Part shown: in pieces, positions 1 to 64,000 of the stretch
Numbering within the stretch: the first letter of the stretch is position 1
Layout of the letters: each line of letters opens with the position of its first letter
Source of the DNA: an uncultured Candidatus Saccharibacteria bacterium
GTDB lineage: Bacteria; Patescibacteriota; Minisyncoccia; Phycocordibacterales; UBA12445
Reading direction: 5' to 3'
Length of the DNA stretch: 64,000 nucleotides
Assembly (NCBI GenBank): GCA_964531375.1
Contig: CAZHDO010000001.1
Coordinates: forward strand, 2,282-66,281
The notes under the pieces: model-generated
What the model saw: the letters and a program-made list of their open reading frames with translations, nothing else
Told to the model about the DNA's origin: nothing
Database searches by the model: none
Position numbers and translations under genes: made by a program

Positions 1-1596
1 AGAAGAGTGAACGTCTGCGACTTTATAGTGAATTATTTTTGCTCCTTGTCTTGAGAGGTTGTCTTTTAGTTTTTGAACACTCTTTTCGTTTCCTGGAATG
101 ATTGAAGAAGACAAAAGCACAACATCGGTTTTGTTTATTTTTACATATTTATCTTTCTTTGTTGCCATTCTCATCAATGCGGCCATTTCATCTCCTTGGG
201 CTCCCGTTGCTAATATTACAATTTTATCTGGTGGATAATTATCGATATCTTCAGGTGGGATAATCGTCGTCGGCTTTATATCAAGCATTTTTATTTCAGT
301 CGCAATAGCAACATTTCCTTTCATGCTTTTACCTCTCAAGACAACCTTTTTCCCCAGTTCCTCTGATGTCTTAATGATGTAAATAATACGCTCAAGAAGA
401 GACGCGAACGTACCGATTATAAGCCTTCCTTTTGCCCCAGCGATTACGAGTTTTAGATTTTCATGAACCATTCTTTCTGAAAATGACCAGCCTGGCTTTT
501 CAACGTTTGTTGAATCCGCCAAAAGCACAAGATTATTTTCTGCACCAAGTTTGGAGTATGTATCAACTTCATGTTGAAGTGGTATATTATTGTCGTGATC
601 TATTTTTACATCTCCCGTAAACACAATATTTCCATATGGTGTTTCGATTATTACCCCCATAGATTCCGGGATTGTGTGTGTTACATTGAAAAATCTAACA
701 GTTAGAAATTCTCCAACTTTTATTCTGTTTTCCTTTTCAACAATTTTTAGGTCGAGTGCGGGAAGGTGAGAAAATTCTTCTTGCCTTTTCTTTATCATAA
801 GAGAGGGGAGGAATCGAGTATAAATTGGTGGATTTCCTAATCTCTCCATCATGTACGGTATTGCTCCTATGTGATCAAGATGTCCGTGTGTAATAAACAC
901 TCCTTTTATATTTTTTTTCTTTTTTTGAAGATATGTCGTGTCTGGAATAATGTAATCTACACCCGGAGTTTCTTCTCCTGGGAATTGAAGTCCCATGTCT
1001 ATGATTACAATATCTCCTTTATATTCTACGACTGTCATATTTTTACCAACCTCTTCAACACCACCAAGCGGAATAATTCTAATTATATCGTCATATGCCG
1101 TTGCGTTAAAAGATGAAGTTGCCTGCTCTTTTGGTTCTGTGGTTGTCTTGGTCGCAGTCGTTCTGTGTTTAAATAGGTTTGTGTGTGTTTGTGTTGTGTT
1201 CTTTGCTCTAATTGGCGTCCTGCTTAGGTAAGATGCTGTTTGTGCGCTATTTTTAAATTGTGCACCTGTCGCTGTGTTGGAGTTTTTACCATAATACGGT
1301 CTTTTCTGTTGTGGTGTTGTAGCGGTCTTTGCGAGAGAATTTGTCGTTTGGTTATTTGCAAGTGGTGCCAGACTGCTTGCCTTAGGTACAATAGCCCCAA
1401 GTACTATTGGTTTTTCCGGTTGTAGTGGGTTTTTGTTTGCTGTATGTGTATTTTTTGCGCTAGAAAAAGACCTTCTTGGTCCAGCGTGATATGGTTTACT
1501 ACCCTCATAAGGACGAGCCTTTCTTACTGGCTGTGTTGTTGGTGGTGTATTTGTAATTGGGGTCACACCTTCCTCCTTCTTTTCATTTGTCTCCAT
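1..1596 (-). CDS. rnj: Ribonuclease J (metallo-beta-lactamase/beta-CASP RNase), 5' portion; the gene's 3' end runs off the window start. It carries an unusual low-complexity N-terminal extension of about 160 aa rich in T/N/A/P/K.
   Basis: Minus-strand translation from the ATG at 1596 (METNEKKEEGVTP...) continues as an open frame to position 1. It contains IIPLGGVEEVGKNMTVVEY...DMGLQFPGEETPGVDYIIPD...VFITHGHLDHIGAIPYMMERLGNPPIY, with the HxHxDH zinc motif typical of RNase J. The plus-strand ORFs 432-1425 in the track show no recognisable domains. Confidence 0.8.
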   Translation of the reverse strand, partial: METNEKKEEGVTPITNTPPTTQPVRKARPYEGSKPYHAGPRRSFSSAKNTHTANKNPLQPEKPIVLGAIVPKASSLAPLANNQTTNSLAKTATTPQQKRPYYGKNSNTATGAQFKNSAQTASYLSRTPIRAKNTTQTHTNLFKHRTTATKTTTEPKEQATSSFNATAYDDIIRIIPLGGVEEVGKNMTVVEYKGDIVIIDMGLQFPGEETPGVDYIIPDTTYLQKKKKNIKGVFITHGHLDHIGAIPYMMERLGNPPIYTRFLPSLMIKKRQEEFSHLPALDLKIVEKENRIKVGEFLTVRFFNVTHTIPESMGVIIETPYGNIVFTGDVKIDHDNNIPLQHEVDTYSKLGAENNLVLLADSTNVEKPGWSFSERMVHENLKLVIAGAKGRLIIGTFASLLERIIYIIKTSEELGKKVVLRGKSMKGNVAIATEIKMLDIKPTTIIPPEDIDNYPPDKIVILATGAQGDEMAALMRMATKKDKYVKINKTDVVLLSSSIIPGNEKSVQKLKDNLSRQGAKIIHYKVADVHSS

Positions 1597-1770
1597 TAAA
1601 TCTATCTTTATTATTCTTTTCTATTAATTTATCTTTTTAAAATTGTTTTTGTTATATTTAAAAAAGATGAAGATAATTTTTCTTATTTTTTCGACAAAAT
1701 AAGATCTTTTATTTTTTTTATTAGTTAAATGTGGGTAATGCTGTATTTTTAAAATCTATTGACTGAATTA

Positions 1771-3591
1771 TTATTCGAATATTTTCCAAACTTTTTCTGT
1801 TTTCATATACCAATCATAAACATTTAGAAATCTGTCTGATGCGGTAATTGGTGGTAGGATTTTAACACCTTTTATTTCTTGTGGAACTATGTATAGAAAA
1901 TGAGGGGAGTACACGAATGAAGCAGGAATGTCTTTTCCTATCTCACTTTGAAATTCTTGCAAAAGCTTTATTTTCTTTGCGCTGTCCCTCTCTGCTTTTA
2001 ATGATTCAAGTATTTTATCAACTTTTGCATTGGCGTACATTGCAATGTTTACTCCAGGATTTTTTCTTTGTGAAGAATGCCAGAAAGAGAATAAATCTAA
2101 GTCTCGCCCAACAATTTCTCCGAAGAAAAGAGCGTCATATTTTCTTGGTTCGATTACGTTTCTATCCAAGTCTCCTTTTTCGAATATTTGAAGATTTACC
2201 TTAACACCAATCTTTTCCCAATCAGATTTTATAATCTCAGCTGCCGCTTTTAGTTCTGTAAAGTCTATTGTGGTAAGACCAACCTCCAGTGTCATTTTTT
2301 CTTTGGAAGAGATTTTTTTCTCAAGAAGTTGCGTTTTTTCATTAAGCTTCCAGCCGTCTTTTGCGAGAATTTGTTTTGCTTCCTCGGTGTTTTCCGTGGA
2401 AGTACTATTAGCTTCATTTGTATTTATTTTTCTTAGATCTATTGCGCCTGGTGGAATTGGGCCTGTGGTTTCTGTTCCGTATCCAAGTAAAATTTTATCG
2501 ATAATGTTCTGTCTATTGATTGCTGTATCGAGCGCTAATCTTACATTTTTGTTTGCTAAAACTTTTGATTGGTTTTGATTGTAAAATACTGCGAGAATTC
2601 TCGGTAAGTTTGATTCAACCATTTGATTTGAATTACTTTGAATCTCTTCTATGATTTTGGGGGAAACAGCATTCATGCTGTTTATTTCTCCATTTTTGTA
2701 AGCAGTATAGAGATTTTCTTGGTTGGAATAAAATTTTAAGGTTATTTTACTGATTTTCGGCTCACCTAAAACGTAATCCTTAAAAGGAACTAATTCTATA
2801 TAGTTTGGATTACCGCTAGAGATATCTTTTGATATTTTTTTAAATTTATATGGACCTGTTCCAATAGGTTTTGAAATATTTAGGTCGTTGTGTACGAATT
2901 TGTCTGAGTCTACATTTTTCCATTTGTGTTTTGGTAAAATTCCCATGGTTGCATTTTCAAGGAAAGACTGAAATGGTTGTTTTAGTGTAAATTTAATTTC
3001 TTTATCTGAAATTTTTGTGACAGTTACACCTTCCCAAATGGCTCTTTTTGGGCTTCTAAGTACAGGGTCTCTTGCTTTTTGAATTGTAAATTCAATATCG
3101 TCGGAGGTTACTGGTTCACCATCTTGCCATATTGCATCTTTTTTGATTGTAAAAGTGTATTCGAGTCCGTCGGTAGATATTTCATATTTTTCTGACAGAT
3201 CATTTATGTAATTTCCATTTTCAGTTGGTCTTAATAATCCTGAATATACCAACGCAGATAGATCTCTGTCGGCTTCTCCTGTTGCAAGCAGGGGGTTGAT
3301 AAACCTTGGTATGTCAGAAATACCCTCGATAAGTTCACCACCCTTTACTGGCTTTATAACCATAAAGCTTTCATTAATATCCCATAGGACATAGGAGGTT
3401 GTTCCTATGAACAAAAAAAGGAAAACCCAGAAGAAAAACCTTTCTAGTTTAGAAAAAGTCTTTGTTGCTGTTTTTAATTCTCCTTTTGTTGGTAAATCTT
3501 GAAGCATAAAACTTAGCCGGCTGTTTTTTAAAAAGTTGGGAGTCGGTATGTTAATTTCTTTTTTTAAAAGAGAAATAATTTTTTCTTTCAC
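1771..3591 (-). CDS. ABC transporter substrate-binding protein, family 5 (oligopeptide/dipeptide/nickel type), with an N-terminal membrane anchor
   Basis: 606 aa with a hydrophobic N-terminal segment (FFFWVFLFLFIGTTSYVLW). Its length and overall pattern fit the family-5 periplasmic SBP fold. No adjacent permease or ATPase genes are present. Confidence 0.6.
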   Translation of the reverse strand: MKEKIISLLKKEINIPTPNFLKNSRLSFMLQDLPTKGELKTATKTFSKLERFFFWVFLFLFIGTTSYVLWDINESFMVIKPVKGGELIEGISDIPRFINPLLATGEADRDLSALVYSGLLRPTENGNYINDLSEKYEISTDGLEYTFTIKKDAIWQDGEPVTSDDIEFTIQKARDPVLRSPKRAIWEGVTVTKISDKEIKFTLKQPFQSFLENATMGILPKHKWKNVDSDKFVHNDLNISKPIGTGPYKFKKISKDISSGNPNYIELVPFKDYVLGEPKISKITLKFYSNQENLYTAYKNGEINSMNAVSPKIIEEIQSNSNQMVESNLPRILAVFYNQNQSKVLANKNVRLALDTAINRQNIIDKILLGYGTETTGPIPPGAIDLRKINTNEANSTSTENTEEAKQILAKDGWKLNEKTQLLEKKISSKEKMTLEVGLTTIDFTELKAAAEIIKSDWEKIGVKVNLQIFEKGDLDRNVIEPRKYDALFFGEIVGRDLDLFSFWHSSQRKNPGVNIAMYANAKVDKILESLKAERDSAKKIKLLQEFQSEIGKDIPASFVYSPHFLYIVPQEIKGVKILPPITASDRFLNVYDWYMKTEKVWKIFE

Positions 3592-3665
3592 AGTTCTTTT
3601 CAGTGGTTAAACGATTTTCCACTTATTTGAATTATATTTTAGATAATATCCAAAATCAGAGTCAA

Positions 3666-3938
3666 TTAGAAGGTGGAAGTCGAGACTGCAAGAAGGGCTG
3701 AAATCGCAAATAATACAGCGATTACAATGGAAGCCATAAAAATGACCTTTTCTACTCCTCTTTTTGTTCTTATTTGACCCCCGCTCATATTTCCAGACAT
3801 GCCGGATTCGTTTTGTTGAAGAAGAATAACCCCAATCAATAGGGCTGATAATCCGATTTGTATCCAGGGAAGTATTGGTGTGATTTTTTCCATTTCCGAC
3901 AATATAGCATAAGTAAGAGCAAAAGACAATACTTGCAC
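3666..3938 (-). CDS. secG: Preprotein translocase subunit SecG
   Basis: 90 aa with two TM helices separated by a loop containing LLQQNESGMSGNMSGG, the SecG-like Gly-rich motif. Confidence 0.7.
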   Translation of the reverse strand: MQVLSFALTYAILSEMEKITPILPWIQIGLSALLIGVILLQQNESGMSGNMSGGQIRTKRGVEKVIFMASIVIAVLFAISALLAVSTSTF

Positions 3939-3997
3939 ACCGTTTATCCTTGTTTTGGGCCGAATATCAATAGTTTTGTGTTGTTGTGTTTAAAATA

Positions 3998-4025
3998 TTG
4001 ACTACCAGATTTGGGTGGTTATAAT
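3998..4025 (+). promoter_or_regulatory. Sigma70-like promoter upstream of groES (-35 TTGACT, 16-nt spacer, -10 TATAAT)
   Basis: TTGACT lies at 3998-4003 and TATAAT at 4020-4025, about 18 nt before the groES ATG region. No CIRCE (HrcA) inverted repeat is seen. Confidence 0.5.
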
Positions 4026-4042
4026 GGTGCCATTATCAATCA

Positions 4043-4393
4043 ATGGGCAATATGCCCTTAAGCTCAACAATAAAAAAAATGAGTAAAAAAATTACATTAA
4101 AACCACTTCAAGATAGGGTATTAGTTGAGGCGTTAAGTGAGCATGAAAGAGGAAAAGAGACTAAGAGTGGGATTTTTATACCAGAGACAGCTGAAAAGGA
4201 GAGAGCTGAAAGAGGAACTGTTATTGCTGTCGGTCCTGGTAAAATGAACGACGAAGGAAAAATTATACCTATGTCTGTCACTGTGGGTGACAAAGTTATT
4301 TTTTCAAAATATGGTCCTGATGAAATAAAAGTTGACGGAAAAGAGTATTTTATTTTAAGCGAGACAAATATTCTCGCGATCGTTACTGAATAA
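4043..4393 (+). CDS. groES: Co-chaperonin GroES (10 kDa chaperonin); an alternative start at 4079 (MSKKITLKPL) is plausible
   Basis: LKPLQDRVLVEALSEHERGKETKSGIFIPETAEKERAERGTVIAVGPG...GDKVIFSKYG matches the GroES consensus. The gene sits immediately upstream of groEL. Confidence 0.93.
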   Translation: MGNMPLSSTIKKMSKKITLKPLQDRVLVEALSEHERGKETKSGIFIPETAEKERAERGTVIAVGPGKMNDEGKIIPMSVTVGDKVIFSKYGPDEIKVDGKEYFILSETNILAIVTE

Positions 4394-4509
4394 TTTGCTG
4401 TATGAACCTTTTGTCGTTTCGAGAGTAAAGCCCAGCATCAAGAAAACAATCTCGAGTGAATCAGATTGAAATCCGTAATTATTAATTCGTAATTCTTAAT
4501 TAAATATCT

Positions 4510-6165
4510 ATGGCAAAACAAATAGTATATAACAACGATGCACGTCAAGCCTTAAAAAGAGGCGTTGACAAGGTTGCAAATGCTGTAAAGATAACAATAG
4601 GTCCAAAAGGCAAGAACGCTGTTATTGATAAGGGCTACGGCGCGCCGATAATCACAAACGACGGGGTTTCTATTGCAAAAGAAATTACTCTTTCAGATAA
4701 GATTGAGAATATGGGTGCTGAAATTGTGAAAGATGTCGCAGGGAAGGCAAATGATGTCGCTGGGGACGGCACAACAACTGCTGTTATTCTAACCCAGGCT
4801 ATTGTTGACGAGGGTTTTAAGAGGATTTCGCTCGGAGTAAATGCTATGGGGGTTCGAACTGGTATCGAGCATGCCACCAGAGCTGTTGTCGCCGAGCTTT
4901 TGAAAATGGCTAAGCCAATAAAGAACAGAAATGAGATAGTACAGGTTGCAACAATTTCCTCTGAATCAAAAGAATTTGGCGAAATAATTGCTGATGCTAT
5001 TGATAAGGTTGGAAAGGATGGTGTTGTGACAGTAGAGGAGTCTCAGTCTTTTGGAGTTGAATCTGAAGTTGTCGAGGGGATGCAGTTTGAGAAGGGTTAT
5101 TCTTCTCCATATATGGTTACAAATACAGAAAGAATGGAGGCTGAATACGAAGAAGCGCTTATTTTAATTACAGACAAGAAAATTTCTTCTATCAAAGAAA
5201 TTCTGCCTTTACTTGAAAAAATCGCCGCTACTGGAAAAAAGGAATTGGTAATAATTTCTGAGGATTTGGATGGCGATGCTCTTACCACTCTTGTTGTAAA
5301 TAAAATAAGAGGTTCATTTAGCGCTCTTGCTGTGAAGGCTCCTGGTTTTGGTGACAGAAGAAAAGAGATGCTTGAAGATATTGCAATAATGACAGGAGGA
5401 AAAGTTATTTCTGAAGAGGTTGGCTTGAAATTAGACGTGGCTACGATGGATTTGTTAGGTAAGGCTCGAAAAGTTGTTTCTACTAAAGAAATGACAACGA
5501 TTATCGGAGGGAAAGGGAAGAAGGCTAATATAGACGCAAGAATTGGGCAGATTAAGACTCAGATTGAGAATACTGAATCAACTTATGACAAAGAAAAACT
5601 CCAAGAAAGACTTGGTAAGCTTTCCGGTGGAGTTGCCGTAATTAAGGTTGGTGCTGCTACGGAAGCCGATATGAAGTATAAGAAATTAAAGATTGAAGAT
5701 GCTGTTGAGGCCACCAAAGCCGCTATTGAAGAGGGCATTGTTGCTGGTGGAGGGACCGCTCTGGTCAGAGCAATGGTAAAAGTTTCTGCAAATGGTGTGC
5801 AGAGTCCTTCGGAAGATATCAAAATTGAATTCGATGCTGGTGTTGCCGTGTTGCTTCATTCACTACAAGCTCCACTTAGACAGATTGCTATAAATGCCGG
5901 AAAGGATGATGGCCTTGTTATTGTAGATAAAATTAAGAATGGTAAAGACAATGAAGGATATGACGCCAATAAAGATAAAATTGTAAAAGATATGGTAACC
6001 GCAGGAATTATTGACCCTGTTAAAGTTACGAGAACAGCACTTGAACACTCAGCCTCCGCTGCCGCAATACTTCTTACAACAGAAGTCGCTATTGCCGAAG
6101 AACCTGTCAAAAAAGAAGAGCCAAGAGGCGGTGGCCATAGCCACGACGAAGAAATGGGTTACTAA
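4510..6165 (+). CDS. groEL: Chaperonin GroEL (60 kDa chaperonin)
   Basis: 551 aa containing AVKITIGPKGKNAVIDK, DGTTTAVIL and AVIKVGAATEADMKYKKLKIEDAVEATKAAIEEGIVAGGG, with a C-terminal GGGHSHDEEMGY tail. These are canonical GroEL motifs. Confidence 0.97.
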   Translation: MAKQIVYNNDARQALKRGVDKVANAVKITIGPKGKNAVIDKGYGAPIITNDGVSIAKEITLSDKIENMGAEIVKDVAGKANDVAGDGTTTAVILTQAIVDEGFKRISLGVNAMGVRTGIEHATRAVVAELLKMAKPIKNRNEIVQVATISSESKEFGEIIADAIDKVGKDGVVTVEESQSFGVESEVVEGMQFEKGYSSPYMVTNTERMEAEYEEALILITDKKISSIKEILPLLEKIAATGKKELVIISEDLDGDALTTLVVNKIRGSFSALAVKAPGFGDRRKEMLEDIAIMTGGKVISEEVGLKLDVATMDLLGKARKVVSTKEMTTIIGGKGKKANIDARIGQIKTQIENTESTYDKEKLQERLGKLSGGVAVIKVGAATEADMKYKKLKIEDAVEATKAAIEEGIVAGGGTALVRAMVKVSANGVQSPSEDIKIEFDAGVAVLLHSLQAPLRQIAINAGKDDGLVIVDKIKNGKDNEGYDANKDKIVKDMVTAGIIDPVKVTRTALEHSASAAAILLTTEVAIAEEPVKKEEPRGGGHSHDEEMGY

Positions 6166-6214
6166 ACCTGTTTGCAGTTTAAGTTTCTGGGTTAAAAATT
6201 AATTAACCATTCGC

Positions 6215-6253
6215 GAAACGTCGTTTCCTTTTTGGAAACGACGTTTCTTATTT
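6215..6253 (+). terminator. Rho-independent terminator after groEL (perfect 14-bp stem, 5-nt loop, T-tract)
   Basis: gaaacgtcgtttcc-ttttt-ggaaacgacgtttc is followed by ttattt. Confidence 0.7.
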
Positions 6254-6315
6254 ACCACTTATTCTGCCGTTTGGCGAACTTTTTATTTTAAGTATATTTT
6301 GCTATATTTATTCCT

Positions 6316-6918
6316 GTGAAAACATACGCATTTATAGACGTACAAAATACTTCCATTACAACTGAAAAATTATTAGGATTTAAGGTGGACTTGGTAAGGT
6401 TTTATGATTTTTTAAGGAAAGATTGGGGATGTGATGAAGTTTATTTGTATACGGGTTTCGATAAAAATGACATAGAATTAATTGAGGATTTAAAAACCCT
6501 GAAAGATAATGGATGTTTTGTTAGAGCAAAAGAATTTTGTTTATATAAAAATAAAGATAAAAGAATAAATATTATTTGTCCAAAATGTCAAAATAAATTT
6601 AGTAATGATGTCGATATGGGTTATAATAAAAAAGCAAATTGCGATGTAGATCTGACGGCAGATGCGATTGGTGTCGTCGAATCAGGAGACGAGGTATTTC
6701 TTTTTTCTGGCGATGGCGATTTTGAATATTTAGTAAGAAAATTTGTAGGAAATAAAACCTCTGTGCATATTGTTTCCAGTGCAAAGAAAATTAGAACAAG
6801 CTCTTCTTATTTTACTTCCAGGTTTTCAACAAAATTGAGGAAATTAATAAATGAATCAGGAAAGCCAGTCAATTTTATTGATATAAATAATATTAAGTTT
6901 AAGATAAATAGGGCCTAA
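6316..6918 (+). CDS. NYN-domain (LabA-like, PIN-related) protein with an embedded CxxC...C Zn-ribbon; GTG start
   Basis: The N-terminus YAFIDVQN...VYLYTG and the later DVDLTADAI...FLFSGDGDFEYLV resemble the NYN/DUF88 fold (acidic nuclease-like residues). CPKCQNKF...NCDVD is an inserted zinc ribbon. A paralog lies at 27697-28203. Confidence 0.55.
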   Translation: MKTYAFIDVQNTSITTEKLLGFKVDLVRFYDFLRKDWGCDEVYLYTGFDKNDIELIEDLKTLKDNGCFVRAKEFCLYKNKDKRINIICPKCQNKFSNDVDMGYNKKANCDVDLTADAIGVVESGDEVFLFSGDGDFEYLVRKFVGNKTSVHIVSSAKKIRTSSSYFTSRFSTKLRKLINESGKPVNFIDINNIKFKINRA

Positions 6919-6990
6919 AAACGAAAAGGCCACGAAGCGTGACCTTTCCTAATGACCTCGTAATAGTAACAATACAAGGAAAATAAGTCA

Positions 6991-8040
6991 ATGAAATTGT
7001 TAATAATAACCCAAAAAGTAGATAAAAACGATGACATATTAGGGTTTTTTCATAATTGGCTTTTGGAATTTTCAAAGAGGTGTGAAAAATTAACTGTAAT
7101 TTGTCTGCAAAAAGGCGAATACGATTTACCGGAAAATGTTAAGGTCTTTTCTCTTGGTAAAGAAGAAGGCGAATTAAGAATTAAGTACGTCTTAAATTTT
7201 TGGAAATATATTTGGCAGGAACGCAAAAATTACGATTCAGTTTTTGTACACATGAATCCTGAATACGTTGTCTTGGGTGGGTTATTTTGGAGGTTAATTG
7301 GTAAGAAAATTTCATTATGGTATACCCACAAAAGCGTTGATTTGAAATTAAAAATAGCAGAAAAATTTTCCAATATTATTTTTACTGTTTCTAAAGAAAG
7401 TTTTCGAATGAAGACAAATAAATTAAAGGTTGTTGGACATGGTATTCCTGTTGAAAAATTTAAAAACCAAGGTAATTTAGTTTACAAAAAAGATGCTGTT
7501 TTAAAAATTATAAGTGTTGGAAGAATTACGCCGATTAAAAATCTAGACACGTTGATAAACGCCTGTGAAATTTTAAAGAAAAATGGTTTAAATTTTGCAG
7601 TTTCTTTGATCGGGCCAGTGGTGGACGAAAAAGACAGAAAGTATTTTGAATATTTAAAACAACTAATCTCAGAGAAAGATTTAGATAAAGAAATAAAATT
7701 TTTAGGAAGTATCCCAAATAATAAGCTTGCTGAATTTTATTGGCAAAACGATTTTAGTATAAATTTATGCCCAACTGGCGGGGTTGATAAAGCTATTCTT
7801 GAATCAATGGCTTCAGGACTTATTACTCTAGCTTCAAATATTGCTTTTGAGGAATATTTTGGAGAATATAAAGAAGATTTAATGTTTAAGGAAAAAGACG
7901 AAAAAGATCTTGCGGCTAAGATAATGAAATTAATTTCCACAGACGATTTAGTGAGAATTAAGAATTTTCTACTGTCTTCTGTTAAAGAAAAAACTGATTT
8001 AGATAAATTACTATTGAGAATAATTAATGAAATTAAATGA
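6991..8040 (+). CDS. Glycosyltransferase family 1 (GT4-type, GT-B fold)
   Basis: The C-terminal half has the GT4 pattern (ISVGRITPIKN...LIGPV...FLGSIPNNKLAEFY...PTGGVDKAILESMASGLITLAS). It is the first gene of the plus-strand glycan operon. Confidence 0.75.
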   Translation: MKLLIITQKVDKNDDILGFFHNWLLEFSKRCEKLTVICLQKGEYDLPENVKVFSLGKEEGELRIKYVLNFWKYIWQERKNYDSVFVHMNPEYVVLGGLFWRLIGKKISLWYTHKSVDLKLKIAEKFSNIIFTVSKESFRMKTNKLKVVGHGIPVEKFKNQGNLVYKKDAVLKIISVGRITPIKNLDTLINACEILKKNGLNFAVSLIGPVVDEKDRKYFEYLKQLISEKDLDKEIKFLGSIPNNKLAEFYWQNDFSINLCPTGGVDKAILESMASGLITLASNIAFEEYFGEYKEDLMFKEKDEKDLAAKIMKLISTDDLVRIKNFLLSSVKEKTDLDKLLLRIINEIK

Positions 8041-9092
8041 GAATTTGTTATTTTGGTATTTATAATCCAGATTATAGTCGAAATAAAATTATTATGTCTG
8101 GTTTAAGGAGTAATGGGGTCGATGTTTTAGAATGCAATACAAGAAAAAAGGGAGTTTTAAAATATTTCGATCTTGTTTTAAAACATTGGAAAATTAGAAA
8201 AAATTACGACGTGATGATTGTTGGTTATCCTGGGTTTCAGTCTGTGATTTTAGCTAGATTTTTAACAACAAAACCGTTAATTTTCGATGCTTTTTTGTCT
8301 ATGTTTGACTCTATGGTGTTGGATAGGAAAAAGGTTGCGTTAAATAGCTTTCGTGCGAAATATTTTTGGTGGTTGGATAAGATATCTATGAGTGTGGCTG
8401 ATCTGGTTTTAATAGACACAAATGAACATAAAAAATATTTATCAAAAGAGTTCGGTTTTAGTGATAAAAAAATAGAAAGGGTCTTTATTGGTGCTGATAC
8501 TGATATTTTTACTCCAAAAGAACCCAGAAAAAGTGATGGTTTTTTTAGAGTTCTATTTTTTGGTACTTATATTCCGTTGCAAGGAATAGAATATATCATT
8601 AAGGCAGCAAAAAAATTAGAGACTCGAAAAGATATAAAATTTGAAATAATCGGTAAGGGACAAGAAAAAGATAAAATACTAAAATTAACCAGCGAAATGG
8701 ATATTTTAAATATTAATTTTGTTGATAGTTTACCACAAAGAGAACTTCAAGATAGGGTTGCTTTTGCAGATGTTTGTCTTGGAATATTCGGAAATACTGA
8801 AAAAACAAAAAGAGTTATACCAAATAAGGTTTATGAGTGTGTCGCTATGAAAAAGGCCGTTATAACAGCTGATACTTTGGCAGAGAGGGAGCTTTTTGAT
8901 GAAGGTGAATTATTTTTTGTAAAAGTTGCAGATGCTGATTCTATTGTAGAAGCAATAATTAAGCTTAAGGAAAATAGTTCACTTTTGAAAAGTATTGCAG
9001 TGAGTGGGTATAATAAATTTACAAAAGAAGCTACTCCTAATAGAATAGGAATATATTTGCTCGAGATTATAAAACAAAAATATGGAAAATAA
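8037..9092 (+). CDS. Glycosyltransferase family 1 (GT4-type)
   Basis: It overlaps the upstream gene by 4 nt. The pattern is GT-B (RVLFFGTYIPLQGIEYII...IIGKGQE...IPNKVYECVAMKKAVITAD). Confidence 0.7.
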   Translation: MRICYFGIYNPDYSRNKIIMSGLRSNGVDVLECNTRKKGVLKYFDLVLKHWKIRKNYDVMIVGYPGFQSVILARFLTTKPLIFDAFLSMFDSMVLDRKKVALNSFRAKYFWWLDKISMSVADLVLIDTNEHKKYLSKEFGFSDKKIERVFIGADTDIFTPKEPRKSDGFFRVLFFGTYIPLQGIEYIIKAAKKLETRKDIKFEIIGKGQEKDKILKLTSEMDILNINFVDSLPQRELQDRVAFADVCLGIFGNTEKTKRVIPNKVYECVAMKKAVITADTLAERELFDEGELFFVKVADADSIVEAIIKLKENSSLLKSIAVSGYNKFTKEATPNRIGIYLLEIIKQKYGK

Positions 9093-10119
9093 TAAAATAA
9101 AAATCCTAGTTACAGGTTCTGCTGGTTTTATGGGTAGCCATCTTGTCGATGGCTTAGAGAAACTTGGACACGAAGTTTATGGAGTTGATGACCTTTCTGG
9201 CGGTTTTATGAGGAATGTTTCTAATAAGAAAAATTTTACAAAATTAGACCTTCGAGACAGGAAAAAGACCGCTAATTATATTGATAAATTAAAACCAGAG
9301 ATGATATTTCATCTTGCGGCCGATGCAACGGAGGGTAGAAGCCAGTTTACACCCTTTAGTGCCTTAGATAGAAACATCGGCGCATATATGAATCTTTTGG
9401 TTCCAGCAATAAAGAACGGTCTTAAAAAGATGGTTTTGACTAGTTCGATGAGTGTATACGGTGCACAACAAGTTCCTTTTGATGAAACCATGATCACACA
9501 ACCAGAAGACGTGTATGGATCTGCCAAGGCTTCAATGGAGATTTGTACAAGGGTTTTATCTAATGTTTATGGATATAGATATTTAATAATAAGGCCTCAT
9601 AATGTTTTTGGGCCAAGGCAAAACCTTTCTGATCCATATAGAAATGTTATTGGTATATTCTTGAATAGACTATTACACAATAAAAGTTTTTATATATATG
9701 GAGATGGTAAACAAAAAAGAGCTTTTTCTTATATTAATGACACGATACCACCAATGATTAGAGCTGCTTTTAATAAAAAATGCGAAGGTAAGACAATGAA
9801 TGTTGGAGGAGAAGAGGCAATTACCTTAAACCAACTTGCTAAAATAATTACGGAAGAATTTTTTGGGACAAAAGAAATTCCAAAGGAATTTATTCCGACA
9901 CATCTCCCGGGCAGACCACAAGAGGTTAAATATGCATACTCTAATCATGACCTAGCTTTGAAATTAATGGGTTTTAAACCAGAAACATCACTAAGGGATG
10001 GGTTGCGAGAGATGATAAAATGGGCCAAAGAAATAGGTCCGCAGGAGTTTGTTTATTTAAAAGAGCTTGATTTGGAAAATGATTTAGTTCCAAAGACATG
10101 GAAAGATAAACTTCTTTAA
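9082..10119 (+). CDS. NAD-dependent epimerase/dehydratase (extended SDR; nucleotide-sugar dehydratase or decarboxylase-like)
   Basis: ILVTGSAGFMGSHLVDGL is a Rossmann GxxGxxG motif. YGSAKASME is the catalytic YxxxK. The 345-aa length is typical of this family. Confidence 0.8.
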   Translation: MENNKIKILVTGSAGFMGSHLVDGLEKLGHEVYGVDDLSGGFMRNVSNKKNFTKLDLRDRKKTANYIDKLKPEMIFHLAADATEGRSQFTPFSALDRNIGAYMNLLVPAIKNGLKKMVLTSSMSVYGAQQVPFDETMITQPEDVYGSAKASMEICTRVLSNVYGYRYLIIRPHNVFGPRQNLSDPYRNVIGIFLNRLLHNKSFYIYGDGKQKRAFSYINDTIPPMIRAAFNKKCEGKTMNVGGEEAITLNQLAKIITEEFFGTKEIPKEFIPTHLPGRPQEVKYAYSNHDLALKLMGFKPETSLRDGLREMIKWAKEIGPQEFVYLKELDLENDLVPKTWKDKLL

Positions 10120-10129
10120 AATAATAATT

Positions 10130-10777
10130 ATGAGTGATTTTAAGGAACACTACGATAATAAAAAGGAGGTTTATGGAATAAGCAAGACTAGAAAGAAAAA
10201 AATCTTTCAGCTTCTTGGTGACGTAAAATATAAAAAGATATTGGACTTTGGGTGTGGCGGGGGTCATCTCGGAAAGGTTTTTATGGGAGACGGCAACTAT
10301 GTTTGTGGCGTTGATATATCCAGAAAATCAGTTGATGTTGCAAAAAAAGTAATAAACGAGGCTGTTTGTATTGATGCTCAACAAGAAAAGTTGCCTTACA
10401 AAGATGAGTTTTTTGATATAATAATAATGGGAGAGATAATAGAGCATCTACTTGAACCAGAAAGGGTCATGCTTGAGATTAAAAGAGTGTTGAATAAAGA
10501 TGGTTTTGTTATTATAACTACCCCCAATTTTTTAGTTTTTTCTAATAGGATTAAGATGTTGTTGGGTAAATTTGAATACACCGAGACCGGTTTTTTGGAC
10601 AGGGGACACGTTCATTTTTTCCAATTCGATTCATTTAGGAAAATGATTGATGGTTCTGGTCTTAAGGTTGATATGTATAATAACGTTTATCATGGAAAAA
10701 TACCTGAATTTATGGGTAGGTTGTGGCCGAATTTATTCGCTTTTCAAATTGTAGCTAAGGTGTCTAAGAAAAAATAA
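10130..10777 (+). CDS. Class I SAM-dependent methyltransferase
   Basis: ILDFGCGGGHLG is SAM-binding motif I. DIIIMGEIIEHLLEP is motif II/post-II. Confidence 0.75.
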   Translation: MSDFKEHYDNKKEVYGISKTRKKKIFQLLGDVKYKKILDFGCGGGHLGKVFMGDGNYVCGVDISRKSVDVAKKVINEAVCIDAQQEKLPYKDEFFDIIIMGEIIEHLLEPERVMLEIKRVLNKDGFVIITTPNFLVFSNRIKMLLGKFEYTETGFLDRGHVHFFQFDSFRKMIDGSGLKVDMYNNVYHGKIPEFMGRLWPNLFAFQIVAKVSKKK

Positions 10778-11757
10778 TGTTAAAAATAGCTGTTATAAAT
10801 CCTCCAAATGGAGATGGGTTGGCGCGAACTGTTTTTGACGGTCTTATTCAGTTAAAGAAAAAAGGAATTGTTAATTCTTTTAAGTATCCAAATAAATTTT
10901 CCTATCCCATAGAAGGTTTGGCAGAAAATTATACAGAAAATGTAAGTGAATTTATTAACTTTGCAAATGAATCAGATTTTATTTTTTTGATTTGGGGTAA
11001 GGGGTGTACAGATTTTTCTTTGGCAAATAAGATTAATTTGTGGGGTAAAACCATTTTTTTGGATGGTTCGGAGATTGGTAAAAACGGAAGGTATGATTTT
11101 GAAATTCAAAAAAAGATAGTAAAGGGAGAATATACCGGAAATGGTAAGATTGACATAGACATGCTTAAAAAATGTCCTCTTTATTTAAAAAGAGAAAAGC
11201 CTTATAAAGATGGGGTTTTGCCACTTCCTTTTGGTATTGAGGACGCTTATGTTAAAAATTTTTCCAGAGAAATAAAGAAAGATATAGATTTTTTCTGTGT
11301 CTTTGGTCAAGATGAGTACCCTTTAATGAGGAGGTATTCCAAAGAAATTCTTATCGAGTTTTGTGCCAAAAATAATTTTTCCTGTTTTACAGAGAAAGTG
11401 GAAAGGGACGAGTTTTATAAAAAATTAGCTAGGTCAAAAGTAGGGATCTCTGTTGGTGGTGGGGGTTATGATACATTAAGATTCTGGGAAATATTGGGTA
11501 ATAATTGCCTTCTTCTAACAGAAAAAATTGACATATACGAGCCTGATTTGAATAGATTAAAATATGAAAGAATCTGGCAATTTAATGATCTATTTGATTT
11601 TGAGCACCAATTAAACAAAATAGGGAAATATCTAAGAGGCGGATATTCTCAAGCAAGTTTGGAATTGGAGTATGAAAAAATAATATCTGAGCATTCCTCA
11701 GAATCGAGGGTTTTGGAAATAATAAACAAAGCTAAAGGGGTAGGATTGGTAAAATAG
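10777..11757 (+). CDS. Hypothetical protein of the glycan operon (possibly GT-B-like glycosyltransferase)
   Basis: 326 aa, translationally coupled to its neighbours. It contains a weak GT-B C-terminal-like segment (GISVGGGGYDTLRFWEILGNNCLLLTE). No firm motif was found. Confidence 0.3.
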   Translation: MLKIAVINPPNGDGLARTVFDGLIQLKKKGIVNSFKYPNKFSYPIEGLAENYTENVSEFINFANESDFIFLIWGKGCTDFSLANKINLWGKTIFLDGSEIGKNGRYDFEIQKKIVKGEYTGNGKIDIDMLKKCPLYLKREKPYKDGVLPLPFGIEDAYVKNFSREIKKDIDFFCVFGQDEYPLMRRYSKEILIEFCAKNNFSCFTEKVERDEFYKKLARSKVGISVGGGGYDTLRFWEILGNNCLLLTEKIDIYEPDLNRLKYERIWQFNDLFDFEHQLNKIGKYLRGGYSQASLELEYEKIISEHSSESRVLEIINKAKGVGLVK

Positions 11758-11760
11758 AAG

Positions 11761-12654
11761 ATGATAACAAAATGTAACATTTGCGATAATGTGTCATTAT
11801 TTCTTCTAAAAAAGGATGGTTTTTCTGTTTTTAAATGTCAAAAATGCGACCTCTCTTTTGTTTTTCCTCAACCGACTCCTGATATGCTTAGGGGCAGTGT
11901 TTATTCCGGGAAATATCAAGCTAACAAAATCGCAGAGCTTAAAAAAGTTGCATTAGATAGTAAAAAAATAAGGATTATTGATTATATTAAGGCAAATATT
12001 CAAAAAGGAAAAAAAATTCTCGATATTGGTTGTTCAAACGGCGAATTTATTTTTAAATTAAAAGAAATTGGATATGAATGTTTTGGTGTAGAGTTAAATA
12101 AAGGGACTTATGAGATTGCTAAAAATAACGGACTAAATGTGCAGAATTGTATTCTTGAAGAAGCGGGTTTTAAAGATTCTTTTTTTGATGTAATTTTTCT
12201 GGGTGACATAATAGAGCATGTTGCAGATCCTGATAATTTTATAAGAGAATGTCGCAGGATATTAAAAAGTGAGGGGATTATTATTATTTCAACTCCGAAT
12301 ATGGATTGTTTTTGGTCAAAAAGTACCTTGATACTATATAATATTTTTGGAATTCCTTGGTCATCTGTAACGCCTCCTTATCATTTGTATCAGTTTTCTG
12401 TGGATAATTTGGATTTATTGATGAAAAATTTTAATTTTATTGTAAAAGACGGTTGGTTCTCAGGGCCTCCAGTGTTAAAATATGAGTTAGGACAGACCCA
12501 TGTTTGGGGTAATTTTAAGAGAGATAAAAGTCTTGGAAATATAGTAAAATTATTATTAACCGCTATTCTTTATCCCGCATTATACTCTATTAATATATTA
12601 ACAGCTCCGCTAAATCAAAAGGATTTTGGAATGGTTCGTGTTTATAAAAAATGA
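11761..12654 (+). CDS. Class I SAM-dependent methyltransferase with an N-terminal Zn-ribbon
   Basis: CNICDN...CQKCDL is a zinc ribbon, then ILDIGCSNGEFI (motif I) and DVIFLGDIIEHVADP. Confidence 0.7.
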   Translation: MITKCNICDNVSLFLLKKDGFSVFKCQKCDLSFVFPQPTPDMLRGSVYSGKYQANKIAELKKVALDSKKIRIIDYIKANIQKGKKILDIGCSNGEFIFKLKEIGYECFGVELNKGTYEIAKNNGLNVQNCILEEAGFKDSFFDVIFLGDIIEHVADPDNFIRECRRILKSEGIIIISTPNMDCFWSKSTLILYNIFGIPWSSVTPPYHLYQFSVDNLDLLMKNFNFIVKDGWFSGPPVLKYELGQTHVWGNFKRDKSLGNIVKLLLTAILYPALYSINILTAPLNQKDFGMVRVYKK

Positions 12655-13265
12655 AAAACTGGGAAATATTTTTTAATGAAAAAATAAGAAAAATCTTTTT
12701 GGAAAAAAAAGAAATTATTGATATTGGTGGTGGTTTAAGGATAGATAAAAAAAAGAATAACCGATACGATAAGAGTAGGGAGTGGATTATTCCACTTTTG
12801 GATAGTGTGGATTACAAAATAATGGACCCTGTTTCTGATTATAATCCCGATATTGTCGGAGATATTCACAATATGCCATTCAAAGATAATTCTAAAGATG
12901 CTTTAATTTGCATAGCGGTTCTGGAGCATGTTGAGAATCCGATTAAAGCTTCGGCAGAGATTTTTAGGATTTTAAAAAAGGATGGTTATGCTTTTGTCTA
13001 TACTCCTTTTTTGTATTACTATCATGCAGAGAGGGGGTATTATAAAGATTATTGGAGGTTTACTGAAGATGTGTTAAGGATGATGTTTAAGGACTTTTCT
13101 GAAATAGAAATTTGCCCTGTTCGTGGCGCTTTGGGTACTTGGATAAGATTGAGTCCGTTAGGAAGATATCCTTTCGTGGAAAATATTTTTTATTACTTCG
13201 ATAAGGTTTTTGGAAAACTCAATTCAAAACAAGTTAGTGGATACAATATTTTTTTAAAGAAATGA
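12651..13265 (+). CDS. Class I SAM-dependent methyltransferase (Methyltransf_11-like)
   Basis: IIDIGGGLR followed by DALICIAVLEHVENP, with a 4-nt overlap with each neighbour. Confidence 0.6.
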   Translation: MKNWEIFFNEKIRKIFLEKKEIIDIGGGLRIDKKKNNRYDKSREWIIPLLDSVDYKIMDPVSDYNPDIVGDIHNMPFKDNSKDALICIAVLEHVENPIKASAEIFRILKKDGYAFVYTPFLYYYHAERGYYKDYWRFTEDVLRMMFKDFSEIEICPVRGALGTWIRLSPLGRYPFVENIFYYFDKVFGKLNSKQVSGYNIFLKK

Positions 13266-14377
13266 AATTATTTTATATTGCAAATGCTAGGATTCCGACA
13301 GAAAAAGCTCATGGTATTCAGATAATGAAAACATGCGAGGCTCTGTCGAAACAAGGAATAGAGGTTGAACTTATTGTTCCCAATAGGGATAATAATATAA
13401 ACGAGGACCCTTTTTATTATTATAAAATAGAGAGAAATTTTAATATAAAAAAAATATATTCTCCCGATTTAGTAAGATTCGGAAAGGCGGGGGTTCTTTT
13501 CCAATACTTGTTTTTTTCTTGGGTTTCTTTATTTTATTGCTTGAAGGGGAAAGTAGATTTTTTTTATTCTCGAGATGAATTGCCAATTTGGTTTTTGAGT
13601 TTATTTGGTAAAAAAGTTTTTTGGGAAAGTCATAATGGTAAGTGGAATTTCCTTGTTTCAAGTATAGTAAAAAGAGCCTCTGGAACAGTAACAATATCTC
13701 AGGGTATAAAAAATTTCTTTATTAACAAGGGGATTAAAGAGGATAAAATTTTTGTATCTCCAGATGCAGTAGATCTCAAAGACCATGTAGGAACAACAAA
13801 AGACGAAGCTAGAAAAAAAGTTGGCCTGCCTTCCGATAAAAAAATTATTCTATATACAGGGCATTTATATGGTTGGAAAGGAGTAAATACCCTCGCTGAA
13901 TCGGCAAAGTCTTTTGACGAAATGAATTTATTTGTCTTTGTTGGTGGCACAGAGGGTGACGTAAATTCATTTAAGCAAAAGTATTCAGACACAAAGAATA
14001 TTCTAGTTCTTGGACAAAAACCACATTCTGATATACCACTCTATCTGAGTTCCGCCGATGTTTTAGTTCTTCCAAATAGTGGCAAGGAGGATATTTCACG
14101 TCTTTATACCTCACCAATGAAGCTTTTTGAGTATATGGCTAGTGGTAGGCCCATAATTGCTTCAAATTTGCCATCTATAAGGGAGATATTGAATGAAGAT
14201 AATGCTGTATTTTTCGAATCAGATAACCCTGGCGACTTAAGCCGGTCTATTAAAAAAGTTTTGGGCGACAAGGAACTTGGTGATAGAATTTCAAAACAGT
14301 CGCTCTTAGATGTTAAGAAATATACTTGGGAAAATAGAGCAAAGAACATAATAAATTTTATAAATGCTAAAAGATAA
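13262..14377 (+). CDS. Glycosyltransferase family 1 (GT4-type)
   Basis: ILYTGHLYGWKGV...FVFVGG...EDISRLYTSPMKLFEYMASGRPIIASN is the classic GT4 EX7E-type C-terminal domain. Confidence 0.8.
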   Translation: MKLFYIANARIPTEKAHGIQIMKTCEALSKQGIEVELIVPNRDNNINEDPFYYYKIERNFNIKKIYSPDLVRFGKAGVLFQYLFFSWVSLFYCLKGKVDFFYSRDELPIWFLSLFGKKVFWESHNGKWNFLVSSIVKRASGTVTISQGIKNFFINKGIKEDKIFVSPDAVDLKDHVGTTKDEARKKVGLPSDKKIILYTGHLYGWKGVNTLAESAKSFDEMNLFVFVGGTEGDVNSFKQKYSDTKNILVLGQKPHSDIPLYLSSADVLVLPNSGKEDISRLYTSPMKLFEYMASGRPIIASNLPSIREILNEDNAVFFESDNPGDLSRSIKKVLGDKELGDRISKQSLLDVKKYTWENRAKNIINFINAKR

Positions 14378-15071
14378 AAATTTTTACAACAAGGAAAGTG
14401 TTTCTTACTCGTCGAAAAGGTACCCAGAAGTTACGTCTAGTTATATTCAGTTCTTTTTTAAGAAGAGGTTGGTTTTTGTTTTAAGAGAACTAAGCAAAAT
14501 TGTAGGAAATAAAAAAGATTTGGCTCTTTTGGAAATAGGTTGTGCTGATGGTGTGGTTCTTAGAAATATTTACAAAGAAAGTGTGTATAATTTTTCTGAA
14601 ATGATTGGAATAGACACCTCAGATGGAATGATAAAAGAGGCGGGGATAATAGATTCAGATAAAAATATAAAATATTATGTCAGGGGGTGTGAACCGCAAG
14701 GTAAAAAGTTTGATATTGTTATAGAGGTCGGTGTTGCTAATTACGCCAATATAGACGAAGAGTTAAAATACGCAAAAAATAATCTAAAACAAGGTGGTGT
14801 ATATATTCTTTCCTTGGCGGGAAGTGATTCCCTGCATGGGTATTTTTGGAAGGGAATTGGCTATAATAATTTTTTAAATTATTCTGAATACGAAAACAAG
14901 ATAGCTGAGTTTTTTAAAATAGAAAAGATAATTCCAGTTGGCTTTTATGTGCCTTTTATTTGGAAGTTGCCAGTTATGGCTAGATTAATTCAACCGATTG
15001 TCGAGTTTATTTTTGGACCAATACTTCCAAATTTATTCCACGAAAAAATTTATATACTAAAAATTAAGTAA
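14364..15071 (+). CDS. Class I SAM-dependent methyltransferase
   Basis: LLEIGCADGVVLRNI is motif I. It is the last gene of the plus-strand block. Confidence 0.6.
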   Translation: MLKDKNFYNKESVSYSSKRYPEVTSSYIQFFFKKRLVFVLRELSKIVGNKKDLALLEIGCADGVVLRNIYKESVYNFSEMIGIDTSDGMIKEAGIIDSDKNIKYYVRGCEPQGKKFDIVIEVGVANYANIDEELKYAKNNLKQGGVYILSLAGSDSLHGYFWKGIGYNNFLNYSEYENKIAEFFKIEKIIPVGFYVPFIWKLPVMARLIQPIVEFIFGPILPNLFHEKIYILKIK

Positions 15072-15144
15072 CCCTTCGTCGTTGCGCACCACAGGGGTAT
15101 TTCTTGTTTATTAATTCGTTACACTCATGAGTAAACAAAGTCAG

Positions 15145-15160
15145 TTTTAGACGAAGCAAT
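15145..15160. repeat. 16-bp direct repeat ttttagacgaagcaat, left copy, flanking the toxin-antitoxin cassette
   Basis: An identical 16-mer recurs at 15869-15884. The two copies bracket only the yafQ-dinJ pair. Confidence 0.6.
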
Positions 15161-15233
15161 CCAGGAATCTTAGAAGGTCTGAATTATTATAAGCTTTTGC
15201 TTTCGCGATGGTGTTTTTTTGTGTAACTCCAAA

Positions 15234-15497
15234 TTACTCATATAATTCTCCATGTGTACCAAGAAGCAAGAATAAAATAATATCTCTGTTTTTGTTTTCT
15301 CTGAATATTGCTCGGTAGTCACCTGTAATATTTATACTTCTACAGCCTTCGTATTCACCATGGAGGGTGTGATTGTTGAGTAGGGGGTGGAATTTATCAT
15401 TAATATATAAACTTACTTTTTCAAAAACCATTTTTCTTATAATCTTGTCACTTTTCTCAAGTTTTTTCAGGAATTTTTTAGAATAATCTATTCTCAT
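15234..15497 (-). CDS. yafQ: Type II toxin, YafQ/RelE-family mRNA interferase
   Basis: 87 aa. ...HTLHGEYEGCRSINITGDYRAIFRE...ILFLLLGTHGELY follows the YafQ pattern (H.L.G..G.R..H....LIY...F.RTGTH..LF). It sits 4 nt downstream of the antitoxin. Confidence 0.7.
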   Translation of the reverse strand: MRIDYSKKFLKKLEKSDKIIRKMVFEKVSLYINDKFHPLLNNHTLHGEYEGCRSINITGDYRAIFRENKNRDIILFLLLGTHGELYE

Positions 15498-15500
15498 AAA

Positions 15501-15785
15501 TTATTTTTCAGCTATTTTGTGTAAATAGTCCAGAGCGTCTTCTGTATTATTAAAAGAGACAACATCTCCGTTTTTTACTTGTTCCATTGCCTCGGCCATA
15601 GATTTCTTAAAGTACTCAGTATATTCGCCCTCTCTAATATCAGAAGTAATCTTTTTCTCCCTTGTAAAATTTCTAAGAAGCACATTTAAAACATCGCTCA
15701 ATTTAAGCCCCATTTCTTCGGCAATACTTTGAGCTTCTTTTTTAACTTTCTCTTCGGTTCTAAAATTTATTATTGTTGTAGCCAT
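15501..15785 (-). CDS. dinJ: Type II antitoxin, DinJ/RelB family (ribbon-helix-helix)
   Basis: MATTIINFRTEEKVKKEAQSIAEEMGLKLSDVLNVLLRNF aligns with E. coli DinJ (AFVRARIDEDLKNQAADVLAGMGLTISDLVRITL). The upstream promoter region holds direct repeats atacattgta x2, a candidate operator. Confidence 0.65.
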   Translation of the reverse strand: MATTIINFRTEEKVKKEAQSIAEEMGLKLSDVLNVLLRNFTREKKITSDIREGEYTEYFKKSMAEAMEQVKNGDVVSFNNTEDALDYLHKIAEK

Positions 15786-15868
15786 ATGTTTTAATTAATA
15801 CATTGTATTTATAGTGTATATACATTGTACACTAATTCAAAAAAATAACAAGTTTTGTCTTTGTGGGT

Positions 15869-15884
15869 TTTTAGACGAAGCAAT
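15869..15884. repeat. 16-bp direct repeat ttttagacgaagcaat, right copy
   Basis: Identical to 15145-15160. Confidence 0.6.
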
Positions 15885-15903
15885 TAAGGTTTAATCTATT
15901 TTT

Positions 15904-16818
15904 TTATATCCTCATCCAATTTTCTGGGATTAGATCCTTTGTGTTTGTTGTTGAGTTAAACCATTGCTGAGGGGCAATAACTATTTTGTTTTTATTTTCA
16001 TTAAGCCAGGCGCCCCACCAGGAAAATGAACTATTGGCGATTATATTGTGTCTGCACCTGCTCATGATTATCAGTTCTTCATAATCGGGAATATTTTTAT
16101 CTGATACGAAGTAGGTAGGGAAGTTAATTTTTAGATTATTTTTTGCCCATTCTATGTCATCAGAGAAAATAAAGAATTCGGGATTTTTAATTTTTTCAGA
16201 AATTATTTTCACGGCTCTTAGGTAGTAGCCCACATCACAGATACCATGAAATTGGTTTGTTTTTGTGTTACTTACATAATCGCCCCTGCGTATGTGTAGG
16301 GAGACGGAATTGCTTTTTTCTATTTTTTTTATCCATTCTTCTGTTTTTGGGGTTGGTTTGTCTTTGAGAGTAAATTCTTTTCTTATAATATTTTCAATGT
16401 CTTTAAAATATTTTTCTGTTTGCCAAACACCGCTTAAATAACAACCGTTTTTGATTTCGAGTATTTCTGGATGAAAAACAAAAGAAGGTTCAGTTATAAA
16501 AATTTTTTTGTTTAGAGGTTTAAGATTTTCCTTAAGGCGAAAAATTTTCCTTTTTATTTTTCCAAACAAACTCAAATCGCACATATTTGGTAATTCAATA
16601 TTCCTTTCGTCATTGTTGTTAATTTTTCTGAAATTGCAATTAAAATAACCTAAAGTAAAATCTCTTCTTGTGTCAGTTGTTTTATTGTTTTGGAAAAAAG
16701 AAGTATCCAAGACAAGCTCAATTTTGTTTTTTATTGCCAAATTCCTTCCAATCGCATATTGGAACATCTGATTTCCTAGCCCTCCGGATATTCGTGATAT
16801 TATAATTTTATTATTCAT
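15904..16818 (-). CDS. Alpha-1,2-fucosyltransferase (glycosyltransferase family 11)
   Basis: GGLGNQMFQYA is the N-terminal GT11 motif. SLHIRRGDY is the GT11 signature HxRRGDY. FFIFSDD is also present. Confidence 0.8.
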   Translation of the reverse strand: MNNKIIISRISGGLGNQMFQYAIGRNLAIKNKIELVLDTSFFQNNKTTDTRRDFTLGYFNCNFRKINNNDERNIELPNMCDLSLFGKIKRKIFRLKENLKPLNKKIFITEPSFVFHPEILEIKNGCYLSGVWQTEKYFKDIENIIRKEFTLKDKPTPKTEEWIKKIEKSNSVSLHIRRGDYVSNTKTNQFHGICDVGYYLRAVKIISEKIKNPEFFIFSDDIEWAKNNLKINFPTYFVSDKNIPDYEELIIMSRCRHNIIANSSFSWWGAWLNENKNKIVIAPQQWFNSTTNTKDLIPENWMRI

Positions 16819-16819
16819 C

Positions 16820-18052
16820 TTAATTCAATAATTTCATATATTCAGCCTCATATCTTTCTGATATTTTTTCCCATGTAAATTTATTCAACCACGCCTCGCG
16901 CCCATTATTTCCGAGCTCTTTTCTTTTTTTGGTATTTAAACAAAGCTCTTCAAATATTTTTATAGATTTATTTATATCGACTTTCGCATATTGTATATCA
17001 GGATTCCAAAGATTAAATCCAATCCTAATTAAAAACTTTTTAAGATATTTTTTAATTTTTTCTATATAATTTTCACCCAGTATAATATTTTGGTAAGTTG
17101 GCAATAAAATACCCCCATTTGACCACTCTATTATTTCTTTTGTGTTTCCGACTTCGCTTGTAAGAAACGGTATTCCAGCAGCCATGGCTTCGAACAGTAC
17201 AATGGGGGAACATTCTGTATTTGATGGAAAAAGGAAAATGTCTGATTCCTTATATACTGAAACTGTATCTTCTCTGTTAAGTTCCTTAATTAAGATATTT
17301 TTATTGTTTTTTTTAAATGAAACAGTGCTATTAAGTTTTTCGCTTTCTTCTTTGGTTTTTTTGGAGCAAAAGTTGTCTCCATTTCCAATTAGTAATAAGG
17401 TTGCGTTTTTAATATTAGCTTTAGAAAATATTTCTATTGCTTCGTAGTGGCCTTTTACTCCAGTAAATGAACCAACGTGTAATATTAATAAATTATTTTT
17501 GTTGATTTTTAATTTTTCTTTAATATTTAGTGTTTTTATGTCAAAAAACTCTTCCTTACTAGCACCATTTGGTATTATTGTTATTTTGCTCTCGGGTACA
17601 TTATTTATTCGAGCAAAATTAATATCTTGATAGTTATTTGATAGAAAAATGTTGAGGTCATATTGCGCCAGCCATGTTTTCATATTTTCAAAATACGTTT
17701 TATGAGTTTTTGACTGTAACGCATTAAAGCCAGTGGGAACAAATACTTTTTTTGCTTTAATTTTTTGTAAAATAGGAAGCATAAGGTCGGTCATTGGTTG
17801 TTGAGCTGCAAAGTTTGTGATTATGTCAAAATCAGAATCAATTAAATAATCTTGATATCTTTTTATTTCATTTTCTTTTGAAAAATCGAAAAGCTCTACG
17901 TTTATGTTACTGCTGTAGTTATCGGGCTTTCTACCAGAAGCGATTGTTATTTCATGACCTCTTTTTTTAAGATTTTCTGATATTTGCCTAACTACTTCGT
18001 ACATTCCACCAGCCAGGGAGGAGTATGATTTTACTGTGTGTAATATCTTCAT
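16820..18052 (-). CDS. Glycosyltransferase family 1 (GT4-type)
   Basis: LHVGSFTGVKG...LLLIGNG...IFLFPSNTECSPIVLFEAMAAGIPFLTSEVG is the GT4 C-terminal domain. Confidence 0.8.
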   Translation of the reverse strand: MKILHTVKSYSSLAGGMYEVVRQISENLKKRGHEITIASGRKPDNYSSNINVELFDFSKENEIKRYQDYLIDSDFDIITNFAAQQPMTDLMLPILQKIKAKKVFVPTGFNALQSKTHKTYFENMKTWLAQYDLNIFLSNNYQDINFARINNVPESKITIIPNGASKEEFFDIKTLNIKEKLKINKNNLLILHVGSFTGVKGHYEAIEIFSKANIKNATLLLIGNGDNFCSKKTKEESEKLNSTVSFKKNNKNILIKELNREDTVSVYKESDIFLFPSNTECSPIVLFEAMAAGIPFLTSEVGNTKEIIEWSNGGILLPTYQNIILGENYIEKIKKYLKKFLIRIGFNLWNPDIQYAKVDINKSIKIFEELCLNTKKRKELGNNGREAWLNKFTWEKISERYEAEYMKLLN

Positions 18053-18053
18053 C

Positions 18054-18674
18054 TTATTTTACTGTTACAATATTTAAAGATATGGGTTCTTTGAATGGTT
18101 CGTTTGCAAGAGAGGCGTCACTTATTCCGTGACTTTTGGTGAATTTTACTGGATCATATTCTGATATTTTTTTAAATCCAGCCTCCTCCAGTAAAAGGGT
18201 TAGCCAGTTTAAGTTGAATCCAGTTTTGTGAAAATCGTATTCTGAACTTTGTCCTCCATAAATTAAACCATTCCATGGGGCATTACCTCTTTTTTGAAAG
18301 TGGTCCCAGTTTTTATTATATATTTTAACTATCTTATCCATATCAGGAACAGAAATTCTAAGTTCACCACCTTCTTTGAGTAGTTTGTGACATAATTTTA
18401 AGATGACTCTTACCTCATTTTCTGAAAAATGCTCAAATATGTGCGAAGCATATATCTCCGATACACTTTCGTGTTTTATAAACAGAGGAAGGTTTTTTAG
18501 TTCGCACAAGAGGTCTGTTTCTCTCATAAAAAGAGAATCCACATTGATATAATTTTTCATCCTCACTCCACCCGCCCCTAGGTTTAATTTTAGATTGTCT
18601 TTGAATCTTAAAAAAAGTGAATTATAGATGACTCTTTTTACAGTTTTCAATCCAAGAATTATTTTTTCAAGCAT
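18054..18674 (-). CDS. SAM-dependent methyltransferase-like protein
   Basis: LNLGAGGVRMKNYINVD resembles a Gly-rich motif I. EVSEIYASHIFEHF is motif-II-like. Confidence 0.45.
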   Translation of the reverse strand: MLEKIILGLKTVKRVIYNSLFLRFKDNLKLNLGAGGVRMKNYINVDSLFMRETDLLCELKNLPLFIKHESVSEIYASHIFEHFSENEVRVILKLCHKLLKEGGELRISVPDMDKIVKIYNKNWDHFQKRGNAPWNGLIYGGQSSEYDFHKTGFNLNWLTLLLEEAGFKKISEYDPVKFTKSHGISDASLANEPFKEPISLNIVTVK

Positions 18675-18684
18675 AGTATTTATT

Positions 18685-20355
18685 TTATGAATTAAGTATT
18701 TTATTCATTATTTTTTTTATCTTAATATCACGATCTTCTTTGTTCTGTATCTCTTTCCAATTTGATGAATTGAATAGATGAAGCCAGTCGCCGATATATT
18801 CTATCATATCTGAATGGGGATCATTTCCTTCTCGTATGTTTTCATAATAATGTCTTGGAAAAGATAATTTATCCTTGTCTATTTTAGAATAAATGTTTTT
18901 CCAGTTTAGACCACCTGTATCTACTAAGATGCCTTGTGCAGTGCCACTTAAGAAGTTCGGTATCTCTTTTATTATGTTTGCGTTAAAGAAGCAAAAGTTA
19001 CCCCATAAGTACCACAAATTTTGCCTTTCTTGGTAATGTCCCCAGATAGGTTGTGTTTTTAGGAAGTTAGTAATAGAAGCTGGTCTAATAGGGAATATGT
19101 CGTGGTCTATAAAACCAAAATATTTTGACTTTCTTTTTGAAAAATAGTTTCTATATATCCAATTCATTGATGCTCCGTGGGAGGCTGATCTGGTTAGTGG
19201 GTTGTTCGGAAGTTTTAAATAGGGGATATCGTGCTCTTTGCATAGGTTGAATATTTTTTCTGATGTTTCTTTGTCTGTAGAATTGTCGAAGATTGTATAA
19301 CTATATTTATCCTTAATATTTTTTTTAATAAGCTTGATTTGGTATTCTATTACCTCGGCGTTGTTGAAGGCTATAGAGCCAATGTCTAAAACTTCTTTGT
19401 TTTTTAATTCTTCATCTTTGTAATTTATTTTAAAGCATTTTACGGCAGGGGTATTGTAGAATTCTGTTTCTTTTGTTTTTAGATACAGAAAATTATAAAA
19501 TTCTTTAATTTTATTTACGACAACATCCTTTTTGATTAATTTTTTAATTATTTGCTTGAAATTATGAAAAAGAAGCTGACTGGATAGTTTTAACTCAGTT
19601 CTTTTTGAAAGTAGTTTGTATTCTGTTTTGTTTTCTTGTGGTAATAGCCAGTTATATAAATTTTTAAATACTTCTATTTTTCTTGAGATGTTGTTTTTGT
19701 AAGAATCAATCGATATTCCTCTAATGCTTTGGTTAGGGTTGTCGTAGTAATTAAGTAATGGTTCGTCGATATATGTAAAATTTGTGTTGGTAAGAATCTT
19801 AAGCCAAAGATTATAGTCCTCCATTGCTTTCAATTCTTTCTCCTCAGAAAAACCACCGCAGGAATCAAACACATTCTTTTTAACCAAGACAGAGCTATTT
19901 ATTATCCAATTATCCCTGAGTTCCTTTTTAAAATTTATTCGGTTGTTTTGGTGATTGGTGTGGAAAATGGTTTTTTCTCCGTTGGGTTTGATTTTATACG
20001 CATTTGTACAGATAGCTAAGGTTTTTTCTTTTTCCACTAAGGTTAATTGTTTTTCTAGTTTATCTGGTAACCATTCATCATCGCTATCCAAAAAAGCCAG
20101 CCATTCTCCTTTTGCTATTTTAGCTCCTTTGTTTCTTGGTACAGCCGGAAGTCCACTGTTTTTTTCACTTTTAATAAATTTGACTCTAGAGTCTTTTTTA
20201 ATAAAATTATCAACTATTTCTTTTGTATTATCTGTGGAGTTGTCGTCGCATATAATAATTTCTATTTCTTTTACATCCTGCACAAGGACGCTTTTAACAG
20301 CTCTTTTAATAGTTCCCGCTCTGTTGTACGTTGGTATTATTACAGATACTTTCAT
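18685..20355 (-). CDS. Two-domain glycosyltransferase: N-terminal GT2 (GT-A) domain plus a second C-terminal nucleotide-sugar-transferase-like domain
   Basis: VSVIIPTYNRAGTI...DDNSTDNT...FLDSDDEW are GT2 DxD motifs. The C-terminal 250 aa repeat a GT-A-like pattern (TIFDNSTDKET...GFIDHDIFP). Confidence 0.75.
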   Translation of the reverse strand: MKVSVIIPTYNRAGTIKRAVKSVLVQDVKEIEIIICDDNSTDNTKEIVDNFIKKDSRVKFIKSEKNSGLPAVPRNKGAKIAKGEWLAFLDSDDEWLPDKLEKQLTLVEKEKTLAICTNAYKIKPNGEKTIFHTNHQNNRINFKKELRDNWIINSSVLVKKNVFDSCGGFSEEKELKAMEDYNLWLKILTNTNFTYIDEPLLNYYDNPNQSIRGISIDSYKNNISRKIEVFKNLYNWLLPQENKTEYKLLSKRTELKLSSQLLFHNFKQIIKKLIKKDVVVNKIKEFYNFLYLKTKETEFYNTPAVKCFKINYKDEELKNKEVLDIGSIAFNNAEVIEYQIKLIKKNIKDKYSYTIFDNSTDKETSEKIFNLCKEHDIPYLKLPNNPLTRSASHGASMNWIYRNYFSKRKSKYFGFIDHDIFPIRPASITNFLKTQPIWGHYQERQNLWYLWGNFCFFNANIIKEIPNFLSGTAQGILVDTGGLNWKNIYSKIDKDKLSFPRHYYENIREGNDPHSDMIEYIGDWLHLFNSSNWKEIQNKEDRDIKIKKIMNKILNS

Positions 20356-20358
20356 TTT

Positions 20359-21108
20359 CTATTTTTTAATAAACCAAAAACAACCACATCCATAGTTTTG
20401 TTTATCGACCAATTCTTTGCTCGCATTTTTAATTATTCCAGTTTTTTTAGCGTCGTCTGGAATTAAAGAAAATTCTTTTAATTCAAATCCGTTAAAATAA
20501 GATAATATTTGTTCGTAAGAATAAATTCTGTGCGCGTTGAACATTAGTTTTGATTTACCAACGGGGACCACAAAAATAATATTTCCATTTTTTCTTACGA
20601 CTCTTTTTAATTCCTCTATTGCTTTTATATCTCCACTTGGATCCATTTGGTCGCCGTACCTTCCAAGTCCTATGTGCTCAATAGTATGCATACAAGATAT
20701 TGACTCAACACTATTGTCAGTAAAGGGGAGGAAAGTTAAATCTCCCTTGCCTGTATGATAGTTATCTAGTTTTATGTTTGCAGGTCTATAGTCATAGAAT
20801 TCGGTGGGTATAAAGGCCGATATGAGTGTCGAGAAACATAAAATAGATGAAATGTCTATGTGCTTTTTGGGTTTTATTTCAGCAATTACTCTTGCTGCCC
20901 ATGCGGGATGGTAAATGTAATGAGTGTCAAAAGAAGTGGAGGTGGTTTTGTCCTCTAATTCTGGTTGAATGTTTTTCCACTCCAGCGGAAACCTACTGTT
21001 GTTTTTTTCTTTAAAATTATCATAATCCAACAAAAAAAGAATATAGGAATATATTTTTTTAAATGGTTTTTTTATAAAAGCTGGAACTAGTTTTTTAATA
21101 TCGTCCAT
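20359..21108 (-). CDS. Hypothetical protein, putative SAM-methyltransferase fold (DUF268-like)
   Basis: DNSVESISCMHTIEHIGLGRYGD...NGNIIFVVPVG resembles the MTase motif II/III region. Confidence 0.35.
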   Translation of the reverse strand: MDDIKKLVPAFIKKPFKKIYSYILFLLDYDNFKEKNNSRFPLEWKNIQPELEDKTTSTSFDTHYIYHPAWAARVIAEIKPKKHIDISSILCFSTLISAFIPTEFYDYRPANIKLDNYHTGKGDLTFLPFTDNSVESISCMHTIEHIGLGRYGDQMDPSGDIKAIEELKRVVRKNGNIIFVVPVGKSKLMFNAHRIYSYEQILSYFNGFELKEFSLIPDDAKKTGIIKNASKELVDKQNYGCGCFWFIKK

Positions 21109-21115
21109 ATGGTGC

Positions 21116-22051
21116 TTATTTGAAAAAATTTTTTAAAGACTTCAGATATTTTTTATATTTTGGTTCAATTATGTCTTTTGTATCTTTCTTTGCTTGGTAG
21201 TTTATTAATGTCCCATTAATACCTATCTTATTATTCTTTAGTCTAATGGGTTTTTTTTCTAAATTTTCAAACCAAGAATATCTGTGTTTGCTGCTCATTA
21301 TGTATTCTATATCAGAATCATTTATTTGTGGTAAAAATTTAATTAGGACAGAAAGTCCGACTAGCGACGCCTTTACTTTATTCTCTTCTCTAATGAAGGT
21401 TGAATCATAGCCGTATCTGTGGTAATAAAAACTATCTTCAAGGATTATTATTTTAAAACCAGCACCCAATTGCTTTATTCCAAATGCCCATGAGTCATAA
21501 GCACCACCCAATGTTTCTTCGTACCTCCCAGAAATTTTCCAGCTCTTTTTTGTAAATAAATAGTTTCCACTTGGTCCAGGCCAGTAATATCCTGTCAGCG
21601 CATCCTGTAGTTCTACTTGGTTTTTTTTAAATATCCATTTGTGGTTTATTTCTTTTTTATCTTTTTTAAAATAACGCAATTCTCCAAAAGCCCCTACCTC
21701 AGCCTTGTTTTTCAGCATATGGCTCTTTAGGGGGTATATCGAGTTTGGTGCCAAGATATTGTCAGCATCTAAACAGAAAATAAGTTCATTTTTTGAAAAA
21801 TCTATCCCTGTATTTCTTCCGGCCGCAGCAGAACCTTTGTTTATGTTATGAGATACTGTTTTAATTTCTGGATATTTTTTTTGTAAGCTTTTGATTGTTT
21901 CTAAGGTTTTATCAGTGGATGCGTCGTCTATAATTATCAATTCGTCACCTTGTTCAAAATTATCTTTAAAAATTGATTCGACAGATTCGACTATTGTGTC
22001 TGCGCAATTATAGGCGGGCATAATAAAGCTAATATTTTGATTATCATTCAT
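21116..22051 (-). CDS. Glycosyltransferase family 2 (GT-A); the start is probably the internal Met (MNDNQNISFIMPAYN) rather than 22114
   Basis: ISFIMPAYNCADTI...IIIDDASTDKT...CLDADN are GT2 DxD motifs. Using the long start at 22114 would overlap the upstream gene by 70 nt. Confidence 0.8.
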   Translation of the reverse strand: MNDNQNISFIMPAYNCADTIVESVESIFKDNFEQGDELIIIDDASTDKTLETIKSLQKKYPEIKTVSHNINKGSAAAGRNTGIDFSKNELIFCLDADNILAPNSIYPLKSHMLKNKAEVGAFGELRYFKKDKKEINHKWIFKKNQVELQDALTGYYWPGPSGNYLFTKKSWKISGRYEETLGGAYDSWAFGIKQLGAGFKIIILEDSFYYHRYGYDSTFIREENKVKASLVGLSVLIKFLPQINDSDIEYIMSSKHRYSWFENLEKKPIRLKNNKIGINGTLINYQAKKDTKDIIEPKYKKYLKSLKNFFK

Positions 22052-22964
22052 TTTTTTTAAAGATAGCAATGATTGTGTGCCCCGGTATATATTCGGAAAC
22101 CGAAGACACACCAAGATTTGTTAATCTTACGAATATTTTTTTAATAAAAGACAGGATGGGGATATGTTTTTGTTTCATTTTCTCAATTATTTTCTTTTCA
22201 ATTATTTTTTCTGTAAATCCGAGGTGTTCTCTTTGGGTTGGTTCTAGAAAAATATTCCTTAATTTTATATTAAATGAATCCTGGAGTTTGATTAAAGAAT
22301 TAATATTCCACAGTCCCATGTGGTGGGGGGGCATATTTAAACAAAGGTTATTTTGTTTAAATATAAAGCTGTCGTTGTTTGGTACGCTTATTATCATTAA
22401 TCCACCAGGCTTTAATATTTTTAACGATGATTCTAGAAAAGATTTAACGTTGTTTATATGTTCTAATACTTGAAAAGAACAAACAACATTATAAAATAAG
22501 GGTTTTTTTTGAGAAAACTCTTCAATTGAATCCAGATAAACCGAAAGATTTTTTTCCTTACATTTTTTAACAGCGTTGGAATTTAGTTCCAACCCCTCAA
22601 TATTTGCTCCCTTTATTTTTATTTTTTCAATAAATTTTCCAGCCCCACATCCGATTTCCAACACACTATCGTTTTCTTTTATTATTTTTTCGACTACAGA
22701 ATATTCCCATTTCCAGTCTGAATAATACCAAGGTAGTTTTTCTAGCTCTTGATAAAAAAAATCATCACCAGATAAATTAAAAGGATAATAAAATTCATAA
22801 CCACATTGCACGCACCTAAAAAGTTGAATTTTATTGTTTTTAATTGTAGGAAAAACTATATCATTTTTTAGTTGTTGTTTGTATAGGTCGACAACAACAG
22901 AAGGGTCTATTTCTTTTATTAAAATGGTGTTATTTGTTTTATCGACAGGGCAAACGATTTCCAT
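22044..22964 (-). CDS. Class I SAM-dependent methyltransferase with an N-terminal Zn-ribbon
   Basis: CPVD...CVQCGYEF is a zinc ribbon, then VLEIGCGAGKFI (motif I) and NVVCSFQVLEHINN. Confidence 0.7.
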   Translation of the reverse strand: MEIVCPVDKTNNTILIKEIDPSVVVDLYKQQLKNDIVFPTIKNNKIQLFRCVQCGYEFYYPFNLSGDDFFYQELEKLPWYYSDWKWEYSVVEKIIKENDSVLEIGCGAGKFIEKIKIKGANIEGLELNSNAVKKCKEKNLSVYLDSIEEFSQKKPLFYNVVCSFQVLEHINNVKSFLESSLKILKPGGLMIISVPNNDSFIFKQNNLCLNMPPHHMGLWNINSLIKLQDSFNIKLRNIFLEPTQREHLGFTEKIIEKKIIEKMKQKHIPILSFIKKIFVRLTNLGVSSVSEYIPGHTIIAIFKKNE

Positions 22965-22965
22965 A

Positions 22966-24471
22966 TTAATTTTTTATTATATAACAAATATCATTTTCTG
23001 TTCTGATTCTATCTGGGATTTTATTTTGTGATAAAAAGTCATGTACTGCTTTTGTGCAACCATCCCAAGTATAATAGTCATCGATAATAATCACTCCACC
23101 CTTGGCAACGTTTTTATATAGATTATTTAAGCAAACCATTGTTGAATCATACCAATCAGAATCAAGTCGAAGTACTGCAATTCTTTGAGCTGGTATAAAG
23201 GGGGGGAGTGTTTCGTTAAACCATCCTTTTATTATTTGGTAATCTTTGACCTTGCTTTTTTTCATAGCATCTTCAGCATATTTAATTTCAGCAGAGCAGT
23301 TGTCAAAATATATTGGTGATTTTGTGTCTTTTTGCCAATTAATAGCCGATTCCCCGTCAATTTCTCTTGCTTTTGGTAGTCCTTCAAAACTATCAAATAA
23401 GTAGTATTTTCTGTCTCCATTAAGAACGTCTGCCACCGCCGCAATCATTCCACCTCTCCAAACACCGCATTCAACCACACATCCGTCTATGTGTGAAAAT
23501 CTATTTATTAAACCAAGATTATTACAAAAAATTTTCTTTGGAATCATTGTAAAATCGCGATATTTTTCAAATATCGAATTTTGTCTAGACTCCAAGTTTA
23601 TTTTTTTGATTTTTCTAATTAGTAGTTTAAATGGGTATTTTATAAAAGAGGGGGTAACTCTTTTTATTTTTTTAATAAAAAGGTTTTTGATACTTCCATT
23701 GAAGTGGTCTTGATAAGTAAATAAGTCCGCTAGGTAATTTCGCATTGTAATTTTAGGGTGTGTGAGCGGAAGGGTTATTTCTTCGGATTGTAGATTTGCG
23801 TATTTTGCGGGTTTTTTTGTGTGGGTTGCCTCATTATTAAATCCAATATTTGAAACTAAATTTACATTTGGTAAAATCGCTAATCCCTTGTGTTTGTGTA
23901 CCGATAAATTCCACTGGGCATCCCATATGTGTTTTCTCATTTCGGAATTAAGGAGTTCAAAATCATTATATTTCCATGCCCTTCGCCATGTTGCCCAGCC
24001 CCAATTGTGGGTATATTCAGAAAAATAATATGACCCCCAGCCTCTTTTTCTTCCATATTGGAAATTATCTCCACTAATATGCATTATTTTTTCATTACCC
24101 TTGTATTTAGATAAAAGTTCTTGGCAGAAGTAAAAAAAGGATTGATTTGGAACACAGTCATCTTCCAAAATTATGCCTGCCTCAACGTTATCGAAAAACC
24201 AGTTGATTGCGGTTACTGGACCAAGTCCACAACCCAGATTCTTCTCTTGAAAAAGTTTTTTAACCTCACAATCCCAGTCTATTTTTTCAGTAATCTTTCT
24301 GGATTCTATGCATTTTTCTTTCTCGTTTATCGTATTTTCTCTATAGCCATCTTGGGCTATAAATAATTTCTTTGGTTTTATTTTCCTTATCTCTTCGAAT
24401 ACAACTTTTGTTGTATCTGGGCGGTTAAATATTATAAATAGTATAGGGGTATTAAAGTCTGCTTTTTTCAT
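22966..24471 (-). CDS. Fusion protein: N-terminal GT-A-like glycosyltransferase domain (GNT-I/HlpA-like) plus a C-terminal TylF/MycF-family (macrocin-type) sugar O-methyltransferase
   Basis: N-terminus: TPILFIIFNRPDTTKVVFEEIRKIKPKKLFIAQDGYR. C-terminus: GCVVECGVWRGGMIAAVADVLNGDRKYYLFDSFEGLP...LRLDSDWYDSTMVCL...GGVIIIDDY matches TylF family motifs, including metal-binding DxD. Confidence 0.7.
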   Translation of the reverse strand: MKKADFNTPILFIIFNRPDTTKVVFEEIRKIKPKKLFIAQDGYRENTINEKEKCIESRKITEKIDWDCEVKKLFQEKNLGCGLGPVTAINWFFDNVEAGIILEDDCVPNQSFFYFCQELLSKYKGNEKIMHISGDNFQYGRKRGWGSYYFSEYTHNWGWATWRRAWKYNDFELLNSEMRKHIWDAQWNLSVHKHKGLAILPNVNLVSNIGFNNEATHTKKPAKYANLQSEEITLPLTHPKITMRNYLADLFTYQDHFNGSIKNLFIKKIKRVTPSFIKYPFKLLIRKIKKINLESRQNSIFEKYRDFTMIPKKIFCNNLGLINRFSHIDGCVVECGVWRGGMIAAVADVLNGDRKYYLFDSFEGLPKAREIDGESAINWQKDTKSPIYFDNCSAEIKYAEDAMKKSKVKDYQIIKGWFNETLPPFIPAQRIAVLRLDSDWYDSTMVCLNNLYKNVAKGGVIIIDDYYTWDGCTKAVHDFLSQNKIPDRIRTENDICYIIKN

Positions 24472-24480
24472 TTTTATAAA

Positions 24481-25173
24481 TTATTTAATTAAATCAGCAA
24501 AAATATTACCTTCTTCTGTTCGGTCTTTTCCTGGTCTGTATTCCTTTGGTATTTCTTTTGACAGGCTTTTGTTTCTGCTATTAAAGATAATGTTACTATA
24601 TCCTATCATTTTTGCGATTTCATTTAAATAATTTGGGGTTAGTAGGTTTTTATGTATGTGCTTATCCCATTCTTCGACATAGACACCTTCTTTTCCTTTA
24701 TTAAAATTAGAATTTTTTCGCATCGAATATAGAAGATTTGGTGTATTTATTCTATGTATTGAATTACGTTTTAGAACCCTAAAGGTCTCTGATAGAAAAA
24801 TAATTTGTTCTTTTTGGTCTAGATGCTCTATAAAATCCTCATGGAAAATAACGTCAATTGAATTATCGCTAAAAGGTAACCCTGTTTTCAAAATATTGAC
24901 GCCAAAGAAGTCATCTATATTACCTCTTATTGTTTCTGGGTAGTATACGTCAGTATATGATTCAAGATATTTTTCGAAAGGTTCAAAAGAAAGATCTATG
25001 TTTACCCAGCCCTTGATTATTCTAGGACCACAGCCAAAATGTAATTTTATATTTTTTTTATTTTCGCAAAATTTTGAAAGTTTTTTATGCTCTTTAAGTC
25101 TATAAAAATCATCAATTTCTTTGATTTTTTTTTGATGTTCATTATTTATTTTTCTCAGTATTCTTTCGAACAT
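24481..25173 (-). CDS. Class I SAM-dependent methyltransferase
   Basis: LHFGCGPRIIKGWVNIDL is motif I. DVIFHEDFIEHLDQ is also present. Confidence 0.6.
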   Translation of the reverse strand: MFERILRKINNEHQKKIKEIDDFYRLKEHKKLSKFCENKKNIKLHFGCGPRIIKGWVNIDLSFEPFEKYLESYTDVYYPETIRGNIDDFFGVNILKTGLPFSDNSIDVIFHEDFIEHLDQKEQIIFLSETFRVLKRNSIHRINTPNLLYSMRKNSNFNKGKEGVYVEEWDKHIHKNLLTPNYLNEIAKMIGYSNIIFNSRNKSLSKEIPKEYRPGKDRTEEGNIFADLIK

Positions 25174-25180
25174 TTTTTCT

Positions 25181-26005
25181 TTAGTTTATGCTTATAAATT
25201 TTTTATTTATAGCTATTATGTTTTGGTATATAAAAATCTCATTTTTTGAATTATATTCACCAAGAGGGAGGAGGGAGTTTTTCTTTAAGCGATAAAATTC
25301 AAAATTATTTAGTAAATTATAAAAATCTTTCAAGAAAACACGACCTGAGATGTTTGGTTCGTTAAATTCAAATTGTATTACTTTAATTTTATTTTTTTTA
25401 AGTAACTCCTTGGCCCCTTTTAAGACTTGCAATTCAAGACCTTCAACGTCTATTTTAACGAAATCTATCTCATCAATTTTATTTTTCGAGCAATAATTAT
25501 CTATGGTGTCAGAATAAAAGTTAATTTCTTCAATTTCATCCGGAATGTTGTAATTTTTTAAAATTTCTCGATTTGTTGTTCCTAGCTGTGTTCCTGGAAG
25601 GTTTTTGTAAGAATAAAGGGTTTTTTCCGGGGTTAATATCTCGCCCATTCCTTTATTTTCACAAAAGATATTTTTTTCCTTAGATGTTTTTTTTAAAATT
25701 TCATAAGCTCTTGGATTTGGTTCAAAAGAAAAGATGTCGGCCTTTTTGTAGTACGCTCTTAATAAATGGCTGTATTCTCCAACGTTGGCACCAATATCAA
25801 AGAATATGGTTTTTTTTTCTTGGGATAGGTATTTAGACAAACCATCTTTAATAAGATATTTCTCACCAGTTTTTTCTGCGTCCCCGAAGTCTCCAATGCC
25901 GATTTCAGAATGGGCAAATCGCAGGATATCTAGGTTGATTAACGATATTAGAGATTTAATCAATTTTATTGTTAGGTTTCTAATTCTGGATTTTATCTCT
26001 TTCAT
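25181..26005 (-). CDS. FkbM-family methyltransferase
   Basis: FFDIGANVGEYS...FSFEPNPRAYEIL...FVKIDVEGLELQVLKG is the FkbM signature. Confidence 0.75.
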   Translation of the reverse strand: MKEIKSRIRNLTIKLIKSLISLINLDILRFAHSEIGIGDFGDAEKTGEKYLIKDGLSKYLSQEKKTIFFDIGANVGEYSHLLRAYYKKADIFSFEPNPRAYEILKKTSKEKNIFCENKGMGEILTPEKTLYSYKNLPGTQLGTTNREILKNYNIPDEIEEINFYSDTIDNYCSKNKIDEIDFVKIDVEGLELQVLKGAKELLKKNKIKVIQFEFNEPNISGRVFLKDFYNLLNNFEFYRLKKNSLLPLGEYNSKNEIFIYQNIIAINKKFISIN

Positions 26006-26006
26006 G

Positions 26007-27314
26007 TTATTTTGTTTTAATTGTTTTGTAATTCAAAATTGATGATAGTTTGCCCATTTTTTTCCATCTGTAATCGAGCCTATAATTATTTGCGTCTGTT
26101 ATTTCAAAACTAAGATTTTTTTTAAGGTCAACATATTCTACAAAAGGCTTTTGCAGGGAGACTTCAATATAGTATTGATTTATATTTAAGAGGTTTTTGG
26201 GTACTTCTATCGTTGTTTTATAAACTCCTGGCTGGTAATCTTTAAGACAAGGAGAACCGTCTGTTTCAGAAGAATGCAGTATTAATTCCCCGGAAACTCC
26301 ATAGAATAGTACACAAATTAATGCTTTAGGTAATGGTTCTTTAATTAAATATTCAATTTCTATCGAAAAATTTTCATCAACAGGAATAAAGTTACTTGGG
26401 TCATTGTTCTTGTTTAGAAAAGAAATTTTTGTTATTTGATGTTTTTTACTGGGATCTTCTTCATAAGAGCTAACTGATTCGCTTTTATTGCTGGATAGAT
26501 TGATATAGTCCTGGATTGCTTCAGATGTTTCTTTAAAGCTTTTAATTTGACCTTTTTCTAAAACAATACATTTTTGGCAGAGGTTTTGAATTGCACTTAT
26601 GTTGTGACTAACAAAGAGAACCGTTCGTCCTCCTTCTTTTGATATCTCTCCCATTTTTCCGAGACATTTTTTTTGAAATTCAGCATCACCAACTGCAAGT
26701 ACCTCGTCTATTATAAGAATGTCTGGTTCCATGTGTGCTGCCACAGAGAAGGCGAGGCGGACATACATCCCCGACGAGTAGTATTTAACAGGTGTGTCTA
26801 GGAATTTTTCAATCCCAGCGAACTCTACGATTGTGTCAAATTTTTCACCAATTTCTTTTTGTGACATACCGAGAATAGCTCCATTTAAGAAAATATTCTC
26901 TCTTCCTGAGAGTTCTGGATGAAATCCTGTGCCAACCTCAAGAAGTGAACCGACTTTTCCATGAAGTTTTATTTCACCATGCGTTGGCGGTGTTATTTGA
27001 GATAAAATTTTTAGTAAGGTTGATTTTCCGGCACCATTTCTTCCAATTATTCCAATTACTTCACCTTTTTTAACCTCAAAACTCACGTCTTTAAGTGCCC
27101 AAAATTCTTCCTTGGTTTCCATGCCAGCCACCTGTTTGGCTTTCTTTTTTAGAAAAGCAAAAGGGGAGGTTATTGCATTTGTAAGAATATCTCGTAGTGC
27201 AATATAATTACCTCTTTGGTGTGTAATGTTATATCTCTTGCTTATGTTTTTTACTTCAATAATTGGATGGTCCATTTTTTTATTAATATTATTCTCTTTT
27301 GATTCTTTGTGCAC
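26007..27314 (-). CDS. wzt: Polysaccharide ABC exporter ATP-binding protein (Wzt/TagH-type) with a C-terminal extension of about 170 aa resembling the carbohydrate-binding domain of Wzt
   Basis: Walker A is GIIGRNGAGKSTLLKIL, the signature is YSSGMYVRLAF, and Walker B is ILIIDEVLAVGD. The C-terminal extension is predicted beta-rich. Confidence 0.85.
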   Translation of the reverse strand: MHKESKENNINKKMDHPIIEVKNISKRYNITHQRGNYIALRDILTNAITSPFAFLKKKAKQVAGMETKEEFWALKDVSFEVKKGEVIGIIGRNGAGKSTLLKILSQITPPTHGEIKLHGKVGSLLEVGTGFHPELSGRENIFLNGAILGMSQKEIGEKFDTIVEFAGIEKFLDTPVKYYSSGMYVRLAFSVAAHMEPDILIIDEVLAVGDAEFQKKCLGKMGEISKEGGRTVLFVSHNISAIQNLCQKCIVLEKGQIKSFKETSEAIQDYINLSSNKSESVSSYEEDPSKKHQITKISFLNKNNDPSNFIPVDENFSIEIEYLIKEPLPKALICVLFYGVSGELILHSSETDGSPCLKDYQPGVYKTTIEVPKNLLNINQYYIEVSLQKPFVEYVDLKKNLSFEITDANNYRLDYRWKKMGKLSSILNYKTIKTK

Positions 27315-27356
27315 TTGATATTTTTATCTATTTTTTGCTATTCTATATGCATAAGT

Positions 27357-27435
27357 GCCTTCGGGCTTGCCCTGCGAAAGCAGGGAGAAAAGTGAAAGGT
27401 CGTCAAAGTATATCTTTGACGGCTTTTCTTATTCT
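27357..27435 (+). ncRNA. Candidate small structured RNA or regulatory element (antisense to the wzm-NYN-wzt transcript), with promoter-like TTGATA-18-TATTCT at 27315-27344
   Basis: Going 5' to 3' on the plus strand: a cUUCGg hairpin (gcc-ttcg-ggc), a 6-7-bp stem capped by a GNRA tetraloop (ccctgc-gaaa-gcaggg), then a terminator-like hairpin (gtcgtcaaag-tatat-ctttgacggc) followed by ttttctt. The canonical UNCG/GNRA loops exist only in the plus orientation. Confidence 0.25.
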
Positions 27436-27615
27436 TTCGAAAATTTCCATATCTATAAAACTTATTTTATTAGCAAAACGCTTAATATCAATGACTCGCA
27501 TTTGCGAAATAATAGCGGAGGCTTCTTTGCCTTCTATTGCATGGTATAGCTTTTCGCTATCCATATCATGAATTTCTATCTTTTTTTTATTCCATTTATC
27601 GAATTCTTTTTTCAT
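27403..27615 (-). CDS. Small hypothetical protein (70 aa) between the NYN gene and wzt
   Basis: An ORF with charged, coiled composition, co-directional with and 80 nt downstream of the NYN gene. No recognisable motif. Confidence 0.3.
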   Translation of the reverse strand: MKKEFDKWNKKKIEIHDMDSEKLYHAIEGKEASAIISQMRVIDIKRFANKISFIDMEIFERIRKAVKDIL

Positions 27616-27696
27616 TTTTGTTTGACTTTTATTTTTTGGTTTGATATTATTATTAGGTATCCAAAATAGAAAAGAGTGCCCTGTAAGGTTCCGTCC

Positions 27697-28203
27697 TTAT
27701 GGGGTCTTTTCTTTTTTATACTCTAGAATTTCTTTTGAATTGTTTAAAAATCTGAGGTAGCTTTTTAGTATGTCAACTTTAAACAATGCTGAAAATTGTG
27801 ATTTATTCGGTATCGTTATAAAACCTAATTTATTTTTTTTGAGTAGATATTCAACTAAACAATAAAAGTCCCCATCTCCTGTTACAATGACCGCTTTGTC
27901 AAAATTATTAAATTGAATCATTGTATGCAGTACTAATTCCGCATCGCAGTTGCCTTTTGTGGTTCCATCTTGGTGTCCTAACGTTGGTTTAAAGATACAT
28001 TTATAACCTGTGCGATTAAGAAAATCGTACATTTTTTTATTACTTTCGACATAGCCAATAAATAGATAGGCCTCTTTTATTCCATATTTTTCTTTCAAAT
28101 AAATACGGAAACGCGCAAAATCTAAAATCCAACCCTGACTGCGTATGTTTAGGTTAAGGTTTTGACTATCTATAAAAGCGTAATTTTTTTCTTCTTTTCT
28201 CAT
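27697..28203 (-). CDS. NYN-domain (LabA-like) protein, paralog of 6316-6918
   Basis: YAFIDSQNLN...AYLFIGY...GNCDAELVLH...AVIVTGDGDFYCLVEYL shares the NYN/DUF88 pattern with the first paralog (YAFIDVQN...DVDL...SGDGDFEYLV). Confidence 0.6.
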   Translation of the reverse strand: MRKEEKNYAFIDSQNLNLNIRSQGWILDFARFRIYLKEKYGIKEAYLFIGYVESNKKMYDFLNRTGYKCIFKPTLGHQDGTTKGNCDAELVLHTMIQFNNFDKAVIVTGDGDFYCLVEYLLKKNKLGFITIPNKSQFSALFKVDILKSYLRFLNNSKEILEYKKEKTP

Positions 28204-28221
28204 TTTATTACCTTTCTCTTG

Positions 28222-29040
28222 TTATATTACATCTGCGAAATACCTCTCTGTTTTTTTGAAAGAATATGTTCCAAAGGCGAGTAGCGCGAGACAAGCGATA
28301 AGGGAAATAAAGATAAGATTCCAGTTAATTACAGCTGTATTCAATATAGCAGCTCTCGCGTTTTGAATTACCCCTGTCATTGGGTTTATGGCTAAAAGCC
28401 AGGAATATTCTCCCGCTATACTTGCAGGATAGATTACGGGAGTAAGATACATTAACATTTGAACAAAGAACGGTAGAATATATCTAAGGTCTCTGTATTT
28501 CACATTTATTGAAGCTAGAAAAAGTCCTAAGCCGACTGAAGCCATAAAGGTTATCAATAGAAGAAGTGGTATTATTAATACTCCAATTAAATTAGGCATA
28601 AAACCGTAATATATCATTAGAACTCCAAGAACAAGAAAGGCAATAGAAAAATCTACTATTTTTGTTAGAACAGAAGAGATAGGGAGGATCAGACGAGGAA
28701 AGTAAACTTTTGTTATAATAGCTTGGTTTGATATTAGACAATTGCTTGTGTCGCCGAGCGCGCTAGAAAAGAAATTCCAAAATAAAAGTCCTGTGTATAT
28801 AAAAATTGGGTAGGGAACATTATCAGATGGCATTTTCGCTAGGTTTCCGAAGAATACAGTAAAGACAAACATCGTCATGAGCGGTTGAAATATGGCCCAT
28901 CCGGCTCCTACTATTGTTTGCTTGTATCTAACCTTAAGGTCTCTCCATGTAAAAAAGTACATTAATTCTTTGTAGGCCCAAAGTTCGCGGATATCATTCC
29001 AGCTAAACATTTTTTTGGGCTTTATAATTGTTGTTGCCAT
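28222..29040 (-). CDS. wzm: Polysaccharide ABC exporter permease (ABC-2 type, Wzm/TagG-like)
   Basis: 272 aa with 6 predicted TM helices. It starts with the ABC-2 hallmark ...ELWAYKELMYFFTWRDLKVRYKQTIVGAGWAIFQPL. Confidence 0.8.
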   Translation of the reverse strand: MATTIIKPKKMFSWNDIRELWAYKELMYFFTWRDLKVRYKQTIVGAGWAIFQPLMTMFVFTVFFGNLAKMPSDNVPYPIFIYTGLLFWNFFSSALGDTSNCLISNQAIITKVYFPRLILPISSVLTKIVDFSIAFLVLGVLMIYYGFMPNLIGVLIIPLLLLITFMASVGLGLFLASINVKYRDLRYILPFFVQMLMYLTPVIYPASIAGEYSWLLAINPMTGVIQNARAAILNTAVINWNLIFISLIACLALLAFGTYSFKKTERYFADVI

Positions 29041-29065
29041 TTTAATTATTTATTTATGTTTTATT

Positions 29066-29314
29066 CTACCACTTATTTATTTTCTTAACGACTTTTTTCT
29101 TTAATTTTAGGTAAGAGTCGACTGCTTCTTTTTCGACTGTAGGGGATACGAGTCTAAGAATTTCTTTCCCCAGTATTCTATATTGTCCACCGACTTTATT
29201 TGCTCTTATAAGTCCTTTTTTTAAAAGGCGCTTTATAGTGCTCGTACTTATCTTTAATAAGTCTTGTGTTTCTGCTGTTGTATATACGATATTTTTCTTT
29301 ATTTCTCTATCCAT
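29066..29314 (-). CDS. Small helix-turn-helix DNA-binding protein (excisionase/MerR-like HTH_17 family)
   Basis: YTTAETQDLLKISTSTIKRLLKKGLIRANKVGGQYRI is an HTH_17 motif. It is divergent from the RhuM/Fic gene. Confidence 0.55.
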   Translation of the reverse strand: MDREIKKNIVYTTAETQDLLKISTSTIKRLLKKGLIRANKVGGQYRILGKEILRLVSPTVEKEAVDSYLKLKKKVVKKINKW

Positions 29315-29343
29315 AACTTGCTATCTATTGTACTACAACCAGA

Positions 29344-29363
29344 AAAGGTGTCAAAAGGTGTCA
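29344..29363. promoter_or_regulatory. Tandem direct repeat aaaggtgtca x2 in the divergent promoter region (candidate operator); extended -10 tgatataat at about 29390-29398
   Basis: A perfect 10-bp tandem duplication sits between the divergently oriented HTH gene and the RhuM/Fic gene. Confidence 0.35.
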
Positions 29364-29452
29364 GGTTGTTTTTGAGTTTTTGGGGAAATTTGATATAATT
29401 ACAATAAGCTTTGTAACCAAAAACAATCTGTTGCGGTTTAAATAAGAGAAGA

Positions 29453-30490
29453 ATGTTTTTAAATAAAATGAAAAAAGAAAATAAGAATATTGGGGAAAAT
29501 TTAAATAAGAGTGAGATTGTTATTTATCAAGATAAAGATAAACGTATCTTTGTAGACGCTGTTCTTGATGAAGATACTGTTTGGTTAAATTTAGATCAAA
29601 TGTCTGTCTTGTTTGATAGGGATAAGTCTGTTATTTCTCGACATATTAAAAATATTTTTGTAGAAAAGGAATTGAGCTATAGTTCAGTTGTTGCAAATTT
29701 TGCAACAACTGCCGCTGATGGAAAAACGTATAAGGTGGATTACTATAATTTAGATATTATTATCTCTGTGGGTTATAGGGTTAAATCAAAAAATGGCGTA
29801 AGTTTTAGAATTTGGGCGACAAAAACTCTCAAGGATCACATTATTAAAGGGTATACATTGAATGCTGATAGGTTAGAAGAAATAAAAGCAAAACAGTTTT
29901 GTGAATTTGAACAAGCGGTTGGTTTGATTAAAAAGACAATAGAAACTAGACAGCTTTCCGGAGGTGAGGAAAGCGGCCTTTTAAAGGTGATTACAGAATA
30001 CACTAACTCCTGGTTGTTATTGCAAAAATACGATGAAGATGGTTTATTTTTGCCAAAGAAGGCAAAAAAATCTTCGTTTTCACTCGAATATGATTTTGCG
30101 TTAAAGGCAATTTCTAATTTAAAGCAAGATTTGATTAAAAAAGGCGAGGCGAGCGCTCTTTTTGGTACAGAAAGATCAAGTCTTCAGGGGATAATAGGAA
30201 ATATTTATCAGACTTTCGGAGGCTCGGAATTATATTTGAGCATAGAAGAGAAGGCGGCACATCTTCTTTATTTTATAATTAAGGACCATCCTTTTTCAGA
30301 TGGAAATAAACGCATTGGTTCTTTTTTGTTTATCGTTTTTCTGGCCCAGAATAAACATTTACTTAAGAGTAACGGCGATAAGAAGATAAATGATAACGCT
30401 TTAGTGGCTATTGCTTTACTTGTGGCGGAAAGTGATCCATTGCACAAAGACACATTGATTAAACTGATAACTAACTTAATTATTGATTAA
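29453..30490 (+). CDS. RhuM-family N-terminal domain fused to a C-terminal Fic/Doc (death-on-curing type) domain
   Basis: GKTYKVDYYNLDIIISVGYRVKSKNGVSFRIWATKTL is the RhuM signature. HPFSDGNKRIGSF matches the Doc/Fic motif HxFx(D/N)GNKR. Confidence 0.7.
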   Translation: MFLNKMKKENKNIGENLNKSEIVIYQDKDKRIFVDAVLDEDTVWLNLDQMSVLFDRDKSVISRHIKNIFVEKELSYSSVVANFATTAADGKTYKVDYYNLDIIISVGYRVKSKNGVSFRIWATKTLKDHIIKGYTLNADRLEEIKAKQFCEFEQAVGLIKKTIETRQLSGGEESGLLKVITEYTNSWLLLQKYDEDGLFLPKKAKKSSFSLEYDFALKAISNLKQDLIKKGEASALFGTERSSLQGIIGNIYQTFGGSELYLSIEEKAAHLLYFIIKDHPFSDGNKRIGSFLFIVFLAQNKHLLKSNGDKKINDNALVAIALLVAESDPLHKDTLIKLITNLIID

Positions 30491-30493
30491 AAT

Positions 30494-31339
30494 ATGAAAT
30501 ATAAAATTGGAGTGGCTGGGGTTGGTATGGTTGGTGCACAGGTGAAAAAATGGTTTGAATTAAAAAAGTTTGAAGTTTTTGCTTATGACAGTTTTAAAAA
30601 TATTGGTAAATTTGAGGATTTGCAATCGGCTGATATTGTTTTCGTCTGTTTGCCAACGCCACATAGTAAAAGAAGCGATACTGGGGTGGATGTTGAGGTT
30701 TTTAAGAAATTCTTCCGCAATTTTAATGGGCCTAAAATTTTTGTAATAAAATCGACAGTTCCGCCAGGAACCACTGAGTTTCTTCAAGAAGCTTTTCCTG
30801 ATTACTCTTTTCTTCATAGTCCGGAATTTCTCACTGAGTCTACTGCTTGGGAGGATTTTTCTAAGCCAGTTTTTCAATTACTAGGATATACGGAAAAAAG
30901 TAAGAATATCGCCAACGACGTTATAAAGATATTACCAAGAGGAAAGGTAAACGAGGTGGTAAGAAGTAATGAAAGTGAAATATTTAAATTTACTCGAAAC
31001 GCTTTCTTCGCAATGAAGGTAATTTTTGCTAATCAGATATATGATTTGTCTCAAAAATTCGGTGCTGATTATGATGTTCTTAAGAAATTAATGTTGGCGG
31101 ACCCTTGGATTGGTGGACATCATTTAGAGGTTATTCACAAGGGTTATCGAGGTTTTGGTGGAAAATGTTTACCAAAAGATTTAAAGACCTTTATCAAAGT
31201 GTTTGAAAAAAAGAGAGTTACACCCTCGCTGTTTAATGTCGTAGATCAGATTAATGAAACCATGTTAAAAAAACAAAAACTAGGAGAAACTTTAAAAAAA
31301 TATTGGTTAGGTAATTATAATGAGCCAGAAAAAAAATAA
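30494..31339 (+). CDS. Nucleotide-sugar dehydrogenase (UDP-glucose/GDP-mannose dehydrogenase family) lacking the C-terminal UDP-binding domain
   Basis: KIGVAGVGMVG is the Rossmann motif. IKSTVPPGTT, SPEFLTESTA and the catalytic-Cys motif GGKCLPKD all match the family. The ORF ends about 100 aa early and overlaps the galE start by 20 nt. Confidence 0.6.
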   Translation: MKYKIGVAGVGMVGAQVKKWFELKKFEVFAYDSFKNIGKFEDLQSADIVFVCLPTPHSKRSDTGVDVEVFKKFFRNFNGPKIFVIKSTVPPGTTEFLQEAFPDYSFLHSPEFLTESTAWEDFSKPVFQLLGYTEKSKNIANDVIKILPRGKVNEVVRSNESEIFKFTRNAFFAMKVIFANQIYDLSQKFGADYDVLKKLMLADPWIGGHHLEVIHKGYRGFGGKCLPKDLKTFIKVFEKKRVTPSLFNVVDQINETMLKKQKLGETLKKYWLGNYNEPEKK

Positions 31340-32342
31340 AAAAGTTTTAATAACTGGAGCTGGTGGTTATATTGGTTCGATTACAACTTACACTTTTCTT
31401 AAAAAAGGTTATGAGGTGGTTGCTGTTGATAATTTCTCTAGAGGATATCGAGAGCCAGTTTCTTTCTTGCAGAAAAAGTTTGGTGAAAATAAATTAAGAT
31501 TTTATGAGGCTGATTTAAACAATAATATTGATTCTGTTTTTGAAAAAGAAAAAGATATTAGTGTGGTTGTTCATTTTGCTGCCTTTTGTCTGGTTAATGA
31601 ATCAATGGAGGATCCTTTTAGGTATTTTAATAATAATTTTTTTGGTTCAGTGAGGCTTCTTGAGGCTATACAGAAAAATGGTGTAAAAAATATAGTATTT
31701 TCTTCGACCTGTGCAACTTATGGTAATGCTGAGTATTTACCAATTAACGAAAAACATCCACAAAATCCGTCCAATCCTTATGGAGAATCTAAGCTATTGG
31801 TAGAAAAGGCAATTAAGTGGCTGGGTAAACTTCAAGGTTTAAATTATTTTATCTTTAGATACTTTAATGTGTGTGGTGCTTCTGATGATGGACTGATCGG
31901 AGATTCCAAGAAGCCATCTGCGCTTCTTGTGCAGAACGCAGTTAAGGGTGCACTCAATATATCTGAGTTCTCTTTAACTTGCCCGCATGTCGATACTAAA
32001 GATAGTACTCCAATACGAGATTATGTTAATGTGGTTGACCTTGCAGAGGCGCATCTTCTTGCTGTTGAGTATTTATTAAAAAATGAAGGACAAGAAATTG
32101 TGAACCTTGGTACCGGTAAAGGTAATTCTGTTTTGGAAATAATCAAAAAAGTTGAGAAAGTCACTGGACATAAATTTGATATTAAAAGATCTGAGGCCAG
32201 AAAGGGTGAAGATAAAGAACTTGTAGCCGATATTCGTAAGGCGAAAAAAATCTTGAACTGGAAACCAAAAAGAACAATAGAGGATAGTATTTTGTCATTA
32301 GTAAAATGGTATAAAAAACATCCAAATGGCTGGTCAAAATAA
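31320..32342 (+). CDS. galE: UDP-glucose 4-epimerase
   Basis: VLITGAGGYIGS, YGESKLLVE (YxxxK) and a 340-aa length are typical of GalE. Confidence 0.8.
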   Translation: MSQKKNKKVLITGAGGYIGSITTYTFLKKGYEVVAVDNFSRGYREPVSFLQKKFGENKLRFYEADLNNNIDSVFEKEKDISVVVHFAAFCLVNESMEDPFRYFNNNFFGSVRLLEAIQKNGVKNIVFSSTCATYGNAEYLPINEKHPQNPSNPYGESKLLVEKAIKWLGKLQGLNYFIFRYFNVCGASDDGLIGDSKKPSALLVQNAVKGALNISEFSLTCPHVDTKDSTPIRDYVNVVDLAEAHLLAVEYLLKNEGQEIVNLGTGKGNSVLEIIKKVEKVTGHKFDIKRSEARKGEDKELVADIRKAKKILNWKPKRTIEDSILSLVKWYKKHPNGWSK

Positions 32343-33315
32343 AAAAGTTTTAATAACAGGAACGGCTGGGTTTATTGGTTTTAATACAGCGAAGAGACTT
32401 CTTGATGAAGGGGTGTCTGTTGTTGGCGTTGATTGTTTTACTCCGTATTATGATATTAAAATAAAGAAAAAAAGAAACGAGATTCTTTTAAAATATCCTA
32501 ATTATAAATTTTATAAAAAAGATATTTCTGTTTATTCGAATGTCGATAAAATAATAAAAAAAGAAAAACCAGATTCTATTATTCATCTGGCAGCACAAGC
32601 AGGCGTGAGATACTCTCTGGTTAATCCTTGGGCCTATGTTGATGCGAATTACTTAGGGACCTTGAATATTTTTGAAGGTGCTAAAAATAATGGAATTAAG
32701 AAAGTTATTTATGCTTCTTCTAGTTCCGTGTATGGAAGTAATAAAAAAATGCCTTTTTCTGAGAGCGATAGAACAGATAACCCAATTTCGATTTATGCAG
32801 CTTCTAAAAAAGCCAACGAAGTTTTGGCTCATTCTTATTACCATCTTTACGGAATAGAGTCTGCAGGACTTAGATTTTTCACTGTTTACGGAGAATATGG
32901 TCGTCCTGATATGGCGCTTTTTAAATTTGCAAAAAATATTTTACTCGAAAAGGAAATTGAAGTGTACGGTGAGGGTAAAATGGCTCGAGATTTTACATAC
33001 ATAGATGATATTGTTTCTGGAATAATTGGAGCACTTAACAAAGAAAGTCTTGGCTATGAAATTTATAATCTTGGAGGTGGTCAGAGGGTGGCGCTGATGG
33101 AGTATGTGAAATTAATCGAAAAGAATATCGGTAAGACAGCTAAAATAAAAATGTTACCGATGCAGGCAGGGGACGTGAGAGAGACAAGTGCGGATATAAA
33201 TAAGGCAAAAAAAGAAATTGGATATGAACCAAAAACAAGGGTTGAGGTTGGAATTGAAAAATTTGTAAATTGGTTTTTGGATAATCAGAAGTGGCTTTTA
33301 AAGCTTAAGGACTAA
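32326..33315 (+). CDS. NAD-dependent nucleotide-sugar epimerase (UDP-glucuronate/UDP-GlcNAc 4-epimerase-like, WbnF/Cap1J type)
   Basis: VLITGTAGFIGFNTAKRL, YAASKKANE and HLAAQAGVRYS are present. Confidence 0.8.
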   Translation: MAGQNKKVLITGTAGFIGFNTAKRLLDEGVSVVGVDCFTPYYDIKIKKKRNEILLKYPNYKFYKKDISVYSNVDKIIKKEKPDSIIHLAAQAGVRYSLVNPWAYVDANYLGTLNIFEGAKNNGIKKVIYASSSSVYGSNKKMPFSESDRTDNPISIYAASKKANEVLAHSYYHLYGIESAGLRFFTVYGEYGRPDMALFKFAKNILLEKEIEVYGEGKMARDFTYIDDIVSGIIGALNKESLGYEIYNLGGGQRVALMEYVKLIEKNIGKTAKIKMLPMQAGDVRETSADINKAKKEIGYEPKTRVEVGIEKFVNWFLDNQKWLLKLKD

Positions 33316-33516
33316 TGAATATTAGGATGAGTTATAATTGCACCCTTGTCTGGGTGTAATTTTGTTTTAATACAACACAAAGTAATAATTCCGCAAATAT
33401 TTAAATATATTTTGGTTGTGGTATATTATATATGTATAGTATTAATAAGTGTCGCTATTGGGTTAATTTTTAAAAACATTATTAATTATTATTAATTTAG
33501 ATATGGTTGTGCGTTT

Positions 33517-35760
33517 GTGCGCCTATCTCCAATTAGAATGAATAAAATAAGTGCAAGCACAGAAAGCGTGCTAAGAAATATAATCATAGGAGGGTTGTTT
33601 CTAGTGCCGTTTTTACCATTTATAGTTACAGGCTCGATGTTCTTTCCTTTTATCACAGGGAAGAATTTTGCTTTTCGCATAATCATTGAAATTATTTTTT
33701 CGATTTGGGCGATTCTTGCTGTTTTTGATAAGAGCCTTATTCCTAAGAAAAATAATTTACTGCTGGCTGTAGGTAGTTTTGTTGGAATAATCGCAATTGC
33801 TGATATTTTAGGGGTCAATTTTTATCGAAGTTTTTGGTCAAATTATGAAAGAATGGAAGGTTTAGTTTCTTTACTCCATATTTTTGCATATTTTATTTTG
33901 CTTATTTCTGTTTTTACAGAGAGTCTTTGGAGGAAATACTTTAAGGCTATTTTCATTTCAGGAATTGGTTTAATGGTTTACGGTGCGATACAGCTAATGG
34001 GTTGGGCGAACATTAATCAGGGCGGAGTTCGTTTGGATGCGACTTTTGGTAATACCATATACTTTGCCGTTCACATGTTGTTTATTTGTTTCTTATCAGC
34101 GCTCTTTCTTTTCCGAAACAAGATCGGGAATAATGCAAAAACCTGGTTTTATGGTTTGATGTCTTTGTTTTCTGCTTTTTTCCTTTTAGAAACTGCGACC
34201 AGGGGCACCGCTATTGGATTATTGCTTGGTATTGTAACAGCCGCACTCATCGTTTTCTATAAAAGTACCGGCCAACATAAAGAGATTGCAAAATATGTAA
34301 TGGGATCTGTTGTCGCTTTGCTTGTGATTTTCTTATTTGCAAGAAATTTAAGTTTTGTAAAAGAAAGCCCTATTCTTGGTAGATACGCTGAATTGTCCAT
34401 ATCAAGTGTCTTTAATCAGCCAAGATATATGGTTTGGAACATGGCTTTCAAGGGGTTTTTAGAAAATCCAATATTGGGTTGGGGGCAGGATAACTTTAAT
34501 GTAGTGTTTAATAAGTACTATGACCCAAGAATGTACGCACAGGAGCCATGGTTTGATAGGGCTCATGACGTATTTTTTGACTGGTTAATAGCTGGTGGTC
34601 TTCTTGGGCTTTTGTCTTACCTTTCTATTTTTGCAGTTGCTTTGTTTTTTATCTGGGATGAGAAAATAACACGAAGATTTACTCTTGTTGATAGAAGTGT
34701 GATTACGGGCCTTCTTGTTGGTTATTTCGTTCATAATATATTTGTTTTTGACAACCTTATGAGCTATGCGATGTTTTTCGCTATTATCGCTTATATTTAC
34801 AATGAAACTAGATATCAAGATGGTGATGTTAAATTAGAAGATAAAGGAGAAAGAAAGGTTGAACCTTTTCTCGAAGAAGAGTTTGCTGCTTACGTTGCAA
34901 TTTCTTTAGTGATTGTTGGCTTCTTTGGAACTATGTATTTTGTTAATGTAAAACCTATTCTTGCTTCAAAAACTCTCATTCAAGCGCTGTCTACAAGAAG
35001 CTCTTCGGTGAATGATATGAACCAAAGCTTAGATATGTTTAAAAAAGTTTTCTCTTACGGTTCTTTTGGGACCACAGAGGCAAGGGAACAATTAGTGCAA
35101 AGAGCAATAAGTATGTCTCGTGCACAAGATATAGATAATTCTATTAAACAAAACTTTTTCCTTCTTGCAAGAGATGAGATGGAAAAACAGATTGCTGCTA
35201 ATCCGTTAGACGCTAGATATCGGGTTTTCCAAAGCTCACTATTTTCTGCTTATGGTCTTGTTAGTGAAGCCATGAAGAATATTGAGATTGCAAGAGACCT
35301 GTCTCCTAAAAAACAAACTATTCTTTTTGAGCTGGTTGCTGCAAATATAAACAAGGGTGATATAGAGACTGCGCTGTCTATTGCTAAGAACGCTTATGAC
35401 TTGGAGCCAACTTTCGCGGAGTCTAGAAATATTTACACCATCGCTGCTATTTATGCTGGTAAAAATGACGTTGTAGTAGAATTACTAGGAACAAGTACTC
35501 CGCCAGTAGAAGATCGATTCATAAATGCTTATGTTGCAACAAAGCAATACAAGAAAGTTGCTGAGATTTGGTTAAAGAGGATCGAAATGGACCCAAAGAA
35601 TGCCCAGTATCATGTCTATCTCTCTGCGACATATTTAGCGGACAAGCAAAAGGAAAAATCAATTGAAGAGCTTAAAAAGGCGATTGAATTAAATCCAGCC
35701 CTAAAAGACCAAGCAACAAAATTTATAAAAGATATTAGAGCCGGAAAAGTTCCACAGTAA
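33517..35760 (+). CDS. O-antigen ligase/polymerase-like (Wzy_C) polytopic membrane protein with a C-terminal TPR repeat domain; GTG start at 33517 or ATG at 33538
   Basis: There are about 11 TM helices with a large loop (GWGQDNFNVVFNKYYDP) typical of the O-antigen ligase family. The C-terminal 250 aa carry TPR-like repeats (AYDLEPTFAE..., IELNPALKDQA). Confidence 0.7.
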   Translation: MRLSPIRMNKISASTESVLRNIIIGGLFLVPFLPFIVTGSMFFPFITGKNFAFRIIIEIIFSIWAILAVFDKSLIPKKNNLLLAVGSFVGIIAIADILGVNFYRSFWSNYERMEGLVSLLHIFAYFILLISVFTESLWRKYFKAIFISGIGLMVYGAIQLMGWANINQGGVRLDATFGNTIYFAVHMLFICFLSALFLFRNKIGNNAKTWFYGLMSLFSAFFLLETATRGTAIGLLLGIVTAALIVFYKSTGQHKEIAKYVMGSVVALLVIFLFARNLSFVKESPILGRYAELSISSVFNQPRYMVWNMAFKGFLENPILGWGQDNFNVVFNKYYDPRMYAQEPWFDRAHDVFFDWLIAGGLLGLLSYLSIFAVALFFIWDEKITRRFTLVDRSVITGLLVGYFVHNIFVFDNLMSYAMFFAIIAYIYNETRYQDGDVKLEDKGERKVEPFLEEEFAAYVAISLVIVGFFGTMYFVNVKPILASKTLIQALSTRSSSVNDMNQSLDMFKKVFSYGSFGTTEAREQLVQRAISMSRAQDIDNSIKQNFFLLARDEMEKQIAANPLDARYRVFQSSLFSAYGLVSEAMKNIEIARDLSPKKQTILFELVAANINKGDIETALSIAKNAYDLEPTFAESRNIYTIAAIYAGKNDVVVELLGTSTPPVEDRFINAYVATKQYKKVAEIWLKRIEMDPKNAQYHVYLSATYLADKQKEKSIEELKKAIELNPALKDQATKFIKDIRAGKVPQ

Positions 35761-35856
35761 AGTTTGAATAAAATATTTCTTGGTGTTATGATGTCTGTGT
35801 GAGTGTTGTTCGGTGATAAATATTTTATTGAACGGACCTCCATAAACAAGTACAGT

Positions 35857-35900
35857 GCAAACCCCTTCGTCTATTTATAGATGTCGGGGTTTTGCATTTT
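35857..35900 (+). terminator. Terminator hairpin after the ligase gene (gcaaacccc...ggggttttgc plus atttt)
   Basis: A 9-10-bp GC-rich stem with a 20-nt loop and a T-tract. Confidence 0.45.
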
Positions 35901-36288
35901 ATAAATGTAATGCTAAAATATCTAATAGAGTTACATTTAGTTAAGATTGGCGGAACGCTCACATTTTTTGTACTTGTGGAGGTAGTATCCGCCGATCTTA
36001 AGTAATTGAAATTTCTTTTAAAAAGGCGGAAAAATATTTCCGTCTTTTTTATTTTGTAAAATAGTTTATTTTAGATTTATTTTTCTAAAACATATTATTT
36101 TTAAATTTTTTCTTAAATATTTTTTGGAAAATTATAGAAAAAGTTATCCACATCTTACATTATTTTTTTATCTGTGAGATAATTAACAAATAGAGCGACA
36201 TCTTAATTAAGAATTTTAAAATATTTTTAAAATATTTTAAAAAATTAAAAAGGTCGGATGTCGTCTAATATCTAAATAAAAAAATAAA

Positions 36289-36369
36289 ATGGTAGTTAAA
36301 AAAGCAGTAAAGAAAGTTGTAAAGAAGGCTGCAAAGAAAGCAGTAAAGAAAGTTGCAAAGAAGAAATAG
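36289..36369 (+). CDS. Lysine-rich micro-protein (26 aa, MVVKKAVKKVVKKAAKKAVKKVAKKK), histone-H1-tail-like or cationic-peptide-like, with its own terminator
   Basis: Built from repeated gcagtaaagaaagtt(g/t)(t/c)aaagaag units and followed at 36385-36415 by a strong intrinsic terminator (aaaacctcc-aaat-gggggtttt plus T7). Preceded by the palindromic AT tract aaaatattttaaaatatttttaaaatattttaaaa. Confidence 0.4.
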   Translation: MVVKKAVKKVVKKAAKKAVKKVAKKK

Positions 36370-36384
36370 TATTTTTGCAAAAAA

Positions 36385-36415
36385 GAAAACCTCCAAATGG
36401 GGGTTTTCTTTTTTT
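36385..36415 (+). terminator. Rho-independent terminator after the micro-ORF
   Basis: gaaaacctcc-aaat-gggggttttc followed by ttttttt. Confidence 0.7.
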
Positions 36416-36488
36416 GTTGTCCAGCCTGTTATTTTAACCTTATTCTGTTATACTAGAAGCTAATCAGATAATCGTTATTTAAACATTT

Positions 36489-38990
36489 ATGTACATTTTT
36501 GATAAAATTTTTGGCGACAGGAGTACGAGAGAGATAAATAAAATAAAGCCGATTCTTGAGAAGGTGAATGGTTTTGAAGTTGAAATTAAAAAACTTTCAG
36601 ATGAGCAACTTAGAGAAAAGACTATTTATTTTAGAGGTAGACTGAAGACGGGAGAAACTTTAGAGGATATTTTACCCGAAGCTTTTGCTGTTGTTCGAGA
36701 AACTTCTTTAAGAACTCTTGGTCAAAGACATTATGATGTTCAGGTTTTGGGCGGAGTTGTCCTTCATCAAGGAAAGATATCGGAAATGAAGACCGGTGAA
36801 GGTAAGACTCTGGTTGCAACTTTGCCAGCATATTTGAATGCAATTAGTGGGCACGTTCATGTTGTTACTGTAAATGATTATTTAGCACGAAGAGACGTTG
36901 TTTGGATGGGGCAGATATATTCTTTTCTTGGATTATCGATTTCTGTAATTAATCATGACTCTTCTTTTCTTTATGATCCAAAACACACTGAAGTTGATAA
37001 AGAAAGAGACCAGCTTGGATCCTTTAAGGTTATTTATGAATTTTTAAGGCCATGTACAAGAAGGGAGGCTTATCAGGCTGATATTGTTTACGGAACAAAT
37101 AATGAGTTTGGTTTTGATTACCTCAGAGATAATATTTCTTATTCAGAGAGAGATATCGTACAAAGCTCGGAGGGTGTTACTGAAAAGATTGCTTATAATT
37201 TTGCAATAATCGACGAAGTGGATTCTATTCTTATAGACGAATCAAGAACCCCTCTTATTATTTCTGCACCAGCTGGAGAGTCAGAAGATCTTTATTCTTT
37301 GTTTGCAAACATTGCAGGACAGATGAAAGATGTTGAGGACTATGTGATTGATGAAAAACAAAGAGTCATTTCTTTAACTGATAAGGGTATAAGTAAGGCT
37401 GAAAGATTACTTGGTATCGAAAATATTTATACTGAGGGTGGTGTTAAGTATGTTCATCATTTGGAATCGGCTGTTCGTGCTAAGGCAATATTTATTTTAG
37501 ACAAAGATTATGTTGTTAAAAACGGCGAAGTAATAATTGTGGATGAATTTACTGGTAGGTTGCAACCCGGCCGAAGGTGGTCTGATGGATTACATCAGGC
37601 GGTAGAAGCTAAAGAAGGGGTTAAAGTTCAGAAGGAGTCTAGGACAATGGCTACAATCACTCTTCAGAATTATTTTAGAATGTATCAAAAACTTTCTGGC
37701 ATGACAGGTACTGGTCTTACTTCTGCTGAAGAATTTTTTAAAGTATACGGACTCGATACTGTTGCGATACCTTCACATAGACAGAATAAAAGAGAGGATC
37801 TTGATGATTATATATTTCAAACTGAGGACGGTAAGTTAAAAGCGCTTACAAGAAAAGTTAAAGAGCTTAACGAAAAAGGTCAACCTGTTCTTATTGGTAC
37901 GATATCTATTGAAAAAAACGAGATACTTTCAAAGTACCTAAGTCGCGAAGGTGTAAAACACAACGTTTTAAATGCCAAGAATCACGAACAGGAAGGACAG
38001 ATAATTGCAGAGGCGGGTAAAAAGGGAAGTGTTGTTATTGCCACAAACATGGCTGGTAGGGGGGTTGATATTAAGCTAGGTGGAGTGTTGGCTACAAAAG
38101 AAGAGTCTGATGAGATTAGGGAGCTTGGGGGGTTGTTTGTGCTTGGCACAGAAAGACACGACGCTAGAAGAATAGATAATCAACTAAGGGGAAGAAGTGG
38201 GAGACAAGGTGACCCTGGAGCGACCCAGTTTTTCGTATCTATGCAGGATGCTTTGATTAGAATTTTTGCGTCTGATATGGTTACAAACATGATGGGTAAG
38301 CTCGGGATTCCAGAAGACGAACCTATTCAAAACAGATTTATTACTAAGTCGATTGAGGGTGCGCAAACAAAAATAGAGGGAATAAATTTTGATTCCAGAA
38401 AACATCTTCTTGAGTATGATGATGTTATGAATATCCAAAGAAAGACTGTTTATGAAAAAAGAAGAAAAATTCTTTTGGGTGGTGATGTTTATTTAGCTGA
38501 ATATCTCGAGCAGATAATGGGTGAAGATATTGAGTCAAGAGAATTTGTAAAAAATTTAAGAAGCGAGATTGGCGATGTTAATTTTTTTGCTGGTTTGCGT
38601 ATGCTTAGTCTGCAGGTAATAGATATGATTTGGACAGAGCACCTTGAAACAATGGATCACATGCGCTCGAGCGTAAAATTAAGGGCTTATGGCCAAAGGG
38701 ACCCGCTTGTTGAATACAAAAAAGAGGGAATTAGGCTTTTTAGGGAGATTGAAAATGCTTTCGCTCACAATATATTAAGGCTTCTTCCTACCTTAAGAGC
38801 AAACCAAATAATTCTTGAGCCAGAAAAAAAGAAGTTGCAAGAAATACATGAATCTGCGAATGCTGTCGGTAATTCTGAAGAGGAGCAAAAAGAAGATATT
38901 AAGTCTCAAGAAAAAGAAATTGGAAGAAACGAACCTTGTTCTTGTGGAAGTGGAAAAAAATACAAGAAGTGTCATGGAAAAAATATTTAA
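36489..38990 (+). CDS. secA: Preprotein translocase ATPase SecA
   Basis: 833 aa containing MKTGEGKTLVATLPAYLNA (Walker A), DEVDSILIDESRTPLIIS, and the C-terminal zinc-binding motif CSCGSGKKYKKCHG. Confidence 0.96.
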   Translation: MYIFDKIFGDRSTREINKIKPILEKVNGFEVEIKKLSDEQLREKTIYFRGRLKTGETLEDILPEAFAVVRETSLRTLGQRHYDVQVLGGVVLHQGKISEMKTGEGKTLVATLPAYLNAISGHVHVVTVNDYLARRDVVWMGQIYSFLGLSISVINHDSSFLYDPKHTEVDKERDQLGSFKVIYEFLRPCTRREAYQADIVYGTNNEFGFDYLRDNISYSERDIVQSSEGVTEKIAYNFAIIDEVDSILIDESRTPLIISAPAGESEDLYSLFANIAGQMKDVEDYVIDEKQRVISLTDKGISKAERLLGIENIYTEGGVKYVHHLESAVRAKAIFILDKDYVVKNGEVIIVDEFTGRLQPGRRWSDGLHQAVEAKEGVKVQKESRTMATITLQNYFRMYQKLSGMTGTGLTSAEEFFKVYGLDTVAIPSHRQNKREDLDDYIFQTEDGKLKALTRKVKELNEKGQPVLIGTISIEKNEILSKYLSREGVKHNVLNAKNHEQEGQIIAEAGKKGSVVIATNMAGRGVDIKLGGVLATKEESDEIRELGGLFVLGTERHDARRIDNQLRGRSGRQGDPGATQFFVSMQDALIRIFASDMVTNMMGKLGIPEDEPIQNRFITKSIEGAQTKIEGINFDSRKHLLEYDDVMNIQRKTVYEKRRKILLGGDVYLAEYLEQIMGEDIESREFVKNLRSEIGDVNFFAGLRMLSLQVIDMIWTEHLETMDHMRSSVKLRAYGQRDPLVEYKKEGIRLFREIENAFAHNILRLLPTLRANQIILEPEKKKLQEIHESANAVGNSEEEQKEDIKSQEKEIGRNEPCSCGSGKKYKKCHGKNI

Positions 38991-39123
38991 GAAAGCTACA
39001 GAAATTTTGCACCATTTTAATTGCGCCCACTGTGGAAAGTGGTGGACAATCGGCGACGCCCCAGAGGAAAGAATAGAGTGGTTCTGTCCTTGGTGTGGAA
39101 AATTGCAGAAATACAATGAATAA
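38974..39123 (+). CDS. Small zinc-ribbon protein (49 aa; CxxC...CxxC), overlapping the secA stop
   Basis: MEKIFKKATEILHHFNCAHCGKWWTIGDAPEERIEWFCPWCGKLQKYNE. The longer ORF-track start at 38815 lies inside secA and is rejected. Confidence 0.35.
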   Translation: MEKIFKKATEILHHFNCAHCGKWWTIGDAPEERIEWFCPWCGKLQKYNE

Positions 39124-39517
39124 AATTGAATTAATCCAAAAAACAAAAGAATTAAATTTCCAAACAGGGGAATATGCGGTTTTTGGTAGCGCTCTTTTGT
39201 GCATTTGGGGAATTAGGGATTCAAAAGATATTGATATTATAGTTAATAAAAATCTTTGGGAAAGATGCTTAACTTCTGGAGAGTGGACAAGTGGCAAGGC
39301 CTTAAGTGGGGCAGATAAATTAGAAAAAGAAAATATTGAAATATTTAGAGAATGGAATCCTGGAAAATTTGACCCCAACGAATTAATAAAAAGCGCAAAT
39401 ATAATAGAGGACGTACCTTTTGTTGATGTGAAATATTTACTTGAATGGAAGAAACTGATGGGACGTGAGAAAGATATAAGTGATATTGAGTTAATTGAGG
39501 GGTATCTAAATAAATAA
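39116..39517 (+). CDS. Minimal nucleotidyltransferase (Pol-beta superfamily, MNT-like) protein
   Basis: FGSALLCIWGIRDSKDIDIIV matches the nucleotidyltransferase GS(x)nG...(S/D)DxDxxV motif. No HEPN partner is adjacent. Confidence 0.45.
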   Translation: MNKIELIQKTKELNFQTGEYAVFGSALLCIWGIRDSKDIDIIVNKNLWERCLTSGEWTSGKALSGADKLEKENIEIFREWNPGKFDPNELIKSANIIEDVPFVDVKYLLEWKKLMGREKDISDIELIEGYLNK

Positions 39518-39537
39518 TTTAATAGACAAAAAGAAAA

Positions 39538-39556
39538 CCTCGCGGGTTGCGCGAGG
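39538..39556. terminator. Bidirectional terminator hairpin (cctcgcg-ggttg-cgcgagg)
   Basis: A GC stem lies between the convergent genes 39116-39517 (+) and 39578-39973 (-), with T-tracts on both sides. Confidence 0.6.
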
Positions 39557-39577
39557 CTGTTGTGTCTTTTATTCGGT

Positions 39578-39973
39578 TTAATCTTTCATAAAGCCTTGGC
39601 CGGACATAAGTTTATCCAAGGCCACTTCTTTTGTAATTTCTTCAGAGAGAAAATCTTGTGCTGTTGTTATTGTGCACGTCATCGCACCGTTCTTTAAGAA
39701 ATAGTTAAGTTCAGGGTTTCCGGTCATGGAACGATTTCCCTGAAAAAGAACCACTTGTTCATCCTTTGTTTGGTAGAATCTGCCACTGATAGTGATTTTT
39801 TTGAAAGTAACAAAGAGCTTTGTTTTCGGATCAGAAAGAGCTGCCTCGAGCTCGCTTTGAAGCCTCAAATGATCTTTCAAAAGACGGTCGTCTTCCGGGT
39901 TTGCAATGCGTTTTTGCAGATTTTTAATCTGACGAACTTTCTCTTCGTATTCGGCATACTTCTCAGTGGTCAT
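39578..39973 (-). CDS. Hypothetical protein (131 aa)
   Basis: ORF only. The N-terminal part is coiled-coil-like. No recognisable motif. Confidence 0.3.
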   Translation of the reverse strand: MTTEKYAEYEEKVRQIKNLQKRIANPEDDRLLKDHLRLQSELEAALSDPKTKLFVTFKKITISGRFYQTKDEQVVLFQGNRSMTGNPELNYFLKNGAMTCTITTAQDFLSEEITKEVALDKLMSGQGFMKD

Positions 39974-40064
39974 GATACTTCTCCCTGTGTGGTATTTTAA
40001 CGAACAAGCTGAAATTAAACTAACAAATTAAGGCTTGTAAGTAAAGAAGTTGTTCTTTGTTTGA

Positions 40065-40763
40065 TTAGATTTTGAAGTATTTTTCTTTGAGGAATTGCGT
40101 AAATTTTTGCATTTCTTCTTGTGCCTCTTGCACTTCTTCGATTGTGATTGGTTTAGTTTCTCTCTCTCGACGTTTTTTATTAGAGAATCGACTTTCCACC
40201 CTCCAAACACTTCCATGTTCGTTAAACCCAGATCCTTGTTTTATTATATCAAGGTTGTCAGTTGTGTTTTTTGAATTGTAAAATTCTAACAATAGTTCAT
40301 CAATTTTTGAACCCATCGCCATGAATTCTTTAAACCAGTTTTTATATTCGGTGGTTTTGCCAAGGGTTTCGTCTAATTCAACCAGCTTGTCTATAAATTC
40401 TTCATCTGCTAAGGTGTTGACTTCTTCCACTAATTGAATCTTTGTTAGATTGTATTTACTACATATTTCGTTTGTTATCTTTTTTCTGGCCTCGTTATAA
40501 ACCAATTGTTGATTATCTAGAGGGGCTATGTTTATATAAGGAAATGCGAAACTTCGTCCGGTAGTGTGCCCCGCACAAGACCCCGTTGTGTTAAAACCAA
40601 GGAGCAACAGATATGTGACTGTTTCTTTAATCTCTTGATCCATGGAGTTGCCTATTCCATCTACCACATCATCTAGTCTTTTTATTGTTTTGTTAAACGC
40701 TTCTTCTTTCTTTTTCTTTTTTTCTTCAATACTGCTTAGTTGTTTATTTAGGTTATTTTCCAT
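40065..40763 (-). CDS. Hypothetical protein (232 aa)
   Basis: ORF only, with a Lys/Glu-rich N-terminus and a C-terminal KKRRERE stretch. No recognisable motif. Confidence 0.3.
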   Translation of the reverse strand: MENNLNKQLSSIEEKKKKKEEAFNKTIKRLDDVVDGIGNSMDQEIKETVTYLLLLGFNTTGSCAGHTTGRSFAFPYINIAPLDNQQLVYNEARKKITNEICSKYNLTKIQLVEEVNTLADEEFIDKLVELDETLGKTTEYKNWFKEFMAMGSKIDELLLEFYNSKNTTDNLDIIKQGSGFNEHGSVWRVESRFSNKKRRERETKPITIEEVQEAQEEMQKFTQFLKEKYFKI

Positions 40764-40944
40764 GCCTGAGATTATAACACATTTGATATTGATGAAATCT
40801 TATCTCGATTTAGGCAGGAATCAGGTCGCAAGTTACTAAGTCTACTCATATTGCTTCGCAATATTGCGTGGACTAAGTACTCGCGACCCCGACTCAGCTC
40901 CCTTGCTTTCAGCAATGGGCCCGCTTCCGTCTTTCGATTCCTGC

Positions 40945-41020
40945 TGGGCGCTACAAAACAAAACCACCCCAAATGTTTTCACATTTAAGGTGGTTGTTTT
41001 GTGCGCCCAGCAGGAATCGA
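40945..41020. repeat. Long near-perfect palindrome (arms about 34 bp) whose right arm is the 3' half of tRNA-Lys
   Basis: tcgattcctgctgggcgc-tacaaaacaaaaccacc...ggtggttgttttgt-gcgcccagcaggaatcga. The left arm, 40945-40962, is the reverse complement of the tRNA-Lys T-arm/acceptor at 41003-41020. Confidence 0.6.
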
Positions 41021-41075
41021 ACCTGCGACCATTTGCTTAAAAGGCAACTGCTCTACCAGCTGAGCTATGGGCGCA
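41002..41075 (-). tRNA. tRNA-Lys (anticodon UUU)
   Basis: The reverse complement reads TGCGCCCATAGCTCAGCTGGTAGAGCAGTTGCCTTTTAAGCAAATGGTCGCAGGTTCGATTCCTGCTGGGCGCA. It has a D-arm GCTCAGCTGGTAGAGC, anticodon loop CTTTTAA and T-loop GGTTCGATTCC. Confidence 0.8.
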
Positions 41076-41281
41076 TACAACAAAGACTACAATATCACAA
41101 AATACTTATTTTTCAATACCTCTGGGTGGGGAGGGGGTCGGTCGCAAATAAATTTTCTAGTGGAAATTTTTCGCGACCCCGGCTCGTATCGCCTTTGGCG
41201 ATATACTGCGCCTTTCGATTACCTCGCGCAAGCAAAGCAGTTTACTTGCTATCTGTCCCATATTTCGCTCCGCTCTATATG

Positions 41282-41365
41282 TGCCTGAGGAGGGAGTCGA
41301 ACCCTCAATCCCTTACGGGCGACAGATTTTAAGTCTGTAGCGTATACCAATTCCGCCACTCAGGC
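41282..41365 (-). tRNA. tRNA-Leu (anticodon UAA), class II with a long variable arm
   Basis: The reverse complement reads GCCTGAGTGGCGGAATTGGTATACGCTACAGACTTAAAATCTGTCGCCCGTAAGGGATTGAGGGTTCGACTCCCTCCTCAGGCA. Confidence 0.85.
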
Positions 41366-41440
41366 CTATTTTTATTTTAGCAGAAAATAAATCTTCTGCC
41401 AGGATTTCCAGATGGAAATCCTGAGGCCTGGGTGGGAATC

Positions 41441-41461
41441 CTTTTCCTTCAAAAATTTCTG
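41441..41461. repeat. Partial direct copy (about 20 nt) of the tRNA-Cys 3' end (gaggcctgggtgggaatc), preceded by the palindromic hairpin aggatttcca-gatgg-aaatcct
   Basis: It matches 41566-41586, with 125 bp between copies. Confidence 0.5.
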
Positions 41462-41567
41462 GTCACTGATGTGACATTGAAATTTTTTCATCCAAAGCCT
41501 GTCGTTTTAAAATAGTAAAGCAGTTTACTTTTTTAAAATCGCCTTCGATTCCCAATCGGGAACCTTG

Positions 41568-41639
41568 AGGCCTGGGTGGGAATCGAACCCGCGTATAAGA
41601 GTTTTGCAGACTCTTGCCTTACCACTTGGCTACCAGGCC
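41568..41639 (-). tRNA. tRNA-Cys (anticodon GCA)
   Basis: The reverse complement reads GGCCTGGTAGCCAAGTGGTAAGGCAAGAGTCTGCAAAACTCTTATACGCGGGTTCGATTCCCACCCAGGCCT. The anticodon stem AGAGT/ACTCT carries loop CTGCAAA. There is one T-stem mismatch. Confidence 0.7.
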
Positions 41640-41711
41640 AGTAAATTGTAAATCATACCAATATTTTCAAAGCTTTGCGACTTTTGCCTGGACCCTGCCC
41701 GCCTTTGGCGG

Positions 41712-41731
41712 GACTTAGCTACCAGGCCAGT
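41712..41731. repeat. Partial copy of the tRNA-Cys 5' end (tagctaccaggccagta), abutting the rbfA stop
   Basis: Compare ttggctaccaggccagta at 41624-41641. Confidence 0.5.
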
Positions 41732-41733
41732 AT

Positions 41734-42066
41734 TTATACTTTTGTTTGATTTAAAAGTTCATCGATTCTTTGTCTGTTTTTTTCTCCCTTGTCTATTTCA
41801 AAATCAAAGAAGGGGAGAACTCTCATTTTCCAGAATTTTTTTACGTACTCTCTAAAATCACTTCTCTGTCTCTTGAGAAATTCTAAGGCCCTTAATTCCT
41901 CACTATCTGGTAGAGTTGTAAAAAGGATCGTTGTTCTTTCTTTGTCGTCAGAAATATCAACGCCTGTTATTGTTATAATCGAATTGCCATTTGAAACCCT
42001 CTGAGTAAAATCAGCGGCCATTTTCATTAGTAAAGACGATATTTTTTCGTTTCTTCTTCCTTGCAT
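41734..42066 (-). CDS. rbfA: Ribosome-binding factor A
   Basis: 110 aa, immediately downstream of infB (the conserved infB-rbfA order). The KH-like pattern is ...NGNSIITITGVDISDDKERTTILFT. Confidence 0.75.
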   Translation of the reverse strand: MQGRRNEKISSLLMKMAADFTQRVSNGNSIITITGVDISDDKERTTILFTTLPDSEELRALEFLKRQRSDFREYVKKFWKMRVLPFFDFEIDKGEKNRQRIDELLNQTKV

Positions 42067-42098
42067 TTTATATTTAATTAATAGGATGTATATTGCCC

Positions 42099-43697
42099 TT
42101 AAACTGTCTCAATGTCAAAGGCTTCAATAATATCTCCTTCAGAAATTGTAACCTTGGATTCTATCGTTACTCCGAATTGGGCCCCTTCTGTAACTTCTCT
42201 TGATTTTTGTTTTTTCTCTTGAAGTTCTATAATTTCACCTCTACCAATCTCATTTTTCTGTCTAATTATTTTAATTTGTTTATTGTTTATGATAGAGCCT
42301 GATAGAACAGAACCTCCAACAATTTGTTTGTCTTTTTGTCTGCTGAATGTTTTTAAGATTCTTGCTTGGCCTAGTACTTTTTCCACCTGCATCTTAGGCA
42401 TTCTCTTTTTAATCTCTTCGGCAACTACTTCATTGATTTTGTATATAATGTCAAAAATCATTGGTTGTACATTGAATTTCTGTGAGATATCTGCAACGCC
42501 TCTGTCTACTTTAACGTTGAATCCGATTACCAGTGGTTTTTCTGTTCCACTTGCCATGGTTATGTCGTTCTCTGTAATATTTCCTACACCACAACATATT
42601 ATTCTGACCTTAACATCATCTGTCTCAAGTTTTCTTAGTTCTTTTTCAATTGCTTCGTTTGAACCCTGGAAGTCTCCTTTTAATATAATAGGAAGAACTA
42701 CTTTAGCATTGGCATAATCCGATGCAGGTCTTGTTGAACAAACTGTCGAGCAAGTATTTTTGGCCATAACCTCGGCATCTTTTTTGTTTGGAGAAGATGT
42801 GAATGTTGAACCAACTGTAGGTATTTTACTGAATCCGATTACTTTGATAGGTGACGAAGCTATTGCGGAATCTATTTTAACTCCAGCGAAATTTTCAAGA
42901 GATCTTACTGGCGTTATGTTTCCGTCTATTACCAAGAAGTCACCCTTCCTTATTGTTCCATTGATTAAGATAAGAGTAGCGATACCTCCTTTGTTTGGGT
43001 GAAGATTTGATTCAAGAACAAAACCTTCGCCTCTTCGGTTGTCGTCCTTTTTAAGCCCATTAACTTCTGCCATTAAAAGTAAAATATCAAGAAGGTCGGA
43101 AACACCTTCGCCAGTTTTTGCTGATATTGGAATGTTTGAAATATCTCCACCGTATCCTTCAAGAAAAACTCCATTTGAAGCCAGGTCGAGTTTTGTTTTT
43201 TCGATGTCGGCGTTTGGTTTGTCTATTTTATTTATTGCAACGATAAAAGGTGTATTGGCTTCTTGTATTGTTTTTAGGGCTTCGATTGTCTGAACATTAA
43301 CACTATCGTCAGCGGCGACAACGAGTATTACAATATCTGCAACCTCAGCCCCTCTTGATCTCATTTTGGAAAAAGCAGCGTGTCCGGGGGTGTCTATGAA
43401 CGTTATTCTTTTTTCATCGCCAGTTGGAGTTTTGTGTATTACTTCATATGCACTTGTGTGTTGAGTGATACCACCGGCTTCTTTGTCTACTGTGTTTGAT
43501 TTTCTTATGAAGTCAAGAAGTGTTGATTTTCCATGATCAATATGACCCATCACTGTAATAATAGGGGGGCGCTCTTTAGGATCAACTGGTTTTTTTGTAC
43601 CTTGTGATTCGTCCGGTATTTTGTTTTCTTTTTTTGTTTTTATCATTATTTGAGCAAGAATAAGTACGGCTTGACCATTATCAACAAAAAAACCCAT
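42099..43697 (-). CDS. infB: Translation initiation factor IF-2 (short form); the true start is possibly the Met at about 43646 (MIKTKKENK)
   Basis: G-domain motifs GHIDHGKSTLLD, DTPGH and NKID, followed by the beta-barrel and C-terminal domains. Confidence 0.95.
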   Translation of the reverse strand: MGFFVDNGQAVLILAQIMIKTKKENKIPDESQGTKKPVDPKERPPIITVMGHIDHGKSTLLDFIRKSNTVDKEAGGITQHTSAYEVIHKTPTGDEKRITFIDTPGHAAFSKMRSRGAEVADIVILVVAADDSVNVQTIEALKTIQEANTPFIVAINKIDKPNADIEKTKLDLASNGVFLEGYGGDISNIPISAKTGEGVSDLLDILLLMAEVNGLKKDDNRRGEGFVLESNLHPNKGGIATLILINGTIRKGDFLVIDGNITPVRSLENFAGVKIDSAIASSPIKVIGFSKIPTVGSTFTSSPNKKDAEVMAKNTCSTVCSTRPASDYANAKVVLPIILKGDFQGSNEAIEKELRKLETDDVKVRIICCGVGNITENDITMASGTEKPLVIGFNVKVDRGVADISQKFNVQPMIFDIIYKINEVVAEEIKKRMPKMQVEKVLGQARILKTFSRQKDKQIVGGSVLSGSIINNKQIKIIRQKNEIGRGEIIELQEKKQKSREVTEGAQFGVTIESKVTISEGDIIEAFDIETV

Positions 43698-43730
43698 CTT
43701 GTAAACCCCTTTTAGGTGTTTTTCCTAAAA

Positions 43731-44201
43731 TTATAACCCTTTTCTACTTTCCCAGGATTTTTTCAAAACCTCTTTTTCTTCTTCTGAGAGTTCGTAGTCT
43801 GATTTATATTCTTTGATTGGTTTCGCAAAAACACTTACTTTGTCTCTTGAATATAGACTAGAAAGAACAACACCATCTCCATGGTCATCAATAAACGCGG
43901 AAGCGAAACTTTGTTTACTACCCACGTCTGCAAATGGATTGAATCTTGTGGTTTCAACTGTTCTTATATTTTTTCTAATACTGTTTTTTATAATTTGTAT
44001 TTCCTTTTCAATGTTATTTTTTGCAGTATCAAGTTTTTCAATATCTTCGATTGCTGTAACTATAGAATCTTCTATGTTGTTTACCGTATTGCCCTTAAGT
44101 ATTTTTTTGAGTCGCATTTCAAGGCGAATAATACACGCAATTAGAATTATTACGGATGCAATTAAAAAGTAAGTTACGGCTGGTGAATTTAAATTTCCCA
44201 T
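43731..44201 (-). CDS. Membrane-anchored hypothetical protein, DUF4446-like
   Basis: An N-terminal TM helix, then a coiled coil, then RFNPFADVGSKQSFASAFIDDHGDGVVLSSLYSRDKVSVFAKPI, which resembles the DUF4446 conserved core. Confidence 0.4.
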   Translation of the reverse strand: MGNLNSPAVTYFLIASVIILIACIIRLEMRLKKILKGNTVNNIEDSIVTAIEDIEKLDTAKNNIEKEIQIIKNSIRKNIRTVETTRFNPFADVGSKQSFASAFIDDHGDGVVLSSLYSRDKVSVFAKPIKEYKSDYELSEEEKEVLKKSWESRKGL

Positions 44202-44329
44202 AGATTTATTTCAATTCATTCTATTACTTTGAATTTATTTAATCAAGGCAAAAGTTTGACGTTTCTCGTGAATTTCTGTAAAAGTGGTAGAGACAATTCG
44301 TACTTTGTAAAAAATGAAAAGGGGGTTAT

Positions 44330-44608
44330 ATGTTTGATGATGAAAGTGTTGAGGTTCACGAGTTTACATATCCAATACGGTTGCCGCCCGGGTGGGATGG
44401 TAAGGGTAACATTGTTATTGTTTTTGAGAAGCCTGATGGAACCGCAGAATATTTGACTTTTCCTTGTGCGCAAGTGAGGAAGCTGGTTCGTTTTGTTGAT
44501 AACGGTCAAGATACGATTACCATTCGCGAGATAAGAGTTGTTAGCGAATGTCATCGCGATGCGAGGGAGGAGATTTTAAATATTATTCTTTTAAGAAAAA
44601 ATCCCTGA
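44330..44608 (+). CDS. Hypothetical protein (92 aa)
   Basis: ORF with a plausible promoter. No motif recognised. Confidence 0.3.
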   Translation: MFDDESVEVHEFTYPIRLPPGWDGKGNIVIVFEKPDGTAEYLTFPCAQVRKLVRFVDNGQDTITIREIRVVSECHRDAREEILNIILLRKNP

Positions 44609-44680
44609 TTAGTTGTTTTAAATTTAAACCGTAATTATTTATTTGTTGCGGTTTTTTGTTATTTGTAATAGATTTCAAGG

Positions 44681-45865
44681 GTGAAGAAAAAGCAAAATAA
44701 ATCAATATATCTTGATTATGCGGCAACCACTCCGGTAGACGAGAAGGTGTTGTTGGGAATGAGAAGGTTTTGGTCTACTGAATATGGTAATCCAGGATCT
44801 ATACATTCTTTGGGTGTTTCGGCAAACAAAGCACTCGAAGAGGCGAGAAAAAATATTGCATTACCGCTAGGCGCAAGGTCTTCCGAAATATTTTTTACGA
44901 GTGGTGGGACCGAATCAAACAATCTTGCAATCATGGGAGTTGCAAATTTTTTCAAGAGAATAAGTAATGGCAAAAAGCTCCATATTATAACTTCTAAAAT
45001 TGAACACCATTCGGTTTTGAAGCCTTTTAAATTTTTAGAGAAAAATGGTTTTGATGTTACTTATTTAAACACGTCTCCTTCTGGTCTTGTTAAGCCGGAA
45101 GATGTTAAGAAGGCAATAAAAGATAATACTGTGCTCGTTTCTTTGATGTACGCTAACAATGAGATTGGTACAATTCAGCCGATAAGAGAAATTTCCCAAA
45201 AAATAAAAGAAAAAAGAGGAGATAGAAATTATCCAATTTTTCATACTGATGCGTGTCAGGCTCCAGGTGCTCTGTCTTTACAGGTTTCAAATTTAGGGAT
45301 TGATTTAATGACGATTGGAGGGTCAAAGATATATGGACCAAAAGGGTCTGGATTTTTATATATCAAGAATGGCACTCCTGTTGACCCGGTATTTTTTGGT
45401 GGTGGTCAAGAAGGTGGTTTACGTTCAGGAACACAGAATGTGCCTGAGATTGTAGGTTTGTCTATTGCGTTAAGGCTTATCGAGGATAAAAGAAAAAAAG
45501 AGTCAGATAGGCTGACTATTTTGAGGGACTATTTTATTACTTCAGCTAAAAAAATAATTTCTAATTTGGAATTAAATGGCGATGCTAAACAAAGACTTCC
45601 AAATAATGTTAATTTTTATTTCCCAGGAATATCTGGAGAGCAATTGGTTATTGAACTTGATGCTAAGGGAGTAATGACTTCGACTGGAAGCGCCTGTTCA
45701 AGTAGGGAAGAGGCGCCATCTCATGTATTGGTTTCTGTTTACGGAAAAGAGGCAAGGGCGAACAGTTCTGTAAGATTTACTTTTGGCAGAGATACTACGA
45801 AAAATGATATATTAAAAACGGTAAAAATTTTACAAAATATCGTAGAGAGATTAAGAAAAAAATAA
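44681..45865 (+). CDS. iscS: Cysteine desulfurase (class V aminotransferase, IscS/NifS-like)
   Basis: IYLDYAATTP is the N-terminal signature. HTDACQAPG is present. TIGGSKIYGPKG is the PLP-lysine region. TSTGSACSS is the active-site Cys loop. Confidence 0.85.
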   Translation: MKKKQNKSIYLDYAATTPVDEKVLLGMRRFWSTEYGNPGSIHSLGVSANKALEEARKNIALPLGARSSEIFFTSGGTESNNLAIMGVANFFKRISNGKKLHIITSKIEHHSVLKPFKFLEKNGFDVTYLNTSPSGLVKPEDVKKAIKDNTVLVSLMYANNEIGTIQPIREISQKIKEKRGDRNYPIFHTDACQAPGALSLQVSNLGIDLMTIGGSKIYGPKGSGFLYIKNGTPVDPVFFGGGQEGGLRSGTQNVPEIVGLSIALRLIEDKRKKESDRLTILRDYFITSAKKIISNLELNGDAKQRLPNNVNFYFPGISGEQLVIELDAKGVMTSTGSACSSREEAPSHVLVSVYGKEARANSSVRFTFGRDTTKNDILKTVKILQNIVERLRKK

Positions 45866-45902
45866 TTTTTGCATTTATATTTTTTTGTTATAGAATAAGG
45901 GT

Positions 45903-46832
45903 GTGGAAGAGCTAAATAAAACACAAATTATACTATTGGCGATATTCATAACCCTCGTGACTTCTGCTGCGACGGGTGTGATTGTTGTGACCCTGATGGA
46001 TCAGGCTCCTCAAAGTATTACTCAGACAGTGAATAGAATAGTAGAGAGAACCGTTGAGAAGGTTGTTTCTCCTGGAAAAGTTGAAAAAACTGAAATAAAA
46101 CAAATCTTAAAAGAAGATGATACCGTTGTTTCTTCAATTAAAAAAACAAAGCTATCTCTTGTTCGTGTTGTTAGGGAAAAAGGCTCAGTTGAAAATATGA
46201 GCATCAATCCAAATCCAGTTGACTCATCTATTGGGCAGTCTGTTATTTTTGATGTTAATCAAGAAGCGAGTTTAAGCTTGGCTTTGCTTACTGAAGGCGA
46301 GGAGGGAAGTAAGATTGGCTTTTTTGTTTCAAACGACGGGTTAATTGTCACAAGCTCGAGTATTGTTGGTAGTGTAAATTCAAAATATTATGCAATTTTG
46401 TCAGACGGAACAAACGCTCCTTTAAGTTTGATTAAAAGTGAAAGTTCTTCTGGTGTGGCTTTGTTTAAGGTGGTGATTTCAAAAGATAAAAATTATTTTG
46501 TACCGATTAGTGCTCTTTCTAGCGACCAGGTTTCTCTCGGTAAAACTGTTATTTCAATGGGAATTGAGGGTGGAGCTAATGTCGTGTCTATGGGTTATGT
46601 GTCTTATGTGAGATTAGGGAATGCTTCTTCGACTCCTGTAATTAAGACAAGTATAAAGGCGCTAGAGAGCTGGGGCGGGCGTCCTTTAATTGATATAAAT
46701 GGTTTTTTGATTGGTATGTATGGTTCAAATAACGAAGTAATACCTTACTCTATAATAAAAAATTTAATTGGGGCTTCTACTGGTGCTAAGGTAGGTGACA
46801 TTTCAACCACAACTTACAAAAACACCAATTAG
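45903..46832 (+). CDS. Membrane-anchored trypsin-fold (S1/HtrA-like) protein with all three catalytic-triad positions substituted (predicted pseudo-protease)
   Basis: An N-terminal TM helix. IGFFVSNDGLIVTSSSIV fits the His-site pattern GfxISxDGxIlTNxHVV, with His replaced by Ser. GVALFKV fits the Asp-site DiAllKi, with Asp replaced by Gly. LESWGGRPLIDINGFLIGM fits GnSGGPLxxxxGxxIGI, with Ser replaced by Trp. Confidence 0.5.
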   Translation: MEELNKTQIILLAIFITLVTSAATGVIVVTLMDQAPQSITQTVNRIVERTVEKVVSPGKVEKTEIKQILKEDDTVVSSIKKTKLSLVRVVREKGSVENMSINPNPVDSSIGQSVIFDVNQEASLSLALLTEGEEGSKIGFFVSNDGLIVTSSSIVGSVNSKYYAILSDGTNAPLSLIKSESSSGVALFKVVISKDKNYFVPISALSSDQVSLGKTVISMGIEGGANVVSMGYVSYVRLGNASSTPVIKTSIKALESWGGRPLIDINGFLIGMYGSNNEVIPYSIIKNLIGASTGAKVGDISTTTYKNTN

Positions 46833-46918
46833 TTAATGTTTTAAGGTGTAATTTTAGTTTATTTGACAATTGACTTGTTGGTTATTAGAATGTGCGGAAA
46901 CAACTTAATTTAAAATAT

Positions 46919-49579
46919 ATGATTCCATTTAACAACTTAACTTCAAAAGCAAGGGAGACAATAAGAAAAGCTCACGAGCTTGTAATAGAGAGGGGTCAGA
47001 ATCAGGTCAATCCGATTCACCTTTTGGTATCTCTTTTAATACAAGAGGAGAGTCTTGTTTTGTCTATTTTGGATAAGATGGAAATAGATACCGCTCTTCT
47101 TCTTGATCAGTTACTTGAAAACGTCGAGGGCACTGAAAGTCCCAATGTCATTTCTCCTTCATATCAGATTTATTTAACAGCGGAACTCGTTAAAATTTTA
47201 GACGATTCGGCTAAGGTTGCTGCAAGTCTTAAGGATGATTTTATTTCAACCGAGCATCTTTTTATTTCCCTGATAGACGTTCCAAGTCAGGCAAGAGAAA
47301 TTCTAACTAGGTTTAAGATAAAAAGAGAAGATGTTGTCAGAATCCTTGAGGATATGAGGAAGAATAAGGGTGGTGATGTTGCGCCAAAAAAGAAGCCAAG
47401 AGCCCTTGAAAAATATACAAGAAATCTCACAAAGATGGCGATGGAGGATAAACTCGATCCTGTTATTGGACGTGATGAAGAGATTAGAAGAGTTATGCAG
47501 ATTCTTTCAAGGAGGACAAAAAATAATCCGGTATTAGTGGGCGAGGCCGGTACAGGTAAAACTGCCGTCGCGGAAGGTTTAGCGATAAGAATTGCTAAGG
47601 GTGACGTTCCTGAAATATTAAAAGGCAAAGAAATCGTTTCGCTTGATATTGGTTCTCTCGTTGCTGGTACGAAATTTAGAGGAGAATTTGAGGAGAGATT
47701 GAAAGCTATTCTTAAGGATATTGAAAGAGCTAGTGGAAATATAATTTTGTTTATAGATGAAATTCACACAATAGTTGGAGCTGGTGCGGCTGAAGGTTCG
47801 CTTGATGTTTCAAATATGATAAAGCCTGCGCTTGCAAGGGGTGAGCTTAGAGCTATTGGAGCCACAACTTTAAATGAATACCAAAAGCATATTGAAAAAG
47901 ATTCTGCTTTAGCTAGAAGATTCCAGCCTGTTCATATTGGTGAGCCAAGCATTGAAGACGCTGTTGCTATTTTAAGAGGCCTCAAAGATAGATACGCACT
48001 ACATCATGGTATTAGAATTACCGATGCCGCTATTGTCGCTGCTGTAAATTTATCTAGTAGATATATTGCAGATAGATTTTTGCCAGATAAAGCAATTGAC
48101 CTTATTGATGAAGCTTCTTCTTCTTTGCGTCTTCAGTTAGAGGACAAACCTATCGCAATTCAAGATACTGATAAGAAAATAATGAGATTGGAGGTTGAAA
48201 GAGAGGCTCTTAAAAAAGAAGCTGAAGGAAAAGATGTTCAGGCTAAGACTAGGATTAAAAAGATTGATAAAGAAGTCGCTGATCTAAGAGAAAAAATTTC
48301 AGAAGTTGATATGAGGTGGAAGAATGAGAAAAAAATAATCGCAGATATGAGAGCCTTGAAGAAAGACCTTGAGGGTCTTAGGCTTGATGCAGAATCAGCT
48401 GAAATGCGATCAGATTTAGCTTTGGCTGCGGAAATAAGATACGGGGTAATTCCTACTAAAGAAATCGCGCTTACTACTCTTGAAAATAAATTAGAAAAAT
48501 TATCCCCAAGAAGACTTCTTCGTGAAGAGGTTACAGAAGAAGACGTTGCAAATGTTGTTGCAAAATGGACTGGTATTCCTGTATTGAGAATGCTTGAAGA
48601 GGAGGCTGAAAAACTAAAAAGAATGGAGGAAGAACTTAAGAAAAAAGTTCTTGGTCAAGACGAGGCAATCAAGAAAATTTCTGAGGCTATCAGGAGGTCA
48701 AGGGCTGGTGTTGGTGATCCAGATAGACCAATTGGCTCATTTATGTTCTTGGGCCCATCAGGTGTTGGAAAGACTGAACTTGCAAAGACTTTGTCTCAAT
48801 TCTTGTTTAATGACGAGAAGGCGATAATTAGAATTGATATGTCAGAGTTTATGGAGAAACATTCAGTTTCTAAACTGATTGGTTCACCTCCAGGATATGT
48901 CGGCTACGATGAAGCTGGAAAACTTACAGAACAGGTGAGACATAGACCATATTCGATTGTTCTCTTTGATGAAATCGAAAAAGCTCATCCAGAGGTGTTT
49001 AACATTCTTCTTCAGGTACTAGACAACGGACGTCTTACTGATTCAAAAGGAAGAACAGTAAATTTCAAGAATACTGTAATTATTTTAACTTCAAACATTG
49101 GTTCAGAATTCGTAAATAAAATGGAGACTATCGGTTTTGGAAACGGTAGTGCCGATAGGACCGAATACAATATGATGAAGGAGAGAATTATGGAAAGGCT
49201 TAAGGATAGCTTCAGACCAGAGTTCTTAAATCGTCTTGATGAAATACTTATCTTTGATGTTTTGAATAAAGAAACCATTAAAGGTATCGTTGGTGTTCAA
49301 ATCGATATACTAAAGAAAAGATTGTCTGATAAAGGAATTCTATTGGAAGTTAGGCCTGACGTATTCGAATACCTTTCTTCCCAAGGAATCAACCCTCAGT
49401 ATGGTGCTAGACCCCTAAAAAGGCTTATTCAGACAAAGATATTGAATAGGGTGGCTGAATATGTTATATCTAAGAGTCTAGGGGCGAAATCAGTCATTCT
49501 TGTCGATGTGAAAAATAATGATATAATAGTCGACGTTAATGAAGGAATTGAAGCAAGGGTGTCTGTAAAAAAGCGTTAA
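46919..49579 (+). CDS. clpB: ATP-dependent chaperone ClpB; ATG at 46919 is preferred over the GTG at 46892
   Basis: The N-domain is [13 protein letters not shown].... Both AAA+ modules are present (GEAGTGKTA and GPSGVGKTE Walker A). The long middle coiled-coil domain distinguishes ClpB from ClpA. Confidence 0.95.
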
Positions 49580-49599
49580 GTGTTGAAAATTAAATATCT

Positions 49600-49619
49600 G
49601 GCAGTGTAAAAACACTGCC
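49600..49619 (+). terminator. Hairpin downstream of clpB (ggcagtg-taaaaa-cactgcc), immediately 5' of tRNA-Tyr; it has no U-tract, so it may be a processing or attenuating structure rather than a terminator
   Basis: A perfect 7-bp stem lies 20 nt after the clpB stop. Confidence 0.35.
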
Positions 49620-49623
49620 ATCT

Positions 49624-49706
49624 GCGCAGGTGGTAGAGTGGTCAATTACAACAGACTGTAAATCTGTCGGCTTCGGCCTACGAAGGTTCGAATCCTTCCC
49701 TGCGCA
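49624..49706 (+). tRNA. tRNA-Tyr (anticodon GUA), class II with a long variable arm
   Basis: GCGCAGGTGGTAGAGTGGTCAATTACAACAGACTGTAAATCTGTCGGCTTCGGCCTACGAAGGTTCGAATCCTTCCCTGCGCA. The anticodon loop is CTGTAAA. Confidence 0.85.
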
Positions 49707-49740
49707 TAAATTATAAACACCGAAAGGTGTTTTAATTTTG

Positions 49741-49795
49741 CGCAGGAGCAAGACAACTGCTTGTCTTGCGCGAAGGATTCGAAAAGCTTCTCCCT
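49741..49795 (+). repeat. tRNA-Tyr-derived remnant (acceptor plus T-arm-like, gcgcagg...gaaggattcgaa)
   Basis: It shares the 5' acceptor GCGCAGG and the T-arm GAAGGaTTCGAA with the adjacent tRNA-Tyr. An internal hairpin gcaagacaa-ctg-cttgtcttgc replaces the body. Confidence 0.4.
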
Positions 49796-50301
49796 TATAT
49801 TTTAGGATTAGATAATCCTAAAATATGGGAAAGCTATACTGTCCCTGTAAGGGAAGAATCCTTTTTTATGTCAACAAATAAATATCGGGTACAGCGAAGC
49901 GGATTCCAGAGGATAGGTGTAATCTCGCATTTAACGCTAGCCTCTTTGATAGATTTATTATTTTGACTAATTAATTTTCTAAAATTATTACTCTGTTTTT
50001 ATAAGATAGCGATAATTAAAAGAATATTAGTGCTGCGTTAAGGAGTCTTTTTTGCTATTATGTTTATATAATTAAATAAAATTCATTAGGGTGTGATAAA
50101 AAATTCGTTTAAGAATAAAAAAGTTTCATTACCCCAATTACCTTAATAGTTCATATGTGTTTGAGGGGTTAAAATTTGTTTTGAACAAAAGAATTCAGTG
50201 AGATTAAGGAAAGGTTTAAAGAGCGGTATTTATGTTGATTAATGGTTTTTTATTTTTAAAAGTATTTTAATTTAGTAAAAATATAACTACTCTTTTAATA
50301 T

Positions 50302-50868
50302 ATGTATATATCACCTTTAATTCTAATTTTTGCATGGATATTATATAGTCACTATAAAGATGTATCTCGAGATCGAATTTTTGATTTGGAAAACGAAATT
50401 AAGAATTTAAAAAATAAAGACAAATATTCTTTATATAAGGATGATTACTATGTTGAAGAATCAAGACAAAACAGCATAAAACAAGAAATTATGTATTATC
50501 CATCAGAGGCTCAGGATCGAAGCATGTTGGGCGTTAAACACGACGCATCGTCTGAAAAAATAAGGGAAGCTTATTTATTAAAAGTTCGAGAGGCAAAGGG
50601 TGGTGGTGTAGAATTAAATACAGATATTTACTCAGCTTATAAAAGGTTGTCGAATATAGAAAAAAAGCGCACGGAAATCAGGGAAAAAGAGAATGAAAAA
50701 AATAAGGAAAAAATAAAGCAGGTTAATGAAGAAAGGGAATACGACAACGAGGAGTCAATTGTTTTTAACTGTGGCTCCTGTGGTAAACAAATAAGACAGA
50801 ATAGAGATCAGGGGAAAATATCAATAATTTGTCCATATTGCCATCGTGTATCAAGGGTTATAACGTAA
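50302..50868 (+). CDS. Hypothetical membrane-anchored protein with a J-like domain (HPD replaced by GGG) and a C-terminal Zn-ribbon
   Basis: An N-terminal TM segment. SMLGVKHDASSEKIREAYLLKVREAKGGG...IYSAYKRL follows the J-domain helix II/III pattern (ILGV..DAS..EIK.AYRKL...HPD) without the HPD. A CGSCGK...CPYCHR zinc ribbon follows. Confidence 0.35.
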   Translation: MYISPLILIFAWILYSHYKDVSRDRIFDLENEIKNLKNKDKYSLYKDDYYVEESRQNSIKQEIMYYPSEAQDRSMLGVKHDASSEKIREAYLLKVREAKGGGVELNTDIYSAYKRLSNIEKKRTEIREKENEKNKEKIKQVNEEREYDNEESIVFNCGSCGKQIRQNRDQGKISIICPYCHRVSRVIT

Positions 50869-50975
50869 AATATATAAAATTGATATTTCACTAAGTATTT
50901 TTTATTGATACATAGCTCGTATTATTTATCTTGTAAGTTAATTTAGCCCTCCCTTGGCCTAATTTTAAATTTATA

Positions 50976-51005
50976 ATACTATATCAATATATCTTGATAT
51001 AGTAT
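50976..51005. promoter_or_regulatory. Perfect 12-6-12 inverted repeat (atactatatcaa-tatatc-ttgatatagtat) overlapping a TATAAT box (50972-50977), immediately upstream of arsR; candidate ArsR/SmtB operator
   Basis: A perfect palindrome 3 nt upstream of the arsR start. Confidence 0.5.
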
Positions 51006-51008
51006 TTA

Positions 51009-51326
51009 ATGAAAACAATATCTTGCAAAAGTAAAGAATCTGCTTGCAAACTTGCCAAAACGGTTGAGTTTCTTGGGGTTATTGCCGAAGAAAATAGATT
51101 AAAGGCACTCTGTTTTCTTCGGTCCGGAGAAAAGTGTGTTTGTGAAATATGGCAATTTTTGAATATTCCTCAAAATCTAGCTTCTCATCATTTAAAAGTA
51201 TTGAAGGATTTTGGGTTGGTTAATGATCGAAAAGAAGGAATGAAAGTTTTTTATTCGCTTAATAAAAAGGAGTTATTAGGGTTTAATTTATTATTAAATA
51301 GGTTTTTAAAAACAAATGGAAAATAA
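51009..51326 (+). CDS. ArsR/SmtB-family metal(loid)-responsive transcriptional regulator
   Basis: ALCFLRSGEKCVCEIWQFLNIPQNLASHHLKVLKDFGLV is the winged-HTH with a Cys pair in the metal-sensing position. Confidence 0.8.
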   Translation: MKTISCKSKESACKLAKTVEFLGVIAEENRLKALCFLRSGEKCVCEIWQFLNIPQNLASHHLKVLKDFGLVNDRKEGMKVFYSLNKKELLGFNLLLNRFLKTNGK

Positions 51327-51627
51327 AAATATTAAAATTCAGGTTTTGGGTTCGGGATGTGCGACATGTAAGAAATTATATGAATCAGTTAAAGAAGCCG
51401 TTGTCGAAATGAATTTAGGATTAGAGGTTGAGTATGTTACTGATATTCAGAAAATTGTTTCTATGGGTATTATGTCTAGTCCAGCAATCGCTATTAATGA
51501 TAAACCTGTCTTAGCGGGTTCTTTGCCTAATAAAGAAAAAATAAAACAAATAATTTCCGATTTTATCTCAAATAACAAAAACGAATCTGATACGTCTTGT
51601 GGGTGTAGTTGTAATGGTAAATGTTAA
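51316..51627 (+). CDS. Thioredoxin-fold redox-active disulfide protein (TM0996/'redox-active disulfide protein 2' family) with a C-terminal Cys-rich tail
   Basis: IQVLGSGCATCKKL is the CxxC motif. A CGCSCNGKC tail is present. The ArsR-adjacent context is conserved. Confidence 0.65.
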   Translation: MENKNIKIQVLGSGCATCKKLYESVKEAVVEMNLGLEVEYVTDIQKIVSMGIMSSPAIAINDKPVLAGSLPNKEKIKQIISDFISNNKNESDTSCGCSCNGKC

Positions 51628-51636
51628 TTAAAAAAA

Positions 51637-52605
51637 ATGAGCATATTTTACCCAATACAATTATTTGCAGATTGGCTGACATATTCAGTTTTTGGACTTA
51701 TGCCTGAGACCTTGTTTGCGGGTGCGGTTAATTTCTTTTTATTCGATACAATAAAGATATTTACCCTCTTATCTGTAATTATTTTTACTGTCTCAATTGT
51801 CCGGTCATATTTACCACCAGAAAAAATAAGAAATTTTTTGTCTCATAAAAATAGCTATAAAGATAATATCATCGCGTCACTTTTGGGAATTATTACTCCA
51901 TTTTGCTCTTGTTCAGCTATTCCGTTGTTTTTAGGATTTGTTCAAGCAGGCGTTCCTCTTGGGGTTACCTTTTCTTTTTTGGTTGCTTCTCCAATGATAA
52001 ATGAAGTGGCCCTAGTAATGCTTTTGGGTTTATTTGGTTGGAAAATAGCTCTCACTTATATATTGAGTGGTCTTGTTATCGCAATTTTGTCGGGAATAAT
52101 TATTGGCAAAATGAAGGTGGAGAATTTGGTGGAATCTTTTGTTTATGAAAACAAAATAAATGGAAAAGTTGAGCTACCTAATATGACAAGAAAAGAAAGG
52201 GTTATTTATGCGAGGGACTATACCTTAGATATTTTAAAAAAGGTTTGGCCGTATGTTCTTATTGGTATTGGAGCTGGGGCTTGGATACATGGCTATGTAC
52301 CAGCCGATTTTCTTGTAACATATGCAGGCGCCGACAAGTGGTACGCTGTTCCTCTTGCTGTGCTTGTTGGTATTCCTCTTTATTCTAACGCCGCTGGGAT
52401 CATTCCTCTTGTGTCTGCCTTAACTGAAAAGGGTGTGGCTATCGGCACAACTTTGGCTTTTATGATGTCTGTTACCGCCTTATCCTTACCAGAATTTATG
52501 ATTTTGAAGAGGGTAATGAAAACAAAACTTATTGTTATTTTTGCCAGTATTGTTGGCGTGGGAATAACGTTAACGGGATTTTTATTTAATTTTATTTTGG
52601 AATGA
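51637..52605 (+). CDS. Permease (COG0701/DUF318-type, two-repeat membrane transporter)
   Basis: There are about 8 TM helices and a PFCSCSAIP Cys motif. The family typically occurs with ArsR and redox-active disulfide protein 2. Confidence 0.65.
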   Translation: MSIFYPIQLFADWLTYSVFGLMPETLFAGAVNFFLFDTIKIFTLLSVIIFTVSIVRSYLPPEKIRNFLSHKNSYKDNIIASLLGIITPFCSCSAIPLFLGFVQAGVPLGVTFSFLVASPMINEVALVMLLGLFGWKIALTYILSGLVIAILSGIIIGKMKVENLVESFVYENKINGKVELPNMTRKERVIYARDYTLDILKKVWPYVLIGIGAGAWIHGYVPADFLVTYAGADKWYAVPLAVLVGIPLYSNAAGIIPLVSALTEKGVAIGTTLAFMMSVTALSLPEFMILKRVMKTKLIVIFASIVGVGITLTGFLFNFILE

Positions 52606-52683
52606 TTTCATAATATGAAAGAAAAATATCACCTGTGTTGTATTAGTAGTATAGAAGGTGGTATTAATAATTAATTCAATTTT

Positions 52684-53073
52684 ATGAAAAATAAAATATT
52701 AGGATTAGGGGTCTTGGCTTTGGTTTTAGGTTCAGCCTCTTTGTTGGCGGGCGGTGTTGAGGCTTATAAGGGTGATCCAGGTATTAAGGGTCCAAATTAT
52801 TCTGCAGAACGTCATGATGCAATGACAAAGGCTTTTGCAAATAAGGATTATGTTGCATGGAGTAAGCTTATGCAGGGCAAGGGTATGGTTAGTCAGATTA
52901 TAAATAAGGATAATTTTGCTAAATTTGCGGAAGCTCACAACCTAGCTCTTCAGGGTAAGAACGTAGAGGCCCAAAAAATAAGACAAGAGCTTGGTCTTGG
53001 AAAAAAAGACGGTTCTGGTAAGGGTCAGGGGGCTGGTAGGGGGATGGGGAGAGGTGGATGCTTAAATAAATAA
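52684..53073 (+). CDS. Secreted hypothetical protein with a Gly/Lys-rich C-terminus
   Basis: Signal peptide MKNKILGLGVLALVLGSASLLAGGVEA. The C-terminus is GSGKGQGAGRGMGRGGC. A terminator lies at 53084-53109. Confidence 0.3.
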   Translation: MKNKILGLGVLALVLGSASLLAGGVEAYKGDPGIKGPNYSAERHDAMTKAFANKDYVAWSKLMQGKGMVSQIINKDNFAKFAEAHNLALQGKNVEAQKIRQELGLGKKDGSGKGQGAGRGMGRGGCLNK

Positions 53074-53083
53074 TTTATATCTT

Positions 53084-53109
53084 AAACCCCGATTAAATAT
53101 CGGGGTTTA
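53084..53109 (+). terminator. Rho-independent terminator (aaaccccgat-taaat-atcggggttt)
   Basis: A perfect 10-bp stem plus a T-containing tail. Confidence 0.65.
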
Positions 53110-53145
53110 GTGATTCTTTGGTAATATTGATAGAATACAACACAG

Positions 53146-53688
53146 ATGAATGACAACATAAAATTTTTAGACGAAGAAATTGTAGAGAAAACTAGATCTG
53201 AAGATCAGAGTCTTTACTTTGTGATAATTGAAAGATACCAGTCTAAACTTTTGAGGTATGTTTTTAATTTAATAAAAGACGAAGATAAGGCGGCTGATGT
53301 TGTTCAGGAAACTTTCATTAAGGCGTTTATTAATTTAAATGGTTTTGATACTAAAAAGAAATTTTCTAGTTGGATATACAGAATCGCGCACAACGAAACC
53401 TTAAATATTATTAAAAAATACGAAAAAGAAACACCAATACCGGATGATTTTGAAGTTGAAAGCGAAGAAAGTATTGAAAAGGATTTCGAAAAAAGAGAAA
53501 TAAAAAACAGGGTTGAGAAGTGTTTGAGTGATTTGCCGATACTGTATTCCGAACCCCTTACTCTTTATTATATTGATGAAAAGTCGTATGAGGAGATTGG
53601 TGATATTTTACAAATACCAATGGGGACAGTCGCCGTTCGTATTAGTAGGGCAAAAGTATTAATGAAAAAAATATGTCAAAAGATCTAA
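53146..53688 (+). CDS. ECF-type sigma-70 family RNA polymerase sigma factor
   Basis: Region 2 is LLRYVFNLIKDEDKAADVVQETFIKAF...WIYRIAHNETLN. Region 4 is YEEIGDILQIPMGTVAVRISRA. Confidence 0.8.
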   Translation: MNDNIKFLDEEIVEKTRSEDQSLYFVIIERYQSKLLRYVFNLIKDEDKAADVVQETFIKAFINLNGFDTKKKFSSWIYRIAHNETLNIIKKYEKETPIPDDFEVESEESIEKDFEKREIKNRVEKCLSDLPILYSEPLTLYYIDEKSYEEIGDILQIPMGTVAVRISRAKVLMKKICQKI

Positions 53689-54155
53689 AAAACATTAAGG
53701 ATTCTGTTATGGATAAAATTAACAATGGTCAGGTAAAAATGAAGCCCAAGGTATTTTTTGTTATTGGTTCTTTGTTAACCTTTATTGGGCTCGTGAGTTC
53801 AATAATAACTTCAGTTTTTTTGATTGCAATAACAAGATTTTTTATGCGGGCACATGGGCCGATGGGCGCGGTTAGATTAGATCAACTAACTTCAAATTTT
53901 CCTTGGTGGGCGCCGGTTATTGCTGTTATTTCGTTGTTAATCGGAATAAAACTTCTTCGATATTATGATTTTTCATATAAGAAAAATTTTGCTTTTATAG
54001 TTTTTGTTTTTGTATTAGCTGTTTTTGTAACAGGGTGGGTTTTTGACATGACAGGCTTAAATGATATTTGGCTTCAGCGAGGACCCATGAGGGGAATGAT
54101 GAGACAGTACTTTCAGACAAACAATGGTCAGTTTGATAAAGGTGAAAGATTGTAG
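53673..54155 (+). CDS. Putative anti-sigma factor/membrane protein
   Basis: It overlaps the sigma gene by 16 nt, has 3-4 TM helices and is small (160 aa). Confidence 0.4.
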   Translation: MSKDLKNIKDSVMDKINNGQVKMKPKVFFVIGSLLTFIGLVSSIITSVFLIAITRFFMRAHGPMGAVRLDQLTSNFPWWAPVIAVISLLIGIKLLRYYDFSYKKNFAFIVFVFVLAVFVTGWVFDMTGLNDIWLQRGPMRGMMRQYFQTNNGQFDKGERL

Positions 54156-54215
54156 AAATTGTGATTTTATTTTGTATTAGAAAATAAAAAGCATTTAATA
54201 ATTAATATTATAAAA

Positions 54216-55106
54216 ATGACAAAAAATGAAGGGACAATTGATCGTTTGTTAAGACTAATACTGGTCGAAGTATTTTACATGCTTGGTTTCTTTTGGTTTG
54301 CGGGAGTTTGGCAAACGGTTTTTTATGTTTTGGCTATAGTGATGCTGTTTACCGCCTTAACTGGTTTTTGTGGTGTTTATAAGTTGTTTGGAATAAACAC
54401 TGATGATAAAAAACCAGTATCAAGTGTAACAAAAGTAGTCTTTGTATTTTTGTTTATTTTTATTGGTTTGGCGGGTAGTTATGCCAGTGATTTCTTTTCT
54501 AGAAAATTCTTTTTGGACGATTATAATAGGATGAATAATTACTATAAACAAACTCTTTTTAATACAGGACAAGATAAAAGACTGGAATCGATTAGTAACT
54601 ACGACGGATTAATTTCTGAATTTTCTATTTTTTCTGCAAAATATTTTACATATCATCCTTATGTAATAAGCGGTGATGCTCAATTTAATTCCGATCTGGT
54701 CAATGTCCAAAATATAATTTTAGGATTAAAAGAGAATGTTTATAATGGCGATTTAAAATTAACTCATAAAGATTTTGAAGTAATTCGTCCGATTTTTCAA
54801 GATATTTTAAAAAGAAATGGATTTTCAATGCTTCAGGTTTATCTGGTCGATTTCCATGACGCCATGGAAAAAATAATTGCAGCTGCAGATGCAAAAGATG
54901 CAGCAGGTATTATAACTGTTTACTCCGAGGTTGATACTAAGCTAAAGGCTGTTGAGGGGGTGGCGAACGATTCAGAGATTCAAACAATAAGACAAAAACT
55001 AGACGAAGTATTAAGTTTAGCCAAAGACGGAAGGGTAGATGAGCTTTCTGCAAAGGCGGCGGAGTTGAAGAGTAGTTTTGTTAAGGTTTATTTAGTAAGA
55101 GGATAA
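54216..55106 (+). CDS. Hypothetical membrane protein (3 N-terminal TM helices plus a C-terminal domain of about 200 aa)
   Basis: ORF with TM helices. No recognisable motif. Confidence 0.3.
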   Translation: MTKNEGTIDRLLRLILVEVFYMLGFFWFAGVWQTVFYVLAIVMLFTALTGFCGVYKLFGINTDDKKPVSSVTKVVFVFLFIFIGLAGSYASDFFSRKFFLDDYNRMNNYYKQTLFNTGQDKRLESISNYDGLISEFSIFSAKYFTYHPYVISGDAQFNSDLVNVQNIILGLKENVYNGDLKLTHKDFEVIRPIFQDILKRNGFSMLQVYLVDFHDAMEKIIAAADAKDAAGIITVYSEVDTKLKAVEGVANDSEIQTIRQKLDEVLSLAKDGRVDELSAKAAELKSSFVKVYLVRG

Positions 55107-55202
55107 TTATTTTGTATTTATATCTTGCAATAATAACCCACTTAGCGTATCTTTTTTGAAAGACGCATAGTTATTTGTTAAACTAAAATAAAGGAAAAAA
55201 TA

Positions 55203-55643
55203 ATGACAAATAACCAATTTGAGTTGCCGAAAGATGATATGGCTTTTAGGAAGATATACAAGAATCTTTTGGAGGAAGAAAAATTAACCACTGTTTTTAG
55301 GCCAGGTGTTCGGGACTGTAATAGGTTTCGGGGGTATTGTCCTGAAGATATTGTAAATGCCCGAGTTATCGACCAGCAAGGTCTTGATCGGGCTAGGGTT
55401 GCTCCAGTTTTTCTCGTTGAGCCTGTAAAGAAAATACAAGTTGAGCAAGTAGAGGTTAAGACACTTGGTTCTCTTTCTTCGAAAGATTTTATCGGATCGT
55501 CACCTGATGTGTATGATAAAAAATCTCTCATCTACCATCTCGGGTTAATTTACAATTTGGATATCTCGTCATTGTTGGATGATTCGCCGATTACAAGAAT
55601 CCAATTTCGTTACATAACACAAAAGGAGAAAAATCATGAATGA
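55203..55643 (+). CDS. Hypothetical protein (146 aa)
   Basis: ORF only. It overlaps the next gene by 8 nt. Confidence 0.3.
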   Translation: MTNNQFELPKDDMAFRKIYKNLLEEEKLTTVFRPGVRDCNRFRGYCPEDIVNARVIDQQGLDRARVAPVFLVEPVKKIQVEQVEVKTLGSLSSKDFIGSSPDVYDKKSLIYHLGLIYNLDISSLLDDSPITRIQFRYITQKEKNHE

Positions 55644-56640
55644 AAAAGAGATAATTAAGACCAGATATAAGGAGTTGCTTTCGATTGCGAAGTTGCCTAG
55701 GAATAATCCGCAGTTTCTGGATTTTGACTATTATGATGTAACGCCAGTAGATCACGATTACGCTGGGCAGTTTCAGCTTAAGGCAAATCATGTTTTTCAG
55801 AAACTGGGATTACCTTTTGGTTTTATTATGATGATTGGTGATCCAAACCGCGCTTCAGAGATTTACGACCTTTTTCGACAAGATCCAAAATATCTTGGCG
55901 GGGGAACTGGTTCTGGATTTAAGAACCGTGCGCCTAGTGTGCTTGATGAATTAGATCCGCTTGCAAAGCAAATTGGCGCGATAAATGTCGTTGTTAAAAA
56001 AGATGGCCGTCTGTGTGGGTACAATACTGATGGCCTCGGTTTTGTTCGTGGTCTTGAGGAGCTCTTAAAAACCGCGAGAGGGAATGATTCTGTGAAGGGT
56101 CTTCATGTTCTCGTCTTGGGAGCTGGTGGTACGGCTGATGCGATAGGTTTCACCCTTGCGTCAAAAGGCGCTACTTTAACGATTGTTAATCGTACTTCCG
56201 AGAAGGCATCTTCGTTGGCTGAAAGGATCAATTCTTTTTACGGCACCAACTATATCGGTGGAGGTGAAGAACTTATCGAAAGTGCCTTGGTAAGCGCTGA
56301 TGTTGTGATAAACGCCTCGACAAAGAGTGCCGAAGGACCTCTTAAGGATTTTATCGCTTTTGCTCCTGCTAAAGTGGGCGAGCTTGAAGAAAATTTGAAA
56401 CGCTCGTTTGATGTTATCAAAAATCTTCGACCAGGCACAATTGTCTGCGATATCAATCTTCGGTCTGACGAGTCTCCAACCTTGCGCATTGCAAGAGAAG
56501 CAGGTTTCCTTACACAAAACGGTGCTCCGATGAATTTTTACCAGGCAGTTGAAGCTTTGTGGATTATTCATGGAGAATTGTTTTCAAGCAAGGGTCTTCT
56601 TAAGGAAGATATTGCAAGTCTTGTGAAAGAGGTCTCTTGA
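55636..56640 (+). CDS. Shikimate/quinate 5-dehydrogenase-like NAD(P)-binding protein with a divergent N-terminal region
   Basis: IGAINVVVKKDGRLCGYNTDGLGFVRGL matches the AroE motif (GAVNTv...G.l.G.NTDg.G). VLVLGAGGTADAIGFTLASKGATLTIVNRT is the Rossmann motif. Confidence 0.5.
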   Translation: MNEKEIIKTRYKELLSIAKLPRNNPQFLDFDYYDVTPVDHDYAGQFQLKANHVFQKLGLPFGFIMMIGDPNRASEIYDLFRQDPKYLGGGTGSGFKNRAPSVLDELDPLAKQIGAINVVVKKDGRLCGYNTDGLGFVRGLEELLKTARGNDSVKGLHVLVLGAGGTADAIGFTLASKGATLTIVNRTSEKASSLAERINSFYGTNYIGGGEELIESALVSADVVINASTKSAEGPLKDFIAFAPAKVGELEENLKRSFDVIKNLRPGTIVCDINLRSDESPTLRIAREAGFLTQNGAPMNFYQAVEALWIIHGELFSSKGLLKEDIASLVKEVS

Positions 56641-56648
56641 TTTCCATA

Positions 56649-56686
56649 CCGCTCGCTCATTTTTTAATGGGACGAGCGGTTTTTTA
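56649..56686 (+). terminator. Rho-independent terminator (ccgctcgctc...gacgagcgg plus T6)
   Basis: A GC stem followed by tttttt. Confidence 0.6.
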
Positions 56687-56792
56687 ATCTCTATTTTTGT
56701 TTTGTAATAAAAATAATCTTGCTTTGGGGAAGTGGGGACGTTATACTGTTTGCTATTAATTCTAAAAAAGATTATTAATCTAGGAAAAAGTT

Positions 56793-57122
56793 ATGGCAAA
56801 AGCATTGGATATAAAAGCTAGTGATTTTAAAAAAGAAGTTCTCGAGAGTGAAATTCCTGTATTAGTAGATTTCTGGGCGCCATGGTGTGGGCCTTGCCGT
56901 ATGATGGCACCTGTTTTGGATGAATTATCTTCAATAATGGTAGATAAAATAAAAGTTGCCAAAATAGATACAGACGAATCCGAAAACCAAGATTTGGCGA
57001 ATGAGTACGACATCCAAAGTATTCCAAATATGAAATTGTTTAAAAATGGAAAGGTTGTTGGAGAATTTATTGGTATGAGAAAATTAGAAGAGTTAAAGCA
57101 AGGAATAGATAAACTGATTTAA
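56793..57122 (+). CDS. trxA: Thioredoxin
   Basis: [19 protein letters not shown] carries the WCGPC active site. Confidence 0.92.
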
Positions 57123-57123
57123 A

Positions 57124-58059
57124 ATGAAAAAAGTAAACGATACAATTTTTGATCTGATAATTATCGGCACGGGCCCTGCTGGTTTGACTGCTTCTCTTTA
57201 TGCTGAACGTTATAGATTAAAAACTTTAGCTTTGGGAACCTTTCCTGGTGGCACAACCAATCAGGCTCATAAAATATGTAATTTCCCCACAGAGGTTGAA
57301 ATTACGGGAATGGAGCTTGCTGAAAAGATGACAAAGGTTGCCTTAGCTCAAGGTGTCGAAATAAAGAACGATGAAGTTGTTGATATAAAAAGAGAGGATG
57401 GTCTTTTTTCTATAATTACAGATGGTTATATCTATAAAACAAAAACAGTTATTTTGGCAAAGGGTATGCATCATCGCAAGCTTGGGCTAACAAGGGAAAA
57501 AGAACTTCTTGGAAGAGGGGTTTCTTATTGTGCAACTTGTGATGGTATGTTCTTTAAGGATAAGGTTGTTGGTGTCGTTGGTGGGGGTGATTCAGCTCTT
57601 ACAGCGGCACTTTACCTCGCTGATATTGCTGATAAGGTGTTTTTAATATATCGCGGTAAGGAGTTAAAAGGGGAGCCTGTTTGGATAGAAAAGGTTAAGA
57701 GTAGTGAGAAAATAGAAATCTTACTTGAAACAAATATACAGGATCTTCTTGGAGAAAAACAACTAGAGAGTGTTTATTTAGATAAGCCTTATGGTAGTAG
57801 CAACGAATTAGCGATTCAGGGGTTGTTTGTGGAGATAGGCTCAGAACCGAGACACGCAAAATATCTTCACGATCTTGATATAAAACTTGATGAAAATAAT
57901 TTTATAAACGTCACACCAGATCAAAAAACATCAGCTGTTGGTGTTTGGGCGGCGGGGGATATAACAAACGGTTCCAATGGTTTTAGACAAATCGTCACCG
58001 CTTGTTCAGAGGGGGCAGTAGCCGCCGAAAACGTTTTTCGATATCTTCAGAAAAAATAG
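57124..58059 (+). CDS. trxB: Thioredoxin-disulfide reductase
   Basis: The FAD motif is IIGTGPAGLTA. The redox-active CATCDG is present. The NADPH motif is GGGDSALTAA. Confidence 0.9.
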   Translation: MKKVNDTIFDLIIIGTGPAGLTASLYAERYRLKTLALGTFPGGTTNQAHKICNFPTEVEITGMELAEKMTKVALAQGVEIKNDEVVDIKREDGLFSIITDGYIYKTKTVILAKGMHHRKLGLTREKELLGRGVSYCATCDGMFFKDKVVGVVGGGDSALTAALYLADIADKVFLIYRGKELKGEPVWIEKVKSSEKIEILLETNIQDLLGEKQLESVYLDKPYGSSNELAIQGLFVEIGSEPRHAKYLHDLDIKLDENNFINVTPDQKTSAVGVWAAGDITNGSNGFRQIVTACSEGAVAAENVFRYLQKK

Positions 58060-58102
58060 TTTTTAATCTAATCTATTGTTTAAATTCCCTAATTAGGTTT
58101 TT

Positions 58103-59497
58103 TTGTGTAAAATTAGGGGACGAATGAAAAAAGGTTTATTTTTTTTGCTTTTTGTTTTTATATTTTTTTTAAGTACACCATCTTTTTCGAGAATGGTTTT
58201 TGCTGATACCTTAAATGTGGTCGCGATTGATGAGCAACAGGCTAAGTTAGAGGCAGATCTTTCTGTGCTCGAAAAAGAAATTGCAGAAAAAGAAGCTTTG
58301 TTAAAGAATCAAAAAAATCAAACTGGATCTTTGAAAAAAGATATCTCTGTTTTAACAACACAGATTGCAAAAGCCAAATTAAATATTCAGGCGAAAAATT
58401 TAACGATTGCTAAGCTTAAAAAGGATATAACTGTAAAAATTGGCACAATTGGAAAACTTGAGGATCAGATATCTACAAATCAGGATTATATTGGTGAATC
58501 ACTTCGTAAGGTTAGAGAGTCTGATGATTTTTCTTTTGTGGAAATGTCGTTTGGTGCTAGTACGATATCTGATTTTTATATTGACGTTGATTCGATGGCT
58601 CAGTTGGAAGGTTCTTTGCAGGAACATATTGCCGACATAACAAAAACAAAAGAATTAACTCAAAAAGAAAAAGAATCTTTAAGTAAAAAACAAGACGCTG
58701 AGGCTGATGCAAAGGCGGTCTTGGAAAATGCAAAAAAGAAAACAGAACAAAATGAAAAGGAGAAAAATAAGCTTTTAAGTATTAGTAAAAATCAGGAAGC
58801 TGAATACCAAAAAATAATTAAAGAGCGAGAGAAGAAGGCAGCAGAAATCCGTGCCGCGTTGTTTGCGCTTCGTGACGCGAAGTCAATTCCTTTTGGTGAT
58901 GCTCTTACATATGCTGATTTTGCAAATACAAAAACGGGTGTTCGTTCCGCGTTGATCCTCGCTATTATCCAGCAGGAATCAAATATGGGTTTAAATGTGG
59001 GTACTTGTAATCGAAAGAATGACCCACCTGCAAAAAACTGGAAAGTTATTATGCCGGGCCCGATAGACAAAGCGAATGGAGATTCTAAGCGCGATGATCA
59101 ATCTGCTTTTATACGCATAACTCAAGAGCTTGGTATTCCACAAGAGGGAACTCCACTTTCTTGTCCTTGGGGTAAGGGTTGGGGTGGGGCGATGGGGCCT
59201 TCTCAATTTATTCCAACAACCTGGGAGCTATTTAGAGATAAAATAGGAAATGCTCTTGGTATTAAAACCCCGGATCCATGGAATCCAAAGCACGCAATTA
59301 TGGCCACGGCAACATACCTAGGTGGGCTTGGTGCTGGGGCGGGCGGATATACTGCAGAGCGTAATGCCGCTTGTAAATATTATTCTGGAAGAAATTGTGA
59401 TAATAAGTCGCCAGCAAATTCTTTTTATGGTGACCAAGTTGTCGCGAAGGCAAACAATATTCAAAATAATATGATCGACCCATTGAAAGGGTTATAG
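58103..59497 (+). CDS. Secreted coiled-coil protein with a C-terminal lysozyme-like (SLT/lytic-transglycosylase-type) domain
   Basis: A signal peptide, then about 250 aa of coiled coil. LILAIIQQESNMG is the SLT catalytic-Glu motif (A.AQ.ES). GAMGPSQFIPTTW corresponds to the SLT GLMQfmPsT motif. Confidence 0.55.
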   Translation: MCKIRGRMKKGLFFLLFVFIFFLSTPSFSRMVFADTLNVVAIDEQQAKLEADLSVLEKEIAEKEALLKNQKNQTGSLKKDISVLTTQIAKAKLNIQAKNLTIAKLKKDITVKIGTIGKLEDQISTNQDYIGESLRKVRESDDFSFVEMSFGASTISDFYIDVDSMAQLEGSLQEHIADITKTKELTQKEKESLSKKQDAEADAKAVLENAKKKTEQNEKEKNKLLSISKNQEAEYQKIIKEREKKAAEIRAALFALRDAKSIPFGDALTYADFANTKTGVRSALILAIIQQESNMGLNVGTCNRKNDPPAKNWKVIMPGPIDKANGDSKRDDQSAFIRITQELGIPQEGTPLSCPWGKGWGGAMGPSQFIPTTWELFRDKIGNALGIKTPDPWNPKHAIMATATYLGGLGAGAGGYTAERNAACKYYSGRNCDNKSPANSFYGDQVVAKANNIQNNMIDPLKGL

Positions 59498-59565
59498 TTT
59501 TTCTTAACATGGAGTATGAAGATTTTTTTGTTTTAAAATAAAACATTGATTAAATAAAAAATTTA

Positions 59566-60168
59566 TTGTATAATTATGTAATGGAAAAACTAATAAAAAT
59601 TTTGATTGTTTCATCGTTTGCTTTTGTTGGTTTTAATGTTGCTCTTGCGGATATAAAACCGCCATTAACTCATTCTTTAGACAGATGCGCTAGTGTTGTG
59701 AACTTAACTGATTTTCCAGATATTGTTCTTGTGGGTCATATTGAAGGGCCTATGGTTAAAAATAACGAGGTAGATTATAAAATTGAGAATGGAAATTGTT
59801 TAACCAAGGGTTATAAATTCAATACTTTTAGTGTTTATTGGACAACAAAAGATAAATTCAAATTAGAAAATTTAAAGAATTTAGAATTAAATGGCATGCA
59901 GCTTTTGTCTGGCGAAATTGAGCCATACGGTGGTTTTGTTGAAAATAGTAATCCTTTGATTAAAGAAAATATAGAATATTCTTTATTAAAATCAACTGAC
60001 GGTAAATTATCTTTAACTAAAACAAGGCAAATATCTGGATATGCTGACGGAGCTACTAGTACAGTAACTGATTTTAAAGATTCAAATATTAAGCCTATGC
60101 CAAAGCCAGAAGGTTTTTGGAAAAAAATAATTTGTTTATTTAAGGGTTTGTTTAATAAAAATTGCTAG
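59566..60168 (+). CDS. Secreted hypothetical protein
   Basis: Signal peptide MEKLIKILIVSSFAFVGFNVALA. No motif. Confidence 0.3.
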   Translation: MYNYVMEKLIKILIVSSFAFVGFNVALADIKPPLTHSLDRCASVVNLTDFPDIVLVGHIEGPMVKNNEVDYKIENGNCLTKGYKFNTFSVYWTTKDKFKLENLKNLELNGMQLLSGEIEPYGGFVENSNPLIKENIEYSLLKSTDGKLSLTKTRQISGYADGATSTVTDFKDSNIKPMPKPEGFWKKIICLFKGLFNKNC

Positions 60169-60518
60169 ATTTGTCGTACGAAACTAAATTCATTTATTCT
60201 CTGTTTTTAACCTTGCTTACAGAAATACCCGCTGTCGTATTCTTGGTTAATATTTTTTGTAAACAAGAAAGACTAAGCGCTTCAAGAATCGTTTTTTCTG
60301 GTCTATTGGCTTCTTCTTTAACTTTGCCTTATTTATGGTTTGTATTGCCTGCCATTACTAGCGTAAATAATGTATCAATCTTTTTTAGCGAGATTGTGAT
60401 TGTTGCAATAGAGGCGATTATATACAATCAGCTACTAAGTATAAAAATATCCAAAGCACTATTAATTTCGCTTATTGCAAATCTGGCTTCAGTTTTTGTC
60501 GGGTGGCTATTTTGGTAA
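60162..60518 (+). CDS. Hypothetical small membrane protein (3-4 TM helices)
   Basis: A hydrophobic ORF that overlaps the upstream gene by 7 nt. Confidence 0.3.
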   Translation: MLDLSYETKFIYSLFLTLLTEIPAVVFLVNIFCKQERLSASRIVFSGLLASSLTLPYLWFVLPAITSVNNVSIFFSEIVIVAIEAIIYNQLLSIKISKALLISLIANLASVFVGWLFW

Positions 60519-60620
60519 GACAGGCTTTATCTAAAAATTTTAAATATTGCGATATTTTTGCTTGTGTGGTATATAAAATGAAGCTGTAGTTTTTTAAAAA
60601 TTTAATTTGGAGGAATTGTT

Positions 60621-60986
60621 ATGATTCGTAAAGTGCTGTGTATTGGTGTTCGGTATGAAAGTTTTAAGCCTATATTGGTAAGTGGTATTAAAAAAGGGAG
60701 GAAAAATAAGTATTCGGACTCAAGCTATTTAAAGGGCGTTGGAAATGGTCTTGCTTTGTCCGGTATATTTTCTATTCTGAAACTAGATTTCCGCCATAAA
60801 GATAAGATTTTCTCAATCGACATTAATAAAATATTTTACGAAAAATTAGGTATTACGATAAAAAATAATATTGCTAATAAAATTAAGGCAACTATGCCTA
60901 AATATATCAAGATAGATAAGATGGATATAATACCCCAGGACATTGATGCCTGGGTTGATAGGGTAATAATCCTATTAAATAAATGA
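60621..60986 (+). CDS. Hypothetical protein (121 aa)
   Basis: ORF with an SD-like ggaggaattgttATG. No motif. Confidence 0.25.
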   Translation: MIRKVLCIGVRYESFKPILVSGIKKGRKNKYSDSSYLKGVGNGLALSGIFSILKLDFRHKDKIFSIDINKIFYEKLGITIKNNIANKIKATMPKYIKIDKMDIIPQDIDAWVDRVIILLNK

Positions 60987-61128
60987 TACAATAATAATTC
61001 CACTAAAAATGAAAATAACAAGGCGCCGATGAATAATCGGCGCCTTTCAACTTGTCCTTTACGAAAGTAAGCTTTTTTGTTATATTGTTAGGGTATCTAA
61101 CTATTCGTTTAACTAACAAATATTACAT

Positions 61129-61536
61129 ATGGAAAATAGTGAAAAATTAATAAGCGCAGTGTTCGATTTTGGAAGGGTGATGAGGGAGAGAATAGGTTCG
61201 GTAAATTTTTCTCACAATCTTTCGCATGGACAAATTCAAACCCTTAAGTTTATAGAATCAAACAAGGGTAGGACAATGAAGGAAATTTCTTCATTCCTTC
61301 GAGTAAGGCCACCAACCGCTACTACAATGATAAATAGTTTGGTTAAAAGTGGTGAGATTAAGAGAGTTGATGACGAGGGTGATCGAAGAATTACAAAGCT
61401 CGAACTGACCAAAAAGGGCGAAAAAATTCTTAAAGAAAGTTTTGGGACAGTTGCAAAGGAATTAAAAAGTATTTTTTCAAAATTGAATGATAAAGATATT
61501 GAAAACCTTATAAATATATTAGAAAAGATAAAATAA
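61129..61536 (+). CDS. MarR-family transcriptional regulator
   Basis: A winged-HTH (LSHGQIQTLKFIESNKGRTMKEISSFLRVRPPTATTMINSLVKSGEIKRVDDEGDRR), 135 aa, leading an efflux operon. Confidence 0.8.
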   Translation: MENSEKLISAVFDFGRVMRERIGSVNFSHNLSHGQIQTLKFIESNKGRTMKEISSFLRVRPPTATTMINSLVKSGEIKRVDDEGDRRITKLELTKKGEKILKESFGTVAKELKSIFSKLNDKDIENLINILEKIK

Positions 61537-61540
61537 AATT

Positions 61541-63091
61541 ATGAAAGAGAATCTCAAAAAGCCATTTATAATCGGAGGGATTTCTGTATTTTTGTTGGTG
61601 TTAATTATTATAATTGCTTTTAGTTTTAGCGGAAGTAAAAAAGTAGAGAATTCAATCTTCGAGGTCAAAAGAGGAAAAATAACTAATAATTTTAATGTTG
61701 TTGGTCAGGTAAAGCCAAAAGATGGAGTTGATCTGGCCTTTGAAAGAAGTGGAAAAGTTTCTGGAAAATATTATTCTGTTGGAGACAAGGTTTCTGTTGG
61801 TAAGACACTGGCGTCTTTGGAAAATTATGACCTTGTTGCAAATCTTCACCAAGCTGAGGCTAATTTAAAAATACAGCAAGCTAAGTTTGATGAATTAAAG
61901 AGGGGCGCGCGACCGCAGGATTTGGATATTCAAGAATCAAAACTTTCTGGGGCGGGGAGTTCTCTGATTGAATCAAAGAGAAATCTTATAGACAAAATAC
62001 AGGATGCTTATACAAAATCAGATGATGCCATAAGGGGGAAGGTTGATCAGCTTTTTTCTAATCCAAAATCTACGACACCAAAACTCACATTTACCATCTC
62101 GGATTCTCAGCTTGAGTATGATATTGAATTCAATAGAACAATACTCGAGAGTACTTTGAATAAATGGTATTCATTGCTTAATACTCTTAATATTAGCGAA
62201 GATCTTTCGGTTTATTCAGATACGACGATCGCTAATTTAAACAGCATCAAGTCTTTCTTAGACAAGGTTGCTTTTGTTGTTAATGGGTTAACTCCAAATT
62301 CTCAACTTTCATTGGCAACGATATCTGGCTGGAGGTTTGATATTTCGACAGTTAGGTCAAATATAAATACCTCAATTGCTGGTATAACTTCTGCAAAAGA
62401 CAAACTTGAAGCATCTGTTGCTAATTATGAAACGACAAGTAGTCAATATAATCTTATTATCGCTGGTGCTACAGAAGAGCAGATTAGGGCTCAAGAGGGG
62501 CAGGTAGATGCTGCTAGGGCCGCTGTAGAAAGTGCACAGGCTCAAATATCAAAGACTATAATTAGAGCCCCATTTAGTGGAGAGGTTGCAAAAGACGATG
62601 TTGTTGTTGGTCAGATAGTTTCTCCAAATATACCGATGATTTCACTTGTTTCTAATAAGAGTTTCGATATTCAAGTAAATATTCCAGAGACGAATGTTTC
62701 TATGCTTAAGGTTGGTGATACTGCGAAAGTAACCCTAGATGCATATGGTAATAAACAAATCTTTGATGCAAAAATAATTTCTCTAGATACCGCTCAGACT
62801 ATTGTTGATGGTATTGCAGTATATCGGGCCAAACTTCAGTTCACTACAGAGGATCAGAGAATAAAAACAGGAATGACTGCAAATGTTACTATTTCTTCTG
62901 CTTCTGGTGTTGATAAAATTTTTGTACCAGATAGGGCCATTTTCAAGAAAAAAGATAAAAATATTGTTTTTGTCGTTGGTGCTGATGGTTTACAAAAAGA
63001 AAGAGAGGTCGTTGTTGGTATTAGAGGGGTTGGGGAAAATACCGAAATTGTTTCCGGATTAAAAGAAGGTGAAAAGGTTTTTGTCTATTAA
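61541..63091 (+). CDS. Efflux periplasmic adaptor (HlyD/EmrA-type membrane-fusion protein) with a long coiled-coil insert
   Basis: An N-terminal TM anchor. A biotinyl/lipoyl-like motif (GQVKPKDGVDLAFERSGKV...VGDKVSVGKTLASL). A beta-barrel C-terminal domain (IIRAPFSGEVAK). Confidence 0.7.
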   Translation: MKENLKKPFIIGGISVFLLVLIIIIAFSFSGSKKVENSIFEVKRGKITNNFNVVGQVKPKDGVDLAFERSGKVSGKYYSVGDKVSVGKTLASLENYDLVANLHQAEANLKIQQAKFDELKRGARPQDLDIQESKLSGAGSSLIESKRNLIDKIQDAYTKSDDAIRGKVDQLFSNPKSTTPKLTFTISDSQLEYDIEFNRTILESTLNKWYSLLNTLNISEDLSVYSDTTIANLNSIKSFLDKVAFVVNGLTPNSQLSLATISGWRFDISTVRSNINTSIAGITSAKDKLEASVANYETTSSQYNLIIAGATEEQIRAQEGQVDAARAAVESAQAQISKTIIRAPFSGEVAKDDVVVGQIVSPNIPMISLVSNKSFDIQVNIPETNVSMLKVGDTAKVTLDAYGNKQIFDAKIISLDTAQTIVDGIAVYRAKLQFTTEDQRIKTGMTANVTISSASGVDKIFVPDRAIFKKKDKNIVFVVGADGLQKEREVVVGIRGVGENTEIVSGLKEGEKVFVY

Positions 63092-63105
63092 TATCCAGAA
63101 ATATA

Positions 63106-63840
63106 TTGAAAAATAAAAAATATATGAAAAACAACGAAAGAGAAATAATAAGGAAAGAGAATCAGATAATTAAAAATGAGCAAAAAATATTATCTGAACT
63201 TAAAAAAGAGGAGAAGGATATTGGTGAAATAAAGAAAAGTCAGTCGATGATTTATCTTCTTTTAGGAATTATAATTTTTGCCTTAATCGGGGGGTTGGTT
63301 TACTGGAACATTTCTTTGAAGAGGGTTTATGTGGAGAAGTCTCAGATACAGGGTGATGAGATTTCTCTTTCTGCACAATCAAACGGAATTCTTTATGAAA
63401 GTTATGTTAAGGAGGGTGATTATGTCTCAGAGAATGCCCCTATTGCAAGAATTGGAAACGAGCTCATTAAATCAAAAATAGCTGGGATTGTAATTTCAAC
63501 CAGAAATGACATTGGTACTATGTTTAGCAGAGGACAGGTTGTTGCCAAAATGATAGACCCAAACTCTCTTAGGGTTATTGGTAGAGTTGAAGAAGATAAG
63601 GGTCTTCGCGACATATCTGTGGGGCAAAATGTAATATTTACAGTTGATGCTTTTTCGGGGAGTGAATACTCTGGAATTGTTGATGAGGTTAGCCCGACCT
63701 CAAGATCTGGTGATATTGTATTTAATATTTCTGGAAAAAGAGAGATTAGGGAATTCGACGTAAAGGTTAGGTTTGATGTTGAGAAATACCCTGAATTAAA
63801 AAATGGAATGTCCGCTAAGGTTTGGATCTATAAGCAATAA
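63106..63840 (+). CDS. Second, shorter HlyD-like periplasmic adaptor protein
   Basis: A TM anchor, then a lipoyl-like and beta-barrel pattern (YVEKSQIQGDEISLSAQSNGILYESYVKEGDYVSENAPIARI...). Confidence 0.5.
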   Translation: MKNKKYMKNNEREIIRKENQIIKNEQKILSELKKEEKDIGEIKKSQSMIYLLLGIIIFALIGGLVYWNISLKRVYVEKSQIQGDEISLSAQSNGILYESYVKEGDYVSENAPIARIGNELIKSKIAGIVISTRNDIGTMFSRGQVVAKMIDPNSLRVIGRVEEDKGLRDISVGQNVIFTVDAFSGSEYSGIVDEVSPTSRSGDIVFNISGKREIREFDVKVRFDVEKYPELKNGMSAKVWIYKQ

Positions 63841-63845
63841 TTTTT

Positions 63846-64000
63846 ATGGCGGAACAAAAAAGTAAAAACTTAAAATGGCTTGTTCTTCTTACTGTTATCG
63901 TCGGAACTTTTTTGGGACGACTAGATCAAACCATTGTAAATTTAGCATTACCTAAAATTATTTCTGATTTTGGAATTACGGTGACTTCTGCGGGCTGGAT
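63846..64000 (+). CDS. MFS drug:H+ antiporter (DHA2/EmrB-like), N-terminal fragment; it continues beyond the window
   Basis: LKWLVLLTVIVGTFLGRLDQTIVNLALPKIISDFGITVTSAGW is the typical EmrB/QacA N-terminal motif. Confidence 0.7.
   Translation, partial: MAEQKSKNLKWLVLLTVIVGTFLGRLDQTIVNLALPKIISDFGITVTSAGW

Follow-up and report, generated by a model that had tools for sequence, protein, structure and literature searches.

What kind of surface product would a CPR bacterium assemble with ten methyltransferases encoded beside a glycan exporter, and do these genes form one pathway? Mapping of open reading frames and Pfam/NCBIfam scans across positions 6991-33315 of the window (the whole 64,000-nucleotide stretch analysed) revealed ten class-I SAM methyltransferases (MTases), nine past Pfam thresholds and one (MT5) placed via its relatives, along with nine glycosyltransferase domains (four GT4, the weak GTx, two GT2, a GT11 and the N-terminus of a fusion gene), three SDR genes, a short nucleotide-sugar dehydrogenase and Wzm/Wzt (Table 1). 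An earlier, sequence-only reading had proposed at least ten MTases, with an FkbM member and a TylF domain among them, a GNT-I-like/TylF fusion, a GT11 with the HxRRGDY signature, a dehydrogenase homologue and ABC-transporter-dependent export, and all of these were recovered by family searches or, for the GNT-I-like part, by AF2 fold. Of its five GT4 enzymes, four pass threshold, but the fifth (GTx) falls below it; both GT2 enzymes are present, but the second half of the 556-aa protein, read as another domain, matches nothing in Pfam, NCBIfam, PDB or profile searches; and its four SDR genes are only three. We judge, with odds of roughly two to one (about 0.65), that the locus specifies ABC-transporter-dependent, cap-gated glycan assembly with an unusually large methylation toolkit, the best reading of its product being a cytoplasmically built, multiply O-methylated glycan.

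Table 1. Genes of the locus and its inserts, in order of position, with the matches on which they were classified.
Feature	Coordinates	Strand	Match
GT4a, GT4 glycosyltransferase	6991..8040	+	Glycos_transf_1 8.6e-20
GT4b, GT4 glycosyltransferase	8037..9092	+	Glycos_transf_1 4.4e-14
SDR1, nucleotide-sugar epimerase/dehydratase	9082..10119	+	Epimerase 4.6e-48; far under all NCBIfam equivalog cutoffs
MT1, class-I SAM MTase	10130..10777	+	Methyltransf_11 2.8e-20
GTx, probable GT-B-like transferase, weakly supported	10777..11757	+	Glyco_trans_1_2 20.3 bits (cutoff 25), sole Pfam match; no NCBIfam match
MT2zn, Zn-ribbon + class-I SAM MTase	11761..12654	+	Methyltransf_11 3e-18
MT3, class-I SAM MTase	12651..13265	+	Methyltransf_11 1.5e-12
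GT4c, GT4 glycosyltransferase	13262..14377	+	Glycos_transf_1 1.7e-23
MT4, class-I SAM MTase	14364..15071	+	Methyltransf_23 6.7e-8 + Methyltransf_12
YafQ/ParE-type toxin	15234-15497	-	PF15738 2.2e-8
RelB antitoxin	15501-15785	-	PF04221 1.2e-8
GT11, alpha-1,2-fucosyltransferase family	15904..16818	-	Glyco_transf_11 1.8e-34; HIRRGDY motif
GT4d, GT4 glycosyltransferase	16820..18052	-	Glycos_transf_1 8.2e-23
MT5, divergent class-I SAM MTase	18054..18674	-	Methyltransf_23 16.5 bits alone
GT2 (residues 1-230) + C-terminal half, 556 aa	18685..20355	-	Glycos_transf_2 9.3e-42
MT6, DUF268-type SAM MTase	20359..21108	-	DUF268 4.5e-17 + Methyltransf_11
GT2b, GT2 glycosyltransferase, 311 aa (gene call from identical contigs)	21116..22051	-	Glycos_transf_2 1.6e-27
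MT7zn, class-I SAM MTase, degenerate Zn ribbon	22044..22964	-	Methyltransf_23 2.4e-19
Fusion: GT13-like GT-A domain (1-~245), helical linker, TylF-type sugar O-MTase (322-490)	22966..24471	-	TylF 1.4e-37
MT9, class-I SAM MTase	24481..25173	-	Methyltransf_11 26 bits (cutoff 21.2)
FkbM-family MTase, directly downstream of wzt	25181..26005	-	Methyltransf_21 7.5e-20
Wzt, ABC ATPase + C-terminal carbohydrate-binding domain (~275-435)	26007..27314	-	ABC_tran 1.2e-23
70-aa MazF/PemK-like C-terminal fragment	27403-27615	-	PemK_toxin 0.0099, weak
NYN-domain protein	27697-28203	-	NYN 2.3e-14
Wzm, ABC-2 permease	28222..29040	-	ABC2_membrane 1.7e-17; hydrophobic segments
HTH_17 small DNA-binding protein, head of wzm operon	29066..29314	-	HTH_17 2.4e-11
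RhuM/Fic-DOC protein	29453..30490	+	Virulence_RhuM 1.8e-24; Fic 3.5e-12
Short nucleotide-sugar dehydrogenase homologue, 281 aa	30494..31339	+	UDPG_MGDP_dh 9.8e-18; UDPG_MGDP_dh_N 8.6e-15
GalE, UDP-glucose 4-epimerase	31320..32342	+	TIGR01179 327.5 bits (cutoff 262)
SDR3, epimerase/dehydratase	32326..33315	+	GDP_Man_Dehyd/Epimerase 1e-57; under all equivalog cutoffs
Wzy_C (O-antigen-ligase/O-oligosaccharyltransferase family) + C-terminal TPR	33517..35760	+	Wzy_C 1.1e-16 + TPR

The locus is not a chimeric assembly, a possibility that the sequence-only reading had named as fatal to its proposal, because two other assemblies are 100% identical to it over 21.5 and 14.7 kb, the convergent junction included, and GroEL and SecA share one 311,884-bp contig. 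Almost all genes of the proposed 26-kb island lie where they had been placed, but the island is a composite of two separately conserved modules and selfish inserts (toxin–antitoxin, NYN and Fic genes) rather than a single unit. Module A (6991-15071, plus strand) holds four or five glycosyltransferases and four MTases; GT4a orthologues adjoin GT4b/GTx in L091, L094, L098 and L099, with the dehydrogenase homologue directly upstream of GT4a in L091, and GTx is kept together with GT4a, GT4b, MT1 and MT2 in 10 metagenome loci. Module B, on the minus strand, runs from the HTH gene through wzm, wzt, MTases and the GT13-like/TylF fusion to DUF268 and finally GT11, and adjoins the Wzy_C–TPR gene and secA, an arrangement shared with related Patescibacteria. 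Since module A is found in L091, L097 and L099 without wzm/wzt inside 10 kb, it may serve a product other than the glycan of module B; under our preferred reading of a single exported glycan, both modules would feed the same product. Two of the inserts, the RelB/YafQ pair at the convergent junction (15234-15785) and the RhuM/Fic-DOC gene, lie outside the pathway. These two, the NYN gene with its MazF-like fragment and the HTH_17 gene had been absent from the earlier reading.

The evidence for cap-gated export centres on Wzt. Its C-terminal extension, also proposed earlier, spans residues ~270-435 beyond the NBD, and the AF2 model (pLDDT 89.3) predicts a Wzt-type carbohydrate-binding domain (CBD) fold: the top 17 Foldseek PDB matches are all Wzt CBDs, including 6O14 and 8DKY (A. 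aeolicus, E 3e-7), 5HNO (O12) and 2R5O (O9a), with 8DKY containing bound 3-O-methyl-mannose. Against this stands a Wzt_C match (2e-6) slightly short of the gathering cutoff (28.3 versus 30.4 bits). The gene directly after wzt encodes an MTase in 10 of 12 CPR wzm-wzt loci, namely wherever Wzt has a CBD (Wzt_C) match (10 loci) and never where it lacks one (2 loci; Fisher p = 1/66), and four Bacteroidota loci (L034, L039, L057, L084) show the order wzm-wzt-TylF. Wzt CBDs are known to read methyl caps (PMC9445017), and this coupling follows the logic of a methyl cap gating export, as in E. coli O8/O9a, the TET operon of P. syringae and the S-layer glycan clusters of Geobacillus. Here the wzt-following enzyme is the FkbM MTase, which also comes directly after wzt in L089, L090 and L101 and is a candidate for the terminal-methyl cap enzyme. 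The HTH_17 protein, a putative conserved regulator, likewise precedes wzm in L005, L088, L102, L103 and the P0141 locus. Speaking against the reading, wzm and wzt adjoin each other in L005, L088-L090 and L101-L104, whereas here the NYN gene and toxin fragment (27403..28203) stand between them and could disturb the operon.

A second candidate for a cap-adding terminator is the GT13-like/TylF fusion. Its N-terminus, modelled with a pLDDT of 92.9, has POMGnT1 (1.8e-12) and GnT-I (1.1e-11) as best folds and an invariant E103-D104-D105, while in PDB sequence searches its TylF domain matches NovP, MycF and CalS11 (~2e-20), deoxysugar O-MTases of known structure. An MT7zn orthologue directly follows the fusion gene in L003, L005, L007, L008 and L009 and is its constant partner. 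Characterised terminators typically carry a long coiled-coil 'ruler' (PMC11231755), whereas none of the ten MTases has one and the fusion linker comprises only ~50 helical residues in the AF2 model, both of which weigh against our reading.

The ten MTases are not recent duplicates, as their pairwise identity is at most 33%. The divergent MT5 has phmmer relatives up to 4e-14, with 8 of 10 family members matching Methyltransf_11, and aligns colinearly with MT9, motifs LNLGxG and SHxxEH included; for MT9 itself, L089 contains a close orthologue (phmmer 2e-85). Two N-terminal Zn-ribbons had been claimed: MT2zn has the CxxC...CxxC pattern, but that of MT7zn is degenerate, with only 3 Cys. Membrane segments and signal peptides are absent from the glycosyltransferases and MTases, except for a C-terminal hydrophobic stretch in MT2zn (residues 261-279). 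DUF268 adjoins GT11 in at least five loci from 4 phyla (L016, L047, L065, L088 and, twice, L104), making MT6 a candidate 6-deoxyhexose/fucose O-MTase, and L104 also has ManC, PMM, Gmd-like and Fcl-like genes. The glycan probably contains a 6-deoxyhexose; the earlier prediction that it contains fucose retains GT11 as its basis, but the donor is only putative because neither gmd/fcl nor a sugar nucleotidyltransferase was found in the window, which counts against our reading. So does the fact that no scanned ORF of the window encodes a priming phosphoglycosyltransferase of the Bac_transf or WecA type, an enzyme that L089 does have. The dehydrogenase homologue has N-terminal and central domains only, as the Pfam scan found no C-terminal domain, and scores under the TIGR03026 cutoff (131 versus 190 bits).

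Under the preferred reading, soluble GT4, GT2, GT11 and GT13-like transferases would build a lipid-linked glycan on the cytoplasmic face, where up to ten non-paralogous MTases would O-methylate several distinct positions, the DUF268 enzyme probably acting on the sugar that GT11 adds. The FkbM enzyme and/or the fusion with MT7zn would set a methylated non-reducing-end cap, whose recognition by the Wzt CBD would license export via Wzm/Wzt. Gene content, domain families, the CBD and GT13-like folds, synteny, the wzt-MTase coupling and the absence of membrane segments and signal peptides are direct results of the analysis; the substrates, how many methyl groups are really added, the nature of the cap, the acceptor and a role of both modules in one glycan are inferences. 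The Wzy_C–TPR membrane protein (~11 hydrophobic segments), which the sequence-only reading had correctly placed just downstream, would then transfer the glycan to a surface acceptor; in 8 of 12 CPR loci its gene is no more than 10 kb away from wzm, and in 4 it adjoins secA. For a bacterium lacking LPS, a protein (S-layer or pilin) is the likeliest acceptor; no acceptor protein gene was identified near the locus, a further point against the reading. The placement of this uncultured, ultra-small, Patescibacteria-type bacterium in the CPR is drawn from best hits, which also tempers the reading.

The sequence-only reading recognised no described system in this architecture, but its core (wzm-wzt-MTase, GT/MTase fusion, Wzy_C-TPR transferase) is of an already described kind. 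In E. coli O8/O9a O-antigen assembly, export is gated by a methyl cap; in P. syringae, the TET operon has the order wzm-wzt-MTase-GT, and some strains carry GT and MTase as a fusion (PMC7820976); and Geobacillus/Paenibacillus S-layer-glycan (slg) clusters share the core architecture, with WsaE as a GT+MTase terminator and WsaB/WsfB/PglL as Wzy_C(+TPR) O-OTases (PMC2943079), the Wzy_C-TPR protein here being PglL/WsfB-like in architecture. What is unusual, as had been proposed, is the number of MTases: the same phmmer screen counts 0-4 (median 1) per locus in 66 related loci spanning 15 kb or more but 8 in a 21.5-kb slice of the present locus, about twice the highest count among relatives. Loci rich in MTases (1-5 per 20 kb) are common among related Patescibacteria, and the present one stands at the far end of a trend in this lineage rather than alone. 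With ten different methyl-adding enzymes encoded, the surface sugars of this bacterium are probably very heavily methylated.

Judged from its gene content and order, the region 6991-35760 probably encodes a CPR form of the cap-gated ABC-transporter glycan pathway that departs from the known systems in its terminator candidate and in an exceptionally large set of methylation enzymes. The locus is composite and of known pathway type; it confirms what the sequence-only reading had observed and supports its interpretation in substance. The ORF map resolves the region into three gene blocks (modules A and B and block C, see table) with a GC content of 0.30-0.33, against 0.35-0.39 in the flanks, which encode housekeeping functions upstream (GroES/GroEL, SecG) and downstream (SecA, IF-2, ClpB, tRNAs). 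Nine glycosyltransferase (GT) domains were found, in agreement with the earlier total, but its five GT4 enzymes became four solid ones and one weak GT-B-like ORF, alongside two GT2, one GT11 and the N-terminus of a GT/TylF fusion. Three SDRs are present instead of the four that had been counted, and the GalE of block C scores above its NCBIfam equivalog cutoff. A second GT domain that had been assigned to the 556-aa GT2 was dropped, as it found no match in Pfam, NCBIfam, PDB sequences or a GT13-like family profile. The C-terminal half of this protein (residues ~285-556) carries FDNS and IDHD, reminiscent of a GT-A nucleotide-binding site/DxD. It is extremely improbable that unrelated contigs were joined into one apparent island, an idea prompted by the convergent junction and the inserts alone and for which nothing was found: in two other assemblies, stretches of 21.5 kb and 14.7 kb that cross the convergent junction match the window at 100% identity, and GroEL and SecA are co-located on one 311,884-bp contig, so a chimeric assembly was rejected. 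The order secA-Wzy_C-HTH-wzm-wzt, which is common to the related loci L088, L090 and L103, likewise argues against an artefact. At the convergent junction, a simple scan found no intrinsic terminator, and promoter-like sites showed no excess over shuffle expectation.

Coordinates of the features in the window and in related loci (L numbers)
Feature	Locus	Position	Strand	Content or remark
Second NYN paralogue	window	6316-6918	+	directly upstream of module A
Block A (module A)	window	6991-15071	+	nine tightly overlapping genes: GT4, GT4, SDR, MTase, weak GT-B-like ORF, Zn-ribbon MTase, MTase, GT4, MTase
RelB/YafQ toxin-antitoxin pair	window	15234-15785	-	right where the two glycan modules converge
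Block B (module B)	window	29314-15904	-	5' part: HTH_17, Wzm, [NYN and 70-aa MazF-like fragment], Wzt, FkbM MTase, MTase; middle: 501-aa fusion with C-terminal TylF, Methyltransf_23 MTase, GT2, DUF268 MTase; 3' part: 556-aa GT2, divergent MTase, GT4, GT11
GT11	window	15904-16818	-	
MT5	window	18054-18674	-	divergent MTase
556-aa GT2, C-terminal half	window	18685-19500	-	
DUF268 MTase	window	20359-21108	-	
GT13-like domain	window	23572-24471	-	fusion residues 1-300
Insert between wzm and wzt	window	27403-28203	-	
HTH_17 before wzm	window	29066-29314	-	
HTH_17 before wzm	L005	7652-7900		
HTH_17 before wzm	L088	8880-9137		
HTH_17 before wzm	L102	8858-9103		
HTH_17 before wzm	L103	8901-9149		
Block C	window	29453-35760	+	RhuM/Fic, 281-aa nucleotide-sugar dehydrogenase, GalE, SDR, 747-aa Wzy_C+TPR membrane protein
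RhuM-family/Fic-DOC fusion gene	window	29453-30490	+	
Short nucleotide-sugar dehydrogenase	window	30494-31339	+	
Homologue of short dehydrogenase	L091	6118-7029		directly upstream of GT4a orthologue
Wzy_C-TPR	window	33517-35760	+	
Wzt	L102, L103	10001-11266 each		
Radical-SAM enzyme	L090	16438-18914		
Radical-SAM enzyme	L104	15344-17212		
DUF268-GT11 pair	L016	13768-15388		
DUF268-GT11 pair	L047	6530-8293		
DUF268-GT11 pair	L065	6755-9003		
DUF268-GT11 pair	L088	13479-15094		
DUF268-GT11 pairs	L104	7444-9054, 11264-12967		

The methyltransferase (MTase) load was examined by family scores and by comparison with related loci. Nine ORFs exceed Pfam gathering scores for SAM-MTases and MT5 alone does not (16.5 bits), yet phmmer recovered relatives of MT5 (down to 4e-14) that form a family colinear with MT9, the MTase encoded next to the fusion, with LNLGxG and SHxxEH motifs in common, and 8/10 members of the MT5-family alignment match Methyltransf_11. 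This bears out the earlier count of about ten MTases. Each of the ten ORFs is intact, and they follow one another closely, with stop and start codons that overlap as is typical of co-translated operons. No two of them exceed 33% identity, BLASTP fails to detect most pairs, and recent tandem duplication was rejected as the source of the excess. In a phmmer screen that favours the window's own families and thus somewhat undercounts relatives (it missed, for example, a Methyltransf_3 gene of L003), 66 related loci of at least 15 kb held 0-4 MTases (median 1), whereas a 21.5-kb slice of the window locus held 8 in the same screen and the full 26 kb holds 10. Pfam-annotated CPR loci carry 1-5 per ~21 kb, the five of L104 being accompanied by a B12-radical-SAM enzyme. 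The MTase:GT ratio of 10:9 is the highest seen among the loci compared, in keeping with the earlier remark that a ratio near 1:1 is unusual; a high ratio as such has a precedent in the 3:5 of T. forsythia (PMC6120980). Module B, itself rich (6), and the juxtaposed module A (4) together account for the excess. In L090 and L104, some of the class-I MTases are replaced by radical-SAM enzymes (SPASM-type or B12-binding), a hint that sugars there may undergo C-methylation or other radical chemistry.

Might these MTases be mostly non-functional or unrelated to the glycan, that is, redundant, silent or lipid-, protein- or small-molecule-directed enzymes that accumulated along with selfish elements in a hypervariable, horizontally shuffled island? 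Selfish or defence-type genes do lie in or beside the island (RelB/YafQ, two NYN genes, a MazF-like fragment and RhuM/Fic), its GC is below that of the flanks, every relative examined has a different locus content, and redundancy occurs in T. forsythia, where three MTases serve two methyl groups (PMC6120980). We nevertheless consider this quite improbable in view of the ten intact, overlapping ORFs, the position-conserved orthologues of six of them (MT7zn, which is the Methyltransf_23 enzyme, DUF268, FkbM, MT9 and, from module A, MT1 and the Zn-ribbon enzyme MT2zn) in the glycan loci of other genomes, and the association of the TylF, FkbM and DUF268 types with sugar loci.

Wzm and Wzt were recognised by Pfam (ABC2_membrane, 1.7e-17; ABC_tran, 1.2e-23). 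Because the Wzt_C score of Wzt (28.3 bits) is just short of the 30.4 cutoff, we modelled residues 259-435 with AF2 and 63 homologues (pLDDT 89.3), for which Foldseek ranked 17 Wzt carbohydrate-binding domains (CBDs) ahead of anything else in the PDB (E 3e-7 to 4e-5, TM 0.55-0.77), including the Aquifex aeolicus CBD, apo and with 3-O-methyl-mannose, as the closest structural match, the Kdo-cap-binding O12 Wzt and E. coli O9a Wzt. The predicted fold thus agrees with the earlier assignment of the extension as a Wzt-type CBD, for which sequence alone, with no PDB match and one word-indexed homologue, was insufficient. Among the scanned window ORFs no further exporter was found (Wzx, GtrA-like or another ABC system), and the GTs and MTases lack transmembrane segments and signal peptides except for a C-terminal hydrophobic stretch in MT2zn, which fits full assembly and methylation in the cytoplasm before export. 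Importantly, the gene right after wzt encodes an MTase in 10/12 CPR wzm-wzt loci (window included; ten with Pfam-annotated genes, two mapped by phmmer), namely FkbM in four, the GT13-like/TylF fusion in three, DUF268 in two and TylF in one, and this holds for 10/10 loci with a CBD versus 0/2 without a Wzt_C match on record (Fisher p = 1/66). The Bacteroidota loci L034, L039, L057 and L084 show the order wzm-wzt-TylF.

Two terminator candidates are predicted in the window: FkbM, directly after wzt, and the fusion. Residues 1-300 of the fusion have no Pfam or NCBIfam match, and GNT-I (PF03071), which does not match here, is on record for one distant homologue only (P0078). The model of this part (pLDDT 92.9) has POMGnT1 and GnT-I as best folds with E ~1e-12 to 1e-11 (5GGI, 1.8e-12; 1FO8/1FOA, ~1e-11; TM 0.53-0.59), and its EDD motif is invariant; the N-terminus is GT13-like by predicted fold, while its sequence does not place it in GT13. 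Comparison with homologous proteins and loci (P0031-P0120, L010-L087) showed that such GT-A domains are widespread, with 583 confirmed stretches in GTDB representatives of Cyanobacteria, Bacteroidota, Proteobacteria, CPR and others, and that they occur on their own (~290 aa), as tandem copies or in fusions with TylF or FkbM (P0034, P0053, P0055). The TylF domain of the fusion scores 129.8 bits (cutoff 23) and matches NovP, MycF and CalS11 in the PDB, which are deoxysugar O-MTases; D437, D439, D464 and D465, which by analogy with the family would be its metal ligands, are invariant across 27 homologues. An orthologue of MT7zn follows the fusion in all five loci that have a full-length fusion near wzt (L003, L005, L007, L008, L009). 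The island encodes no long coiled-coil protein (the stand-alone MTases have 204-306 aa, and the linker of the fusion is modelled as ~50 helical residues, 246-299) and no ORF in it matches a kinase family in Pfam, and a WbdD-type terminator, which combines a kinase domain with a coiled coil and a C-terminus that binds the membrane, was thus rejected. A coiled-coil ruler is typical of characterised terminators (PMC11231755), so that its absence from the island suggests that the product may be a defined oligosaccharide and not a length-regulated polymer, to which the many different GTs may likewise point.

Since the Wzt CBD fold, the strict coupling of wzt to an MTase gene and the kinship of TylF with NovP, MycF and CalS11 coincide, we propose a cap-gated ABC pathway in which the glycan would be built in the cytoplasm and O-methylated at multiple sites, with a 6-deoxyhexose added by GT11, then capped by the wzt-adjacent MTase and/or the GT13-like/TylF fusion, exported in capped form by Wzm/Wzt and moved by the Wzy_C-TPR protein to a surface acceptor, most likely a protein. 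A 0.9-kb insert that splits wzm from wzt and is missing from relatives sits badly with this mechanism. It consists of an NYN (PIN-like nuclease) gene together with a MazF/PemK-like C-terminal fragment of 70 aa; another NYN paralogue, with 26% identity, lies next to module A, and wzm and wzt are adjacent in all relatives examined. Cap-gated ABC glycan pathways are already known from E. coli O8/O9a and A. aeolicus (PMC9445017), so the architecture that the sequence-only reading did not recognise belongs to an established type, from which its methylation load and terminator candidate differ.

In E. coli O8/O9a (K. pneumoniae O5/O3), the order wzm-wzt-wbdD-wbdA also puts an MTase after wzm and wzt, the Wzt CBD reads the cap so that termination gates export, and the O9a CBD (2R5O) is among our fold matches. 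However, WbdD is a large coiled-coil protein (kinase and MTase in O9a) that acts as a molecular ruler and has no counterpart in the window, and in these diderms WaaL joins the product to lipid A-core. LPS synthesis is not known from CPR bacteria. The slg clusters of Geobacillus stearothermophilus NRS 2004/3a and Paenibacillus alvei are, like the window, of monoderm type, with Wzm/Wzt export after cytoplasmic completion, GC below that of the genome, tightly overlapping genes and a Wzy_C-family O-oligosaccharyltransferase (with TPR as in WsfB and PglL), and the Geobacillus S-layer glycan receives its terminal O-methyl cap from WsaE, which joins GT and O-MTase domains (PMC2943079). The window also encodes a GT and MTase fusion, but one with GT13-like GT-A and TylF domains where WsaE combines its MTase with two rhamnosyltransferase domains; slg has one MTase domain versus ten, and its rml genes, WbaP-type initiator and nearby S-layer gene are all missing from the window. 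The P. syringae CPA TET operon shares wzm, a wzt with CBD, an O-MTase and a GT cassette, with GT and MTase fused in some strains (PMC7820976), and the A. aeolicus CBD binds 3-O-methyl-mannose/rhamnose caps (PMC9445017). Both systems have one MTase, other fusion-partner families and a simple rhamnan or mannan product, whereas in the window nine GT domains, which fall into five kinds, together with ten MTases point to a complex structure that would be multiply methylated. The T. forsythia O-glycosylation cluster (~27 kb, polycistronic, five GTs, three MTases) is the precedent for a high MTase:GT ratio and decorates proteins, those of the S-layer among them, with a complex O-methylated oligosaccharide that contains fucose (PMC6120980), but it uses a Wzx flippase instead of Wzm/Wzt and three MTases instead of ten, in a diderm Bacteroidota.

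Module A is, by its gene order across genomes, a separate conserved module and may serve another product than module B. The block GT4a-GT4b-(SDR)-MT1-GTx-MT2zn-...-GT4c (GTx being the weak GT-B-like ORF) recurs in ten metagenome loci, with no wzm/wzt detected within 10 kb in three loci with full flanks (L091, L097, L099), and CPR loci with module B alone carry 1-5 MTases. The short nucleotide-sugar dehydrogenase of block C (281 aa) has N-terminal and central domains and no C-terminal UDP-binding domain; since L091 has a homologue (7e-53) beside GT4a, the short form is conserved and tied to module A and does not reflect local truncation. It is accordingly possible, if doubtful, that two independent glycoconjugate pathways lie side by side, module B making the capped glycan exported by Wzm/Wzt and module A, perhaps with the short dehydrogenase, another methylated product, for example a glycolipid or an oligosaccharide linked to the wall, with its own route to the surface, so that ten MTases on one glycan would become 6 + 4. 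PMT_2 and DUF2298 GT-C-type membrane proteins near module A in L099 are compatible with this, as are the opposite strands of the modules and the toxin-antitoxin pair between them. A single pathway is instead favoured by the sole exporter in the scanned window ORFs, by the common low-GC stretch and by L096, in which a Wzy_C-TPR gene ends the module A genes; furthermore, 10-kb flanks leave room for a more distant wzm/wzt.

The Wzy_C-TPR protein (Wzy_C, 1.1e-16; C-terminal TPR; ~11 hydrophobic segments) has the architecture of the O-oligosaccharyltransferases WsfB and PglL (PMC2943079), which sequence does not separate from WaaL-type ligases, and against solved ligases its sequence gave TPR matches only. 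The glycan might not be protein-bound and could be a wall polysaccharide or teichoic-acid-like polymer on peptidoglycan or a membrane lipid, with a TagGH-type Wzm/Wzt and with a Wzy_C-TPR that either polymerises it or ligates it to a lipid or wall acceptor. In line with this, the Wzt NBD scores best in NCBIfam, though always below cutoff, with export ATPases for teichoic acid (PRK13545, 214 bits) and with the galactan exporter Wzt/RfbE; in L088 and L103, secA and the Wzy_C gene flank MurB; and the adjacent regions that were read showed no ORF resembling an S-layer protein or a prepilin. TagH-type exporters, however, have no Wzt CBD, the fold of which is predicted here, neither an LCP-family ligase nor glycerol/ribitol-phosphate genes were found in the window, and Wzy_C with a C-terminal TPR is the arrangement of protein O-oligosaccharyltransferases, so that we regard a wall polymer as rather unlikely and retain a protein as the probable acceptor.

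The proposal that the glycan contains fucose holds as regards GT11 (PF01531, 119.8 bits, cutoff 23.9), which bears the HxRRGDY signature as HIRRGDY, but not as regards supply: no window SDR reaches gmd (TIGR01472) or Fcl equivalog scores in NCBIfam, and neither ManC/PMM nor a sugar nucleotidyltransferase was found in the window. Similarly, no priming transferase (Bac_transf or Glycos_transf_4) matched in the 50 window ORFs scanned; a WecA/WbaP-type primer may be encoded elsewhere in the genome, and L089 has Bac_transf at the locus end. DUF268 (PF03269) MTase genes adjoin GT11 in Saccharibacteria, Acidobacteria, a beta-proteobacterium and several Paceibacteria, and L104 combines two such pairs with ManC, PMM and two GDP_Man_Dehyd-type SDRs. 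The C. elegans fucose-modifying methyltransferase is unidentified, and DUF268 genes occur in C. elegans glycosylation gene clusters (PMC7614267). Because of this pairing with GT11 and its place in the C. elegans clusters, DUF268 is a candidate fucose O-methyltransferase family.

The comparison of CPR loci also revealed a fixed site with variable content. Wzy_C-TPR lies within 10 kb of wzm in 8/12 loci and adjoins secA in 4/12, at least 6/12 have a small HTH_17 gene before wzm, and the content downstream of wzt differs in every genome compared; this combination resembles, at the level of gene order, an O-antigen-type variable locus. The HTH_17 protein (81-85 aa, excisionase/MerR-like), directly upstream of wzm in these loci, is probably a dedicated regulator of the exporter operon, and a phase-variable or invertible promoter at wzm/HTH_17 was rejected, as the repeats there are short, AT-rich and attributable to chance. 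The RhuM/Fic gene is divergent from the HTH_17-wzm operon and parts it from the sugar-nucleotide genes and Wzy_C-TPR. L102 and L103 are the sole CPR loci whose Wzt has no recorded Wzt_C and the sole ones without an MTase next; there, a GT2 and an unannotated 332-aa gene follow wzt. The homologues nearest to Wzt (56-65% identical) and to the fusion (up to 60%) stem in the great majority of cases from Patescibacteria/Paceibacteria MAGs (Vogel-, Zambryski-, Azam- and Pacebacteria, with 51% identity for the fusion in best hits to these groups), and we infer a CPR affiliation of the organism.

A wider joint reading is tentative, and as a whole may well not hold: Paceibacteria-type CPR would carry a hypervariable, serotype-like cassette at the fixed site secA/Wzy_C-TPR/HTH/wzm/wzt, the hallmark of which would be heavy combinatorial O-methylation of a protein-linked glycan; FkbM, TylF, DUF268 or the fusion beside wzt would form a new class of ruler-less terminators read by co-evolving Wzt CBDs; the window would code for a near-permethylated, hydrophobic coat for episymbiont-host attachment or phage evasion; and DUF268 would be the long-sought fucose O-MTase family, shared with nematodes. 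A 2024 paper on Saccharibacteria pili calls glycosylation in CPR/Patescibacteria "unexplored" (PMC11623550), and a full-text literature search returned no paper linking Patescibacteria with these genes. That the mechanism is already known limits surprise, while the comparative patterns are directly testable. The GT13-like family, often fused to TylF or FkbM, and the DUF268-GT11 pairing provide candidate enzymes for methylated deoxyhexoses, and ten distinct MTases in one locus would make a useful glycoengineering set. To our knowledge, methylated glycans are rarely reported in bacteria. The constant presence of an MTase gene beside a CBD-bearing wzt in the CPR loci compared would carry the methyl-cap export checkpoint over to CPR and suggests terminators that are short and ruler-less, and the conserved anchor (secA, Wzy_C-TPR, HTH, wzm, wzt) with its variable cassette resembles a serotype locus of the O-antigen type, here in a monoderm-like lineage. 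As CPR cells are host-attached, their attachment, host range and sensitivity to phages probably depend on their surface chemistry.

Follow-up and report, generated by a model that had tools for sequence, protein, structure and literature searches.

A GT-A glycosyltransferase fused to a TylF-type O-methyltransferase in a Patescibacteria surface-glycan locus: a possible capping enzyme

Organization of the locus and of the fusion protein

We analyzed a 64,000-nucleotide stretch of a contig from an uncultured Candidatus Saccharibacteria bacterium (hereafter, the window). A GroEL that matches Paceibacterota at 86% places the host in Patescibacteria. A region of the window at approximately 6.3-35.8 kb carries about 10 methyltransferase domains and 8 glycosyltransferase (GT) domains, and also encodes, at 33517-35760, a protein of 747 aa in which Pfam recognises an O-antigen ligase domain (Wzy_C). 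The genes considered here lie in this region on the minus strand, as do all features within them, and follow the order Wzm-NYN-Wzt-methyltransferase-methyltransferase-fusion-MT23. Wzm (28222..29040, Pfam ABC2_membrane) is an ABC-2 permease that is 65-69% identical to the Wzm proteins of three other loci, L001-L003. Wzt (26007..27314, Pfam ABC_tran and Wzt_C) is an ABC ATPase with a C-terminal domain resembling a carbohydrate-binding module (CBM). The initial annotation of this DNA had described a CBM-bearing Wzt, and this is supported by a Wzt_C match slightly below threshold (E 2e-6, 28.3 bits against a cut-off of 30.4) and by the alignment of residues 67-390 to full-length Aquifex Wzt (8dku), which extends into the CBM of the latter and reaches chain residue 353 of 404. 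Wzt and the fusion gene are separated by two methyltransferase genes identified by Pfam (24481..26005), one FkbM-type (25181-26005) and one Methyltransf_11-type (24481-25173). The fusion gene itself (22966..24471) encodes a putative bifunctional GT-A/TylF-type O-methyltransferase of 501 aa. Its downstream partner MT23 (22044..22964, Pfam Methyltransf_23) is a class-I methyltransferase of 306 aa, whose ATG lies 1 nt past the fusion's stop codon.

The fusion gene, delimited from the ORF list and full-length homologues, is one uninterrupted reading frame with an ATG start and a stop codon at 22966-22968. It therefore encodes a single polypeptide, as had been claimed; the strand, initially unstated, is minus. 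All of the motifs originally quoted for the protein (TPILFIIFNRPD, FIAQDGYR, ECGVWRGG, DRKYYLFDSFEGLP and the metal-binding D-x-D...DDY) are found in its translation, which also contains ILEDDC, LDSDWYDS and IIDDYY. An assembly or frameshift error that fused two separate genes could be suspected from the A-runs in the DNA of the linker and junction, from one fragmented NCBI MAG in which the ends of two contigs each hold part of the gene (encoding 333 and 173 aa), and from five other lineages in which the halves are truly separate genes. However, such an error is extremely improbable and effectively ruled out by the identical 501-aa protein, for which two further records exist, on contigs of 133.5 kb (ENA) and 311.9 kb, and by 43 homologous clusters, drawn from multiple phyla and data sources, that keep the fused architecture at 37-60% identity. 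The linker argues in the same direction, because a frame error would not produce the basic amphipathic character that is conserved across the fusions. The fusion of the GT-A and TylF-type domains is genuine and recurrent.

The N-terminal domain (residues 1 to ~258, 23698..24471) is assigned by structure prediction followed by Foldseek, since sequence libraries either failed or stayed below threshold. It has no significant Pfam family (the best match is GT25, E 0.02), nothing was matched in an NCBIfam search, and neither a single-sequence search (phmmer) nor a 26-sequence profile matched PDB sequences. The model of the GNT-I family, PF03071, gave no hit to the window protein and only sub-threshold hits to 6 of 26 stand-alone relatives (best E 9e-4). 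The AF2 model of the domain (pLDDT 88.7, pTM 0.88) matches POMGnT1 (E 2.8e-12) and GnT-I (E 2e-11) with a probability of 1.0 and a TM-score of ~0.59; GnT-II (GT16) is also among the structural matches. The Foldseek matches listed, all at probability 1.0, are nearly all GT-A enzymes, with a few UDP-glucose pyrophosphorylases. The best structural matches are thus eukaryotic GlcNAc-transferases of families GT13 (GnT-I, POMGnT1) and GT16, and the EDD-type motif of the window protein sits at the canonical GT-A position; yet identity across the structural alignment is only 14-15%, and the window protein is bacterial and has a cytoplasmic context. Based on the model, we assign the domain as a predicted GnT-I-like (GT13-like) GT-A glycosyltransferase with an EDD motif, where GT13-like refers to its fold and not to demonstrated membership in GT13. 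Structure prediction thereby bears out a GnT-I-like call that could not have been recovered from sequence libraries. The additional label "HlpA-like" fared differently: the name HlpA occurs in none of the source names given for the homologues.

The EDD motif, E103-D104-D105 (24157..24165, from the codons and alignments of homologues), is of the DxD type and lies at the end of the strand formed by residues 98-103. D104 and D105 are invariant in 30 fusion proteins, where E103 is conserved at 90% or more, and also in 26 stand-alone GT domains. Both alignments contain four other invariant residues, D41, D184, H217 and D249, which are candidates for the catalytic base. Stand-alone homologues of the domain are ~290 aa long and share 55-65% identity with it.

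The C-terminal domain (residues ~311-501, 22969..23541) is placed by Pfam, PDB matches and Foldseek among the SAM- and metal-dependent O-methyltransferases of the TylF/MycF/NovP type. A search with PF05711 confirmed the original TylF call at a level far above chance (E 1.4e-37, 129.8 bits against a cut-off of 23, residues 322-490). Among PDB sequences, phmmer matched NovP, SpnH and MycF at E ~1e-21, and Foldseek recovered NovP (2wk1, E 2.2e-14), MycF and CalS11, as well as SpnH (4ce0) with a TM-score of 0.74 normalised to the target; pLDDT of the AF2 model exceeds 90 across most of the domain. In the alignment with NovP, SpnH and MycF, the glycine-rich SAM-binding motif E334-CGVWRGG-341 (23449..23472) corresponds to VETGVWRGG, the metal ligand and putative catalytic base in D437-S-D439 (23155..23163) to DGD, and the metal ligands D464-D465 (23077..23082) to DDY. 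E334, C335, G336, G340, G341, D437-S-D439 and D464-D465 are all invariant in 30 homologues. The roles of D437, D439, D464 and D465 are presumably those known from the NovP and MycF structures. The domain is thus a predicted sugar O-methyltransferase of the TylF family whose catalytic residues are intact; it shares its fold, its SAM-binding motif, the catalytic Asp and the metal-binding Asp residues with TylF, MycF, NovP and SpnH. Those enzymes are, however, stand-alone proteins with an N-terminal lid that act on small-molecule glycosides, whereas the window domain is fused behind a GT in a cell-surface glycan context and lacks the lid: the Pfam match begins at profile position 83 of 264, so that the first ~80 positions are absent. 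Close stand-alone relatives of this half are only 232-237 aa long, and the domain represents a short, lid-less TylF sub-type.

The nearest solved relatives also bear on the order of the two reactions. NovP, SpnH and MycF methylate hydroxyls of sugars already attached to an aglycone, and CalS11 methylates a TDP-sugar (TDP-rhamnose). It is conceivable that the TylF-type domain acts in the manner of CalS11, methylating a nucleotide sugar that the fused GT then transfers in pre-methylated form. The presence of CalS11 among both structural and sequence matches would agree with this, as would the missing lid, which opens the site so that it could take a small nucleotide sugar, and the fusion itself, which favours channelling of the donor. 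We nevertheless consider this order improbable, because the domain is far closer to enzymes that act after transfer than to CalS11 (E of only 5e-4 by phmmer), and because close stand-alone relatives are found beside Wzt without a GT domain, which fits action on a finished polymer.

The two domains are joined by a linker (residues ~259-310, 23542..23697), which hydrophobic moment, charge and model describe as a basic amphipathic helical segment. Residues 256-300 include 12 K/R and 1 D/E, and the helical hydrophobic moment reaches its maximum for the whole protein at 265-282. The aligned linkers have a net charge of at least +7 in 27 of 29 homologues and show little sequence conservation. The model contains helices at 261-272 and 275-307, of which the second is the sole long helix; with a pTM of 0.55 for the full-length model, the inter-domain geometry is of low confidence. 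We rejected the linker as a coiled-coil ruler of the WbdD kind, as it is too short (~50 residues) and has a basic, amphipathic character. Its probable function is to bind the membrane.

Recurrence of the fusion and its genomic neighborhood

In order to place the fusion among its relatives, we examined the architecture of homologous proteins. With the whole protein as query, E <= 1e-30 was reached by 3,102 representative clusters, and the N-terminal domain accounts for the match in most of those that score best. Within the 120 best homologue clusters, 43 combine this domain with a TylF domain, and the order is never reversed. In five loci (L005-L009) two neighbouring genes encode the halves separately and in this order, with a stop codon and 9 nt between them in L007; lineages with such split halves are cyanobacteria, a betaproteobacterium and an acidobacterium. 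The same GT domain has also been fused independently to an unrelated FkbM methyltransferase (P0034, P0053, P0055), and in other proteins (P0090, P0105, P0109) it occurs with TylF and a further Methyltransf_24 domain. The conserved order of the split pairs and the alternative GT-methyltransferase fusions point to functional coupling of the two halves.

The surroundings of the fusion are conserved as well. Loci L001-L003 have the order Wzm-Wzt-fusion-MT23; by synteny, the FkbM-type and Methyltransf_11-type genes of the window are missing at this position. In L082 and L083 a Wzt with a Wzt_C domain is followed by one or two genes, the fusion, a methyltransferase and a GT4, with Wzm additionally present in L082, and L084 carries the same string behind a Wzt-like gene cut by the contig end. 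A second methyltransferase, either an MT23 orthologue or an analogous enzyme, lies directly 3' of the fusion or split pair in 11 of 12 other loci (L001-L004, L006-L009 and L082-L084). Stand-alone TylF relatives (52-57% identical) adjoin Wzm/Wzt in L038, L050, L069 and L070, and in three of these they come directly after Wzt. Wzt was present in the fetched flank of 14 of 21 loci with a TylF-type gene versus 6 of 62 loci with the GT only (odds ratio 18.7, p 9e-7). The linkage is not universal, since Wzm/Wzt was not found in the fetched sequence of L004, L006, L007 and L009, all of which carry the module; in L007 the module adjoins a different ABC exporter, in which TMD and NBD are fused.

The CBM of Wzt follows a separate pattern. 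The nucleotide-binding domains of Wzt in L001-L003 are 74-76% identical to that of the window, and their CBMs are 64-81% identical among themselves and have no sequence similarity to the window CBM. A CBM sequence shared among fusion-bearing loci had been expected and is absent in this comparison. It is in the window, where the CBM differs, that the two extra methyltransferase genes lie between wzt and the fusion.

Several of these features could also be accommodated if the fusion had no terminating role and instead added an internal or branching sugar, methylated by the TylF-type domain in each repeat. The outcome would be a heavily O-methylated, hydrophobic glycan, and the abundance of methyltransferase and GT domains in one region does suggest extensive methylation. 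The stand-alone GT is mostly found away from Wzt, which marks the GT as such as a general module, and it also occurs within multi-GT proteins of up to 2183 aa, as is the case for polymerase modules; moreover, some loci with a fusion or split pair lack Wzm/Wzt, and in the loci compared the CBM appears to vary independently of the fusion. What this role does not account for is the strong and close association of the TylF-type gene with Wzt, including stand-alone relatives directly after the Wzt CBM, and the retention of the string from Wzt through the fusion to the methyltransferase across phyla while the other GTs of the loci vary. We regard a role in the repeat unit as possible, though somewhat doubtful.

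A possible capping role

We propose that the fusion is a peripheral-membrane enzyme of Patescibacteria that adds a sugar, methylates it and thereby caps the glycan in an ABC-transporter-dependent (Wzm/Wzt) surface-glycan pathway; we hold this reading to be about as probable as all others together. The GT13-like domain, using E/D-D-D and a divalent metal, would transfer one sugar from a nucleotide sugar to the non-reducing end of a lipid-linked glycan. The tethered, lid-less TylF-type domain, dependent on SAM and metal, would then O-methylate the newly added sugar, and MT23, the product of the next gene, would probably provide a second methyl group. A terminal sugar methylated in this way may block further elongation, and the methylated end would probably be read by the carbohydrate-binding module of Wzt before export. 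The basic amphipathic linker might keep both domains on the membrane's cytoplasmic face.

The proposal draws on NovP, SpnH and MycF as the nearest solved relatives, which act on attached sugars, on the Wzm-Wzt-...-fusion-methyltransferase string conserved across phyla, and on the stand-alone TylF relatives beside Wzt along with the enrichment of TylF near Wzt. The initial annotation had already suggested a chain-terminating or capping enzyme, and the genomic context (the Wzt string and the TylF enrichment) agrees with that suggestion, tempered by the many methyltransferase domains, the unrelated CBM and the loci without Wzt. With about 10 methyltransferase domains in the locus, methylation may be pervasive rather than terminal, and the terminator could be a different enzyme. 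The dissimilarity of the window CBM to those of L001-L003 counts against a shared cap, which would predict related CBMs.

A broader version of the proposal, which we put forward tentatively, is that the GT13-like GT, the lid-less TylF domain and the second methyltransferase form a portable capping cassette. Such a cassette, anchored by the linker, would produce a multiply O-methylated mark for stopping and export without a coiled-coil ruler. It is distributed from Patescibacteria to Bacteroidota, and occurs in cyanobacteria as split genes. Less complex homologous loci are those of Imperialibacter and of Pseudanabaena biceps PCC 7429, a culture-collection strain. If the cassette reading is true, the N-terminal domain would be the basis of a new family of bacterial glycosyltransferases comprising thousands of proteins, and there would be a first handle on how the surface glycans of ultra-small Patescibacteria are built and sized. 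The capping role itself, if true, would define a third kind of methyl-type terminator in ABC-transporter glycan pathways, GT-plus-TylF, with neither kinase nor coiled coil, and would supply a testable role for a very large GT-A family without a Pfam model. Patescibacteria genomes are typically small. About 29 kb is spent on glycan in this one, and capping and export bear on what the cell surface presents to hosts and phages. The case is tractable, as both catalytic domains are soluble and have evident active-site residues, split genes offer natural controls, and the partner methyltransferase is conserved.

Comparison with known capping systems

Enzymes that combine sugar addition with methylation in one protein and methylated glycan caps are both already established, with precedents in WsaE, chlorovirus A064R and fused genes of Pseudomonas syringae. 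A literature search for TylF in O-antigen or LPS contexts returned nothing relevant. In systems of the WbdD type, chains cease to grow once they bear a methyl-containing end group, which is also needed for recognition by the Wzt CBM (PMC3482155, PMC11231755), and a coiled-coil ruler has been described for terminators of ABC-transporter glycan pathways (PMC11231755). WbdD of E. coli O9a/O8 and the K. pneumoniae O3, O7 and O12 terminators are membrane-associated proteins of this coiled-coil type. WbdD has no GT domain; it has a long coiled-coil ruler and, in O9a, a kinase, whereas the window fusion has no kinase and no coiled coil but a basic amphipathic linker of ~50 residues. The WbdD methyltransferase is absent from the PDB matches of both fusion domains and of MT23; MT23 finds its closest PDB counterparts among generic class-I enzymes that resemble UbiG, which lends no support to a WbdD-type assignment of this protein. 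The analogy to WbdD drawn in the initial annotation therefore holds as logic only, and the three precedents named above are closer.

One of these is the P. syringae CPA "TET" operon, which has the order wzm-wzt-GT-O-methyltransferase and includes fused GT-O-methyltransferase genes. It directs synthesis of the common polysaccharide antigen in the LPS of a diderm bacterium, with a WbdA-like GT4 polymerase as its GT; the likeness to the window is one of architecture.

WsaE of Geobacillus stearothermophilus NRS 2004/3a, like the window fusion, unites GT and O-methyltransferase activities in one polypeptide. The S-layer glycan that Wzm/Wzt exports in this organism ends in a 2-O-methyl cap formed by the methyltransferase domain of WsaE; the gene for WsaE comes right after wzm-wzt, and the cap has been proposed to stop growth and to be read by Wzt (PMC2943079). 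WsaE consists of an N-terminal methyltransferase and two rhamnosyltransferase domains, which also polymerise the repeat, whereas the window fusion has a single GT domain that is N-terminal and GT13-like; the two are set side by side here by description. The host of WsaE has no outer membrane, and its cluster encodes the oligosaccharyl:protein transferase WsaB (PMC2943079); the window locus has the Wzy_C protein.

Experimental evidence for a comparable sequence of reactions comes from chlorovirus PBCV-1, whose A064R has the architecture GT-GT-methyltransferase: the GT domain A064R-D2 adds a terminal rhamnose, the fused domain A064R-D3 methylates it at O-2, and a second methylation, at O-3, is carried out by A061L, which is a separate enzyme (PMC9614988). 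The logic of A064R and A061L mirrors that of the window GT, TylF domain and adjacent MT23. The viral substrate is a capsid N-glycan, not a lipid-linked polymer, and there is no ABC exporter; A064R-D3 is described only as a class-I SAM methyltransferase (PMC9614988). When compared with a viral fold library, the window protein gave only loose two-domain matches with very high rmsd, which are uninformative. As a separate observation, this library includes TylF-like methyltransferases in giant viruses.

Reading frame and domain composition of the fusion protein

A single uninterrupted open reading frame of 501 amino acids, with an ATG start, fills positions 22966..24471 on the minus strand; this bears out the single polypeptide proposed in the initial annotation, and every motif quoted there is present in it. 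The gene is tightly packed within a same-strand run: 9 nt separate the end of the upstream methyltransferase gene from its ATG, and 1 nt separates its stop codon from the ATG of the downstream methyltransferase gene (MT23, 22044-22964). At 21116-22114 (minus strand) the mechanical call gives a 332-aa ORF with a TTG start that runs 71 nt into the end of MT23. Since the public call for this gene is 311 aa long with an overlap of only 8 nt, that TTG start is probably too far upstream.

The C-terminal half is a TylF-type O-methyltransferase, as had been proposed. Residues 322-490 score 129.8 bits with Pfam PF05711 (E 1.4e-37; the cut-off is 23 bits), and phmmer searches of PDB sequences recover NovP, SpnH and MycF (all E ~1e-21) and, more weakly, CalS11 (5e-4); the same enzymes are the best PDB structure matches of the full-length AF2 model (mean pLDDT 89.5). 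The phmmer alignments pair VECGVWRGG with VETGVWRGG, LRLDSDWYDS with LRMDGDLYES and IIDDYY with IVDDYM, and thus place D437, D439, D464 and D465 at positions which, from the NovP and MycF structures, we take to be those of the metal ligands and catalytic base. These four residues are invariant across 30 full-length homologues. The N-terminal lid of the antibiotic enzymes is absent, because the PF05711 match begins only at profile position 83 of 264; close stand-alone relatives of this half are just 232-237 aa long.

For the N-terminal half, the best Pfam match is GT25 at E 0.02, NCBIfam gave no match, and PDB sequences gave none even with a 26-sequence profile. Scanned singly, 26 stand-alone relatives gave sub-threshold matches only, to GT25 (11), GT2 (6) and GNT-I (6, best E 9e-4). 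The model of this domain (pLDDT 88.7, pTM 0.88) matches POMGnT1 (E 2.8e-12, TM-score 0.59), GnT-I (2e-11) and GnT-II (1e-8), with many GT2-type GT-A enzymes ranking below these. In the model, E103-D104-D105 lies immediately after strand 98-103, the canonical DxD position, and D104 and D105 are invariant in alignments of both fusion proteins and stand-alone domains. The N-terminal half is therefore predicted by modeling to have a GT-A glycosyltransferase fold for which there is no family model. The structure matches and the motif bear out the original "GnT-I-like GT-A" description as far as fold and motif go; tested by sequence, the domain does not fall within GT13.

The linker (residues ~259-310) is helical in the model and shows little sequence conservation. 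Region 256-300 contains 12 K/R against 1 D/E, amphipathicity, taken over 18 residues, peaks for the entire protein at 265-282, and the aligned linker has a net charge of at least +7 in 27 of 29 homologues. It probably serves as a membrane-surface anchor between the two catalytic domains; a coiled-coil ruler of the WbdD kind is ruled out, as the linker is too short. The lower pTM of the full-length model (0.55, against 0.88 for the N-terminal domain alone) suggests that the two domains are flexibly tethered.

Fused and split forms among homologues

The identical 501-aa product is also encoded on a 133.5-kb ENA contig and a 311.9-kb contig, and the fusion recurs in homologues, which answers the concern that a frameshift had joined two separate genes; we consider an artefact very improbable. 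One fragmented NCBI MAG carries the gene in two pieces at contig ends (MEI6296588.1, MEI6296916.1), deposited under the names "hypothetical protein, partial" (333 aa) and "TylF/MycF/NovP-related O-methyltransferase, partial" (173 aa), so that a database user would miss the fused architecture for that organism.

The survey for recurrence suggested earlier found the fusion in 43 of the 120 best homologue clusters of a large protein database, with the GT domain preceding the TylF domain in every case. Variants carry a TPR insert (P0106) or an added Methyltransf_24 domain (P0090, P0105, P0109). Elsewhere the GT domain stands alone (~290 aa), is repeated in tandem (P0028, P0039, P0078), is joined to FkbM-type methyltransferases (P0034, P0053, P0055) or forms part of larger proteins, the longest of 2183 aa. 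Searched exhaustively, 1.84 billion representatives yielded 21,869 matches at E <= 1e-3, of which 3,102 reached E <= 1e-30. In a Chloroflexia Wzm/Wzt locus (L010, 10001-11794) two GT13-like domains, 54% and 46% identical to the window domain, lie back to back, flanked by GT11 and GT2 genes resembling those of the window.

Among GTDB genomes, Patescibacteria (loci L001-L003) and Imperialibacter (L004) have the halves fused. Two neighboring genes, GT first, take the place of the fusion in a Pyrinomonadaceae MAG, in three cyanobacteria, Pseudanabaena biceps PCC 7429 among them, and in a betaproteobacterium. Both genes share a reading frame in each of these five split loci (L005-L009), and in L007 only a stop codon and 9 nt lie between them; losing one stop codon would be enough to restore the fusion. 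The occurrence of fused and split forms, and the independent joining of the GT domain to two methyltransferase families that are unrelated, provide the strongest evidence in this analysis that the sugar handled by the GT domain is a methylation substrate.

The glycan region and its exporter

The window is chromosomal, containing GroEL, SecA, IF-2 and ClpB genes. The GroEL shares 86% identity with MAG proteins of Paceibacterota and Parcubacteria and ~80% with Vogelbacteria, so the host is a Patescibacteria bacterium. Patescibacteria are generally understood to lack an outer membrane, so the glycan product is not a classical LPS O-antigen.

The glycan region (~6.3-35.8 kb, about 29 kb) encodes roughly 10 methyltransferase domains (Methyltransf_11/23, FkbM, DUF268, TylF), 8 GT domains (four GT4, two GT2, GT11 and the GT-A of the fusion), three SDR epimerase/dehydratases and one 747-aa Wzy_C (O-antigen ligase) domain protein. 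This number of methyltransferase domains suggests an unusually heavily O-methylated glycan. The Wzy_C protein (33517-35760, plus strand) adjoins the locus; in a cell lacking an outer membrane it could act as a ligase or O-oligosaccharyltransferase, by analogy with the WsaB protein encoded in S-layer glycosylation clusters. The order around the fusion is Wzm, NYN, Wzt, FkbM methyltransferase, MT11, fusion, MT23, GT2, DUF268 methyltransferase, GT2, methyltransferase, GT4, GT11. The Wzt_C match of Wzt (26007-27314; E 2e-6) is slightly under the Pfam cut-off, and its alignment to full-length Aquifex Wzt reaches chain residue 353 of 404. The NYN-domain (PIN-like nuclease) gene between wzm and wzt (27697-28203, minus strand) has a 62% identical counterpart in the same place in the Azambacteria locus L001 (8132-8629), and a second NYN gene (6316-6918, plus strand) lies at the left edge of the region. 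A RhuM/Fic-domain gene (29453-30490, plus strand) adjoins wzm and is followed by a 281-aa UDP-glucose/GDP-mannose dehydrogenase-like ORF (both within 29453-31339, plus strand); this ORF may be truncated or its start mis-set, because its Pfam N-terminal NAD-binding match starts only at profile position 73.

The three Patescibacteria loci L001-L003 share the order Wzm, Wzt, fusion, MT23, with the NYN gene in L001 only; identity to the window is 65-76% for Wzm and the Wzt nucleotide-binding domain (NBD) and 41-43% for MT23. On a 1-Mb JGI contig (L082), Wzm and Wzt(Wzt_C) are followed by two genes, the fusion, a ~300-aa methyltransferase and GT4. The same fusion-methyltransferase-GT4 string lies one gene past Wzt(Wzt_C) in a Bacteroidota locus (L083) and two genes past a contig-cut Wzt-like gene in L084. 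L004 and L007 keep the GT/TylF, methyltransferase and GT4 succession; no Wzm/Wzt was found within 10 kb, and L007 has a TMD-NBD-fused ABC exporter nearby. Stand-alone relatives of the methyltransferase half (52-57% identical) adjoin Wzm/Wzt in four loci (L038, L050, L069, L070), directly after Wzt in three, and no copy of the GT domain was found nearby. Across all fetched loci, a Wzt (counted at >=50% NBD identity) accompanies the TylF-type gene in 14 of 21 cases and occurs in 6 of 62 GT-only loci (odds ratio 18.7, p 9e-7; uncorrected for phylogeny and for locus selection). From these neighborhoods and counts, the invariant core consists of GT, TylF and a second methyltransferase, and the exporter is tracked by the methyltransferase, not by the GT.

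Proposed mechanism and known systems

Adding a sugar and then methylating it, or capping a chain with a methyl group, is already established in several systems. WsaE of Geobacillus, encoded right after wzm-wzt, combines a methyltransferase domain with two rhamnosyltransferase domains and makes the 2-O-methyl cap found on an S-layer glycan (PMC2943079). PBCV-1 A064R uses its third domain to methylate the rhamnose that its second domain added, and a separate enzyme adds a second methyl group (PMC9614988). Fused GT and O-methyltransferase genes of P. syringae are a further precedent. WbdD-type terminators, with a kinase and/or coiled coil, produce a methyl or methyl-phosphate end group that is read by a CBM (PMC3482155, PMC11231755). 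What sets the fusion apart is its fold pair (GT13-like GT-A and lid-less TylF), domain order, internal amphipathic linker, obligate second methyltransferase and host group. In the literature searched we found no paper describing a GT13-like GT-A plus TylF architecture.

In the mechanism we prefer, the GT domain would add one sugar onto the non-reducing end of a lipid-linked chain. O-methylation of that sugar, first by the tethered TylF domain and next by the neighboring methyltransferase, would block extension and mark the chain for the Wzt CBM. We give this scheme as a whole roughly even chances. Methylation after transfer is favored because the TylF domain is closer to NovP, SpnH and MycF than to CalS11, and prior methylation of the donor seems improbable. 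A simpler version, in which the repeat-unit sugar is capped directly, fits the stand-alone methyltransferases that adjoin Wzt. Several points count against the preferred mechanism: the many further methyltransferases in the locus, the absence of Wzm/Wzt from some loci, the absence of a ruler, and a window CBM unrelated in sequence to those of L001-L003. That methylation decorates every repeat is possible, and we regard it as less probable than the add-and-cap scheme. The terminator role in the initial annotation stands as plausible, with context (Wzt association, conserved neighbors) in its favor, and is unproven. If the preferred reading holds, the fusion would provide a definite, testable function for a very large GT-A family that has no model, and likewise for the short TylF subtype found alongside Wzt.

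While the window Wzt NBD is 74-76% identical to those of L001-L003, its C-terminal ~175 residues (the CBM) lack detectable sequence similarity to the corresponding domains of L001-L003, which share 64-81% identity with one another; this looks like a module swap. Between wzt and the fusion the window has two extra methyltransferase genes (24481-26005), whose presence coincides with the apparent swap, and one might speculate that these go with a different end group.

What the first reader, a model, noticed from the sequence alone, without database searches (positions are those of the whole stretch)
27403..28203. A NYN (LabA-like, PIN-related) paralog and a small ORF are wedged between wzm and wzt; a second NYN paralog brackets the other end of the island
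Wzm and Wzt genes are almost always adjacent. Here wzm (28222-29040) and wzt (26007-27314) are separated by a NYN-domain gene (27697-28203), a 70-aa ORF (27403-27615) and a structured region.

A second NYN paralog with an inserted Zn-ribbon (6316-6918) sits at the opposite boundary of the glycan island, right after groEL. Both retain the acidic N-terminal FIDxQN and C-terminal GDGDF patterns expected for an active PIN-like RNase fold.

Two predicted RNases framing, and inserted into, an exopolysaccharide operon is not a described arrangement. Possibilities include post-transcriptional control of the operon, a toxin-antitoxin-like pair formed with the small ORF, or a phage-defence function.
Basis: partly seen in the sequence, partly recalled or inferred. 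Interest (0 to 1): 0.55.

Follow-up and report, generated by a model that had tools for sequence, protein, structure and literature searches.

The report
Nuclease genes with antisense RNA partners
The gene wedged into this sugar-exporter operon is one copy of a very widespread nuclease gene of ultra-small (Patescibacteria) bacteria that always travels with a previously undescribed small antisense RNA gene, which looks like a new kind of selfish toxin-antidote cassette rather than part of the exporter.

Summary
An intact NYN gene (27697-28203) and a 70-aa ORF (27403-27615) lie between wzm and wzt. A second NYN paralog follows groEL (6316-6918).

In 65 of 72 Wzm relatives, wzm and wzt abut, and none has an NYN gene there. 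So 27276-28221 is a 946-bp insertion.

The new result is that NYN1-family genes carry a conserved convergent small-RNA gene at their 3' end in 78 of about 84 loci, whatever the neighbours. It has a sigma-70 promoter, a roughly 60-nt RNA and an intrinsic terminator overlapping the last NYN codons. Of 15 base pairs, 10 show compensatory changes. G-U pairs place the structure on the antisense strand (114 versus 2). The NYN2 family has the same layout.

The 70-aa ORF is not a partner of NYN. It is an internally deleted solo MazF/PemK toxin, and that family has its own convergent small RNA (9 of 9 loci).

Best reading: two autonomous nuclease-plus-antisense-RNA cassettes, type I-like toxin-antitoxin or selfish modules, inserted into a tight operon junction. 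Toxicity and RNA expression are untested.

The same junction was hit independently elsewhere (L026, L095, remnant in L125). No matching Rfam family or paper was found.

The parts
27276..28221 (.). Inserted segment (946 bp) between the wzm stop and the wzt start.
   Evidence: In 65 of 72 Wzm relatives the wzm stop is followed after 2-20 nt by the wzt ATG.
28222..29040 (-). wzm (ABC-2 permease).
   Evidence: Pfam ABC2_membrane at 1.7e-17. NCBIfam Wzm/RfbD-like.
27697..28203 (-). NYN1: an intact LabA-like NYN (PIN-like) nuclease-domain gene, 168 aa, starting 18 nt after the wzm stop.
   Evidence: Pfam NYN at 2.3e-14. More than 8000 homolog clusters at 60-72% identity. Invariant D12, D87, E89, D110 and D112. 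AlphaFold2 pLDDT 81, top PDB match 2qip with TM 0.73.
27622..27650 (+). Promoter of the antisense small RNA of NYN1: TTGACT, 17 nt, TG-extended TATTAT. Its -35 box lies 6 nt from the ORF70 start codon.
   Evidence: Found by the promoter scan. Both hexamers are conserved in position across 65 aligned loci while the spacer is not.
27657..27717 (+). Predicted as-NYN1 small RNA of about 60 nt: a 5' tail, then an extended hairpin (terminator stem 27678-27705), then a U-tract. It overlaps the NYN1 stop codon and last 6 codons (27697-27717).
   Evidence: nhmmer E 2e-15. RNAalifold and pair counts: 98.9% of cells paired, 10 of 15 pairs with double changes, 0 of 500 shuffles as good. G-U asymmetry of 114 versus 2. 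Fold energy -21.8 kcal/mol, z -5.0.
27403..27615 (-). ORF70: remnant of a solo MazF/PemK-like toxin gene, with an in-frame loss of about 58 core residues.
   Evidence: The Pfam PemK hit covers only profile positions 70-109, at E 0.0099 and below the cut-off. Alignment to full-length relatives in L157, L165 and L125; L157 and L125 hit PemK_toxin at 3e-11 and 1.5e-10.
27315..27344 (+). Promoter of the antisense small RNA of the MazF-like remnant: TTGATA, 18 nt, TATTCT.
   Evidence: Promoter scan. The same layout is seen in 8 other MazF-like loci.
27351..27436 (+). Predicted as-MazF small RNA: hairpins GCC-UUCG-GGC and CCCUGC-GAAA-GCAGGG, then a terminator (27394-27428) that overlaps the ORF70 stop and last codons.
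   Evidence: Fold energy -39 kcal/mol, z -6.4. Terminator scan. The 5' hairpin is conserved and the second hairpin covaries in 9 loci.
26007..27275 (-). wzt (ABC ATPase with a Wzt_C-like domain), with the start corrected to the ATG at 27275.
   Evidence: Pfam ABC_tran at 1.2e-23 and Wzt_C at 28.3 bits, below the 30.4 cut-off. N-termini of relatives.
6316..6918 (+). NYN2: the second NYN paralog (200 aa), with an insert carrying CxxC. It has its own promoter-like site after the groEL terminator.
   Evidence: Pfam NYN at 7.7e-10. Family of 374 clusters. Alignment A6. Terminator 6215-6247 and promoter-like site 6271-6298.
6917..6991 (-). Convergent small-RNA unit of NYN2. Promoter TTGACT, 17 nt, TACTAT (6991-6963), whose -35 box overlaps the first base of the ATG (6991-6993) of the next gene. 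RNA about 6956-6917, with terminator 6949-6923.
   Evidence: Promoter and terminator scan. The same architecture with a compensatory stem change is seen in L177-L179. Fold z -3.7.
29066..29314 (-). HTH_17 (excisionase-type DNA-binding) gene, the ancestral first gene of the operon. The operon promoter TTGACA, 16 nt, TACAAT lies at 29354-29327.
   Evidence: Pfam HTH_17 at 2.4e-11. An HTH homolog is found within the locus, most often immediately upstream of wzm, in 28 of the 80 relatives' loci. Promoter scan.

Best explanation
Shown: the 946 bp between wzm and wzt (27276-28221) is an insertion made of two compact, self-contained cassettes. Each cassette is a ribonuclease-family gene followed by a convergent small-RNA gene.

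Cassette 1 is an intact NYN (LabA-like, PIN-fold) gene. Its partner is a roughly 60-nt antisense RNA with its own sigma-70 promoter. The RNA's intrinsic terminator is the reverse complement of the last NYN codons.

Cassette 2 is a solo MazF/PemK-like toxin gene that has lost its catalytic core, while its own antisense RNA gene looks intact.

The NYN2 gene after groEL is a third cassette of the same design.

Inferred: these are toxin/antisense-RNA modules, type I-like toxin-antitoxin or addiction/defence elements. The operon mRNA, or the cassette's own promoter where it has one, supplies the nuclease message. The constitutively made small RNA pairs with the 3' end of that message. The resulting RNA duplex, through cleavage and/or 3'-end destabilisation, keeps nuclease synthesis low. 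If the RNA runs out, the nuclease is made and cuts cellular RNA. Direct binding of the strongly conserved RNA by the nuclease, as in type III systems, is an alternative way the antidote could act.

The cassettes slot into tight gene junctions of operons. They begin a few nucleotides after the upstream stop codon and end at the -35 box, just before the next start codon. Their presence in the exporter operon is therefore parasitic rather than part of glycan export, although this particular junction has been hit repeatedly.
For: Insertion:
- 65 of 72 Wzm relatives (66-79% identity) have wzm and wzt adjacent, and none has NYN.

Autonomy of the NYN gene:
- NYN1-family genes (more than 8000 clusters at 60-72% identity) sit in unrelated contexts.
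- Their neighbours span 94 Pfam families among 73 downstream genes and 66 among 75 upstream genes.
- Position differs even within a shared Tmk...ArgRS...IleRS block (L001 versus L014).

The small RNA:
- The profile hits 78 of about 84 loci, always antisense and abutting the NYN 3' end.
- The -35 box, the TG-extended -10 box and their spacing are conserved while the spacer sequence is not.
- 15 pairs are 98.9% paired; 10 have compensatory double changes; 0 of 500 shuffles match this.
- Strand asymmetry: 114 G-U and 11 mismatches on the antisense strand, against 2 G-U and 123 mismatches on the sense strand.
- The hairpin sequence is kept at the nucleotide level although the NYN stop codon falls in different frames and places.
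- In the window, all terminator-like sites are on the strand antisense to the operon.

Generality:
- The NYN2 family (26% identical to NYN1) has the same unit.
- A bona fide toxin family, solo MazF/PemK, has the same design in 9 of 9 loci, and the three loci with called genes (L184-L186) have no MazE-like neighbour.

Selfish-element signatures:
- Decayed copies: ORF70, an in-frame stop in L040, an orphan RNA in L017, and an NYN 3'-end remnant in L125 (z = 15).
- Several diverged copies per locus in L021 and L035.
- Independent insertions at the same junction. L026's Wzm is the most distant of 73 from the window's. The window's NYN is 71% identical to the NYNs of L014 and L001, which sit in unrelated contexts, but only 62% to L026's.
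Against: - No experiment shows that this NYN is a nuclease or is toxic. The literature says no LabA-like NYN.COG1432 protein has been assayed as a nuclease (PMC5499597).
- No transcript data show that the small RNA is made.
- Classical type I toxins are small membrane peptides, not 168-aa enzymes.
- The very high conservation of the protein across Patescibacteria would also fit an essential housekeeping RNase.
- The strong sequence conservation of the RNA's 5' tail and loop exceeds what simple cis-antisense pairing requires.
- How the cassette moves is unknown: no transposase, no repeats found. Only 2 hits were found in viral contigs.
- The window copy of the RNA 5' tail deviates from the consensus.
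Confidence: 0.55

Rival explanations
1. Housekeeping RNase with antisense autoregulation. The NYN protein is a core RNA-processing enzyme of Patescibacteria (rRNA, tRNA or mRNA 3'-end maturation). The convergent small RNA merely tunes its level or is its substrate or cofactor. Variable location would reflect the generally shuffled gene order of these genomes.
For: The protein is unusually conserved, 60-72% identity across many candidate phyla, with invariant catalytic residues. Many neighbours are aminoacyl-tRNA synthetases, TGT, SecA and other core genes. The literature links some bacterial NYN genes by neighbourhood to tRNA/rRNA maturation genes (PMC5499597). The RNA contains two AUCACC motifs resembling the 16S rRNA 3' end; this is my own observation and was not tested.
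Against: The gene is absent from the wzm|wzt junction of 72 relatives and present there in distant ones. Decayed and orphan copies exist. Several diverged paralogs occur within a few kb. Position differs inside conserved synteny. The identical design is found with a classical toxin family, MazF.
Confidence: 0.2
2. Phage-defence (abortive infection) module. The NYN nuclease is held in check by the unstable small RNA and is released when phage shuts off host transcription, as in ToxIN. This is a functional sub-case of the best explanation rather than a true alternative.
For: PADLOC has a 'LabA-like NYN family nuclease' model, with weak partial hits at 7.7e-7 and 1.4e-6. The neighbouring RhuM-Fic/DOC gene matches the candidate defence family PDC-S23 at 1e-126. 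The cassettes lie in a surface-glycan cluster, a typical variable region.
Against: The PADLOC hit covers only the nuclease domain of a 310-position profile. Most NYN loci sit among housekeeping genes rather than in defence islands. No phage data are available.
Confidence: 0.12
3. The NYN RNases, and as now seen their antisense RNAs, process the glycan operon transcript and set the Wzm:Wzt ratio or island expression.
For: NYN1 and the remnant are co-oriented with the operon, and no sense-strand terminator was found, so they are probably co-transcribed. The antisense RNAs would form duplexes with the polycistronic mRNA between wzm and wzt. NYN modules recur in this cluster type: upstream of the GT 6991 ortholog in L028, L030, L067 and L070, and between permease and ATPase in L026 and L095.
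Against: 65 of 72 relatives run the same operon without it. More than 90% of NYN loci have nothing to do with glycan genes. The cassette content is the same in every context.
Confidence: 0.06
4. NYN and the 70-aa ORF form a two-protein toxin-antitoxin pair.
For: They are adjacent, on the same strand, and the second ORF is small.
Against: ORF70 aligns end to end with MazF/PemK-like toxins minus about 58 core residues, so it is a broken toxin and not an antitoxin. It has its own antisense RNA unit. NYN homologs in 77 loci lack any conserved small neighbour.
Confidence: 0.02
5. The conserved 3' element is not an RNA gene. It would be a bidirectional terminator plus codon constraints of the NYN C-terminus.
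For: Part of the hairpin and the U-tract overlap coding sequence. A sub-threshold Rfam hit (trpB motif, 30 bits against 59) aligned only through the terminator-like part.
Against: A -35 box and a TG-extended -10 box are conserved at the correct spacing about 40 nt upstream of the hairpin, on the antisense strand only. G-U pairs are strongly asymmetric between strands. There is no T-run on the sense side. The hairpin is kept irrespective of reading frame. An orphan copy exists without a gene.
Confidence: 0.05

Closest known systems
Type I toxin-antitoxin systems with convergent, 3'-overlapping antisense RNAs (Bacillus subtilis txpA/RatA, bsrG/SR4). Comparison from my own knowledge.
   Same: A toxin gene and a small RNA gene are transcribed towards each other and overlap at their 3' ends. 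The RNA has its own promoter and terminator. The modules are small, multi-copy, patchily distributed and often decayed.
   Different: In those systems the toxin is a hydrophobic peptide of under 60 aa. Here it is a 168-200-aa NYN nuclease-domain protein, or a 130-aa MazF-like RNase. Toxicity was not tested here. The RNA sequence is far more conserved across phyla than is usual for type I antitoxins.
SymE/SymR and RalR/RalA of E. coli: type I systems whose toxins are nucleases. Comparison from my own knowledge.
   Same: An enzymatic nucleic-acid-cleaving toxin is controlled by an antisense or small RNA rather than by a protein antitoxin.
   Different: The folds differ (AbrB-like SymE; the DNase RalR). 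SymR overlaps the 5' end of its target, and RalA acts in trans with Hfq. There is no sequence relationship to NYN.
Type III toxin-antitoxin ToxIN/AbiQ, where the toxin ToxN has a Kid/MazF-like fold. Comparison from my own knowledge.
   Same: An endoribonuclease toxin, of MazF-like fold in ToxN, is neutralised by an RNA. There is a role in abortive infection. Strong sequence conservation of the RNA would fit protein binding.
   Different: ToxI is a tandem array of repeats upstream of toxN on the same strand. Here there is a single-copy RNA, convergent and downstream. No tandem repeat is present in the element.
Type II PIN-domain (VapBC) and MazEF systems.
   Same: Same toxin superfamilies: a PIN-like fold for NYN (PMC5499597) and PemK/MazF for relatives of the remnant. 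Same compact, mobile, multi-copy lifestyle.
   Different: No adjacent protein antitoxin gene is conserved next to NYN, and none is called next to the solo MazF-like genes of L184-L186.
LabA-like NYN proteins (Pfam PF01936, COG1432; structure 2qip, VPA0982; cyanobacterial LabA).
   Same: Family membership by sequence and fold. Conserved acidic residues.
   Different: LabA is known only genetically, as a circadian output regulator. No associated antisense RNA has been described, and this group has 'function unknown' in the PIN superfamily survey (PMC5499597).

Membership tests
NYN / LabA-like PIN-fold nucleases (PF01936, COG1432) | Significant match to the family profile above the curated cut-off. 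| tested here: met
   NYN1 scores 54.6 bits and NYN2 39.9 bits against a cut-off of 24.2.
NYN / LabA-like PIN-fold nucleases (PF01936, COG1432) | Conserved acidic residues of the metal-binding active site. | tested here: met
   D12, D87, E89, D110 and D112 are invariant in 28 NYN1-family sequences. D8, D110, D116, D133 and D135 are invariant in 20 NYN2-family sequences.
NYN / LabA-like PIN-fold nucleases (PF01936, COG1432) | PIN-like three-layer alpha/beta fold resembling 2qip. | tested here: met
   AlphaFold2 model with pLDDT 81 and pTM 0.80. Foldseek top hit 2qip at E 3.7e-7, TM 0.73. Profile-to-PDB hit 2qip at 5.7e-13.
NYN / LabA-like PIN-fold nucleases (PF01936, COG1432) | Metal-dependent (ribo)nuclease activity. 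| not testable with these tools
   Needs a biochemical assay. The literature reports none for this subgroup.
Type I toxin-antitoxin system | A cis-encoded antisense RNA gene complementary to the toxin mRNA. | tested here: met
   The prediction rests on sequence only: conserved promoter, terminator, covariation and strand asymmetry, with an overlap of about 20 nt of coding sequence plus the 3' UTR. Expression was not measured.
Type I toxin-antitoxin system | The toxin is a small hydrophobic peptide. | tested here: not met
   The NYN proteins are 168-200-aa soluble-type alpha/beta domain proteins.
Type I toxin-antitoxin system | The protein is toxic and the RNA blocks its synthesis. | not testable with these tools
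   Requires expression experiments.
Type III toxin-antitoxin system (ToxIN-like) | The RNA antitoxin is encoded as tandem repeats upstream of the toxin on the same strand. | tested here: not met
   There is a single-copy RNA, downstream of and convergent with the nuclease gene, in all loci.
Type II toxin-antitoxin system (VapBC, MazEF) | An adjacent, co-transcribed protein antitoxin gene. | tested here: not met
   No conserved small neighbour: 94 and 66 different Pfam families flank NYN. The solo MazF-like genes in L184-L186 lack a MazE-like gene.
MazF/PemK toxin (for the 70-aa ORF) | A full PemK_toxin domain above the cut-off. | tested here: not met
   16.5 bits against a cut-off of 23.1, covering only profile positions 70-109. 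The alignment shows about 58 core residues deleted. The full-length relatives L157 and L125 score 43.9 and 41.6 bits. ORF70 is therefore a remnant and not a member.
Wzm/Wzt ABC-2 polysaccharide exporter operon | Permease and ATPase genes are adjacent. | tested here: not met
   They are separated by 946 bp here. They are adjacent in 65 of 72 relatives. The genes themselves match ABC2_membrane and ABC_tran, with Wzt_C at 28.3 bits against a cut-off of 30.4.
Known RNA families (Rfam 15) | A match at or above a family's gathering score. | tested here: not met
   Nothing found in window 26900-29600 at E <= 1. Only a 30-bit trpB-motif hit (gathering score 59) in L025, through the terminator part. 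Nothing found for the MazF-associated RNA.

The most novel reading that the evidence does not exclude
NYN-sRNA and solo-MazF-sRNA cassettes are a new, very abundant class of mobile RNA-antidote toxin modules specific to Patescibacteria and a few other bacteria. In them an enzymatic RNase is restrained by a conserved convergent small RNA, by antisense pairing and/or direct binding. The cassettes home into tight stop-start junctions of operons, with a preference for the permease|ATPase junction of ABC-2 exporters and the head of surface-glycan clusters.
Probability: 0.3. Interest if true: 0.8.

Novelty: new variant of a known kind. Interest (0 to 1): 0.66.

Why it matters
Patescibacteria are a large share of bacterial diversity, yet almost nothing is known about their small RNAs or their toxin-antitoxin and defence repertoire.

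This work gives two things:
- A covariation-supported small-RNA family present next to thousands of NYN genes.
- A sister RNA next to solo MazF genes.

Together these would give a first functional handle on the uncharacterised LabA-like NYN nucleases. They would also explain how 'orphan' MazF toxins without a MazE partner are controlled.

They would extend antisense-RNA-controlled toxin systems from small peptides to enzymatic RNases.

For annotation, the result means that NYN or MazF genes found inside operons in these genomes should be read as inserted cassettes and not as operon functions.

The prediction is directly testable. A RefSeq record from a named strain (Emticicia sp. BO119, L063) carries the module.

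Tried and rejected
1. Known RNA families. Rfam scans of the window region and of consensus-like copies found nothing. The trpB-motif hit is a sub-threshold terminator match to a Firmicutes riboswitch candidate.
2. Hammerhead ribozyme. The 'GGACGAAACC' in the hairpin recalled a hammerhead core, but no CUGAUGA box is present and there is no Rfam hit.
3. A small sense-strand ORF after the SD-like GGGTGATC motif. Reading frames and lengths are not conserved (by inspection).
4. A sense-strand promoter for the downstream gene. The hexamer spacing of about 12 nt is wrong on the sense strand and correct only on the antisense strand.
5. The cassette end donating an ATG ('ATGTCAA') to the next gene. Only 4 clear ATG cases out of 64 loci, so this is not a rule.
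6. The NYN cassette inserted between a T-box leader and IleRS in L014. The T-box hit is full length but only 38 bits against a gathering score of 93. The related locus L001 gave only a long hairpin. Left as a hint.
7. Phage origin. Only 2 hits in IMG/VR.
8. A PADLOC defence assignment for NYN. Only weak partial hits.
9. A conserved protein partner or conserved neighbour of NYN. None found.
10. A profile search for the small RNA in the 80 Wzm loci. No hit. The L125 remnant was found only by local alignment.
11. Literature. No paper in the held library links NYN with Patescibacteria, or links these toxins with antisense RNAs.
Full report
**What is in the window.**
- NYN1 (27697-28203, minus strand) and NYN2 (6316-6918, plus strand) both pass the Pfam NYN cut-off.
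- wzm is an ABC-2 permease.
- wzt is an ABC ATPase with a Wzt_C-like tail just below its cut-off.
- The two NYN proteins are distant paralogs: 26% identity, E 1e-11.
- An AlphaFold2 model of NYN1 (pLDDT 81) matches only the LabA-like structure 2qip convincingly (TM 0.73). A profile search of the PDB gives the same single hit.
- The acidic residues expected for a PIN-like active site are invariant in both families.
- The source is a Patescibacteria-type MAG. The identical protein occurs in GCA_037130235.1 with the same gene order.

**The arrangement is an insertion.** A metagenome scan with Wzm returned 80 loci at 66-79% identity.
- In 65 of the 72 loci that also contain wzt, the wzm stop codon is followed after 2-20 nt by the wzt start (ME.PIIE.KN). 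None has an NYN gene there.
- This sets the true wzt start at the ATG at 27275. The inserted segment is therefore 27276-28221 (946 bp).
- An HTH_17 homolog lies in the same locus, most often directly upstream of wzm, in 28 of the 80 relatives' loci. A strong promoter lies upstream of it at 29354-29327. The ancestral operon is therefore HTH-wzm-wzt-...
- The seven relatives with a gap at this junction carry other small genes: PD-(D/E)XK 'GxxExxY' ORFs, a 23S-rRNA-IVS-type four-helix protein, or methyltransferase-like ORFs.

**The NYN gene is a free-standing unit.**
- NYN1 belongs to a very large family: more than 8000 90%-identity clusters at 60-72% identity to the query. It spans many candidate phyla of Patescibacteria, plus a RefSeq Emticicia record.
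- Its neighbours differ from locus to locus. Examples are SpoVR|NYN|ArgRS, TGT|NYN|UvrB, TrmB|NYN|ABC ATPase, and ArgRS..NYN|IleRS.
- Across 77 loci, the downstream neighbours fall into 94 Pfam families and the upstream neighbours into 66. The commonest family (GT4 glycosyltransferase) accounts for only 4-5 loci.
- The gene is usually co-oriented with its neighbours (52 of 77 upstream, 56 of 73 downstream). It is tightly packed. It often starts within a few nucleotides of the upstream stop, and about a third of downstream genes start within 20 nt of the end of the unit.

**The unexpected part is a conserved convergent small-RNA gene.** Comparing 3' flanks showed a conserved non-coding element directly after NYN in unrelated contexts.
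- A nucleotide profile of it hits 78 of about 84 non-redundant loci. The hit is always on the strand antisense to NYN and abuts its 3' end. The window copy is at 27622-27721, E 2e-15.
- Read on the antisense strand, the alignment of 65 copies shows four things in order:
  1. A conserved TTGAC -35 box (56 of 65).
  2. An unconserved spacer, mostly 16-17 nt, then a TG-extended TAnnnT -10 box.
  3. After 6-8 nt, the conserved RNA 5'-AUCACCAAYGGAAAAGAUCACCC.
  4. A hairpin, then CUUUUCUUUUUU.
- RNAalifold predicts an extended hairpin of 15 pairs. Of these, 98.9% of cells are paired, 10 pairs show compensatory double changes, and no shuffle out of 500 reaches the observed values.
- The strand test is decisive. 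The antisense strand has 114 G-U pairs and 11 mismatches. The NYN-sense strand has 2 G-U pairs and 123 mismatches.
- The U-tract of the terminator is the reverse complement of the C-terminal Lys/Glu codons of NYN.
- The hairpin is kept at the nucleotide level even though the NYN stop codon falls in different frames and positions (C-termini KKEKAP*, KKRPHKDETL*, EKAPEGRNLKG*).

In the window, the independent consensus scan finds:
- the promoter (27622-27650, TTGACT-17-TATTAT);
- the terminator (27678-27705 plus T-run), on the plus strand;
- all seven terminator-like sites of the region on that strand, and none on the operon strand.

The predicted RNA (about 27657-27717) folds at -21.8 kcal/mol, z -5.0.

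**The design is general.**
- NYN2 has the same unit on its antisense strand: promoter 6991-6963 and terminator 6949-6923.
- Three NYN2-family loci from other genomes show the same promoter. They carry a related roughly 45-nt RNA (GUCMUUAG-AAAAGGUCGCG-CUUC-GCGGCCUUUU) with a compensatory stem change relative to the window.
- The association has therefore survived divergence to 26% protein identity.

**The 70-aa ORF.** It is not a partner of NYN.
- It aligns along its whole length with solo MazF/PemK-like proteins of 129-144 aa, except that about 58 core residues are missing in frame.
- Two of the full-length relatives, L157 and L125, pass the PemK_toxin cut-off. ORF70 itself does not.
- This MazF-like family (more than 860 clusters in Patescibacteria) is encoded without a MazE-like neighbour in the three loci with called genes.
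- In all nine copies examined, it has its own convergent unit: a sigma-70 promoter, an RNA beginning AAAYGGCUUCGGCC, a second hairpin that covaries, and a terminator overlapping the toxin stop codon.
- The window copy is promoter 27315-27344 and RNA about 27351-27436, folding at -39 kcal/mol, z -6.4.
- A recognised toxin family controlled by no protein antitoxin but carrying the same antisense architecture is the main reason to read the NYN cassette as toxin-antitoxin-like.

**Signs of a selfish, decaying element.**
- ORF70 is broken while its RNA gene looks intact.
- The L040 MazF-like copy has an in-frame stop.
- L017 has an orphan small RNA with only the last NYN codons.
- L021 and L035 carry a second, diverged NYN with its own RNA within a few kb.

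**Recurrence at this junction and in this cluster type.**
- L026 (an Azambacteria MAG) has HTH-gmd-fcl-wzm-NYN-sRNA-wzt.
- L095 has a distant ABC-2 permease-NYN-ATPase trio.
- L125 keeps an NYN 3'-end/hairpin remnant right after wzm (local alignment z = 15).
- These are not one inherited event. L026's Wzm is the most distant of 73 from the window's, and each has closer relatives without NYN.
- The window NYN is also 71% identical to the NYNs of L014 and L001, which sit in unrelated contexts, but only 62% to L026's.
- In L028, L030, L067 and L070 an NYN1-type gene occupies the slot upstream of the ortholog of GT 6991-8040. NYN2 holds that slot in the window.
It looks like repeated insertion into a permissive or preferred site and not a conserved operon function.

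**How it most likely works.**
- Shown: the anatomy, the conservation, the covariation, the strand of the structure and the insertion.
- Inferred: the function.
- The nuclease mRNA comes from operon read-through here, or from its own promoter for NYN2. It is fully complementary over about 60 nt at its 3' end to a separately transcribed small RNA. Pairing would create a duplex that targets the message for cleavage or strips its 3' end, which limits nuclease synthesis. Loss of the RNA would release the nuclease.
- The conservation of the RNA's 5' tail and loop suggests it is also recognised by a protein, possibly NYN itself, in a type III-like mode.
- No data here show transcription of the RNA or nuclease activity or toxicity of the protein. 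The PIN-superfamily survey notes that no member of this NYN subgroup has been assayed (PMC5499597).

**Comparison with known systems.** The layout is that of type I toxin-antitoxin loci with 3'-overlapping convergent RNAs.
- It fails the 'small hydrophobic peptide' criterion of type I systems.
- It fails the type III criterion of upstream tandem RNA repeats.
- It fails the type II criterion of an adjacent protein antitoxin.
- Rfam 15 holds no matching family, and full-text searches found no description.
- I therefore class it as a new variant of a known kind.

**Verdict.**
The proposed partner is wrong, however, and no operon-specific role is supported.
- The interest lies in the NYN-antisense-RNA and MazF-antisense-RNA cassettes rather than in the position within the exporter operon.

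Noticed in passing
L157 248-760; L165 5812-6330; L125 4005-4620; L040 212-750; L058 639-1160; L184-L186; window 27315-27615: Solo MazF/PemK-like toxin genes of Patescibacteria (more than 860 clusters) carry their own conserved convergent small-RNA gene: a promoter, AAAYGGCUUCGGCC, a covarying hairpin, and a terminator over the stop codon. The three loci with called genes (L184-L186) have no MazE-like neighbour. This may be an RNA-antitoxin MazF family.
   Followed up: partly
L105 5636-6177; L113 1835-2298; L125 5434-6275; L159 2096-2575; L124 5813-6581; L176 3194-4051: Other Wzm relatives have different small inserts at the same wzm|wzt junction. These are PD-(D/E)XK 'GxxExxY' ORFs and a 23S-rRNA-IVS-type ORF flanked by short direct or inverted simple repeats, or methyltransferase-like ORFs. 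The junction seems to be a general landing site.
   Followed up: partly
window 29453-30490 (+): A RhuM-Fic/DOC fusion gene is transcribed divergently from the HTH-wzm operon. It matches the PADLOC candidate defence family PDC-S23 at E 1e-126. Apart from one 40%-identical match on the opposite strand in L133, it is absent from the Wzm relatives' loci.
   Followed up: no
L028 4001-5643; L030 4001-5706; L067 4001-5632; L070 4001-5685; window 6316-8040: An NYN1-type cassette sits immediately upstream of the ortholog (35-49% identity) of the window glycosyltransferase 6991-8040. This is the same slot that the NYN2-type cassette occupies in the window.
   Followed up: partly
L014 5671-6577: A full-length but sub-threshold T-box leader match (38 bits against a gathering score of 93, E 6.5e-7) lies upstream of the NYN cassette, and IleRS follows. 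The cassette may have been inserted between a leader and its synthetase gene.
   Followed up: partly
L017 1406-1500; L021 1085-1672; L035 6841-7371: L017 has an orphan copy of the NYN-associated small RNA with only a few NYN C-terminal codons. L021 and L035 have second, diverged NYN copies (37-38% identity), each with its own small RNA.
   Followed up: partly
window 27659-27680 (+) and alignment A2 columns 52-72: The small-RNA consensus has two AUCACC motifs, like the 16S rRNA 3' end GAUCACCUCCUU. The NYN mRNA 3' UTR correspondingly has two Shine-Dalgarno-like GGUGAU motifs. In the window copy the first is degenerate (AUCCAA) and the second reads AGUGCC. The meaning is unknown.
   Followed up: no
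L063 4001-4576: A RefSeq record titled Emticicia sp. BO119 (Bacteroidota) carries a 59%-identical NYN gene with a recognisable copy of the antisense small-RNA unit. This is a possible culturable host for experiments, and a sign of transfer outside Patescibacteria.
   Followed up: no
L001 8951-9051: A roughly 100-nt near-perfect hairpin lies upstream of IleRS. It matches many plant and animal miRNA precursor models purely as a long inverted repeat.
   Followed up: no
L095 4001-4618: Here the NYN ORF reads through the whole small-RNA gene (205 aa), and its stop overlaps the start of the downstream ABC ATPase (ATGA). This is a variant in which coding sequence and antisense RNA overlap completely.
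   Followed up: no
window 6215-6298 (+): A strong terminator lies after groEL (6215-6247). It is followed by a promoter-like site (6271-6298) just upstream of NYN2, so this copy appears to have its own promoter. NYN1, by contrast, sits 18 nt behind wzm.
   Followed up: no
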